Source: Candidatus Iainarchaeum sp. (lineage in GTDB: Archaea; Iainarchaeota; Iainarchaeia; Iainarchaeales; GCA-2688035). Taken from it: DNA of 26,979 nucleotides. The notes beneath the pieces are model-generated. The model did not search any database and was not told the DNA's origin. It worked only from the letters and a program-made list of their open reading frames with translations. The translations under genes were made by a program, and so were the position numbers. The stretch covers positions 1-26,979 of the forward strand of contig JAFCFG010000006.1 of NCBI GenBank assembly GCA_017608725.1, written 5' to 3'. Position 1 is the first letter of the stretch. The number at the start of each line of letters is the position of its first letter. Shown here one piece after another: positions 1 through 26,979 of this stretch.

Positions 1-1
1 G

Positions 2-1183
2 TTGATTGACTTGGAGCTGCCACAAGATTATGGCAGCTTTAACGAATTCTACAGCAAGGCAATCAGCTTCAAATCATTCCTGTTAAAGGACGGTTACAGC
101 GAAGACCTGAGAAAGGACTTTGTTGAGTATTACAACAGCTTGACTGCTGCAAGTGAAATCAGAAACACGCTAACCACAACACGCTTTGGCGAAGAAGATG
201 CCTGGGCATTTGGCGAAAAGGGGCCATATGGGTCTGAATACAGCTTGCCGGAAGCCGGCCTGTACGATATCTTCATTGAGAAAAACTTTGGCGACTTTGC
301 AAGTGCAGAGTGGAATATTCAATTCACCCTGAATGAAAAGCTGCAGGAAATTGATGAAGAATTTGCAAAGAACGTCTTCTTTGAACTGCCATTTGACGGA
401 GAAGTGGGCATATTGAACGAAGGCGGCAAAACAAGGCAGGGCTATGGAATCAGCTTTTCAAATAGCCCAGAGCAAGCGGATATGTATCTCACCTACAAGA
501 CAGACCAAGAGAACGCAAACCTCTTTGATTCAACAGGAGGAGAGCAAAAACTTTCAGTTGAGTTTGGTGAAACCTTTGACAAAACAAATTCCGGGCTGAT
601 ATTGAAGGTTGACCTTGACAAAGGCGAATTTACCTACAACCCCTCGGTTGCAACACCGATTGAGATAGAACTTGGAACAAGCAGGGGAACAGAAATAGAG
701 GGAATGCTCTACGAGCTCAGTGGAACAGAGCAGGGAATTCTGAGAAGCCAGGATAGTATCTTTACCTTTAGAAGCGATGCTAAAAACTTCCTTGACCAGA
801 TATATCCACCTTCAGCTGGAATGAACCTCTGCAGAGAGGTAGGCACATTTGAACTCAACCTGCATGGATTCCAGCAACAGCTTGTAGGGCAGAAGACATT
901 CAAGGGAATTGCATTTGTTCCATTTGCAAGGCAATACACTGTAGTGTTTTACTGCAGCCAAGGGGCAGCAAAGGTTACTTCCCTTGACACAGATGAAACT
1001 ATAAACGTTGGCCAAGGCTACAGAACAGGGGAACTTGACTTGAAACTGCATGAGCCAGTTGAAGCAAAAAAGGTTACCCTGCCTTCATTCCTCAACAAAA
1101 TAGAGGAAGAGCAGGTTTGCATAAAAACAGGGCAGGACAGTATTGAACTGCTGTGGAACAAGGAAAAGCTGCTGTCAGGGTAA
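2..1183 (+). CDS. C-terminal part (5'-truncated by the window edge) of a giant surface-protein paralog (paralog 1)
   Basis: Open frame from the window edge to TAA at 1183. It shares ordered motifs with the C-termini of the two downstream giant ORFs: FKSFLLKDGYSEDLRKDF vs FNAYLIKDAYTNDFREDF / FKAYLIKDGYSGDFQRDF; FFELPFDG..RQGYGISF vs FYYLPFDG..RQGYGVNF / FYNLPFNG..RVGYGVNF; NPSVATP vs SPSYATP / SPNYATP; LWN vs FWN / WWN. Confidence 0.85.
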   Translation: MIDLELPQDYGSFNEFYSKAISFKSFLLKDGYSEDLRKDFVEYYNSLTAASEIRNTLTTTRFGEEDAWAFGEKGPYGSEYSLPEAGLYDIFIEKNFGDFASAEWNIQFTLNEKLQEIDEEFAKNVFFELPFDGEVGILNEGGKTRQGYGISFSNSPEQADMYLTYKTDQENANLFDSTGGEQKLSVEFGETFDKTNSGLILKVDLDKGEFTYNPSVATPIEIELGTSRGTEIEGMLYELSGTEQGILRSQDSIFTFRSDAKNFLDQIYPPSAGMNLCREVGTFELNLHGFQQQLVGQKTFKGIAFVPFARQYTVVFYCSQGAAKVTSLDTDETINVGQGYRTGELDLKLHEPVEAKKVTLPSFLNKIEEEQVCIKTGQDSIELLWNKEKLLSG

Positions 1184-1231
1184 AATGCATACTTAACAGA
1201 AGAGAATATATTGCACAGGTGTTTTTTGGCC

Positions 1232-4200
1232 ATGGCATTGGAAGGATTGAAGGAAGCATATTTTCGCTTAGAGGACAGATGGTATGCTGCAATTGACAGG
1301 ATTGATTCAAGAATACCGATTCACGGCTTGATTGACAGAATTGACAGAATTGTTCCTTCCTTTGCATTGTTTTTGGTTGTTCTCATTGCACTGGTTCTGT
1401 TCCTTGCCTTTATGCTGCCGGGAATGCTGGCAGCAGGAGCCAGATTCTCGTTCAGGGTTGTTGACAGTGAAGGTGCAACAGTGGAGGGTGCAACAGTCCA
1501 GGTGCTAATGGAAGGAAAAGAGATTGCTCTGCAACAGACAGACAAGTTGGGGGAAACAGCCCCAATAGTCCTGCCCTTGGATGCAGAGGTGGAAATAAAG
1601 GTATCAAAAAAAGACTTTATCTCGACTACTAAAACAATCACAGTAAGCGAATCAATTCTGCTTTATGAGGTCATGCTTGAAAGGGAAGAGGAGAAAAGAT
1701 ATACTATTTCTTTAAAGAGCAGCTTAGGGCAGCCGATTAGAGAGCCAGTGATACTCACTTTCAGTTGCAGGAATCCTGCAATTGCTTCATGGGAGGTGCC
1801 TGTTGTAAGCGGCAGTGCAACGGTAACAGAGCCAGCAAACTGCCAAGGCCTAATTGCAAGCGTAAGAGGCCAGGGCTTTGAGCCAATTGACTCAGTTGAT
1901 GTAACTCTAAGCAATCAAACCATTTACTTGCAGGAAATAGTTTCAGGAAATGCAACCATAACAGTTGAATTGCTGTTCAACAACCAAACAATAAGCGAAG
2001 AGGTAACAGTATATCTGTACAGGATTGACGACGCAACAGGGGCAGAGATTGGCCCGATTGAAAGCGCTGTCAGCGAAAATGGCATAGCCACTTTTAGCAG
2101 GCAGCCGGCCCAGTATTTTGTCAAAAGCAGCGGCTATGGGAACTTTGCAGCTGCAAGCAGTGCCTCTTTCAGTGTTTCAGCAGGAGAACAAAAAAACATT
2201 CAACTGCACTTGGAAAGAAATGTTGTTGGATACGTTAAATTGAAGATTTTGGACGAGATAACCGGTGCTGCTGTAGATGATGCAACTGTTTTCCTAAGGC
2301 TGGGCGGGGAAGAAATAGATTCAAAGAAGAGCAGTGCAGATGGAAACGGCTTTGTTGAATTTCCTGTTTCAGTGGACACTGCTTACAGCATCATAGTTGA
2401 CCATCCAGCATATTGTCTAAAAGTAGTGCACGATGTAAACCCAAGCACGAGCGTAAAGCATATTGAATTAAAGCCCTTTACAGTGGACTGCGGTGGAAAG
2501 TTGAAGGTCAAGGTTCTGGACCAGGATGGAAAGCTGGTGAAAGGGGCAACAGTTGGATTGTACACTGAAAGCGGATTCAGCGCGGGATTTTCAACCCAGG
2601 TAACAGATCTGAATGGAATCACTGTCTTTGAGGGGGCACCAAGCGGAAACTACAAGGCGTTTGCATTCAAGGGTTCAAGCAGCGGCTGGAGCGAGGTAGA
2701 ACACTTTGTTCAAAGGGCAGCGGAAAAAACAACGCTTACAGCTGTCTTGGATGTGAAAAACGGAACAGTCAGGGTAAAGGTCATTGACAAGGAGGGAGAA
2801 CCCATGCAATTTTCAGAGGTAGCATTTGTTGACGCAGCAACAAATGAGATAATTGGCGGCGGAGCCAAGCCGGTTCAAGACGTTAATGGCGTAGTTGAAT
2901 TGATTACAAGGGCAGACAAACAGGTTTACATTGTCGCAAGAAATCCCGGTTACACAAACTTCACTTCAATTGTAAAGCCGGTCCTATCCAATAGCACGCA
3001 GAATTTCACTGCTGTTCTGGAGAAAGAGATTATTCAGGGAGAGATTGAGATTGAGTTCAGGGGCGTTTACAAAAATGGGAAAAGCGTTAGTGCACTTGCA
3101 AGGGGTGAGAAATACACTGCATTGTTCAACCTTAAGATACCAGCAAACAAAAGCTATGATGAAATAGGCATGCATGTAAGAACAGGCAGCCACACTATGA
3201 TGGAACTCGACGAGCTTGTTTTGAGGGAAATTAATGCCCCCGGCAAGGCAAACATCCTGAAGGCAACAACCTACAGCCAGGGAGATGGCTATGCTTTTGA
3301 CAGCCGGAACCTAAGCAGCGATGAAGCAAAATGGGCCAACATAAAATGGAATGAATTCCAGACAGGCATAATAGAGGTAGCAGTTGAATTCCAAGTAAAG
3401 GAGGCCACAAGGCAAACAGAGATCCAAGCAGGGGAACTAGAGCTCTCTTACAGGGCATGGGCTGTTGAAAATGGCCTGTACAAGCGAAACCCATTGGACA
3501 ATGATTTGGGGGAGGCAGAGAGCGTGCCAGGAAAGGAAGCATTGTATGCCAAAACAAAGCAGGAGATATTCCAGATTGGCTTGGAAACTATTTGCGATGA
3601 GCTATTCTGCTTCAGCGCAAGCATTTTGGATATAGAAGATGGCCTGATTGAAAGCGCAACCGAAGGTTACAATGGAAAGGTGTTCAAGGAATATAAGCTG
3701 AGTTTTACCATTCTGAACAACAGCGAGTTTGAAACAAACAGCTATCCAAACGCTGAATTGAAGATACTGAATGTTGACGAAGGGCTGCTATTGCAGGACT
3801 ACAAGGCCTATGGAGCCCAGGGCCAGTTGGTTGAAGGCATTGTATCGGGCAGTGAAACGAAATGGATAGCTGTTGGAGACATGGAACCAAATAACACTGT
3901 TGCAGGCAATATAAACTTCACACCGCAGAAATCAACCGGCGGAGCAATTACAATACAGCTTAGGAGCATGCAAAGAATCCAATTTGAGAAGAGCATTATG
4001 ATAAATGCCACTGCAGAAAAGCAGTTGAACGTGGTTGCAGCACCAGAGCTGCTGCCAAGCGGTACACAAAACGACTTGACTGTTACTGTGAAGGACAAGA
4101 GAACAAACGCTGAGCTGGAGAACGCAATTGCAAAGTTAAAAGACAGGTTTGGTGCAATAGTTGCTGAAAAAACAACCAACAGAATGGGCATTGCTGTTTT

Positions 4201-7200
4201 GAGGCTGCCAGGCATGCAGCCTGGGGAAACAATGCGGTTGATTGTGGGAAAGCCAGGCTATGAAACCTTTGAGAGGGCAATCCAAGTAGATGAGAAGGTC
4301 ATTGCAATAAAGCCAACCAAAATTGGCGTTGCCCTGAACACTAAAACAGCATTGGAAGCGGAAGACCAATTCAGTGTTGAAAACATGACAGCGCTTGATT
4401 TGACTATAAAGGATGTGCGATTAACTGGCAGGGCATATGGCCTGATTGACACTGAAAAGATGAACAACTGGCTGTTTGGGTATATTGGCGAAGTGATTAA
4501 GCCAGGTGAGTTAAGGGAGATGCAGCTGAAGTCATTCCTCAGCGAGAAGGGAAGGAAGCTGCAAGAGAGCAGGAACGTGGAAGCAGAACTTGAAATGACT
4601 GTTGCAAGCAACGGAAGCGAATGGGTGCAAACAGCGCCGGTAAAAATAAACGTTGGCTTGGGCGGGGAAGTGGATGACCCAGCGTGCTTTACAGTAACAA
4701 GAAAAGAGTGGAATGGAAGCACTGAGGGAAAGCCAATAGAGATAGAGTTTGAATTGCAGAACAACTGCAGCAGCGGCGGCATTCCTGTCCAGCTAAAGGA
4801 TATTGCAGCAAAAATTGTGTGGCAAACCAACCAGGTTGGCGAGTATGCACTCAGAACCCAGTACACTGCAATTGGGATAAGGAGCGGCTACTTTAAAAAA
4901 TTCATTGAGGTTATTGAACCAGAGCAAAGCGTTTCAGTTGTGCTGCAGTTCAACGCAAATGGCGGAATAAGAGGCAAGGGAATGGCAGAGATAATATTCC
5001 AAGCAGAGAACAAAACTGACACAACAACCCAGCTGCTGACAGATGAGATTTCATCGGAAATAACGGTGGTGAACCTTGCTGACTGCATTGGATTCGATAA
5101 GGATGTCCTGATAATAAAGCCGGAGAAGACTGGTTCATTTAACATTGACACAGTAAACTGCGGTGCAAGGAACGAGATAAAGCTTGAATCGGACCTTGCC
5201 CTAAGCAAGAGAACCCTGACCTTGGGCGAAACAGACAGCAAAGAGGTAGAGGTTTTTGCCGAGAAAAACATGCCTGGGCAGTATCCAGTAAGGGTATATG
5301 CAAAGGGCAGTGATGACGTGCAATTCAAATTGATTAAAACAATCAGGGCAAGAATCCTGAGCGACAAATGCCTTGAATTAACGAGGTATGAATTCGATGT
5401 ATTTGACAATCCAGAGAATCCATATGACGGCTATGATACAGCTGAATTGATCAACAACTGCTATGACAAGCCAGTGCAGATAACAGTACACTACGATGAG
5501 CATGACTGGGGCGACGCAATGAAAACAGGCGCCCTCTACGGCCTTGTAATGGGGTTGATGGGGGCAATGGGCCAATCAGCAGAAAAAAATGCAGCAGCAG
5601 AAATAGCTGCAGCAAGCAGTGTAACCAAGGGAATTACTCCCAATGGGACAATAGTTGCATTGAAGGGCGGCGTATGGACTGATGCAAAAGGCAGCACTGT
5701 AGCGGGAAATGTTTACCCCTACAGAACAATTGAGTCTGGTGGAGCATACTACAGCGGCTATGACCACGGAGATGGAGACCTATACGATGCCCTGGGAAAC
5801 AAAGTGCTTGACAAGAAAACAACTGGTGCATGGTTCTGGAAAGGCACAAAGTATGTGCCAACTGGTAATATAGCAGGGCCTGAAGCAGCCCAGGGCGGAA
5901 TGCCTGCTTCAACAACGGCAACAGGCAGTGTTGTACTTGGTTCGCCTGCCGGTGCATCCCTCCTGGGCGGAATATTTGGAGGGGGAGGCCCCGGAGGCAG
6001 CCTAGCAGGCAACCTTGTTATGGGCTTGGGCAGCTCGATTTTGGGCAAGCCAAGCTTTTTGGGCTGGGGCCTGCAGGGCTTTTTGGCCGGCACACTTATT
6101 GCATACGAGCAGCAGGATGAGGGGGAGCTTAGCTTTACAACAATTGAGAAAGACGTTGTTTACAGGGATTCTGAATTGCTGTTGCCTGGATTAACGCTTG
6201 ATGAAGACAAGATAGTGGAAACCCCTTCAGAGGACATTATTCTAAGGAAACCGGATGAGGAGGAGGTAAGCACCGAACCCAAAGAAGAGGACAGGAGGCT
6301 GAGCAAGGAAACAAGAAAGCTGTGGTTTTGGAATACGGCTGGTGTTGTGCAGCCAGACCCGGAAACCCCGCTGTACAGAATCCTCAGGGTTGACAATGAG
6401 AGAAGAATCTACAAAACAGAGTATGAAACAGATGAAAAAGGGAACCCCGGCATAGAGATAAAGGAAAGGAAGGACCACAAGGAAAGGTTTAGGCTGCAGT
6501 TCAATGCATTTGACCCGCTGCTCATTGACAGGATTTCAGGGCCAATACCAAACTGCAAGCTTGGCAATGTGGTTGGCGTTACAGGGCCGAATGCTGTTCC
6601 AAGGGTTTCGTTTAACTGGGATTGGCAGAGCATTGGAGAGAGCAGCTGTGTGGAGGGAAACGATGACTACATTTACTGCGATGCCACGCAATTCAGCATC
6701 GTTGTTTTGAAGAAACTGCACAAGCTGCAGGAATTCATTGATATGTACAAGCCGTTTGACTGCCCAAGCCCGGTAACGGCAGCTGCAGTCAAGGAACAGC
6801 CTATGGTTGGAACTGCATATGACGTTGCAATTACAAAGATTCAGGCAAACAAAATTGCGACAAGCGATGCAAACATTGTTGTAACGGTTGAAAGCAACAA
6901 CGGCAAGCAGATGGCTTCCAGCCTGCAAATTTTTCTGAGAGATGACACAGGCACTGTTGTAAAAGGCTGTGACAAGCAATTCAGCCTATTGAGCAGGAAT
7001 GTTGTGAACTGCGAATTCACCGGCCTGGCAGAGGGATTGTACGATGTGCAGGCAACAATTGAGCCTGATTTGTGCCCTGATTGTGAGAATAGCGATTCAG
7101 CAAACGATTCAATAAGTGCACAGCTGTTTGTTGGAGCTGGCGGCGTAGTTGAGTGCGAGCCATTCAACACAAAGAGGCTGCCGTTGTTTATTGAGGCAAC

Positions 7201-8491
7201 AGAGGCAGCAGGGAATGCAGCGTGGAGCAACCAGGAGAGGGAAGAGATACTGGAAACGATTAAATTCAATGCATATTTGATTAAGGACGCTTATACAAAT
7301 GATTTCAGGGAAGACTTTGATTTATTCTGCAAGCAGATGAGCTTCTTTGACTGCCCGGATTACTACACGGATTCAAGCAATGGATTGCACAAGCTGTTTG
7401 CAGACAGGGAGAGATTCAGATTTGATTACAGCATGGCCCCACATGCCCCGGTGGACGCTGGAAAGTACGCTGTTGAAATAAACGTTGAGTTTGGCAACCA
7501 GAACTGGGATTTGTTTGTGGGGGAGGAACCAGATGCAACTGTTTCAATTGAAATGGCGCAATTGAGTGCACCGGAGCCAGAGAGCCCGTTTTACTACTTG
7601 CCATTTGACGGCTTGGTTGGAATAGACAGCGAAAACGGCAGGCAGGGTTATGGAGTAAACTTCAGGCAGACAAGCGAGGAAACAATTAAAATCAACAACA
7701 GCCTGCTTCAGCCAGTCATAAGCACCAATGTTGCAAACAGCACGCCTGTCCTAAACGGATGGATTAACGCAGGCTTTAACGACAGCTTCAGGAGGCTGAA
7801 CCAGGACAAGAGGGGGATCCTGCTTGATGTAGTGGCAGGCACTGATTCAACAAATATTGTTTTAAGCCCAAGCTATGCAACCCCTGTTATGATGAAAGTG
7901 GATTACGAGAAAGGTGAGCACGCTTATGGCTTTTATTCAGTTGAAATTGATGACAGCCCGCAGGTTGCCTTTGAAAGAATGATTCCGTGGAGTGGCATAG
8001 GTCCAAATTGCAGGGATTTTGATGACAGACCGGTTACAGAGGCATGGCAGGATACCTGGGACAAGCATGGGGGCATAAGCGGAAACTTGATTTGCGCTGT
8101 TGGTACAGAGGTAACAGATTATGGAATTGAATGGTGCAATCCAAAGAGAAGCGGCAGCGTTTTCCTTGAAAGCGTTGTCTTTACTCCGCAGAATACCGTG
8201 AGCTTGATGAAGAGAACGGCTTACGGCGATGGCATGACTTTGATTACTGCTGACAACAGAGGCAGCCAAGTAGCATTGAACGGCATTCCTGGCATGCGCT
8301 ACAACAGCTTTGGAACAAGCGAAATTGATTCCATTGAGGATGTGTTTGCATTGGTTAGGGAAAGCAAGGTCTGCTTGGTTGGAGCAGATAACAGGAAAAG
8401 CAACCAGTTCTTCTGGAATCCAAAGATTGTATTGCAAGAACTCAGCCAGGAGAGGACAGAGGCTGAAGAGAGCTGTATCAGGCCAGCGTAG
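1232..8491 (+). CDS. Giant (2419 aa) N-terminally membrane-anchored surface protein with carboxypeptidase-regulatory-like (prealbumin-fold) repeats (paralog 2)
   Basis: ATG at 1232 is preceded by an AGGTG RBS-like motif (1217-1221); the ORF track's TTG at 1211 is a less likely start. A hydrophobic segment (FALFLVVLIALVLFLAFMLPG) is followed by repeated units of the type V.V.D..G..V.GA.V...TD..G (e.g. FRVVDSEGATVEGATVQV, VKVLDQDGKLVKGATVGLY...TDLNG, VTVKDKRTNAELENAIAKL), which match the CarboxypepD_reg-like pattern. The protein contains many paired Cys. Confidence 0.85.
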   Translation: MALEGLKEAYFRLEDRWYAAIDRIDSRIPIHGLIDRIDRIVPSFALFLVVLIALVLFLAFMLPGMLAAGARFSFRVVDSEGATVEGATVQVLMEGKEIALQQTDKLGETAPIVLPLDAEVEIKVSKKDFISTTKTITVSESILLYEVMLEREEEKRYTISLKSSLGQPIREPVILTFSCRNPAIASWEVPVVSGSATVTEPANCQGLIASVRGQGFEPIDSVDVTLSNQTIYLQEIVSGNATITVELLFNNQTISEEVTVYLYRIDDATGAEIGPIESAVSENGIATFSRQPAQYFVKSSGYGNFAAASSASFSVSAGEQKNIQLHLERNVVGYVKLKILDEITGAAVDDATVFLRLGGEEIDSKKSSADGNGFVEFPVSVDTAYSIIVDHPAYCLKVVHDVNPSTSVKHIELKPFTVDCGGKLKVKVLDQDGKLVKGATVGLYTESGFSAGFSTQVTDLNGITVFEGAPSGNYKAFAFKGSSSGWSEVEHFVQRAAEKTTLTAVLDVKNGTVRVKVIDKEGEPMQFSEVAFVDAATNEIIGGGAKPVQDVNGVVELITRADKQVYIVARNPGYTNFTSIVKPVLSNSTQNFTAVLEKEIIQGEIEIEFRGVYKNGKSVSALARGEKYTALFNLKIPANKSYDEIGMHVRTGSHTMMELDELVLREINAPGKANILKATTYSQGDGYAFDSRNLSSDEAKWANIKWNEFQTGIIEVAVEFQVKEATRQTEIQAGELELSYRAWAVENGLYKRNPLDNDLGEAESVPGKEALYAKTKQEIFQIGLETICDELFCFSASILDIEDGLIESATEGYNGKVFKEYKLSFTILNNSEFETNSYPNAELKILNVDEGLLLQDYKAYGAQGQLVEGIVSGSETKWIAVGDMEPNNTVAGNINFTPQKSTGGAITIQLRSMQRIQFEKSIMINATAEKQLNVVAAPELLPSGTQNDLTVTVKDKRTNAELENAIAKLKDRFGAIVAEKTTNRMGIAVLRLPGMQPGETMRLIVGKPGYETFERAIQVDEKVIAIKPTKIGVALNTKTALEAEDQFSVENMTALDLTIKDVRLTGRAYGLIDTEKMNNWLFGYIGEVIKPGELREMQLKSFLSEKGRKLQESRNVEAELEMTVASNGSEWVQTAPVKINVGLGGEVDDPACFTVTRKEWNGSTEGKPIEIEFELQNNCSSGGIPVQLKDIAAKIVWQTNQVGEYALRTQYTAIGIRSGYFKKFIEVIEPEQSVSVVLQFNANGGIRGKGMAEIIFQAENKTDTTTQLLTDEISSEITVVNLADCIGFDKDVLIIKPEKTGSFNIDTVNCGARNEIKLESDLALSKRTLTLGETDSKEVEVFAEKNMPGQYPVRVYAKGSDDVQFKLIKTIRARILSDKCLELTRYEFDVFDNPENPYDGYDTAELINNCYDKPVQITVHYDEHDWGDAMKTGALYGLVMGLMGAMGQSAEKNAAAEIAAASSVTKGITPNGTIVALKGGVWTDAKGSTVAGNVYPYRTIESGGAYYSGYDHGDGDLYDALGNKVLDKKTTGAWFWKGTKYVPTGNIAGPEAAQGGMPASTTATGSVVLGSPAGASLLGGIFGGGGPGGSLAGNLVMGLGSSILGKPSFLGWGLQGFLAGTLIAYEQQDEGELSFTTIEKDVVYRDSELLLPGLTLDEDKIVETPSEDIILRKPDEEEVSTEPKEEDRRLSKETRKLWFWNTAGVVQPDPETPLYRILRVDNERRIYKTEYETDEKGNPGIEIKERKDHKERFRLQFNAFDPLLIDRISGPIPNCKLGNVVGVTGPNAVPRVSFNWDWQSIGESSCVEGNDDYIYCDATQFSIVVLKKLHKLQEFIDMYKPFDCPSPVTAAAVKEQPMVGTAYDVAITKIQANKIATSDANIVVTVESNNGKQMASSLQIFLRDDTGTVVKGCDKQFSLLSRNVVNCEFTGLAEGLYDVQATIEPDLCPDCENSDSANDSISAQLFVGAGGVVECEPFNTKRLPLFIEATEAAGNAAWSNQEREEILETIKFNAYLIKDAYTNDFREDFDLFCKQMSFFDCPDYYTDSSNGLHKLFADRERFRFDYSMAPHAPVDAGKYAVEINVEFGNQNWDLFVGEEPDATVSIEMAQLSAPEPESPFYYLPFDGLVGIDSENGRQGYGVNFRQTSEETIKINNSLLQPVISTNVANSTPVLNGWINAGFNDSFRRLNQDKRGILLDVVAGTDSTNIVLSPSYATPVMMKVDYEKGEHAYGFYSVEIDDSPQVAFERMIPWSGIGPNCRDFDDRPVTEAWQDTWDKHGGISGNLICAVGTEVTDYGIEWCNPKRSGSVFLESVVFTPQNTVSLMKRTAYGDGMTLITADNRGSQVALNGIPGMRYNSFGTSEIDSIEDVFALVRESKVCLVGADNRKSNQFFWNPKIVLQELSQERTEAEESCIRPA

Positions 8492-8660
8492 GCAAAAGGG
8501 GAAAATAGGTTGGTTAAATTATTTTTCTGGGGAAAATTAAAAAAGGGAAACGGAAAAAAGGGGAAATTAAAAAAAGGGAAACGGAAAAAAGGGGAAAAGG
8601 GAAATTAAATTAAAAAATTAGGAAAAAGGGGAAGGGAAAAAGGGAAAATTTTAATTAATC
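8492..8660 (+). repeat. Purine-rich low-complexity intergenic tract with an imperfect ~31-bp tandem duplication (8531-8594)
   Basis: GGAAAATTAAAAAAGGGAAACGGAAAAAAGG is followed directly by GGAAATTAAAAAAAGGGAAACGGAAAAAAGGGG. The tract is almost entirely A/G plus short T runs. Confidence 0.75.
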
Positions 8661-8689
8661 AAATTCGTTAATGTAATTGGTTTTGTGCT

Positions 8690-11600
8690 ATGGGCTTGAA
8701 AGATGCGTATGTTGCATTAGAGGATAAATGGTATGGTTTCTTAGACAGGGTTGATGCCCACATCCCAATATACAAGATAGTTGACCCAATCGACAGGGTT
8801 GTCCCATCCCTCCTTCTCTTTATTGCAGTAATTGTTGCATTGCTTGCTTTCTTTCTTATAATGCCAGGGCTTCCCATGACAGGGCAGGTTTGTTGCAGAG
8901 GTAATAAACAGCAAGGAAACAGGTGCTGACGGCAGCATTAAATTCAATGCACCCTTTAATTCAAGCATTGAGATAAGGATCGAAGAAGTAACAGTTGATG
9001 GCGTAGAATACGAGGCGAAGCATATAAAGTTTCAGGTTGCTGAGGAAGCTGATTTTAGCCAAAAAATTATTTTGAAAGAGAAAGGGCTACCATTCATTAA
9101 GAGAACCATCCTGTTCCAGAACAGCGCTGGCGAAAGAATAACAGGTGAACTCATCAAAATAAGGCTTAGCTGCCAGAATAACCTGGCCCAGCTGCCCCAA
9201 ACAATAGTGGCTGACAACGACAAAGACGGGAGCATTGCAGTAAATATGCCCAGTGACTGCGGAATACTTTACGCAGACATCATAGCGCCAAGTAAATTCA
9301 AGCAGATGAGCTACACAATCTCAAACAGTACGCAGGCAATAAAGCTAGAAAGCCTAGATGTTGCAAAAGGCTCATTGAGGGTAAAGATAAAGGACGGCCA
9401 GGGAAACCTGGTTACCGGAACCAACTTCAGCGTCAAACTCATGGACAGCGCTGGCTCACAGGTCAGTGAAAAATACAGCCTGAACTACGGTGAAGCCTTT
9501 TTCACTGATGTAACAGCTGGAAGCTACAGCGTAAGCGTTGAAGACTTGGACGGAGACTATGGGCTTGCATCCAAGAGCAATGTTCCTGTTCCTGTTGATG
9601 ATACAGCAATAGTTGAAGTGGTTGTAAGCAAAACAGTTAAGGCAACCATTAACGTAAGCGTTGTTGACAAGGCAACCCAGCAGGCAATTCCAAACGCAAC
9701 TGTAAAACTGTTTGATTCAAGCGGCAGAACACTTAGTGAAAAGAACACTGGAGACCAGGCAGAGGTTGTTGTCTTCTATCTGACAGACAACAAGGATTAC
9801 ACTATTATTGCATCGCATGATGATTACTTGTATGAAACAGCCAGCTTGCAGCAGGTAAGCAACCTGGATGTTAAATTTGAATTGGACAGAATAACAGCCC
9901 AAAACAGTGGAAGGGTAAAGGTAAGGGTATTGGACGAGGATGGCCTGGTTGTCCACAACGCAAAGGTCAAGTTGCGTTTTCTGGAAACGGAAATGCTTGC
10001 TCCCTACCCGGCAAAAACCACTGACAGAAACGGCATAGCAAGCTTTGTTGGGGTAAAGGAAGGAAGCTATTACGCTTACGTGGAGAAGTATCCTGCCTTT
10101 GGAGACAACAAGCCTGAGGGCAAGGAAATAGACATCAGGGAGGTAACATACTTTACAGTTCACCTCTACATTGGCAACAGCATGGTTCAGGTAAGGGCAG
10201 AGGACGAAGACGGAATGCCGGTGCACGAGGCAGAGGCAGAGTTCTTTGCAGAGAATGGGGAAAGCCTGGGAAAGATTCCTTTGCCAGAGGGCATTGGCCA
10301 GTATGAACTGAAAGCGGACAAAAGGGCATATGTTGTTGTAAGGCACGATAACTTCATGTCAGTGCAGACAATGCCACAGCAGCTTTGGCCAAACCAGACA
10401 ATCAGCTTTACTGCAAAAATGGAGCCAAGGCTTGTTCTGGGAGACCCAAAAATAGAGTTTGAGGGGATATTCAACAAATCAGGAAAACAAGTGCAGCAGC
10501 TGGATGCAGGAAACAGGTATTTTGCAAGGTTTAAGTTGAGCGTGCCAGAGGCAGGCAATTTCAGCCAGGGGGGCTTCCATTTTAGAATAGGGGATGAAAG
10601 ATTGCTTGTAAATGAGCCCCTGGTGATAAAGGACGTTATTGCAGGGGACATAAAGGCTCCGTTGAAGGGAACGAGCTTTACCCCGCCAATTGGATATGAG
10701 AAAGACAGCCAAAATTTAACAGAGGGAGACGCGAAATGGGTTAACATATGGTGGTCAGACCTTCAACCAATGAATTATTATTTTGGGTTTGAGATAAGGG
10801 TAAAGAGCCAGATAACCCCCTACACAAAGCTTGCAATGCACTACAGGGCATGGGCAAAGGACGAGGCAGAAGACTATGTCAGGGTTCCATATGATTCCAT
10901 CCTTGGAACTGCTGAAACAACAGCAGAAAAGCAGGCGCTTTATGCAAAAACCCTTGACCTGCAGTTCCTGGAGGGCTCACCCAGTGACTGCCAGGAGGAC
11001 TTTTGCTACAGTGGAGAAAGCATACTTGACGAGGACAGGGGGCTTTACATTTATGAGCCCTATCAGATGAGGGCAGGGGCCAAGCACAAGCTGACATTTG
11101 ACATATTGAACAACAGTGAAAGGCAGTACGACAGCAGTGAATTATACATAACAGTGGATGGTCTAACCATAACAGGATATGAAATAGTAAACGCTTCAGG
11201 GCGAGAAACAGGTGCAGAGAACATTGCAGGGAAAAAGGTTGAAGCCATTGATTTGGGTGAATTCACCAAGGGGAAGAGTGTCAGCAGCAGGGTTTCTTTC
11301 AGCGCCTCTTCAGCTGGGAATGCGGCAATTGAAGTAAAGGTAATTGCAGATGGCAGGGTTGTTTTCCAGAGGAACATTAGTGCACAGGTGGTTAGCGAAA
11401 GGGAAATGCAGGTTTCGGTTGACCCAGAAACAATACCGGCTTATATAGCAAACGATTTGCAGGTTTACATTAGGGAAAATGCCGATGGGCAGCACTTTGA
11501 CGTTGACAACGCACTTGTAAGGCTTACAATAACGCATCCAGACAAAACAACGGAATTTTACACTTCTATTACAAACGGTTTTGGAAAAACAAGCTTTAAC

Positions 11601-14600
11601 CTGCCTGCTTTGCAGCCAAACGCAAAAATAGTGGTTGAGGCAGAGAAGCCAGAGTATTATGCAGAGCCGCTTGTTTTGTTTGTTGACAGCAACGTTCTTA
11701 GGTTCTCTCCTGGCAAAGTGAATTCAAATTTGGATACCAGGGGAGTGAAAGAGCAGGTGTTTACTGCTGAGGCCAGGAATGTTATTGGAATTGACCTCAA
11801 AATCAAGAACATTGCTTTAAGCGGGGCATTCAAGGGGTTGCTTGACAGGGGAACAATGGCAAACTTTGCAAAACAGTACATTGGAATGACAATTGAGGGC
11901 AGCCAAAGCGCTGTAAGGGAGTTCTTCAAAACAAAGCTGAGTGCAAACGCAAGGGAACTGCTTTTAAGGAACGAAAAACTGTTGGGCGAATACGTTGTTA
12001 CTGCAACAAACAGCGACGAAAGCATTACCTGGGACATAATTGTGCCATTGCAGGTTAGGGTGGCTGTTGGCGATTTGCCTGACAATGCACCCTGCCTGAT
12101 AATTTCAAGGGAGAAGTGGGATGCCTCCACTCTTGAGAACAGTGCAACTATTGAATTTGAGGTACAGAACAACTGCATGGCAGCCGGCAGCTTTGTTGAA
12201 TTGGACAATTTGCAGGCAATGCTTGAATGGCAGGGAGACGCAATTGGAACAGTTGAGCTAACATTGATTGAAGCAGAAACCGGCAGCAGCAACAGCGAGA
12301 TTCTAAGGCCTGGAATGTGGGTGCAGTTGTTCAAAACAATTCAGCCTGATTCAATCTACTACGCAATGCTTACCTTTACACCAAAGCAGGGCCATTTGGG
12401 TGAGACAGCGAAATTCACTGTGGACATAGATGGCCAGACAACCACAAGCGGGGGCAGTGCCTTTGTTGGCTCAAAGCCAAGCAAAATCACCTCAAACATT
12501 AAAGTCGTGAATTTGCAGCAGTGCATCACATACGAGGGAGCAGAGAACGTTGTTGAATTAAGAGCTGGGCAAAACGATGGGGCATTTACTGTTGATTCAA
12601 GTGATTGCGGTAACACTGGGGTAACAATTGAATTATGCAGGCAAAATCCAAATTGCAGCGGGGGAGCAGAGGGAGGAATTGAAGTAACCCCCCTAAGCTT
12701 TACCCTAAGGCCAGACAACCCAACAAAGGAAATACTTGTAAGCAGAAGAAGCATTCCGGGAATGTATGGAATCAACGTTGAGGCAAAAGTAGCAGGCACC
12801 TCTTTCAGAGAGGTAAAGAATATTGATGTATTGGTTGAACCAGAATCAAGCAATGAATTTGCTCTTGACAAATATGAACTGAGTTTGAAGGGGATTGGGG
12901 CAAAGGACGAGGTAAAGCTGACAAACAAGGCATTGAGTGAAACTGTTTCAGTTGATGCTTCTGCATGCGACTGGGGCACAGCAGAGGAAGAAGGAATGTT
13001 TGACTTGGCTGGAGCTGGGATGGGTGCTGCTATTGCAGCATTGTTGGGCGCAAAAACAGCGATAGAGCAGGCAAGCGAAGCAACAAACGCAGTTAACCTT
13101 GCAAGAACCACGGATTTAAGCAATGCGCTTGAACAGGCAAGAGCAGCAAACCAGGCAACAGAAGCTGCAAAGGCTGCAAGCGAGGCAGCGAAAACTGCTT
13201 CGGAAACAGCCCAAAATGAGGCAGTGAAGTCAGCAAATAGAGCTGTTCAGCAGGCAGCAGCAAAAGCAGGCAGCATTCCAGCAACATGTGATGCAGGCAC
13301 TAACACATACTTGGGCAATGCAAGTAGCAATACAGGTGCAGCAGACACAACTGCAAGCAGCTCATTTATTTCAAGTATCGGAAGCATGATCGGGTCAATT
13401 TTAAGTGGTGTTGGAAAAATTGGCAGCGGCGTATTTAACACTATTACAGGAAGGGAAACAGCATCAGCCAATGAGGCCTGGCAGGTAAGCACTTCCCCAA
13501 TGAACTCAACAAAGGACCTTGACAACAGCATTGCTGATACAGATAGCGCGATTTCGCATGTAACTGATAACAGGGCAGAACTGGTAAAAAGCCGGGCTGA
13601 TGCTGAAACAATGCTGGCAGAACTGAACAATGCAAAAATACAGCTTGCCGGGGCAAGTGCATCAATAGATTCCAGCATTGGCATATGCACTGCTGATTGC
13701 GCACTAGAACCAGCAGGGCCCTGCTGCCCGCACCTTGGCACTGCCCAGGCTGCCAAAGGGGAAATAAATGCTGCCATTGCAGCAGTTGACAACGCTATTG
13801 CAAAAACAGAGGCTGCAAAGGCAGAAATTGCGGAAGCAATTAGTTCAGCAGATAGCTCCCTTGCTGAGCTTCAAAGTACGCAAACACTGCTTCAAAACGC
13901 AAAAACCTCAATGGGCAAGCTTGGCAAAACAATGGCAGCAACAGAGGGGGCAAGCAGCTTTAACAAAGGCAAGTTCTTTGGCATTTTGGGTACGTATGCT
14001 GCATTGGGTGCAATTGCCGGTGGCCTAATGGGCGGCGTATTTGGAGATGACCCCTGTGACCAAAGGGTTACTGCAAACCTAATGGACTATGTGATTAACC
14101 TGAAGGATGATAATTTGCCACTGGCTGTTGACAAAGAGGGAGTTACTGCGGAGTGGAAAACAGATGGTGCACAGGTCTTTGGCACTTATGATAGCCAGGA
14201 AGTTGGAATTGAATTTAATAATGTTTCGGTTGAACCGGGAAAGCCGACCTATGCAACAGTAACCATTAGTGCAACAAGGCATTACCATGCAAGCCCAACA
14301 ACTATTAGCAGGGGCGACTCAGGATTTGGGCCATTTAATGTTCCTGACCAAAGAAGCGAAACCTACACCCAGAAGTTCCACTTGAAGCTTAACACAAAGG
14401 ATATCTCGCTTGAAATACCCCCCCTGCCAGAGGAAGAAGGCTGCCTGATGGGAACCCTTGTAGGGAGAACAGGCAGGGAAGCCCTGCCAAAAATAAAGCT
14501 TAATTGGAGCTGGGATGACCAAACAGGGATTGCAGCAGATGAGTGCGATTATTTGAACGATGAAGCAGTTTACTGTGATGCAACCCAGTTTGGCATAATG

Positions 14601-16139
14601 GTGAACAAAAGGCTGAGGGCATTGGAGCAATTCCTTTCAGCGAATACTCCCCTGCCCTGCCCGCCAAATCCCGCAATAGAATCCCTGGAAGAGATTGGGG
14701 AGGAATACAATGCAGCCCTGGACGAGCTGGGCATGGTGCCGTTTGTTCCGATGGACGTGGACAGTTGTTGGATGCCCCGTTCTACTGTTCTGTTTGACGG
14801 AAAGCCTGCTTTGCTTTACTACGTTGAAGCAAATTTGGATAGCATTACTTGGACTGAGGAAGTGCCTGATTTGGATTCCCTGAGAAAGCTGCTGCATTTC
14901 AAGGCCTATTTGATTAAGGACGGCTACAGTGGGGATTTCCAGCGTGACTTTGTTGAATTCTATACGACAACCAGCTTTTATGACCCTCCGGAATGGTTTG
15001 TTGGTTCAGGGGAGAGATACGCTGACCTGTTCAGTGACCAGGATATTATGAGGTTTAGAACAAGGTATGCTGGGGATGAAAGGCTGTCTTCAGCTGGCTT
15101 GTATGATGTGGTTCTGGCAGTCAATTACTTCAATGAGGACTGGCAGTTGTTCAGGCTGGGTTTGCCTGATGCAAAGATTGTTGTTGACCTGCATCTTATT
15201 GAGAACCCTTACCCTGACTCAATATTCTACAACCTGCCGTTCAACGGAAACATTGGAAAGGAAAGTAGCAACGGCAGGGTTGGCTACGGTGTGAATTTTG
15301 AGAACAGGAAGGACAACATCCTGATTACCGAGTACCCGGGCGAATCAATTGACACTGCTGCAATTAGCGGCAGCACTACCATAAGCGTTATTGAAACAGA
15401 TGTTGAAACTGACATAAAGAAAATCAATGCAAGCGCTTCCAACAGGGGATTTTTGATGAATGTGGCAGAGGGCTCAGGCAGTGTAAAGGAAATAACCTTC
15501 AGCCCAAATTATGCCACTCCTGTTTTGCTGCAGCTCAGCCATGGCAGGGACGAAGAGCCCTTCTCTGCGTTCTATCAGCTGCAGGAAACCCTGACGCCTG
15601 TAGAGGTTGGAACAAACCTTGGGTTTTGGACTGGCTCAGGAGAATGCTTGGACTTTACTGGCATTCCAGTATTTGAGGCATTTGACTTCAAGGCAGACAG
15701 GGAAGCAACTAGCAGCGACAGGCTAAGCAACTGGGAGTTTGCCTATGCAGTTGACTGGGACAAGGCAGACTACAGCGGCAATGTTTACCTTAAAACAGTG
15801 TTCTTTACCCCAACAAACGGCAGCTATAATTTGAAGGCACTGCAGCCAACTGAACTAAAGTTTATTACACCAAGCAGTGGCAGCCAGCAGGTAGTTGAAT
15901 TGGAGGGAATTAGGGGCATGCAGCACAACAGCAGGCAGGGGATGGACAATGCAAAGAGCCTGCAGGACCTCTTTGATTTGGTGGAAAGCAGGCATGTCTG
16001 CGTTACAAATTCAGGGGCAAGGACAGCGTTTTGGTGGAATCCGAAAACATTGTACGAAACAGCCGGCCCAAACACAAGCATTAGGGACTTTGAAGAAGGC
16101 CTTGTTGCTGGCCAAAGCTGCATTGGATACAGCAGTTGA
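8690..16139 (+). CDS. Giant (~2480 aa) surface protein (paralog 3), interrupted by a frameshift near 8880-8895 (possible pseudogene or assembly error)
   Basis: ORF 8690-8929 (MGLKDAYVALEDKWYGFLDRVDAHIPIYKIVDPIDRVVPSLLLFIAVIVALLAFFLIMPG) aligns residue for residue with the N-terminus of paralog 2. A second frame is open from 8880 (after TGA at 8877-8879) to TGA at 16139 and reads ...VAEVINSKETGADGSIKFNAP...LKEKGLPF, running into the tracked 9072 ORF. Domain order and motifs (DWG, YCDATQF, YLIKDGY) match paralog 2. Confidence 0.8.
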
Positions 16140-16235
16140 GGCGAGCGTTAGCGAGCATAACCCATACTTTGTATGGCATTAATTTACACGCGGAATTTGC
16201 GGGCTGGCCAAAGCTGCATTGGATACAGCAGTTGA
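16107..16235 (+). repeat. Perfect 33-bp direct repeat duplicating the 3' end and stop codon of paralog 3, enclosing a 63-bp insert with a hairpin
   Basis: GCTGGCCAAAGCTGCATTGGATACAGCAGTTGA at 16107-16139 and 16203-16235. The insert contains GCGAGC-GTTA-GCGAGC (16141-16156) and the inverted repeat CCATAC-TTT-GTATGG (16162-16176). Confidence 0.9.
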
Positions 16236-16450
16236 AAACCAGCCTTATTTTGGGGAAAAATCAATTAACAGGGGGCCAGTTTCTTAAAGCGCCCTGTAGA
16301 AATGATTCATAAATGCAAAATTTGAATCCCTTAAATCGGCTTTAAACGGCAAAATAGCAGCAAGGCATTTATAAACAAAAATAGAATTTCTACACAGGAT
16401 TTCTTAAAGCAAATTAATTTAAATCAGAACAATTATTCTAGTTATTGGTT

Positions 16451-16843
16451 ATGGTTCAAGATATTTTGCCAATGCTCTTTGCTTTGTTTTCCTTTTCAGA
16501 GTTTTTTGGAGACATGACCTTTGTTTTGAAGATATTTGTTTTAATGACAATAATCAGCTTTATTGTAATGCATTTGGGAACAGGGCCCCTGGCAATCATA
16601 TTGATTTTGGGGATAAGCTACTTTGTTTTGATTGGTGCTTTTTGGTTTTTTGGCTCAGTCTATGTTCTAATGATGCTGCTGATGTTCGGAGTTTCAGGCA
16701 TTTTAATTGATTTCTTTTTTGTTGGAGGGATGGGAACGCCGCAAGAGCAGACACCAATAAGCCATGGTATTGACTTGAGGGCAAAGAGGGGGGCAATGAT
16801 GGCGCATGGCAGAGGCAGCCCCAGAAGAAGAATGATGAGATGA
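16451..16843 (+). CDS. Small multi-pass membrane protein (130 aa) with a basic C-terminal tail
   Basis: ATG at 16451 lies two codons after the tracked TTG. About 95 aa are almost entirely hydrophobic and are followed by an Arg-rich tail (RAKRG...RGSPRRRMMR). It contains the LG-x3-LAI-x7-Y motif shared with the next two ORFs. Confidence 0.75.
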   Translation: MVQDILPMLFALFSFSEFFGDMTFVLKIFVLMTIISFIVMHLGTGPLAIILILGISYFVLIGAFWFFGSVYVLMMLLMFGVSGILIDFFFVGGMGTPQEQTPISHGIDLRAKRGAMMAHGRGSPRRRMMR

Positions 16844-16849
16844 AAAAAG

Positions 16850-17188
16850 ATGGCTTTTTCAATGAACCAGCAGGGGAACATGCTTTTGTTTATTTTCATT
16901 GCCTTCCTTATCTTAGCTGTGCTGCCCCCCATTGTAATGATGCTGTTTCCAGCGGCAGACATCATAATCAGGGTAATACTTGTTTTGCTGATTTTTTCAA
17001 CTGTAAGGGGCTATCTTGGAGGGGGCATTCTCTCGCTTATAATTAGCGGCGTGCTAATTTACTTCCTTGTAATCAAATGGGCTTACTTCACTGCATCCAT
17101 GTATGTGTTCTTTTACTTCATAATGACCTTTGCAATTACCTCAGTGGTGATTTGGGGAATCGGAATGAATATAGGGAAAAGGGGGTAG
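16850..17188 (+). CDS. Small multi-pass membrane protein (112 aa)
   Basis: Hydrophobic throughout, with 3-4 predicted helices. It starts 6 nt after the previous stop codon (operon-like) and carries LGGGILSLIISGVLIY. Confidence 0.8.
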   Translation: MAFSMNQQGNMLLFIFIAFLILAVLPPIVMMLFPAADIIIRVILVLLIFSTVRGYLGGGILSLIISGVLIYFLVIKWAYFTASMYVFFYFIMTFAITSVVIWGIGMNIGKRG

Positions 17189-17243
17189 AGTAACTGCTAA
17201 CCAGACTTTATAAATGGGCCAATAAATGCTGTATTAGGGGGCA

Positions 17244-17260
17244 GAGAAGGTTTTATAATA
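17244..17260 (+). promoter_or_regulatory. Candidate archaeal BRE/TATA promoter
   Basis: Purine-rich GAGAAGG immediately followed by TTTTATAATA, about 45 nt upstream of ATG 17301. An AAGGTG RBS-like motif (17285-17290) lies between them. Confidence 0.4.
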
Positions 17261-17300
17261 AAGAAACGGCATTAATTTCTATGTAAGGTGCATCAAAAAA

Positions 17301-17564
17301 ATGTTTTTTGCATTGCTGCAATTGAACGAGGCAACCCTGTACACTGATCTGTGGACAGTTCTCTCACTGTTCTACCTTGTGTGGATCTTTGGCTGGGCAA
17401 AGAATGCACTGGGTTCAGCAAAGCTTGCAATACTGTTTGCGGTAATAGTTGTTTACCTGACTTTCTTTTTGCACCCTGAACTGGTCTGGTTGCCAGTGCT
17501 GATAATAATTTTTGCTGCCCTTGGAAAAGGCGTGTTTGAAAAAGCAAACGTGTTCAAGGACTGA
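17301..17564 (+). CDS. Small multi-pass membrane protein (87 aa)
   Basis: AAGGTG upstream of the ATG, three hydrophobic segments, and the motif LGSAKLAILFAVIVVY. Confidence 0.8.
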   Translation: MFFALLQLNEATLYTDLWTVLSLFYLVWIFGWAKNALGSAKLAILFAVIVVYLTFFLHPELVWLPVLIIIFAALGKGVFEKANVFKD

Positions 17565-17576
17565 GCTGGAAAGGGA

Positions 17577-17921
17577 GTGGTTTTTTTGGATACATTTACC
17601 TTCATGGTTGCTATTCTCCTAATGATGCTTGCAGTGCAATTCAACCAAAACTGGCTTGTTTTTGCAATTGTTGCAATAATGATTCTAACCATGCGGAGTC
17701 TTAGCACCACGCTTTTCCTAATAATTGCAACAATTGTAATGTTTGTTTCAAAAGAGTATCTTAAGGAATACTGGCCATTTGTTCTGTTTGGCCTAATAAT
17801 CCTTGCGCTGTTGATTGGCATTGGAAAGAAGGACGGGGGCCAGCCGGAGGCGATGCCAATGGACCTGTACGGCGGTGGCTTTGATGCAGGGGGCTTTGGC
17901 GGCTTACCAGGGGGGCTTTGA
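17577..17921 (+). CDS. Small multi-pass membrane protein (114 aa) with a Gly-rich C-terminal tail
   Basis: GTG start after GGAAAGGGA, about four hydrophobic segments, and the tail GGGFDAGGFGGLPGGL. Confidence 0.8.
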   Translation: MVFLDTFTFMVAILLMMLAVQFNQNWLVFAIVAIMILTMRSLSTTLFLIIATIVMFVSKEYLKEYWPFVLFGLIILALLIGIGKKDGGQPEAMPMDLYGGGFDAGGFGGLPGGL

Positions 17922-17986
17922 AATCGGGGTTGTTTGATTAGGAGGGGCTTTGAGGTCAGGGTTATTCTATTAGGGGGCTTTGAAAT
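17909..17986 (+). repeat. Degenerate ~31-bp tandem triplication beginning across the stop codon at 17919-17921
   Basis: GGGGGCTTTGAAAT at 17911-17924 and 17973-17986, and GGGGCTTTGA at 17944-17953. Confidence 0.6.
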
Positions 17987-18372
17987 TGTTGTTTTATCAG
18001 ATGAGGCAGAGCATTATCTTTCTCCTGATAATAGCAGGGTTTGGATTCATTGCAATTGACCAGCCGCTGCCGGCTGGCCTTTGCTTTATTGCAGCTGTTC
18101 TCCTCCTAATAGTGAAAACAGTGAAGAAAACAGTTCAAGCAGCAGGGGCAACAGCAGGGGTAATGGGCTACGGCGTTAAAGAGGAAGTCAGCAAAGCAAA
18201 GGGCAATTACCCTGACCCAAACGTTTTCAAGGAGGGCATTGAAAACGCAATTGACTTAACAGCACAGCAGGTGCACGCACCGGACACGCACAAGTTCAAG
18301 TACAAGGGAGTTGGCGCATTTGGTGAGGGATGCAACAAACTGATTGACGCATTCAAAAGGGTTTTCAGATAG
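17980..18372 (+). CDS. Membrane protein (~130 aa) with two N-terminal hydrophobic helices and a soluble C-terminal region
   Basis: Hydrophobic hairpin IIFLLIIAGFGFIAI...LCFIAAVLLLIV followed by a charged region. The start is uncertain (TTG 17980 or ATG 18001). Confidence 0.75.
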   Translation: MKLLFYQMRQSIIFLLIIAGFGFIAIDQPLPAGLCFIAAVLLLIVKTVKKTVQAAGATAGVMGYGVKEEVSKAKGNYPDPNVFKEGIENAIDLTAQQVHAPDTHKFKYKGVGAFGEGCNKLIDAFKRVFR

Positions 18373-18410
18373 GGAAATGCAAAAAAACTATAGGGAAATG
18401 CAAAAAAACT
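18369..18410 (+). repeat. Perfect 21-bp tandem duplication including the stop codon TAG (18370-18372)
   Basis: ATAGGGAAATGCAAAAAAACT at 18369-18389 and 18390-18410. Confidence 0.9.
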
Positions 18411-18433
18411 GTTTGAATTAACCAAAAAAAAGC

Positions 18434-18520
18434 TTTTCAGGCAAGGGCAGGCCGGCTGGTTGAATTATTCAAAAAGGGTTTTTTCAGGCAAGGGCAGGCC
18501 GGCTGGTTGAATTATTCAAA
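18434..18520. repeat. Perfect 40-bp direct repeat (period 47) between convergent genes, each copy with internal palindromes
   Basis: TTTTCAGGCAAGGGCAGGCCGGCTGGTTGAATTATTCAAA at 18434-18473 and 18481-18520. Each copy contains GCCGGC and TTGAAT-T-ATTCAA. Confidence 0.9.
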
Positions 18521-18540
18521 GGGCTTTAAGTAGAGAAAAA

Positions 18541-19074
18541 CTACATCTTCCCAAGAATCTTCCTGTCGGTTTCAAGAATCTTTTCCATAACGGTTTTCAG
18601 GGCCTTGTTTAAGGCCTTTAAATCAGAAACCTGCTTTTCAAGGCTGCCCAGCCTTTGGTTTGCTGCTGCAAGCATGTCAACTAGTTCTTTGTTGCTTGGT
18701 GCCTCTGTTAAACTGTGGATTTTTCCAAGCTTTTGCTCGACCCTGCCAACCTTCCTGCCCAATTCCTCAAGCCTTTCACCGTGGTCTGCAATTGCAGCCT
18801 GCGTGGTTGCATGCATTGCCTCCTGGGCAGCAAGCTCTTCCTCAACCCTGCTGCTTGCCATCTGCTTAATCGGGGGAGAAGGCCTTGCAGTTGGGGCTGG
18901 CGCTGCAGCAGCTGGCTTTTCTTCAATTGGCTGGCCCTTTGCCTCTGCCATATAGGCCTCTATTTCCCTCTCATTCAAACCAACGTCAAGCAGGGTTTGC
19001 TTTACAACGCTGTCCTCAATTCCAGAGTCGTACATTTTCTTAATTGTCTCCAGTACAACCGCTTTGTTTACCAT
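18541..19074 (-). CDS. Hypothetical protein (177 aa): small N-terminal helical domain, Pro/Ala linker, C-terminal coiled coil
   Basis: GGAAGG RBS-like motif upstream on the minus strand, heptad pattern in RLEELGRKVGRVEQKL and RLGSLEKQVSDLKALNKAL, and a natural amino-acid composition. Confidence 0.8.
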   Translation of the reverse strand: MVNKAVVLETIKKMYDSGIEDSVVKQTLLDVGLNEREIEAYMAEAKGQPIEEKPAAAAPAPTARPSPPIKQMASSRVEEELAAQEAMHATTQAAIADHGERLEELGRKVGRVEQKLGKIHSLTEAPSNKELVDMLAAANQRLGSLEKQVSDLKALNKALKTVMEKILETDRKILGKM

Positions 19075-19295
19075 GCAACCAGTTCCTTCCTTTTTTCCTT
19101 CAATTATTGAATTTTGATTTTCAAAATTTTCTTGCAGGGCTTGAAATCAAACAAATTCCGATTATTGGCCAATTGAAAGTTTTATATTTTACTTATAATA
19201 ATATTATACTTATTTAAATAACTGCTGGATTATAATAGCTGGGGAACCAGTGCGAAATTGAAAAACTGTTGGATTATGGCTGTGAGTGAAAAGGG

Positions 19296-20822
19296 ATGAT
19301 ATTCAAATTAAGGCAGGGGCCTTGGACAACCGTTTTCGAAGGCAAGTTTCTTGGCCATGAGGTTGAACTGCTCCAAAACGAAGAAGGGCTGCTGCTGACA
19401 GTTATCTACGAGAAGGAAGGCGAAGAAACAAGGGGAATGCTGCTGCAGGCATTCACGCTGTTTCACGCAATCGGAGAGGTCCAGGGCTTTGTTGAAGGCC
19501 TGGGCAACGAAGCGCTTACTTTTTCAAGGCACGATGGAAAAAGCACCATTCACTTTCTAATAGCTGGCTCGAAACCAGAGTACAGCAGGGTTGTTGAGGA
19601 ATCAGTGACAGACACTGTTGACAGGCTAATAGAGCAGGCAAGGCAAAGGGGGAAAAGGCTGTCAAACATATCAAAGACTTATGAGCTGCAGCTAACGCCC
19701 TTGCAGGAGTGCAGCAGAAACGTAAAGCAAATCTTCTTCAGCCAACCGTTCATCATTCCGCTGCTTCAAAAGGTTGAACAAGGCAAAGAACAGGAGCCAG
19801 CTGCTGAGCTGGTGTCAGAGCCAAGGCAGGGGGAAGCAATCATACTTGGAATAACGAAGGACGAAAAGCAGGTTAAGGAGCCGCTGCTGTTCTTCAAAAA
19901 CACGCTTGTTGAAGGCAAGCCAGAGCAGGAGAGGCTGCACTTCCTATGCCTCCTAATAGAGAGTGCTCTTATCTCCAACATAGTTGTGATAATATTTGAT
20001 GAGGGGCACTACTTCGATGGCTTGAGAAGGCCGAATAGGAATGTTCCACTGCTTCAAAGGTACAAGGTTGCAATAGAGCCGATTGGCTTCCCAGTAAAAA
20101 ACTTCAAGGCGGCGGACGATATAAAGGTTGATTTAAGCAGCGTCAGCATAGAGGGGCTGATGCAGACATTTGGGTGCCCTGCAGCAACATGCCAATTGGT
20201 CCATGAGGGAATTGAAAACAAAGGCATTCAAAGCATGGAAAAACTGATTGAAACGGTTAATACAGCAAAGGGCCAAGAGAGAACGTTTTTGTTTGAAAGA
20301 AACAGGGTCAAGAGAATAATCAAGCTCATTGAGGTGCTTTACCCGGGGCTTTTTGGTGCAGGAAACGACATGCAGCAGATTGCAAGAGGTTGGTTTAAGG
20401 CAATTGGCAGGGCAAGCGTTATTCAAGTAGATGGGTTGGACGGGCGGGCCAGGGCTGTCCTGGTTAACAGTTTTTTAAACGAGTTGGCAGCATTCTTCAA
20501 ACAAAGGCATGGCAAGGGGGAACTGGAGGCAATTGTTGTTCTGCCAAATGCTGCAAAAATATTTCCAAGAAAGCAAACAATTCTGAGCAAGGACTCGGTA
20601 AATGCTCTGAAGCTGCTGCAGCAAACCGGGGTTGGATTTGCTATGACAGCTGACAGAATCCTTGACTTGGATGCAGAGCTTGCTGAAATGGCTGATGCAA
20701 CAGTAAGCATTGTCAAAGCAAACGATGCAGCCATTCAATTGAAGGGCAGGAAGAGCTACAGGGTTTTGCTGAGGCCAGGCCTTAGCGAGTGCACAGGGGA
20801 CCGGCAAACAGGGCAAAAATAG
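19296..20822 (+). CDS. HerA/FtsK-superfamily (DUF853/YjgR-like) ATPase homolog with degenerate catalytic motifs
   Basis: The motif order matches HerA-like ATPases: IILG...TLVEG(P-loop position)...LIESAL...VVIIFD..YFDGL...FPV, then GRASVI..D...LNEL...IVVLPNAAKIF (Walker B position)...GVGFAMTADRILDLD. The Walker A GK[ST] and Walker B DE residues are absent. The family call is from pattern recognition, not a profile search. Confidence 0.6.
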   Translation: MIFKLRQGPWTTVFEGKFLGHEVELLQNEEGLLLTVIYEKEGEETRGMLLQAFTLFHAIGEVQGFVEGLGNEALTFSRHDGKSTIHFLIAGSKPEYSRVVEESVTDTVDRLIEQARQRGKRLSNISKTYELQLTPLQECSRNVKQIFFSQPFIIPLLQKVEQGKEQEPAAELVSEPRQGEAIILGITKDEKQVKEPLLFFKNTLVEGKPEQERLHFLCLLIESALISNIVVIIFDEGHYFDGLRRPNRNVPLLQRYKVAIEPIGFPVKNFKAADDIKVDLSSVSIEGLMQTFGCPAATCQLVHEGIENKGIQSMEKLIETVNTAKGQERTFLFERNRVKRIIKLIEVLYPGLFGAGNDMQQIARGWFKAIGRASVIQVDGLDGRARAVLVNSFLNELAAFFKQRHGKGELEAIVVLPNAAKIFPRKQTILSKDSVNALKLLQQTGVGFAMTADRILDLDAELAEMADATVSIVKANDAAIQLKGRKSYRVLLRPGLSECTGDRQTGQK

Positions 20823-21104
20823 TTTTTGGCTGCCTCTCCTTTCCCATCCAAGAATTTTTCCCCGGCAATTTTTTCTTTTCAAAAAAAATAGTTTTTGGGG
20901 TTTCCTTCCAATTGTTCAATTGCTTTCTTCTTTTTTCCTTCCAATTGTTTTTTCCTTCAAAAAAAATTTAATTTTTCTTTTTTTCTTGTTTTTCCATTAA
21001 AAATCTGCCTTCTCTTTTTTTCAGTTGCTTTTTTTCCCTTTAAAAAATCTTTTTTTGTTCTTAATTTGGCTTTTCCCCTTTGTTCCTATTTTTTCCCTCA
21101 GAAT
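20815..21104. repeat. Pyrimidine-rich low-complexity tract between convergent genes, with 15-bp and 16-bp direct repeats; possible terminator region
   Basis: AAAAATAGTTTTTGG at 20815-20829 (spanning TAG 20820-20822) and 20884-20898; TTTCCTTCCAATTGTT at 20901-20916 and 20934-20949; many oligo-T runs on the + strand. Confidence 0.7.
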
Positions 21105-21578
21105 TCATTTTTTCTTTTTCCTCTTCTTTTTTCTTTTAACGCCCTTTTCCCCCAACATTTCCCTTGCCTGGTCAATTGTTACAAACTGCAGCGGGTTAAT
21201 TGAGTCAACAACGTAATGCATTTCCTGCAGTTCTTCCTTTGAGGCAGCCCTCTCTTTCAGGGATTGCAGCTCGGCCCGTAATGCACTTATCTGCCTGCTA
21301 CTCTCCTCAACCCTCTCTTGCAAAAGCTGCAGCTGCTCCTTTCCGATGCCAGAGCCTGTGACAGAGCCAAACTGGCCTGCTGCAAGCTTCTCCTCCAAAG
21401 CCTTTAGCTTCTTGTGCAATACAATCAAATTCCTGCCAAGAATCTTCTCATTTCTTACCAAATACTTTATTTTCTGGGTTATTATCAGAACACTGCTGTT
21501 TAGGCTCCTCATGTCATCGTGCATTCTTGCAAGCAAAATCTTGGCCTTTACAGGTTTCCCTTTTCCACCACTAGCCAT
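21105..21578 (-). CDS. Hypothetical coiled-coil protein (157 aa)
   Basis: GAGG RBS-like motif upstream on the minus strand, two heptad segments (LHKKLKALEEKL; LQERVEESSRQISALRAELQSLKE), and the C-terminal segment ELQEMHYVVDSINPLQF. Confidence 0.8.
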   Translation of the reverse strand: MASGGKGKPVKAKILLARMHDDMRSLNSSVLIITQKIKYLVRNEKILGRNLIVLHKKLKALEEKLAAGQFGSVTGSGIGKEQLQLLQERVEESSRQISALRAELQSLKERAASKEELQEMHYVVDSINPLQFVTIDQAREMLGEKGVKRKKKRKKKK

Positions 21579-21740
21579 AATTGCCTCAAACCTGTTAATT
21601 AAAACAACAAACTAGTATTAAATAATTTAGTTGGCCCATGTTGCCAATCTAAATAGGAGGCAATTAATGTTGCTTTAATTTCCAAGAAGCCAACAAACGA
21701 ATATTAAATGATTTAGTTGATTCTAATTAAGGGGGGACAT

Positions 21741-24146
21741 ATGGGTGAAAAAACCGCCAAGGGCATTCTTCTTGATGTTGGATACACGAACCAGGGCGAA
21801 AAAAGTGTAATAAGGCTGTACGTGAAAACAGAGAAGGGCATAGAAATATTCGAGGATTACTCCTTCAAACCCTATTTCTTTGTAACAGTGAATGATTTGG
21901 AAAGAGCAAAGAAAGCCATTGGAGAAGCAGCCTTCAAAGATGGAGGAAAGGTTGCAGGCATTGAAGAAGTGAAGAGAGCAAATGCTGAAAAGGTCCTGAA
22001 GCTTTCTTTTGAGAACGTGCAGCAGCTTGTTGCTGCAAGGGCAGAGGTTGAGGCAATTCCCTCTGTTCTGGGAAAGGCAGAGCACGATATCCCCTTTGCA
22101 AAGCGCTGGCTGCTGGACCACGAACTGCAGCCAATGAACGGAGTAGAGCTACTGCTAGGGGACAAAGGGATTAAAAAAGCCTGTTTAGTTGACTTGGCAG
22201 GGCCGAGATTCAACATCGCGGCATTTGATTTGGAAACACTGAGCCCTGGTCGGTTCTCTGACCCAAAAAAAGACCCTATTATAATGATTTCATTGGCGCT
22301 GCCTGGAAAAACAGCTGTGTTAAGCTACGGCAAATGGAGAAAGGCAGGAAAGGTGCAGTTGTTTGAACAGGAAAGGGGAATGATTGAAGCCCTTCGGAAA
22401 AAACTAAGGAGAGGAAAGCTGGATGTGATTGCAACATACAACGGGGATTTGTTTGACTTCCCTTACATAAAGGAAAGGTCAGAGAAGCTTGGGTTGAAAT
22501 TCAGCGTGGGGAGCGATGGCTCATTGCCAAAAACAATAAAGAAAGGCAGGGGCAGTGCTGTGAAGCTTGCTGGCATACAGCACCTGGATGTTTACCAAAT
22601 GCTTAGGTTTTTATCAAGGTTTGCTGTCGTTAACCTGGTCAAGTTTGATTTGGAGAGCGTTGTTGCTGGCTTGTACGGCAAGAAAAAGGAAAAGGTTGGG
22701 AGTGAGGAAATCAACGCCATCTGGCATGGAAAAAAAAGCCTGGAAAGGCTTGCAAACTACTGCGGAGAGGATTCAGAGTACACTCTCGAGATTGCAGAGC
22801 AGTACATGCCTCTGCTTGTAGAACTGTGCAAGATTGTGAAACAGCCATTGTTTGAGATTGGAAGGGCAAGTGCTTCAATGCTGGTGGAATACCTTATAAT
22901 GGACAAGTGCAGGGAAACCTCAAGACTGATTGCAAACAAGCCGGATGATGCAACAGTGCAGCAGAGGCTGATGCATCCAATAAAGGGGGGCTATGTAAAG
23001 GAGCCATTGTCTGGCCTGCATGAAAACATTGCAGTTTTGGACTTTAGCTCTTTGTACCCGACCATAATAATCAGCCACAATGTAAGCCCTGACACCCTTG
23101 GTTGTAAGCACGAAGAATGCAGGGAAAAGAACCTTGCGCCAAACAAGCACTGGTTCTGCAGCAAGAAAAAGGGCTTGATTCCGGAGATTCTTGATTCATT
23201 GTTTGAGAAAAGAATTAAGATAAAAAGGCAGGCGAAGAAGCTTGAAAGAGATGACAAAGGGTTTGTGTTATTGAATGCAAGGCAGCATGCATTGAAGATT
23301 TTGTTGAACTCTTTCTATGGCTACTTGCTTTACAGCAGGAGCAGGTTCTACAGCAGGGAGGCTGGTTCAGCCATAACAGCCTGGGCAAGGCAGTATGTGC
23401 AATGGGTTGGCAGGGAAGCAGAGAGGGCAGGCTTCAAGCTTCTTTACAGTGACACAGACAGTGCACTTTTGGTTATTCCAAAGGAGAAGGAAAGGAAGGA
23501 TGTTGAAGCATTTGTCAGGGAAATTAACAGGCAGTTGCCCGGTGTAATGAACCTTGAGCTGGAGGGCTTTTTCAAAAGGGGGATTTTTGTAACGAAAGAG
23601 AGTGGCGAGGGTGCAAAGAAAAGGTATGCATTGATTGATTACAAAGGGAATTTAAAAATAGTTGGTTTTGAATATGTCAGAAGAGACTGGGCAAGGATTG
23701 CAAAGGAAACCCAGAGGCAGGTGCTCAAAGCAATACTTGAAGAGGGCAACCCAGAAAAGGCGATCAAAATCGTTAAGAATAAAATAAAGGATTTGAAAGA
23801 GGGAAAAGTATCAAAAGGGGAGTTGGTTATTCTAACACAGTTGAAGAGGCCATTGGACAAGTATGAGAGCATTGGGCCGCATGTTGCAGCTGCAAAGAAA
23901 GCTGTTGCAAGGGGAAAGGAGATTGGGGTTGGAAGCGTAATTGGCTACATCATAACAAGGAGCGGAAAAAGCATTAGTGACAGGGCACAGCTTGCAGAAT
24001 ATGTTAATGAAGGAAACTATGACCCAGGCTACTACATTCAAAACCAGGTTCTGCCAGCTGTAATGAAGATTATAAGGGAATTTGATATTAGCAAGGAAGA
24101 CCTGCTGCAGGGCGGAAAACAGTCAAAACTCGGTAGATTTGGCTGA
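21741..24146 (+). CDS. polB: Family B DNA polymerase (archaeal, 801 aa) with 3'-5' exonuclease domain
   Basis: Exo I FDLET, Exo II YNGDLFDFPY, Exo III YCGED; polymerase motif A DFSSLYPTIIISHNVSPDT, motif B KILLNSFYGY, motif C YSDTDS, and GFEYVRRDW. ATG 21741 follows GGGGGGA. No intein-sized insertion. Confidence 0.97.
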   Translation: MGEKTAKGILLDVGYTNQGEKSVIRLYVKTEKGIEIFEDYSFKPYFFVTVNDLERAKKAIGEAAFKDGGKVAGIEEVKRANAEKVLKLSFENVQQLVAARAEVEAIPSVLGKAEHDIPFAKRWLLDHELQPMNGVELLLGDKGIKKACLVDLAGPRFNIAAFDLETLSPGRFSDPKKDPIIMISLALPGKTAVLSYGKWRKAGKVQLFEQERGMIEALRKKLRRGKLDVIATYNGDLFDFPYIKERSEKLGLKFSVGSDGSLPKTIKKGRGSAVKLAGIQHLDVYQMLRFLSRFAVVNLVKFDLESVVAGLYGKKKEKVGSEEINAIWHGKKSLERLANYCGEDSEYTLEIAEQYMPLLVELCKIVKQPLFEIGRASASMLVEYLIMDKCRETSRLIANKPDDATVQQRLMHPIKGGYVKEPLSGLHENIAVLDFSSLYPTIIISHNVSPDTLGCKHEECREKNLAPNKHWFCSKKKGLIPEILDSLFEKRIKIKRQAKKLERDDKGFVLLNARQHALKILLNSFYGYLLYSRSRFYSREAGSAITAWARQYVQWVGREAERAGFKLLYSDTDSALLVIPKEKERKDVEAFVREINRQLPGVMNLELEGFFKRGIFVTKESGEGAKKRYALIDYKGNLKIVGFEYVRRDWARIAKETQRQVLKAILEEGNPEKAIKIVKNKIKDLKEGKVSKGELVILTQLKRPLDKYESIGPHVAAAKKAVARGKEIGVGSVIGYIITRSGKSISDRAQLAEYVNEGNYDPGYYIQNQVLPAVMKIIREFDISKEDLLQGGKQSKLGRFG

Positions 24147-24212
24147 AGGGAAAGGAAAGAAAATCTTTTATTCTAAAAGCGTGTAATGGGTATTAAAAAG
24201 AAGTAATTGAAA

Positions 24213-26438
24213 ATGAGGATTCTGCAATACCTGTGCGTCATTGCATTGGCAGTGCTTATGCTTGGTGCAGGCAACGCTATTTTTTACGGTATATGTGATG
24301 AGGCAAGGATTACAACAGACAAAACACTGGAGTGCAAAATAACTGAACCAAAGCACAATTTTACCCAGGAAAGCATTGATGTGTTCTGGGAAAGTGTGGA
24401 AGGAGACCAGAATTACTTGCTGGGGGAAATAGAAAATGTTCACTGGATAATCAACGGAACTGTTGTCAGGGTCATTGAAGATGTGCACTTTGTTGAAACC
24501 AGCAGGGTGGATATGCCCTGGGACTTAACACTGAGGGGAGACGCTAACACGCAATATGAAATCAACCGGGACCAAAATAAGTGGATGCAGACAGAGGGAA
24601 CACACACTGCAATCACAACGCCAAGCATTGGGCTTATTGAGCCAGTTATACATTTCTCGCCCCTAGGCGGGAGAAGAACAATTAGAAACCTTGTATTGGA
24701 AAACCCGGGTGGCTTTGCCACCCATATCTCAGGCAATGTTGTTAAGCCTATGGAAATTGATATAGAGGGCCATCTAAGCCTTACAGAATCATTCATGGAA
24801 AACATTGGCCTGTTGAAAGCCAAAGGCATTTACTTGAATGAATTGAGTTACCTGAAAAATGTTGGAAAAATAGAGGCGGAAAACCTTTCACTGGCCACAA
24901 GGTGCAAAATTGATTCAATCGGCGAATTGGGCAAGATAGCAATCGAATTGAAAAACAGTGCAACAGGATTGCAGTTGAGCACAGACAGCAGCATAGAAAA
25001 CCTGCTTGGCAGCATATCTGTTGATGGGGACATAAGCCTGAGTATAGACAGCAGCATTAAAACAACAAGCCCTCAGGCAGAGGAGGTCATACAAGGTATT
25101 GACGCAAAGAACATGAGTTTAAGCGGGACAAGCGAAATTATGGGGGTGGGCGGCAGCCCAGGCGCAATTGTACTGCAAGGCAGCTTGTCGCTAGACCAGA
25201 ACAGCTCGATTGCAGGAAGGAAAGGGAACTCAATCAAAAAAATAGAAGCAGGCAATTTGAGCCTGGCAAACGGCAGCTGGCTTTGGAACATTGAAGAAAT
25301 TTTGAAGGTAACTGGCGACAGCCAATTCAGAATGACCAGTGGGGCGCAAATACTGTCATTGCAGGGAAGCATTGAGAGCTGTGCACCCATTGCAATGAGC
25401 GGGAGCAATACAAAGATTATGTTCACAGAGGCAGGGGAAAGGGAACTGAGAGCCCCTGGCCTTGACCTAAACGATGATGCAAAAATAGTTTGCTTGGGCC
25501 GGATGACTTGTGACTACAATTTTGTAAGGCATGAGTGTGGAAGTGACCCTGTAGCAGAGCTTGGCATAAGTGGAAACATTCAGGGCGATGCCCCCTTTGC
25601 TGTTTTGTTCACTGGCAGTTGCTCTGACAAGGAAGGCCTGGTAAGCTGCAAAATAGACTTTGGGGATGGAACAGGGGAAGAGGAATTTATTGGAACGGCT
25701 GTTCACATCTACAACTATGTTGGAACTTACACCGCTACTTTGACAGCAGTAGACTCGCATGAAAACGTAGCCAAGGCAACAAAAGTTGTAAATGTAACGG
25801 GGCAGTCTGTATTGCCACCGCCGCCTGACCAAAACCAAGGAAGGGCAGACCTGGAAATCAGGGTTTTCCCGCAAACAGTTGAGCAGGGTGAAATACTGTT
25901 TGTGCAAATCGATTCAGATTCAAGGATTGAAAGCTTTTCACTTGAGAACGATGCTGGCCTGGAGGAAATAACAACAGCGCCAGAACACTTGCCTGCAAGA
26001 GTCGGGCCCTTTAGGGTAAGCAAAACCACAAAGCCTGGGACCTATTACTTTATGGTCAGGGCCACTGTAAGGGGGGGCAGAGAATTTGAGGAAAGGGTTT
26101 CCTTCACTGTTGAGGAAAAGCCGGTTAGCTTCTCAGTTGAAAGCTTTTTGCCCATGGCCCTAATCTTTGTTGTAGTGCTTGCTGTAATTGCAGTGCTGAC
26201 TTGGAAGCTATCAAAAGAGGGCAAACTAAGGATAAGGAAAAAGAAGGAGGGGGAAGGGGAAGAAAGGAAAGGGGAAGAGGAAAAGAAGGAGGAAAAGAAG
26301 AAGCCGGAGGAAAGGGCTGTAGAGGAAATGAAGGAGAAGAATCCAATGGCGGACATAATGCCGTTGGAGGAAATGAAGGAGAACGAGCTGCCGCCCTGGC
26401 TAAAGGAAGAGAAAGGAAAAAAGCAGGAGGAGATGTAA
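24213..26438 (+). CDS. Secreted, C-terminally anchored cell-surface protein (741 aa) with beta-helix-like repeats, a PKD domain and an Ig-like domain
   Basis: Signal-peptide-like MRILQYLCVIALAVLMLGAGNA; repeats of the type LSL..SSI; PKD signature F.GS..D..G...IDFGDG...HIY...GTYTATLTAVD; C-terminal TM segment LPMALIFVVVLAVIAVLTW followed by a K/E-rich tail. Confidence 0.8.
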   Translation: MRILQYLCVIALAVLMLGAGNAIFYGICDEARITTDKTLECKITEPKHNFTQESIDVFWESVEGDQNYLLGEIENVHWIINGTVVRVIEDVHFVETSRVDMPWDLTLRGDANTQYEINRDQNKWMQTEGTHTAITTPSIGLIEPVIHFSPLGGRRTIRNLVLENPGGFATHISGNVVKPMEIDIEGHLSLTESFMENIGLLKAKGIYLNELSYLKNVGKIEAENLSLATRCKIDSIGELGKIAIELKNSATGLQLSTDSSIENLLGSISVDGDISLSIDSSIKTTSPQAEEVIQGIDAKNMSLSGTSEIMGVGGSPGAIVLQGSLSLDQNSSIAGRKGNSIKKIEAGNLSLANGSWLWNIEEILKVTGDSQFRMTSGAQILSLQGSIESCAPIAMSGSNTKIMFTEAGERELRAPGLDLNDDAKIVCLGRMTCDYNFVRHECGSDPVAELGISGNIQGDAPFAVLFTGSCSDKEGLVSCKIDFGDGTGEEEFIGTAVHIYNYVGTYTATLTAVDSHENVAKATKVVNVTGQSVLPPPPDQNQGRADLEIRVFPQTVEQGEILFVQIDSDSRIESFSLENDAGLEEITTAPEHLPARVGPFRVSKTTKPGTYYFMVRATVRGGREFEERVSFTVEEKPVSFSVESFLPMALIFVVVLAVIAVLTWKLSKEGKLRIRKKKEGEGEERKGEEEKKEEKKKPEERAVEEMKEKNPMADIMPLEEMKENELPPWLKEEKGKKQEEM

Positions 26439-26479
26439 ATCCTGGAAATTGGCGGGAGGAGATGTAAATCCCGGAAATT
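26426..26479 (+). repeat. 25-bp direct repeat (1 mismatch, period 29) spanning the stop codon TAA 26436-26438
   Basis: GGAGGAGATGTAAATCCTGGAAATT (26426-26450) and GGAGGAGATGTAAATCCCGGAAATT (26455-26479). Confidence 0.85.
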
Positions 26480-26612
26480 AAATTCAAAGGGAAACAAAAA
26501 ATAAAAAAGGGAAAAAATAATCTATAACCCAAAAAAATAAATTGAAACAAAAAAAGTTAAATTAAAAAATAAATTGAATTCAAAGGGAAAATAATCCAAC
26601 AGCATAACAGCA

Positions 26613-26694
26613 GGTGCCGAATACTTTTAAGCTTAATGCCATTAATTCCTCCAATTCTGGAGACAGGGTGCCGAATACTTTTAAGCTTAATGCC
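26613..26694. repeat. Perfect 28-bp direct repeat separated by a 26-bp spacer containing a hairpin
   Basis: GGTGCCGAATACTTTTAAGCTTAATGCC at 26613-26640 and 26667-26694. Each copy contains the palindrome TTAAGCTTAA, and the spacer contains CTCCA-ATTC-TGGAG (26649-26662). Confidence 0.9.
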
Positions 26695-26841
26695 TTAAAT
26701 TGTGCTTCAAATGCAGAGATATTAGACAGCCTTGAGATATTCAACAGCTTAATAAGAGAGAAGAGGGTCTTAAATAGGTTTTGAATCAATAGCTATTTTG
26801 GCAAAGAAATTGCCTTTTTTAGGGGCTTTTGAGGTATTTGG

Positions 26842-26979
26842 ATGGATAAAGAAGAGGCTGGAAACTACATAAAAGCAGGTAAAATTCTGCAAAAAGTAGT
26901 GAAAAAAGCGAAAAAAAGCATTAAACCAGGGCAGAAACTGCTTGAAATTGCCTTAAATGTGGAGAAAAGCATTGAAACA
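26842..26979 (+). CDS. map: Type II methionine aminopeptidase, N-terminal fragment (runs off the window end)
   Basis: Manual translation from ATG 26842 (GAGGT RBS at 26831-26835) gives MDKEEAGNYIKAGKILQKVVKKAKKSIKPGQKLLEIALNVEKSIET. This fits the archaeal MetAP N-terminal pattern Y..AG.I...v......i.PG..ll.ia..vE..I. Only 46 codons are visible. Confidence 0.7.
   Translation, partial: MDKEEAGNYIKAGKILQKVVKKAKKSIKPGQKLLEIALNVEKSIET

Follow-up and report, generated by a model that had tools for sequence, protein, structure and literature searches.

The gene block described here, found in a hydrothermal-vent MAG assigned to the Iainarchaeota (Diapherotrites), raises the question whether giant surface proteins, tiny membrane proteins and a HerA-like protein encoded side by side form a single envelope-spanning apparatus, as had been proposed in an earlier note. 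Iainarchaeota are uncultured DPANN archaea, and we know of no account of their cell envelope or mode of cell contact. The window, that is, the whole stretch of 26,979 nucleotides analyzed, carries three giant paralogs, five small membrane genes (S1 to S5), the gene of the HerA-fold protein (HER) and two opposite-strand coiled-coil genes (CC1 and CC2), with the block representing about 2% of a 1.1-Mb genome. All genes previously described are real and were recovered at or near the positions proposed. Likewise, the two coiled-coil ORFs said to flank the HerA-like gene are present, but both are located on the minus strand and CC2 lies past position 20822, where the system had been thought to end. 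The following features were delimited.

2 to 1183, plus strand: last 393 aa of giant A, whose gene runs off the end of the contig; similar to the C-terminal lobe of giant C (E 9e-19).
1232 to 8491, plus strand: giant B, about 2419 aa, carrying the leader, a single strong TM anchor, domains of the Ig-like/CarboxypepD_reg kind and a C-terminal lobe that is conserved.
8529 to 8604, strand not applicable: purine-rich tandem repeat separating giants B and C, with 2.3 copies of a 31-nt unit in this spacer.
8690 to 16139, plus strand: giant C, with leader and TM anchor (8690 to 8890), body (8891 to 16139) and C-terminal lobe (14244 to 16136).
16445 to 16843, plus strand: S1, polytopic membrane protein of small size whose C-terminal tail is basic; paralogous to S2 and S3.
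16850 to 17188, plus strand: S2, S1 paralog.
17301 to 17564, plus strand: S3, shorter S1/S2 paralog, first gene of module B.
17577 to 17921, plus strand: S4, membrane protein with three helices and a C-terminal tail rich in Gly; not related to S1 to S3.
17980 to 18372, plus strand: S5, N-terminal TM hairpin and soluble tail of about 80 aa.
18541 to 19074, minus strand: CC1, small N-terminal helical domain, Pro/Ala linker and C-terminal coiled coil, divergent from HER.
19296 to 20822, plus strand: HER, 508 aa, HAS barrel and RecA-like domain lacking Walker A and B.
21105 to 21578, minus strand: CC2, coiled coil that ends in a poly-Lys tail and whose QKMKYLVRNEKILGRNL core is highly conserved, divergent from PolB.
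21717 to 24146, plus strand: family-B DNA polymerase (PolB), a context gene in the same conserved order, not claimed as a component.
24207 to 26438, plus strand: PKD-domain membrane protein with a TM helix at the C-terminus and a tail rich in Lys and Glu; context, frequent downstream neighbor.

In line with the proposal of surface proteins, the giants are anchored in the membrane and contain many Ig-like and CarboxypepD_reg domains, the latter scoring above the Pfam threshold and being accompanied by Big_1, SpaA and MG-like matches. With their membrane anchor and tandem Ig-like ectodomains they belong among the giant adhesins, defined by a membrane or wall anchor and such ectodomains, their surface location being predicted. 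Giants B and C share 28% identity over 1331 aa (E 5e-115). A 2230-aa ORF elsewhere in this genome (contig C86, positions 2 to 6691, minus strand), a leader-bearing giant paralog truncated at its 3' end, probably supplies the N-terminal part of giant A. Besides C86, contigs C160 and C67 also hold leader-bearing ORFs. This N-terminal leader of about 45 aa is conserved in 20 giants, is found on five ORFs of the window's genome and abuts the anchor helix, a single strong TM helix (Kyte-Doolittle value of 3.3); its conservation exceeds that of the ectodomains, suggesting a dedicated partner. Many giants have a second hydrophobic segment, a mid-protein hairpin, in addition to the N-terminal anchor, and in giant C two Gly-rich hydrophobic helices flank a coiled-coil insert of about 310 aa at this position. 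The 630-aa C-lobe of giant C was modeled with confidence (pLDDT 90.7), and as a whole it found no match in the PDB (Foldseek best E 0.05; VIA best Z 4.1, an adhesin-like beta-sandwich); fold searching identified one uncharacterized AFDB cluster, and the protein atlas returned only Ig-like noise for the lobe. In the window, a frame break at 8890/8891 parts the leader and TM anchor of giant C from its body. As a public contig of the best-matching run has 65 extra nucleotides (3 × 21 + 2) exactly at this site, which restore the frame, giant C is probably intact, with the window showing an assembly gap or variant, and a pseudogene was rejected as the likeliest reading.

The giants resemble known giant Ig adhesins and S-layer-type coats, such as SPEARE of Nanohaloarchaeota and Bap/MSCRAMM proteins, in exceeding 2000 aa, in occurring as tandem paralogs, in their CarboxypepD_reg, Big and SpaA-like beta-sandwiches and in the adhesin-like sandwich of the C-lobe. 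In contrast to these, they bear a family-specific leader and a signal-anchor instead of a cleaved signal peptide, often the mid-protein hairpin, and a C-lobe lacking a whole PDB match. In the genomes examined, they are moreover always encoded together with S1 and S2, S1 always following directly after the giants.

The five co-directional small hydrophobic ORFs downstream of the giants (16445 to 18372) did not match any Pfam or NCBIfam model, and no usable protein-atlas match was obtained for S5. That all of them are small membrane paralogs, as initially assumed, holds for three members: hhalign comparisons among S1, S2 and S3 yielded 97.8, 94.0 and 82.0%, whereas pairs involving S4 and S5 did not exceed 16%. 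Similar composition could raise such scores among membrane proteins in general, but the low values for the equally hydrophobic S4 and S5 argue against this. Hence, according to the profile comparison, only S1, S2 and S3 are paralogs, sharing a helix-LG-helix hairpin as common motif, and S4 and S5 are unrelated to these as well as to each other. The soluble tail of S5 is probably cytoplasmic, as predicted by the positive-inside rule. Median intergenic distances across loci are 7 nt between S1 and S2, 55 nt between S2 and S3, 9 nt between S3 and S4 and –1 nt between S4 and S5.

For HER, the AF2 model (pLDDT 79.7) shows the HerA fold. Among the top 50 Foldseek hits in the PDB almost all are HerA structures (one is TdpAB; best E 1e-13), and in VIA comparisons HerA ranks first with a Z of 24.2 (residues 175 to 508, about 300 to 320 aligned), followed by VirB4 (Z 21.6), TrwB and FtsK, while STIV2 B204 reaches a Z of 15.7 against the HER core. 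At the fold level, the N-terminal HAS barrel and the RecA-like core place HER within the HerA/FtsK-HerA group. However, the catalytic motifs are absent from all 149 full-length family representatives: instead of Walker A (GxxxxGK[ST]) the beta1-alpha1 loop reads VEGKPEQERL in the window and GGxxxxR in the family consensus, and at the site of Walker B (hhhhD[DE]) the window has IVVLPNAA, in which Pro417 is conserved and the acidic pair is absent. The previous designation as a HerA-like pseudo-ATPase is thus borne out, and the loss of these motifs predicts that HER, throughout its family, is incapable of canonical ATP binding and hydrolysis. Sequence searches hardly see this relationship: no Pfam or NCBIfam model matched HER at E ≤ 0.1, the gathering threshold of DUF87 (PF01935) was not reached, HER is not among the PF01935 matches of its own genome and a precomputed match to this model exists for only 2 of 26 HER homologs, and searching PDB sequences with the HER profile gave a marginal YjgR/DUF853 match only (E 0.12). 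Compared to the HerA translocases acting with NurA in repair or with Sir2 or DUF4297 in defense, HER has the same HAS-type beta-barrel and RecA-like core with helical insertion but differs in the two lost motifs, in lacking a DUF87 match and a nuclease or Sir2 partner, and in being encoded next to small membrane and coiled-coil proteins. Complex prediction for HER, CC1, CC2 and the giant leader (residues 1 to 46) from custom alignments gave a score of 0.00, which speaks neither for nor against binding.

In Pfam and NCBIfam, CC1 and CC2 gave generic coiled-coil noise only, and in the protein atlas CC2 found only its own family, seen in Iainarchaeota. Faint FlaC_arch signals for CC1 and CC2 (Pfam E 0.047, atlas score 0.79) are below any threshold. 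In the archaellum motor, FlaH forms a non-hydrolyzing RecA-fold ring, and FlaX or FlaC/D/E are its coiled-coil proteins. A RecA-fold protein without hydrolysis and cytoplasmic coiled-coil proteins beneath a membrane platform would recall this sub-complex by analogy only, as HER has the HerA and not the KaiC/FlaH fold and the FlaC signals are sub-threshold. Among the ORFs of the block, Pfam did not reveal any type IV pilus or archaellum component (PilB/FlaI T2SSE ATPase, PilC/FlaJ platform protein or class III signal-peptide subunit), while seven T2SSE matches above the Pfam cut-off are encoded in the genome, all on other contigs.

The HER gene is present in 190 of 201 Iainarchaeota genomes and in all 58 of high quality, with one match in most of them. 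The neighborhood is conserved: it is specific to Iainarchaeota, and the same order recurs at about 40 loci across about 20 families with HER identities as low as 24 to 30%, a recurrence beyond chance. In most families the order is giants, S1, S2, S3, S4, S5, CC1 (reverse), HER, CC2 (reverse) and PolB, followed downstream by the PKD protein and an M24 peptidase that share in this conserved order. HER-family matches also include records labeled Micrarchaeota. No Pfam or NCBIfam model describes the block, and a literature search did not return anything on this gene cluster.

Where the order is broken, the break always falls between S2 and S3, as observed in at least four families (f7, f10, f6, and f22). 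In f7 an inversion occurred at this point, leaving all genes contiguous. In f10 the two sides are apart in 10 of 10 genomes (135 to 152 kb where both markers are on one contig), in genome G006 of f6 the distance is 308 kb and in G102 of f22 it is 27 to 45 kb. About 39 of 55 high-quality genomes have S1 less than 7 kb away from HER. None of the five rearranged genomes examined separates the giants from S1, and CC1 remains beside HER even in the most rearranged genomes, as in f6, f10 and f22. S3 adjoins HER in f6 and f10, while at the f22 locus it was not detected there. In f6 and f22 HER is away from PolB and CC2 but still with CC1; in G006 CC2, PolB and HER are all dispersed. The gene order thus defines a module A of giants, S1 and S2, a module B of S3 to S5, CC1 and HER, and a third block of CC2 and PolB, with the paralogy of S1, S2 and S3 as the sole sequence link between modules A and B. 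Components unlinked in related genomes, named beforehand as refuting the proposal, were seen in part: the halves are apart in 3 of about 20 families, but both are still found in those genomes examined in which they are separated.

With this gene content, the likeness to the Ced system that had been suggested does not hold. Ced (CedA, CedA1, CedA2, and CedB) and Ted are crenarchaeal DNA-import systems, with CedB, like VirB4, being an active motor; giant surface proteins are, to our knowledge, no part of Ced. Common to Ced/Ted, T4SS and the block is a HerA/VirB4-fold protein whose gene has small hydrophobic proteins of two or three helices as neighbors. The helix-LG-helix hairpin shared by S1 to S3 is of a size similar to that of the VirB2-like pilins CedA1/A2. 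In contrast, HER is predicted to be catalytically dead and no other ATPase, hence no active VirB4/HerA motor, is encoded in the block. Judging from the size and topology of S1 to S5 (87 to 132 aa, 2 to 4 helices), the only membrane ORFs of the block in the comparison with Ced, a polytopic CedA/VirB6-like protein is missing as well. Moreover, the S proteins match no known family and the block includes giants. The block, which combines giants, very small membrane proteins and a HerA-like protein predicted to be catalytically dead, fits no described system.

The explanation we favor, with about an even chance of being correct, is an ancestral Iainarchaeota gene neighborhood consisting of two separable envelope modules and a replication block, and not one proven machine. 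In module A, the giants would serve as surface coat or adhesin proteins, each displaying two large lobes and many having the second hydrophobic hairpin, with the leader probably residing in the cytoplasm. S1 and S2 would be their obligatory small membrane partners for insertion, anchoring or clustering. In module B, HER might form an inert ring scaffold beneath the membrane, tethered there by S3 to S5 and CC1. As S3 is paralogous to S1 and S2, the modules could plausibly meet in one hetero-oligomeric membrane platform. The analysis shows the folds, the motif loss, the paralogy, the phylum-wide distribution and the module boundaries, whereas topology, derived from hydropathy and the positive-inside rule only, as well as ring formation, physical contacts and the envelope role of module B are what we infer, the latter in view of the DNA-translocase fold of HER and its proximity to PolB. 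To some extent, the adjacency may be inherited order without functional meaning, since PolB, the PKD protein and the M24 peptidase share the same order.

Alternatively, giants, S1 to S5, CC1, CC2 and HER could be parts of a single machine that serves cell contact or surface display or penetrates membranes, and in which the HER ring and the S platform dock the leader. We consider this unlikely. Of the original idea of one envelope apparatus, the conserved adjacency stands, the full set lying together in most families, among them the deepest (f31 and f32, at 24 to 30% HER identity), and still contiguous after the f7 inversion, and so does the S1/S2/S3 family spanning both modules; in addition, both halves, the giant side and the HER side, are near-universal in the phylum, the leader conservation suggests a dedicated partner and the coiled-coil insert of giant C, located between two hydrophobic helices, could reach the cytoplasm. 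However, adjacency is weak evidence for one apparatus because the block has also conserved PolB, which plainly has nothing to do with the envelope and is tied to it as tightly as the giants. The S2/S3 breaks leave the halves 27 to 308 kb apart in f10, f6 and f22. Furthermore, HER, CC1 and CC2 lie on alternating strands and form separate transcription units, and HER cannot be a motor. Specifically, the eleven genes might encode a new archaeal envelope machine with a platform of S1/S2/S3, S4 and S5 holding the TM segments of the giants and a nucleotide-independent pseudo-HerA ring, braced by CC1/CC2, docking the leader from the cytoplasm, a design we regard as doubtful. If true, it would be a display, assembly or cell-contact apparatus unlike Sec-only display, type IV pili, Ced and T4SS.

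A role of HER and CC2, perhaps also CC1, in chromosome biology, with the dead HerA/FtsK-type ring acting as DNA clamp, chromosome membrane tether or replication/segregation adaptor and the giants and S proteins as unrelated neighbors, appears improbable. It would explain the conserved place of HER beside PolB and would suit the DNA translocases being its nearest structures, the poly-Lys tail of CC2, which could bind DNA, and the divergent CC2-PolB pair, which is kept in most families and persists in G102 apart from HER. Yet, in f6 and f22 it is PolB and CC2 that HER has left while keeping CC1, in f6 also S3, and in G006 the three genes are dispersed; besides, S3 to S5 form a compact group immediately upstream of the CC1/HER pair and no NurA, Mre11, Rad50 or other nuclease or repair partner is encoded in the block. 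Hardly credible is an integrated mobile element or provirus with PolB, a HerA-like packaging ATPase and large surface or spike proteins as cargo, since its superficial similarity to archaeal viruses, casposon-like or pTN3-like elements (PolB, FtsK/HerA fold, giants) and the STIV2 B204 match are confronted with a distribution that effectively refutes it (near-universal, mostly single-copy HER with the same neighbors in the same chromosomal context upstream of the M24 peptidase), with the block PolB being the only PolB match in the genomes tested, with even GC content and no integrase, capsid or att features seen in the window (window ORFs were scanned for the integrase domain), and with the lack of ATPase motifs needed by a packaging enzyme. 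A replacement cell-division machine was also considered, as the source genome shows neither FtsZ nor Snf7, and rejected: as all 58 high-quality genomes of the phylum encode FtsZ, the source genome is simply incomplete.

Returning to the favored reading of two envelope modules and a replication block, Iainarchaeota possess a near-universal block built almost wholly of protein families without annotation, comprising a HerA-fold pseudo-enzyme, small membrane paralogs, giants whose leader and C-terminal lobe are both new, and the CC1 and CC2 coiled-coil families, so far known from this phylum alone. Natural rearrangements indicate which gene sets are to be treated jointly, that is, giants with S1 and S2, and S3 to S5 with CC1 and HER, and the block offers ordered targets for proteomics, cryo-ET and multimer modeling. 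A HerA ring kept for scaffolding instead of motor work would represent a new use of that fold.

As described in the earlier note, three co-directional giant surface-protein paralogs (here giants A, B and C) are followed 3' by five co-directional small membrane-protein genes (S1 to S5), and a HerA-like ORF (HER) is flanked on either side by coiled-coil ORFs (CC1 and CC2). The giants, the S genes and HER lie on the plus strand, the two coiled-coil ORFs on the minus strand. A description of this block was not found in the literature searched.

Features of the window (coordinates, strand, description)
2-1183, plus: giant A, ORF cut at its 5' end
ATG 1232 to 8491, plus: giant B
8690 to 16139, plus: giant C
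16445-16843, plus: S1, small hydrophobic ORF
16850-17188, plus: S2, small hydrophobic ORF
17301-17564, plus: S3, small hydrophobic ORF
17577-17921, plus: S4, small hydrophobic ORF
17980-18372, plus: S5, small hydrophobic ORF
18541-19074, minus: CC1, coiled-coil ORF on one side of HER
19296-20822, plus: HER, 508-aa ORF
21105-21578, minus: CC2, coiled-coil ORF on the other side of HER
21717-24146, plus: PolB, family-B DNA polymerase
24207-26438, plus: PKD-domain membrane protein

GC content is even along the whole window, hydrothermal vent metagenomes provide the best-matching runs, and the source MAG (Iainarchaeota; Diapherotrites, DPANN) comprises 1.14 Mb at 82% completeness. The PKD-domain protein, with a TM helix at its C-terminus and a tail that is long and rich in Lys and Glu, is a conserved neighbour 3' of PolB in many, not all, families.

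In the window, the leader ORF and the body of giant C lie in different frames. A public Logan contig from the best-matching run holds 65 extra nt exactly between 8890 and 8891, which bring both into one frame, so the site is probably a small assembly deletion or a population variant, and the break is poor evidence for a pseudogene. Purine-rich tandem repeats (8529-8604 and 8621-8648; 31-nt unit GGGGAAAATAAAAAAAGGGAAACGGAAAAAA, 2.3 copies) fill the stretch separating giants B and C, where three runs also have assemblies that stop or diverge.

Giants B and C share 28% identity over 1331 aa (E 5e-115) and a second similar block in the C-terminal 400 aa, which giant A matches as well. Pfam matches are restricted to beta-sandwiches of the CarboxypepD_reg, Big_1, SpaA and MG types close to the N-terminus. 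All giants share a conserved N-terminal leader, about 45 aa long (consensus MGLKDxYxSLEDKYYxxLDKIxxxIPIYKIxDPIDxVVPSF) and directly abutted by one strong TM helix. Many carry one or two further hydrophobic helices around residue 1500; in giant C, these lie on either side of a coiled-coil insert approximately 310 aa in length. The own genome encodes five leader-bearing ORFs, two in the window and one each on contigs C160, C86 and C67, with the C86 ORF probably representing the missing front of giant A. The 2675-aa ORF at C67:1-8025(+) combines leader and anchor with a body for which phmmer finds no match to giants B and C, hence the leader behaves as a portable module. The conserved C-terminal lobe (631 aa), modelled from the 40-sequence alignment A8, was predicted at high confidence (pLDDT 90.7, pTM 0.82). 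Foldseek revealed no counterpart in the PDB (best E 0.05), the exhaustive VIA search reached at best Z 4.1 for one adhesin-type sandwich (residues 421-565), and AFDB matches belong to a single uncharacterised cluster.

S1 to S5, CC1 and CC2 each form a well-conserved orthologous family across loci. In profile-profile comparison (alignments of 26-38 orthologs per family), the proposed paralogy of the small proteins, marked by the LG-x3-L[AS][IL]-x7-aromatic pattern, was borne out for S1-S2 (97.8%, E 9e-13), S1-S3 (94.0%, E 1.4e-7) and S2-S3 (82.0%, E 1e-5), the similarity residing in a helix-LG-helix hairpin, whereas pairs with the equally hydrophobic S4 or S5 did not exceed 16%. The basic tail of S1 and the soluble tail of S5 (about 80 aa, behind a Lys-rich stop-transfer) are probably cytoplasmic. 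The core of CC2, QKMKYLVRNEKILGRNL, is almost invariant, and its C-terminus is basic; the relatives of CC2 in the protein atlas are from Iainarchaeota only.

HER has no match in Pfam/NCBIfam. Its AF2 model (21 homologs, pLDDT 79.7) comprises an N-terminal beta-barrel and a RecA-like core, with nearly all top Foldseek matches in the PDB being HerA (E 1e-13) and VIA Z scores of 24 for HerA, 21.6 for VirB4, 17 for TrwB, 15.7 for STIV2 B204 and 14.6 for FtsK. Despite this fold, a canonical motif at the P-loop and Walker B sites is present in none of 149 full-length representatives, corroborating the predicted pseudo-ATPase: the P-loop position reads VEGKPEQERL in the window protein (family consensus GGxxxxR), and at the Walker B position the acidic pair is absent and a proline is conserved. 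The likening to the crenarchaeal Ced system fails on the defining features of Ced. The HER family (401 representatives at E<=0.001, 177 at E<=1e-30) is near-universal in the phylum, being found in 190/201 genomes, all 58 high-quality genomes and 74/76 genera, mostly with one match per genome. Elsewhere in the own genome, three canonical DUF87 matches occur, two with confirmed P-loop (C162 and C2). A 1391-aa ORF at C50:1881-6053(+) with a DUF87 match lacks a GK[ST] P-loop in this domain and may represent another, unrelated HerA-type pseudo-ATPase. Seven T2SSE (PilB/FlaI-type) matches exceed the Pfam cut-off, none near the block, an unusually rich type IV filament set for a DPANN archaeon with a 1.1-Mb genome.

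The order giants>S1>S2>S3>S4>S5>CC1<HER>CC2<PolB> is shared by about 40 loci, drawn from public contigs and, for each of about 20 families, from a single genome. It persists down to 24-30% HER identity, also in the phylum's second order or class. Linkage holds widely, but not throughout: among 55 high-quality genomes where S1 was found, it lies <=7 kb from HER in about 39 and truly apart in about 12, contig ends leaving four undecidable. In family f7, the S3-S4-S5-CC1-HER-CC2 segment is inverted between S2 and PolB. The giants' and HER sides are apart in all ten f10 genomes, for example in the complete genome G014 (giants, S1 and S2 at 469-479 kb; S3-S5-CC1-HER-CC2-PolB at 340-345 kb). The complete f6 genome G006 has giants and S1 at 257-276 kb, HER, CC1 and an S3-like gene at 584 kb, CC2 at 74 kb and PolB at 618 kb, while in G102 (f22) HER is 27-45 kb from giants and S1, with CC2 and PolB together on another contig. 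Every break between the two sides falls at the S2|S3 boundary, also the widest median gap among the S genes (55 nt; others 7, 9 and -1 nt), defining a module A (giants, S1 and S2) and a module B (S3-S5, CC1 and HER). The rearrangements delimit CC2 and PolB as a third block, followed downstream by the PKD protein and an M24 peptidase.

Among the fully syntenic loci, the most divergent (L005) has a putative toxin-antitoxin-like pair (UPF0175/DUF3368; L005:3086-3912) between giant and S1, a junction accordingly tolerating insertions. Syntenic PolB is much longer at L005:10603-14286 (1227 aa, with an intein; Pfam Intein_splicing) and L056:15015-18947 (1310-aa open frame). In the distant locus L008, a gene between HER and CC2 (L008:11588-13342) encodes a Laminin_G_3 protein that gives a faint match to a class III signal peptide, and a 997-aa protein takes the place of the S genes upstream.

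A DNA-related role of HER is possible given its fold and place near PolB, but is weakened by the rearranged loci, in which HER stays with CC1, and in f6 also with S3, and not with PolB. That modules A and B build a single apparatus, as the earlier note had proposed, appears rather unlikely. The adjacency of A, B and PolB is most simply a gene order inherited from the ancestor of the phylum and, with PolB kept in order as well as the giants, cannot by itself unite giants and HER in one machine. Paralogous small membrane subunits often co-assemble, however, so the S1/S2/S3 paralogy, the only sequence-level bridge between both modules, keeps this reading alive. A mobile-element origin of the block is excluded by its distribution. 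Since linkage inside each module has outlasted all rearrangements observed, with the genes densely packed, modules A and B are well supported as two functional units.

What the first reader, a model, noticed from the sequence alone, without database searches (positions are those of the whole stretch)
5504..6110. Paralog 2 has a different ~200-aa insert at the same site, also bounded by Gly-rich hydrophobic helices (variable cassette)
Seen: the insert starts at the same DWG landmark (HDWGDAMKTGALYGLVMGLMGAMG) and ends in ASLLGGIFGGGGPGGSLAGNLVMGLGSSILG...GWGLQGFLAGTLIAY. Its core is aromatic- and Gly-rich (GGVW, YYSGYDHGDGDLYD, GAWFWKG) and unrelated to the coiled-coil core of paralog 3. Inference: a conserved scaffold with a swappable payload between conserved hydrophobic borders, similar in logic to polymorphic toxins or variable host-recognition tips.
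Basis: partly seen in the sequence, partly recalled or inferred. Interest (0 to 1): 0.7.

Follow-up and report, generated by a model that had tools for sequence, protein, structure and literature searches.

The report
Hypervariable loop in archaeal giant protein
In the middle of a giant surface protein of a tiny DPANN archaeon, two conserved glycine-striped helices bracket the only hypervariable stretch of the protein; it changes quickly in place rather than by cassette swapping, and may determine what the cell surface recognises.

Summary
Paralog 2 (window 1232-8491, about 2,420 aa) has a stretch at aa 1432-1633 (nt 5504-6110) with three parts:
- a conserved 24-residue glycine-stripe helix (H1);
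- a roughly 125-aa variable core;
- a conserved helix-turn-helix (H2a/H2b).

Among 17 orthologs, identity falls from 0.64-0.76 to 0.08-0.27 in the core. This is the only such trough in the protein. The core is unrelated to the paralog 3 insert (z -0.8).

Across 64 family members the inserts are 30-916 aa long, and only 11 of 2,016 pairs are alignable. The upstream domain plus H1 occurs in 159 of 201 genomes sampled from the phylum.

The "swappable payload / polymorphic toxin" reading is only partly supported:
- Trees built from the two flanks agree.
- The nearest relatives keep diverged homologous inserts that differ by hairpin-sized indels.
- An 18-nt tandem duplication lies inside the insert.
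- I found no silent copy, standalone cassette, toxin domain or reverse transcriptase.

Best reading: an outward-facing display loop that evolves quickly in place. AlphaFold predicts a small beta mini-domain followed by a disordered tether. Function and membrane topology are inferred, not shown.

This scan has already noted the same hairpin-plus-insert design in at least seven other genomes and in paralog 3 of this window.

The parts
1232..8491 (+). Paralog 2 gene. The mechanical ORF starts at TTG 1211; the likely start is ATG 1232, which is M8 of P0001.
   Evidence: M8 is nearly invariant in the family alignment.
1361..1417 (+). N-terminal membrane anchor, aa 51-69.
   Evidence: Best 19-aa Kyte-Doolittle window is 3.27. 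The family median for this anchor is 3.13.
5078..5497 (+). Conserved Ig-like (PapD/MSP-like) beta sandwich just before the site, aa 1290-1429.
   Evidence: AlphaFold2 pLDDT above 90. Foldseek matches to PapD, FimC and MSP domains.
5507..5578 (+). Helix H1, aa 1433-1456. It carries a conserved small-residue stripe: A1436, G1440, G1444 and G1451.
   Evidence: AlphaFold2 helix with pLDDT about 85. The stripe positions are 75-100% Gly/Ala/Ser across 59 sequences and lie on one helical face.
5576..5944 (+). Hypervariable core of the insert, aa 1456-1578.
   Evidence: 29% identity to the closest ortholog against 71-73% in its flanks; 4-19% to the other orthologs. This is the conservation trough.
5577..5619 (+). 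18-nt tandem duplication, 2.3 copies at 84% match. It encodes the Ala-rich start of the insert.
5624..5809 (+). Predicted beta-hairpin mini-domain, aa 1472-1533. It holds the GVW, YYSGYD and LYDALGN motifs.
   Evidence: AlphaFold2 places six strands here with pLDDT 73-83. It is partly shared with P0008 and P0004.
5822..6001 (+). Predicted disordered Pro/Ala/Thr/Gly-rich tether and Gly-rich lead-in, aa 1538-1597.
   Evidence: AlphaFold2 pLDDT below 50.
5945..5953 (+). Conserved P-x-G motif before H2 (P-T-G in most relatives), aa 1579-1581.
   Evidence: P and G are about 80% conserved in the orthogroup. G1581 is 80% conserved across 59 sequences.
6002..6040 (+). Helix H2a, aa 1598-1610.
   Evidence: AlphaFold2 helix.
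6056..6109 (+). Helix H2b, aa 1616-1633. It carries the stripe G1620, G1623, G1627, plus T1628 and the near-invariant Y1632.
   Evidence: AlphaFold2 helix with pLDDT 73-87. Column conservation.
6842..7222 (+). Second paralog-specific segment, aa 1878-2004. It is a CARDB-like Ig domain that is present in paralog 2 and absent from paralog 3.
   Evidence: Gap in the BLASTP alignment. Beta sandwich in the C-terminal model, with CARDB matches.
12996..14222 (+). Equivalent unaligned segment of paralog 3, P0002 aa 1309-1717, used for comparison.
2..1183 (+). C-terminal 393 aa of paralog 1. The rest of the gene lies on contig C86, which overlaps the start of the window by exactly 44 nt.

Best explanation
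Residues 1456-1578 of paralog 2 are the hypervariable core of an insertion site that recurs across a protein family. The family consists of giant surface proteins, anchored at the N-terminus, in Diapherotrites-type DPANN archaea.

The site lies between helix H1 and a helix-turn-helix (H2a/H2b). Each helix carries a conserved stripe of small residues on one face. I infer that these stripes pack against each other and close the base of a loop.

In paralog 2 the loop has three parts: a short Ala-rich stretch that has been micro-duplicated, a beta-hairpin mini-domain of about 62 residues, and a disordered Pro/Ala/Thr/Gly tether of about 60 residues.

The loop diversifies in place, through substitutions, hairpin-sized indels and small or module-sized duplications. 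Over longer times whole domains are occasionally gained. It does not diversify by exchange of ready-made cassettes.

I infer that the loop faces outward and acts as a fast-evolving display or recognition element, either for contact with a partner cell or for escaping something that targets this protein.

Shown: the anatomy, the conservation pattern, the family-wide diversity of inserts, and the residual homology with near relatives. Inferred: hairpin closure, outward location, and any role in recognition.
For: - Conservation trough. There is one sharp trough in 2,426 aa.
- Insert diversity. In 64 relatives with both borders, inserts are 30-916 aa long (median 180). Only 11 of 2,016 pairs are similar at E <= 1e-3, giving 54 similarity groups.
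- Search behaviour. Most of the 361 representative hits match in two stretches that skip the insert.
- Change in place. Flank trees are congruent. The insert is homologous to those of P0008 and P0004, with hairpin-sized indels. P0011 and P0013 have flanks 95% and 88% identical, but their inserts are only 57% identical over the alignable part and are 249 and 325 aa long. An 18-nt tandem duplication lies inside the insert.
- No cassette source. There is no second DNA copy in the genome, no standalone or other-scaffold copy, and no reverse transcriptase.
- Helices act as a unit. H2 was never found without H1: 55 proteins have both, 0 have H2 only, and 21 have neither. The small-residue stripes are conserved on one face of each helix.
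- Probably not ordinary membrane spans. Median Kyte-Doolittle score is 1.17-1.20, against 3.13 for the N-terminal anchors.
- Outward location suggested by relatives. One relative's insert holds an fn3 domain above the Pfam cut-off. Seven have cores with 8-11% Cys.
- Structure. AlphaFold2 gives the helices pLDDT 73-87, the beta mini-domain 73-83, and the tether below 50.
- Distribution. The three-gene array is syntenic in a same-genus genome. The upstream domain plus H1 is present in 159 of 201 sampled genomes, and in 55 of 58 high-quality ones.
Against: - Packing of H1 against H2 was not demonstrated, because the model coordinates could not be inspected.
- The outward location rests on the content of inserts in relatives. 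The paralog 2 insert itself has no Cys and no recognisable domain.
- N-glycosylation sequon density does not separate the insert from the flanks.
- Some sister pairs with 74-78% identical flanks have inserts with no detectable similarity: P0011/P0014, P0012/P0016 and P0028/P0030. Replacement is therefore not excluded for the family as a whole.
- High variability could reflect low constraint rather than selection. No dN/dS test was possible, because the closest relative is only 68% identical.
- The alignment supporting the mini-domain prediction is shallow in that region.
- There is no evidence on expression, localisation or binding.
Confidence: 0.55

Rival explanations
1. Swappable cassette. 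Ready-made payloads are moved into the site by recombination at the conserved helix-coding borders, as in polymorphic toxins or silent-cassette antigenic variation.
For: - Paralogs 2 and 3, and 99.5% of family pairs, have unalignable inserts.
- Whole domains appear in some inserts: fn3, Cys-rich repeats and coiled coils.
- Sister pairs with 74-78% identical flanks can have unrelated inserts of very different length, for example 569 aa against 226 aa.
Against: - Flank trees are congruent.
- The nearest relatives of paralog 2 keep a homologous insert.
- There is no donor copy in the 82%-complete genome.
- No standalone or foreign-scaffold copy turned up in the large protein collection.
- The borders carry no inverted repeats and no significant direct repeats.
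- The paralogs are too diverged (28% amino-acid identity) for homologous exchange with each other.
- The insert has no toxin or other domain match.
Confidence: 0.15
2. Second membrane anchor with a cytoplasmic spacer. H1 and H2 cross the cell's own membrane as a two-span hairpin, and the insert is an unconstrained cytoplasmic linker whose sequence drifts neutrally.
For: - The helices are hydrophobic and glycine-zipper-like.
- Much of the insert has low complexity or is predicted to be disordered.
- Sequons are not enriched in the insert.
Against: - The helices are far less hydrophobic than the true anchors (1.2 against 3.1) and are short, with hydrophobic runs of 13-18 residues.
- H2 is predicted as two short helices, which gives an odd number of segments.
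- Relatives' inserts carry fn3 and 8-11% Cys repeat modules, which are typical of exposed proteins.
- H2b keeps conserved polar positions (T1628, Y1632, Q1635), which points to specific packing.
Confidence: 0.15
3. Membrane-active device. The glycine-rich helices engage or insert into a partner cell's membrane, like a fusion peptide or pore-forming hairpin, and the insert acts as the specificity or trigger element.
For: - The Gly/Ala-rich hydrophobic composition and the conserved P-T-G lead-in resemble fusion-peptide-like segments (the resemblance is from general knowledge).
- These archaea have about 1 Mb genomes, and a host-dependent life has been proposed for a member of the phylum (PMC5905446).
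- The family is nearly universal in the sampled genomes.
Against: - The paralog 2 insert has no heptad-repeat rod.
- There is no C-terminal membrane span.
- No match to any known fusion or pore family was found.
- Two paralogs in the same genome lack the hairpin entirely.
Confidence: 0.08
4. Bait-like or processing region. The exposed variable stretch is a protease-sensitive site, as in alpha-2-macroglobulins, or a maturation cleavage site at the conserved P-T-G.
For: - Family members give weak Pfam matches to macroglobulin MG domains.
- A disordered stretch lies next to a conserved short motif.
Against: - There is no thioester motif.
- No A2M or thioester-domain match was found; the MG matches fall below the Pfam cut-offs and fit generic Ig-like folds.
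Confidence: 0.04

Closest known systems
Clustered large membrane-anchored proteins of Diapherotrites (Candidatus Forterrea multitransposorum; Probst and Banfield 2018, PMC5905446)
   Same: Both are proteins of more than 1,800 aa with a membrane anchor. Both are clustered in a genome of about 1 Mb from the same phylum. The paper proposes a role in cell-cell interaction.
   Different: The paper gives one sentence on them and no anatomy. It does not describe the internal helix pair or the hypervariable site. I did not test direct homology to the Forterrea proteins.
Transmembrane glycine zippers, (G/A/S)xxxGxxxG (Kim et al. 2005 PNAS; cited from memory)
   Same: H1 carries A1436-G1440-G1444-G1448 and H2b carries G1620-G1623-G1627. 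Both are conserved stripes on one helical face.
   Different: The helices here are weakly hydrophobic and sit mid-chain in a 2,400-aa protein that is otherwise extracellular in character. Membrane insertion is not shown. They give no match to the Pfam Gly-zipper families.
Polymorphic toxin systems (Zhang et al. 2012, PMC3482391)
   Same: Both have a conserved giant scaffold carrying a highly diverse segment.
   Different: In those systems the variable part is a C-terminal toxin domain, with an immunity gene downstream and standalone cassettes. Here it is internal, has no toxin domain and no cassettes, and its near relatives are homologous.
Hypervariable regions of bacterial surface adhesins and antigens, such as the streptococcal M protein HVR and Opa HV loops (from general knowledge)
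   Same: Both are a short exposed stretch that evolves much faster than its conserved framework, with indels and small duplications.
   Different: Those are bacterial, the proteins are small, and immune selection is documented. Here the selective agent is unknown, and the loop is framed by a conserved glycine-stripe helix pair.
SPEARE giant proteins of Nanohaloarchaeota (Hamm et al. 2019 PNAS; cited from memory)
   Same: Both are giant surface proteins of DPANN archaea thought to mediate host contact.
   Different: I found no sequence relation. SPEARE proteins carry protease and nuclease domains, and none was found here.

Membership tests
Giant membrane-anchored surface proteins of Diapherotrites/Iainarchaeota (unnamed family) | More than 1,800 aa, with an N-terminal hydrophobic anchor | tested here: met
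   2,419-2,426 aa. The anchor at aa 51-69 has a Kyte-Doolittle score of 3.27.
Giant membrane-anchored surface proteins of Diapherotrites/Iainarchaeota (unnamed family) | Clustered paralogs in the genome | tested here: met
   Three lie in tandem in the window and two more elsewhere in the genome. The same array occurs in a same-genus genome.
Giant membrane-anchored surface proteins of Diapherotrites/Iainarchaeota (unnamed family) | Full-length homology to proteins that their sources label Candidatus Diapherotrites | tested here: met
   P0004 scores E 3.8e-260 and is 68% identical over the whole length.
Giant membrane-anchored surface proteins of Diapherotrites/Iainarchaeota (unnamed family) | Homology to the five Forterrea proteins themselves | not tested
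   Their sequences were not retrieved.
Transmembrane glycine zipper | (G/A/S)xxxGxxxG pattern, conserved on one helix face | tested here: met
   Regex matches at aa 1436 and 1440. Column conservation and wheel angles.
Transmembrane glycine zipper | The helix spans a membrane | tested here: inconclusive
   Median Kyte-Doolittle score is 1.17-1.20 against 3.13 for the true anchors. The predicted helices are 13-24 residues long.
Pfam Gly-zipper families (PF05433, PF13488, PF13436, PF13441) | Match to a family HMM | tested here: not met
   No such match at E <= 10 for the H1 or H2 segments of two family members.
Polymorphic toxin systems | Variable C-terminal toxin domain | tested here: not met
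   The variable part is internal, at aa 1456-1578 of 2,426. It has no Pfam match at E <= 1. The C-terminus is conserved.
Polymorphic toxin systems | Standalone or orphan cassettes of the variable part | tested here: not met
   No second DNA copy in the genome. No protein of 69-223 aa or 224-2,000 aa carries it.
Diversity-generating retroelement target | Reverse transcriptase plus a template repeat | tested here: not met
   No RVT_1 match in the 82%-complete genome. No repeat of the insert DNA.
Alpha-2-macroglobulin bait region | Thioester motif and thioester domain downstream of the bait | tested here: not met
   No C[GL]EQ motif and no A2M or thioester-domain match.
Class I viral-type fusion protein | Heptad-repeat rod after the Gly-rich segment, and a C-terminal membrane span | tested here: not met
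   The paralog 2 insert is predicted as beta plus disorder. The only strong hydrophobic segment is the N-terminal one.

The most novel reading that the evidence does not exclude
The conserved glycine-stripe helix pair is a device that engages a partner cell's membrane, and the hypervariable loop it frames determines which partner surface is recognised. If so, each genome's set of three to five paralogs would encode a repertoire of host specificities for these small-genome, possibly host-dependent archaea. That would give a molecular handle on how DPANN cells choose and attach to hosts.
Probability: 0.12. Interest if true: 0.85.

Novelty: new variant of a known kind. Interest (0 to 1): 0.55.

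Why it matters
How DPANN archaea recognise and hold on to other cells is largely unknown. These proteins take up about 3% of a 1.1 Mb genome, and the family is found in most sampled genomes of the phylum, so it is presumably important.

A single, sharply bounded hypervariable site in an otherwise conserved 2,400-residue protein is a concrete candidate for the specificity-determining or antigen-like part. It can be tested by population sequencing, surface proteomics, binding assays with the recombinant mini-domain, and imaging.

The work also corrects an attractive but unsupported analogy with toxin-style cassette swapping. At this locus the loop changes in place.

Tried and rejected
- Two-chain complex prediction (beta sandwich plus H1 against H2 plus the next domain). 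It returned no verdict, so it is evidence neither for nor against hairpin closure.
- Public reads. Four hydrothermal-vent runs hold fragments at 99% identity or more, but only as short low-depth contigs. No contig spans the insert and there are no joints, so nothing can be said about alleles. The uncovered bins around nt 5614-5764 carry no meaning.
- N-glycosylation sequon density as a test of topology. Observed/expected is 1.0-1.2 in every region, so it does not discriminate.
- ESM Atlas look-up of the C-terminal region. No usable hit.
- Foldseek of the hairpin model against PDB, and of the C-terminal model against PDB and AlphaFold DB clusters. Only generic Ig-like, PapD or CARDB domains matched, plus one uncharacterised family member. 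No fold name emerged for the scaffold.
- Pfam at a permissive threshold on the helices, the middle region and the C-terminal region. Nothing was above chance.
- Antisense ORFs at 5634-5957 and 5758-6093 and an Rfam scan of 5000-6600. Nothing was found, so the feature is protein-coding on the + strand.
- dN/dS. Not attempted, because the closest relative is only 68% identical and synonymous sites would be saturated.
- A short motif, aromatic-[DN]-x2-3-G. It occurs at twice the shuffled expectation in inserts (z 4.8) but is barely denser than in the flanks. This is too weak to support a shared module.
Full report
**What is there.**
The window (contig C148 of a 1.14 Mb, 82%-complete assembly) opens with three large + strand genes:
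- the last 393 codons of paralog 1 (nt 2-1183);
- paralog 2 (nt 1211/1232-8491, 2,426 codons from the TTG, stored as P0001);
- paralog 3 (nt 9072-16139, stored as P0002).

Paralog 2 has a strong N-terminal hydrophobic anchor at aa 51-69. It also gives CarboxypepD_reg and Ig-like Pfam matches.

**Check of the observation.**
BLASTP aligns paralogs 2 and 3 over aa 163-1440, 1713-1877 and 2005-2409 at 28-32% identity. Nothing between aa 1441 and 1712 aligns above chance. The two insert cores score z = -0.8 against shuffles.

I collected 31 full-length homologs and aligned them. In the 17 closest, identity to paralog 2 is 0.64-0.76 at aa 1351-1440, 0.08-0.27 at aa 1441-1590, and about 0.5 from aa 1591. 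This is the only trough in the protein.

At residue level, the left border falls after about aa 1452. The right side begins with a conserved P-x-G at aa 1579-1581, followed by the H2 region.

The closest ortholog, from a same-genus genome, is 71-73% identical in the flanks and 29% in the core. Other orthologs are 58-68% identical in the flanks and 4-19% in the core. The predicted "sharp drop between DWG and the second Gly-rich helix" is therefore real.

**Family-wide picture.**
An exhaustive search with aa 1300-1900 found 361 cluster representatives at E <= 1e-3. Most match in two stretches that skip the insert.

Using border HMMs, 64 proteins have both borders. Their inserts are 30-916 aa long (median 180). 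Only 11 of 2,016 insert pairs are similar at E <= 1e-3, giving 54 similarity groups.

Insert content varies widely. It includes Gly/Thr/Ala/Ser/Pro-rich low complexity, coiled coil, repeats with 8-11% Cys, and in one case an fn3 domain above the Pfam cut-off.

The beta sandwich plus H1 module is found in 159 of 201 genomes sampled across the phylum, and in 55 of 58 high-quality ones. There are usually several matches per genome.

Homologs are labelled Candidatus Diapherotrites by their sources. [quoted passage not shown] A second literature search found nothing on this site.

**Anatomy of the paralog 2 site.**
AlphaFold2 was run on a 52-sequence alignment of aa 1290-1720 (mean pLDDT 76). It predicts:
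- an Ig-like sandwich at aa 1290-1429, pLDDT above 90, which Foldseek matches to PapD/MSP-like domains;
- helix H1 at aa 1433-1456, pLDDT about 85;
- a six-strand beta mini-domain at aa 1472-1533, pLDDT 73-83;
- a disordered stretch at aa 1538-1597, pLDDT below 50;
- helices H2a (aa 1598-1610) and H2b (aa 1616-1633), pLDDT 73-87;
- further beta structure after that.

Across 59 sequences, H1 positions 1436, 1440, 1444 and 1451 are 75-100% Gly/Ala/Ser and lie on one helical face. In H2b, positions 1620, 1623 and 1627 are 68-83% small residues. T1628, Y1632, Q1635 and D1648 are 78-98% conserved.

These helices are much less hydrophobic than the real anchors. The median best 19-aa Kyte-Doolittle window is 1.17-1.20, against 3.13.

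H2 was never detected without H1: 55 proteins have both, none has H2 alone, and 21 have neither. A further 23 have H1 with an H2 too diverged for my HMM, and paralog 3 is one of these.

**Swapping or change in place.**
Trees from the 5' flank (aa 700-1452) and the 3' flank (aa 1600-2420) agree. Both place paralog 2 with P0004, next to P0005 and P0008.

The paralog 2 insert is significantly similar to that of P0008 (z 13-15) and P0004 (z 5-7). The differences are deletions or insertions of single hairpin-sized pieces: P0008 lacks the YDHGDGDLYDALGNKV piece and P0004 lacks the VWTDAKGSTVAGNVYPY piece. Against all other inserts the median z is 0.4.

The nearest pair in the data, P0011 and P0013, has flanks 95% and 88% identical. 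Their inserts are 249 and 325 aa long and are 57% identical over the alignable part; P0013 appears, by eye, to carry a second copy of one module.

Inside the paralog 2 insert there is an 18-nt tandem duplication (2.3 copies) at nt 5577-5619. There are no inverted repeats and no notable direct repeats at the borders.

Other tests for a cassette source were negative:
- The insert DNA has no second copy in the genome.
- No protein of 69-2,000 aa in the large collection carries it.
- The genome has no reverse transcriptase match.
- The insert has no Pfam match.

On the other side, several sister pairs with 74-78% identical flanks have inserts with no detectable similarity, and one such pair differs by more than 340 aa. 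Replacement or domain gain therefore does happen somewhere in the family, or divergence quickly erases the signal.

**The third paralog.**
The reverse complement of contig C86 overlaps the first 44 nt of the window exactly. The joined frame gives a 2,609-aa paralog 1, which is 60% identical to the first gene of the same-genus array.

Paralog 1 has no glycine-stripe helices. At about the equivalent region it has two low-complexity stretches instead: one Gly/Tyr-rich at about aa 1287-1353 and one Gln/Pro/Gly/Tyr-rich at about aa 1523-1605.

Another paralog, on contig C160, also lacks the hairpin. The "third insert type" therefore exists but is not framed by the conserved borders. The hairpin defines a subfamily.

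**Context.**
The array of paralog 1, paralog 2, paralog 3 and five small ORFs is syntenic in a same-genus genome. In each hairpin-bearing paralog, the only 40-aa windows below 30% identity to the ortholog lie inside its insert.

The C-terminal 793 aa fold confidently (pLDDT 86). They match only CARDB-like Ig domains and one uncharacterised family member, so the scaffold has no named fold relatives.

**Interpretation.**
The descriptive part is solid: one sharply bounded hypervariable loop between conserved small-residue-striped helices, recurring across the family.

I commit to the following reading. The loop is outward-facing and used for display or recognition. Its base is closed by helix packing. 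It diversifies in place.

The outward location is inferred from fn3 and Cys-rich modules in the inserts of relatives and from the weak hydrophobicity of the helices. Helix packing is inferred from the conserved stripes, the co-occurrence of H1 and H2, and the model confidence.

The rivals are cassette exchange, a cytoplasmic spacer between two membrane spans, a membrane-active device, and a bait or processing site. Each is scored in its own section of this report.

**Earlier notes of this scan.**
The same hairpin-plus-variable-insert design was noted in at least seven other genomes and in paralog 3 of this window. I used those notes as leads only. My tests agree that the design is phylum-wide and that no pore or harpoon function is shown.

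Noticed in passing
window 1-44 and genome contig C86: The reverse complement of contig C86 (6,693 nt, one open frame end to end) overlaps the start of the window by exactly 44 nt. Joining them gives a 2,609-aa paralog 1. It lacks the glycine-stripe hairpin and carries Gly/Tyr-rich and Gln/Pro/Gly/Tyr-rich low-complexity stretches instead.
   Followed up: yes
window 6842-7222: A second paralog-specific segment. This CARDB-like Ig domain with conserved cysteines (aa 1878-2004) is present in paralog 2 and its orthologs, and is replaced by about 40 aa in paralog 3.
   Followed up: partly
window 5577-5619: An 18-nt tandem duplication (2.3 copies, 84% match) encodes the Ala-rich start of the insert. 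It is a trace of local slippage in the variable region.
   Followed up: yes
window 5945-5953 and relatives: A short conserved P-[TS]-G motif sits 15-25 residues before H2, inside a stretch that is otherwise disordered and variable. G is 80% conserved across 59 sequences. In distant members it reads like [LI]P-x-TG. Its function is unknown, and no sortase-type C-terminal context is present.
   Followed up: partly
relatives P0006-P0017, just after H1: A sister clade keeps a conserved S-F-[WF]-T-G motif immediately after H1. The paralog 2 clade has lost it.
   Followed up: no
window 12996-14222 (paralog 3) and relatives: In the paralog-3-type subfamily a cysteine often sits just before H1 (7 of 34 proteins). 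In the paralog-2 type it almost never does (1 of 64). Paralog 3 also has a cysteine just after its second helix, so a disulfide clamp may be specific to that subfamily.
   Followed up: partly
L011 25013-27023 and window 16445-18372: The run of five small ORFs downstream of the three giants is also present in the same-genus genome, so it belongs to a conserved gene neighbourhood.
   Followed up: no
window 8690-8884: The N-terminal leader and anchor of paralog 3 match paralog 2 (49% identity) but lie in a different frame from the body of the gene. This suggests a frameshift or an assembly error.
   Followed up: no
window around 5487 (run X1): One contig from a hydrothermal-vent run matches up to nt 5487 and then continues with a different sequence that still encodes the conserved DEHDWGD border. 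It is probably from a related organism in the same sample.
   Followed up: no
window 21717-24146: A family B DNA polymerase (Pfam E 1.4e-60) lies a few kilobases downstream of the giant-gene array, followed by a protein with a PKD domain.
   Followed up: no

Follow-up and report, generated by a model that had tools for sequence, protein, structure and literature searches.

A HerA-fold protein with degenerate nucleotide-binding motifs in a conserved gene block of Iainarchaeota

The closest described relative of the protein considered here, F1, is HerA (DUF87), with the solved structures 4d2i and, from Deinococcus, 7wrw. The two proteins share the RecA-like core with a helical-bundle insertion, a length of about 500 amino acids and the GVG scaffold. 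However, F1 has neither the lysine nor the Ser/Thr of Walker A, and lacks the acidic pair, the arginine finger and the sensor glutamine; its N-terminal domain is also different, with a predicted alpha/beta chaperone-like fold. Further, F1 is not situated beside NurA, Mre11 or Rad50, its neighbours being membrane and coiled-coil proteins and a family B DNA polymerase (PolB). Another relative, YjgR (DUF853), keeps DEAH at the position where the F1 family has Pro-x.

The degenerate domains of the type VII secretion proteins EccC and EssC (DUF, D2 and D3) resemble F1 in combining the FtsK-HerA fold with degenerate nucleotide-binding elements in both cis and trans. The Walker A segment in the DUF domain of EccC5 is devoid of the glycines, the lysine and the Ser/Thr, and it forms an extended alpha-1 helix (PMC11154593). 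This domain is ATP-free, and it was proposed to keep its ability to hexamerise beneath the membrane pore (PMC11154593). However, the dead domains of EccC and EssC are fused in one chain with the active D1 domain and membrane helices, whereas F1 is a separate polypeptide that has neither an active domain nor a membrane segment.

A comparable gene neighbourhood is that of the Ced and Ted systems of DNA import, where cedB is located beside genes for the small two-pass proteins CedA1 and CedA2 and the multi-pass membrane protein CedA (PMC9905601). Like these systems and type IV secretion, the F1 locus has a HerA/VirB4-fold gene next to several small hydrophobic membrane proteins of the hairpin or multi-pass type. 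On the other hand, CedB and VirB4 are active ATPases, while the F1 motifs are degenerate; Pfam searches linked none of the small membrane proteins of the F1 block to VirB2, VirB3, VirB6 or CedA; and, at variance with Ced and Ted, the F1 block belongs to the chromosomal core in nearly every genome searched.

Fold, distribution and selection

The F1 gene (19296..20822, plus strand) lies in the analysed window, a stretch of 26,979 nucleotides from Candidatus Iainarchaeum sp., and encodes a protein of 508 amino acids without interruption, in agreement with the first-pass annotation made from the sequence alone. Searches of Pfam, NCBIfam, PHROGs and PDB with the single sequence yielded no match, and a check for hydrophobic segments revealed no membrane segment in F1 itself. 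The only PADLOC hit, to a fragment of HamB, scored 14 bits and was discarded as noise. Pfam includes no dedicated model for the family, sources that name it at all call it "hypothetical protein", and our literature search found no paper describing it.

The fold is nevertheless clear from the predicted structure and the family profile. HerA hexamers head the Foldseek results for the F1 model (E about 1e-12), and the VIA alignments of residues ~175–508 of the AlphaFold2 model have a Z-score of 24.0 with HerA 7wrw (rmsd 4.2 Å over 320 residues) and 23.2 with 4d2i; the scores of the core are 22.8 with DndH-C and 21.7 with VirB4. By both methods the core is RecA-like, of the HerA type with a helical insertion, the identity to solved HerAs in structural alignments being about 10–14%. 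The profile built from 145 family sequences matches Sulfolobus HerA 4d2i with E = 7.5e-7; the second-best match, to YjgR/DUF853 (PDB 11kk, E = 1.7e-6), covers the region from Walker B to GVG, the match to EccC is weak (E = 0.011), and VirB4 is not matched among the PDB sequences. The Pfam family DUF87 (PF01935) is recognized in seven of 26 close relatives at E ≤ 0.1, the best E-value being 6.7e-8, and F1 as a single query falls below the threshold for this family although the family homology is clear. F1 is a true HerA-fold protein of the FtsK-HerA superfamily, and the initial suggestion of a RecA-like fold of the HerA/DUF853 type holds.

F1 was found in 190 of the 201 genomes of the phylum (labelled Iainarchaeum or Diapherotrites by NCBI), including all 58 high-quality ones, and is mostly present in a single copy; the family has 217 cluster representatives, its more distant members being labelled Micrarchaeota. 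The lack of Pfam, NCBIfam and PHROG matches for the single sequence might suggest a decaying pseudogene or a chance reading frame. This is almost certainly not the case, as the frame is intact in nearly all of the 190 genomes and the dN/dS ratio is 0.08–0.31. F1 is a real gene, near-universal in its DPANN phylum, mostly single-copy and under purifying selection; as had been supposed, it is retained.

Degenerate motifs and the N-terminal domain

The motifs of F1 were assigned using profile alignments to solved HerA. The degenerate Walker A, TLVEGKPEQERL (aa 203–214), maps to 19902..19937 on the plus strand, the initial estimate being about 19899–19935. Instead of GxxGxGK[ST] it reads GKPEQERL, with R213 at the position of the Walker lysine (K154 of HerA in the profile alignment). 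This arginine is kept in 118 of 145 full-length relatives (81%), and none of the 145 has K[ST]. The degenerate Walker B, IVVLPNAA (aa 413–420; 20532..20555, plus strand, exactly as first reported), reads VVLPNA in place of hhhhDE. The corresponding family segment, vvlPEAe, is aligned with viEEAH of HerA and with LVLEEAH of the HerA encoded in the same genome; the acidic pair is present in six of 145 relatives, and the commonest pair is Pro-Glu.

The third region, LQQTGVGFAMTAD (20616..20654, plus strand), is aligned with REGRKFGVGLTIVSQR of HerA. It starts with LQQTGVG (aa 441–447, nt 20616–20636), whose GVG, aligned with that in RKFGVG of HerA, is kept, while the arginine-finger segment and the sensor are lost, the sensor position being occupied by TA (aa 451–452). 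Among the 145 relatives there is no conserved arginine at positions 439–444 and no conserved glutamine at 452. F1 retains the GVG scaffold, as well as the hydrophobic strands preceding Walker A and Walker B.

Hence both the proposed loss of all nucleotide-handling motifs and their quoted positions, with deviations of at most 3 nt, are borne out. The erosion is not peculiar to one copy: the alignment of orthologs, which had been recommended, shows degeneration in all 145 full-length relatives examined, and no orthologs with intact motifs were found for comparison. The alignment indicates that the motif loss is old and family-wide. Degenerate motifs in a gene kept by purifying selection justify the label "pseudo-ATPase".

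Several other positions are strongly conserved. E222 (codon 19959..19961, plus strand) and G185 are invariant in all 145 relatives, R340, R489 and R493 are each found in 97% or more of them, and D235 is also conserved. As judged by the alignment, E222, G185 and the three arginines are newly arisen conserved residues of the family. In the F1 model, the region of the P-loop consists of a strand (202–206), a loop of three residues (207–209) and a helix starting at 210, with pLDDT about 93; the predicted structure thus has an alpha-1 helix, extended at its N-terminus, in place of the P-loop.

The N-terminal alpha/beta domain (aa 1–152; 19296..19751, plus strand) contains a conserved G8-P9-W10 motif and, folded alone, has pLDDT 91.9. 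It is followed by a charged linker (aa 154–179; 19755..19832, plus strand) with pLDDT below 50, variable and gapped in the alignment. An extra N-terminal domain of about 180 amino acids had been noted initially. A distinct domain does exist, as residues 1–152 and then the linker, but it is not extra, HerA having an N-terminal domain too. The full-length alignments of F1 and HerA begin only past the latter, and no HerA chain is among the matches listed for the N-terminal domain alone. This domain appears to stand in place of the N-terminal HAS barrel of HerA, not as an addition to it.

In structure the domain most resembles type III secretion chaperones and the YbjN family, with Z-scores of 6.5–7.7 and rmsd of about 3 Å over ~100–113 residues; the Foldseek E-value for YbjN is 0.02. 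With Z below 8, in the grey zone, the model weakly suggests a fold of the type III secretion chaperone/YbjN kind. The N-terminal domain of VirB4 provides weak leads (Z 5.3, Atlas score 0.77). The N-terminal domains of the family have no consistent match in Pfam, and none to the VirB4 N-terminal family.

The gene block around F1

The neighbours of F1 keep a fixed order and orientation across 35 loci: giant surface proteins are followed by four small membrane proteins, a coiled-coil protein, F1, a second coiled-coil protein and PolB. The giant proteins of the window are three paralogs with Ig-like and CarboxypepD_reg domains, encoded on the plus strand at 2-1183 (partial), 1211-8491 and 9072-16139. 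Homologues precede the block in 31 of 35 loci, the exceptions, where they are absent from the available flank, being L026, L032, L064 and L070; the comparison of the window's giant proteins with L073 and L074 produced no significant match. That these proteins are non-adjacent to the block in some lineages is a counterpoint to the scaffold role discussed below. The N-terminal leader motif of the giant proteins, which might conceivably be bound by F1, was seen only in the two copies of the window, most loci ending short of the respective N-termini.

The four small multi-pass membrane proteins, F7 (16445-16843), F10 (16850-17188), F11 (17301-17564) and F9 (17577-17921), all on the plus strand, have two to four hydrophobic segments each. 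They retain the same position and orientation in 31–35 of 35 loci, and have no meaningful Pfam match even at E-values up to 5. The next gene, F8 (17980..18372, plus strand), encodes N-terminal membrane segments and a soluble part; it evolves fast, and tblastn detects it in just eight of 35 loci.

The coiled-coil proteins flank F1 on both sides. F6 (18541..19074, minus strand, divergent from F1) consists of a small conserved N-terminal domain, a linker and a coiled coil, and is present in 34 of 35 loci about 1.1 kb upstream of F1 on the opposite strand. F3 (21105..21578, minus strand, convergent with F1) is a coiled coil with conserved N- and C-terminal motifs, basic termini and a lysine-rich tail, present in every one of the 35 loci, the distant L073 and L074 among them. 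Against PDB, the F3 and F6 profiles yield generic coiled-coil matches and nothing else. The reversed orientation of F6 and F3 means that the genes of the block do not make up a single operon.

PolB (21717..24146, plus strand; Pfam DNA_pol_B, E = 1.4e-60) always adjoins F3 and is present in 34 of 35 loci; it is followed by methionine aminopeptidase. Because the block contains these two housekeeping genes, some of the conserved gene order may have causes unrelated to a common machine. Loci L073–L075 were recovered by a locus search with P0124; a search with P0136 in metagenome contigs gave no locus. The subfamily labelled Micrarchaeota contributes two distant loci, and both keep the small membrane proteins, F1, F3, PolB and methionine aminopeptidase.

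Possible functions of F1

We favour, with a probability of about 0.5, the description of F1 as a protein that descended long ago from a HerA-type ATPase, is no longer catalytic and serves as a scaffold, probably ring-shaped, for a membrane-associated module. F1 would no longer bind or hydrolyse ATP, since in the model the P-loop has given way to a helix lengthened at its N-terminus, as it has in the EccC DUF domain. The protein may still assemble, probably as a ring, and form a static cytoplasmic platform for a module of the neighbouring small membrane and coiled-coil proteins, in which case the chaperone-like N-terminal domain could be an adaptor gripping a partner polypeptide. As the residues that handle ATP were lost long ago, and yet the gene is retained almost universally beside the same membrane genes, F1 is probably a structural part of a cell machine new to the literature.

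Genomes of DPANN archaea are about 1 Mb, with scant space for spare genes, and their conserved core is largely unannotated. A dead motor present in 58 of 58 high-quality genomes within a constant block of membrane and coiled-coil genes points to a candidate core machine in these archaea. F1 would be a clean natural example of an ATPase turned scaffold, and the block supplies concrete candidate partners.

The first-pass annotation had proposed a dead subunit or adaptor that might hetero-oligomerise with an active HerA/VirB4-like partner encoded elsewhere, and a search of the genome for such a partner yielded three DUF87 paralogs with an intact Walker A or Walker B: the canonical HerA (GFGKS, intact Walker B), paired with NurA on contig C162; a protein of 432 amino acids with both motifs intact; and an intein-containing HerA-like protein with intact Walker B. 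F1 might mix into rings with one of them and tune that motor; by hmmsearch with the F1 profile, the canonical HerA is the closest paralog in the same genome. Every one of the 59 genomes checked has such paralogs, but as both they and F1 are core genes, this co-occurrence does not discriminate between the possibilities. Thus the paralogs exist as suggested, but none is linked to F1 in any locus and the pairing has no specific support. The low identity to solved HerAs and the different N-terminal domain also argue against it, and the conserved neighbours, small membrane proteins, coiled coils and PolB, indicate a different set of partners; we consider a mixed ring unlikely. Similarly improbable is a DNA-associated ring or adaptor acting with the replicative PolB and F3, for instance, in tethering or organising replicating DNA, which would keep the DNA-encircling geometry of HerA without the motor. 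No part of the block is more constant than the adjacency of F1, F3 and PolB, L073 and L074 included, HerA relatives are DNA translocases according to PDB titles, and the termini of F3 are basic. However, neither F3 nor PolB is transcribed together with F1, no DNA-binding motif was identified, and, given the presence of methionine aminopeptidase after PolB, adjacency to housekeeping genes need not imply a shared function.

Finally, a ligand might still bind at the old site, given the arginine that most relatives have at the position of the Walker lysine. F1 could then be a non-hydrolysing switch whose ligand, a nucleotide or some other molecule carrying phosphate, occupies a remodelled site with the conserved R213, E222, D235, R340, R489 and R493. 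This is quite improbable, as the glycine-rich loop and the magnesium-binding Ser/Thr are missing, and the predicted helix reaches into the P-loop, where a helix of this kind excludes ATP in the DUF domain of EccC5 (PMC11154593).

A more specific form of the scaffold role, doubtful at present, is that the block encodes a cell-envelope machine derived from a HerA/VirB4-type translocation apparatus, with F1 as a static ring that organises or anchors surface structures for attachment to the host. Such a machine would comprise the four small membrane proteins, F8, the two coiled-coil proteins, F1 and, often, the upstream giant proteins. Its taxonomic range would be the Iainarchaeota and the relatives labelled Micrarchaeota by NCBI.

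Kinship with HerA and loss of the catalytic motifs

The F1 gene (19296–20822, + strand) encodes a protein of 508 residues, and its frame is open throughout, as described in the first-pass annotation. The motif strings reported there are found in place: TLVEGKPEQERL at residues 203–214 (19902–19937, +), IVVLPNAA at 413–420 (20532–20555, +), LQQTGVG at 441–447 (20616–20636, +) and 'TA' at 451–452 (+). As a single sequence F1 has no match in Pfam, NCBIfam, PHROGs or PDB sequences, hence its proposed HerA-like nature was tested via relatives and structure, and both the family profiles and comparisons of the AF2 model bear it out. A word-indexed search yielded 25 relatives from DPANN metagenome bins, all about 500 aa long and 28–67% identical to F1; an exhaustive one yielded 217 cluster representatives, and for 177 the E-value was under 1e-10. 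Pfam DUF87, the HerA central domain, is matched by seven of 26 close family members at E ≤ 0.1 (best E 6.7e-8). Sulfolobus HerA (4d2i) matches the 26-sequence profile at E 7.6e-4. With the 145-sequence profile 4d2i reaches 7.5e-7 and YjgR (DUF853) 1.7e-6, followed by bacterial HerAs and then, more weakly, by EccC, DptH and TdpA.

The best Foldseek matches of the F1 model (pLDDT 79.7) are HerA hexamers, E about 1e-12. In VIA-align, HerA is superimposed on model residues ~175–508 with Z 24.0 and rmsd 4.2 Å over 320 residues, versus Z 22.8 for DndH-C, 21.7 for VirB4 and 17 for TrwB. Judged only on the modelled fold, HerA and VirB4 score almost equally; sequence places the family with HerA/DUF853.

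In profile alignments, 'vvlPEAe' of the F1 family is paired with 'viEEAH' of HerA and 'LVLEEAH' of the HerA from the same genome, GVG with 'RKFGVG', and R213 with the Walker A residue K154. At the position of Walker A, the K[ST] pair is absent from all 145 full-length relatives; the consensus there is T-h-V-x-G-G-x-x-x-[ED]-R (Arg in 118). The Walker B acidic pair is present in six, the commonest pairs being Pro-Glu, Pro-Lys and Pro-Asn; no conserved Arg precedes GVG, and the sensor position is variable. In the model, strand 202–206 is followed by a three-residue turn and a helix starting at residue 210 (local pLDDT about 93), thus the phosphate-binding loop is predicted to have merged into a longer helix. 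A comparable change has been described for the DUF domain of EccC5, which is ATP-free (PMC11154593). The relatives include no ortholog in which the motifs are intact. Hence the loss, noted at first for the window's copy, belongs to the whole family. Other positions are newly conserved: all relatives share G185 and E222, at least 97% have R340, R489 and R493, and an E-P-I-G-F-P motif lies around residues 261–266.

The N-terminal domain

The first 180 or so residues had been considered an extra domain. They are not, since canonical HerA also carries an N-terminal domain. Residues 1–152, folded alone (36 sequences), form a seven-stranded sheet with long helices (pLDDT 91.9). When this model was compared with 48,161 representative chains, eight of the ten best matches were type III secretion class I chaperones (AvrPphF ORF1, SrcA, VecA, SicP) or the related YbjN family, with Z 6.5–7.7 and rmsd about 3–4.5 Å over 99–113 residues; Foldseek agrees weakly, with YbjN at E 0.02. 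The scores are in the grey zone, and the consistency of the top matches, the sole argument for a chaperone/YbjN fold, weakly suggests it. HerA chains are absent from the listed structural matches of this domain, and the whole-protein alignment of F1 with HerA starts only past the N-terminal domain of the latter. The VirB4 N-terminal domain is weakly hinted at by two further comparisons, TrwK residues 16–200 (Z 5.3) and Atlas feature matches at 0.77; no Pfam support for it was found in the F1 family. Residues 154–179 are a charged linker of low model confidence.

Retention and the conserved gene block

The gene was detected in 190 of 201 genomes of the phylum, and none of the 58 with a completeness of 90% or more lacks it. 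It is single-copy nearly everywhere, and internal stops are rare among the matches. The dN/dS ratio, suggested earlier as a check, is 0.08–0.31 for pairs of orthologs at 71–97% identity. By record titles, the family occurs in Candidatus Iainarchaeum or Diapherotrites, its most distant members (20–25% identity) being labelled Micrarchaeota. 'Hypothetical protein' is the only name given to its members, and no paper describing the family was found.

The main addition to the earlier account of F1 is its genomic context. Gene order and orientation are fixed across 35 loci whose flanks are long enough, a few loci being represented twice. The block starts with the giant surface protein(s), three paralogs at 2–16139 (+) in the window, followed by F7 (16445–16843, +) and F10 (16850–17188, +), each of the three in 31 loci; then come F11 (17301–17564, +; all 35), F9 (17577–17921, +; 34), a variable F8-like gene (17980–18372, +), F6 on the opposite strand (18541–19074; 34), F1, F3, again on the opposite strand (21105–21578; all 35), and PolB (21717–24146, +; 34). 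The gene after PolB encodes a methionine aminopeptidase (F5) in 11 of 13 compared loci and in L073 and L074. Outside the block, the neighbourhoods vary.

F7, F10, F11 and F9 are proteins of 87–132 aa with two to four hydrophobic segments apiece, and F8 combines N-terminal membrane segments with a soluble part. Both F6 and F3 contain coiled coils and have well-conserved motifs at their ends; their PDB matches are generic coiled coils, and no known relatives were found for either protein. L073 and L074, two loci of the Micrarchaeota-labelled subfamily, keep four small multi-pass proteins, a soluble protein of 150–176 aa, F1, F3, PolB and the aminopeptidase, and contain no significant match to the window's giant proteins. 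Hence the steadiest partners are the small membrane proteins, F3 and PolB.

Several details of the block deserve mention. Minus-strand ORFs 17293–17547 and 17453–17821 overlap F11 and F9 and are probably spurious, as the latter have homologs in 34–35 of 35 loci. At its N-terminus (residues 1–45) F6 has a well-conserved domain of about 40 residues with the consensus MVN..VV..TI.KM..SGIDD..I.STL.DIGL; the linker behind it is variable and of low complexity. F1 and F3 are convergent, and the 282 bp that separate them (20823–21104) are T-rich on the + strand; the Phe/Leu-rich low-complexity ORF 20895–21203 has no homologs and is probably not a gene. The third giant paralog (9072–16139) has its N-terminal leader and membrane anchor in a separate short upstream ORF (8690–8929), consistent with the frameshift noted earlier. 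In L034 (10883–14650, +) the PolB ORF has 1255 aa versus about 805 aa, suggesting an insertion, possibly an intein. Finally, the block occurs in public MAG contigs titled Thaumarchaeota, Chloroflexi/Chloroflexota and Micrarchaeota (L040, L042, L045, L053; F1 identity 35–41%). L040, L042 and L053 have the complete Iainarchaeota-type synteny; the L045 contig is not long enough to display it, and all four are probably mis-binned or mislabelled.

Possible role of F1

The favoured reading makes F1 a static platform, probably ring-forming, that would have lost ATP binding and keep its ATPase ancestry as architecture only. It would act on the cytoplasmic side of the membrane, together with proteins encoded in the block, and its chaperone-like N-terminal domain would hold a segment of a partner. 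The data above establish the fold, the loss of the motifs, the retention of the gene and its synteny; that F1 no longer binds ATP, forms oligomers, associates with the membrane and works with these particular partners is inferred. By analogy, the degenerate ATPase-like domains of EccC/EssC would be its closest functional counterparts, from which it differs in being a free-standing protein. From HerA/DUF853, its relatives by descent, it differs in having neither the catalytic features nor the genomic association of HerA, and hence classing it as a HerA helicase would be a mistake. The gene architecture resembles that of Ced/Ted and type IV secretion (PMC9905601); beyond the ATPase fold, no component of the block could be linked to these systems.

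The constant presence of PolB and F3 in the block leaves a DNA-associated role with these two as a less likely rival to the membrane platform, and the Arg aligned with the Walker A lysine offers another, a ligand site remodelled around R213 and E222. A third rival of low probability is the partner hypothesis of the first-pass annotation, a dead ring subunit joining an active HerA-type protein, which has nothing specific in its favour. The search for an active paralog, proposed there, did succeed: the genome (1.14 Mb, 82% complete) has three DUF87 genes with intact Walker A and/or B, namely canonical HerA adjoining NurA (Walker A GFGKS, Walker B intact), a 432-aa DUF87 protein with both motifs intact, and an intein-containing HerA-like protein with intact Walker B. 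However, none is near F1, and since all 59 genomes checked carry one to five DUF87-type paralogs, co-occurrence is no test of the pairing. The intein-containing paralog (contig C50; L002:31–3648, +) has DUF87 and HerA_C domains, and its intein, bearing a LAGLIDADG domain, sits directly behind 'GARGSGK' of Walker A.
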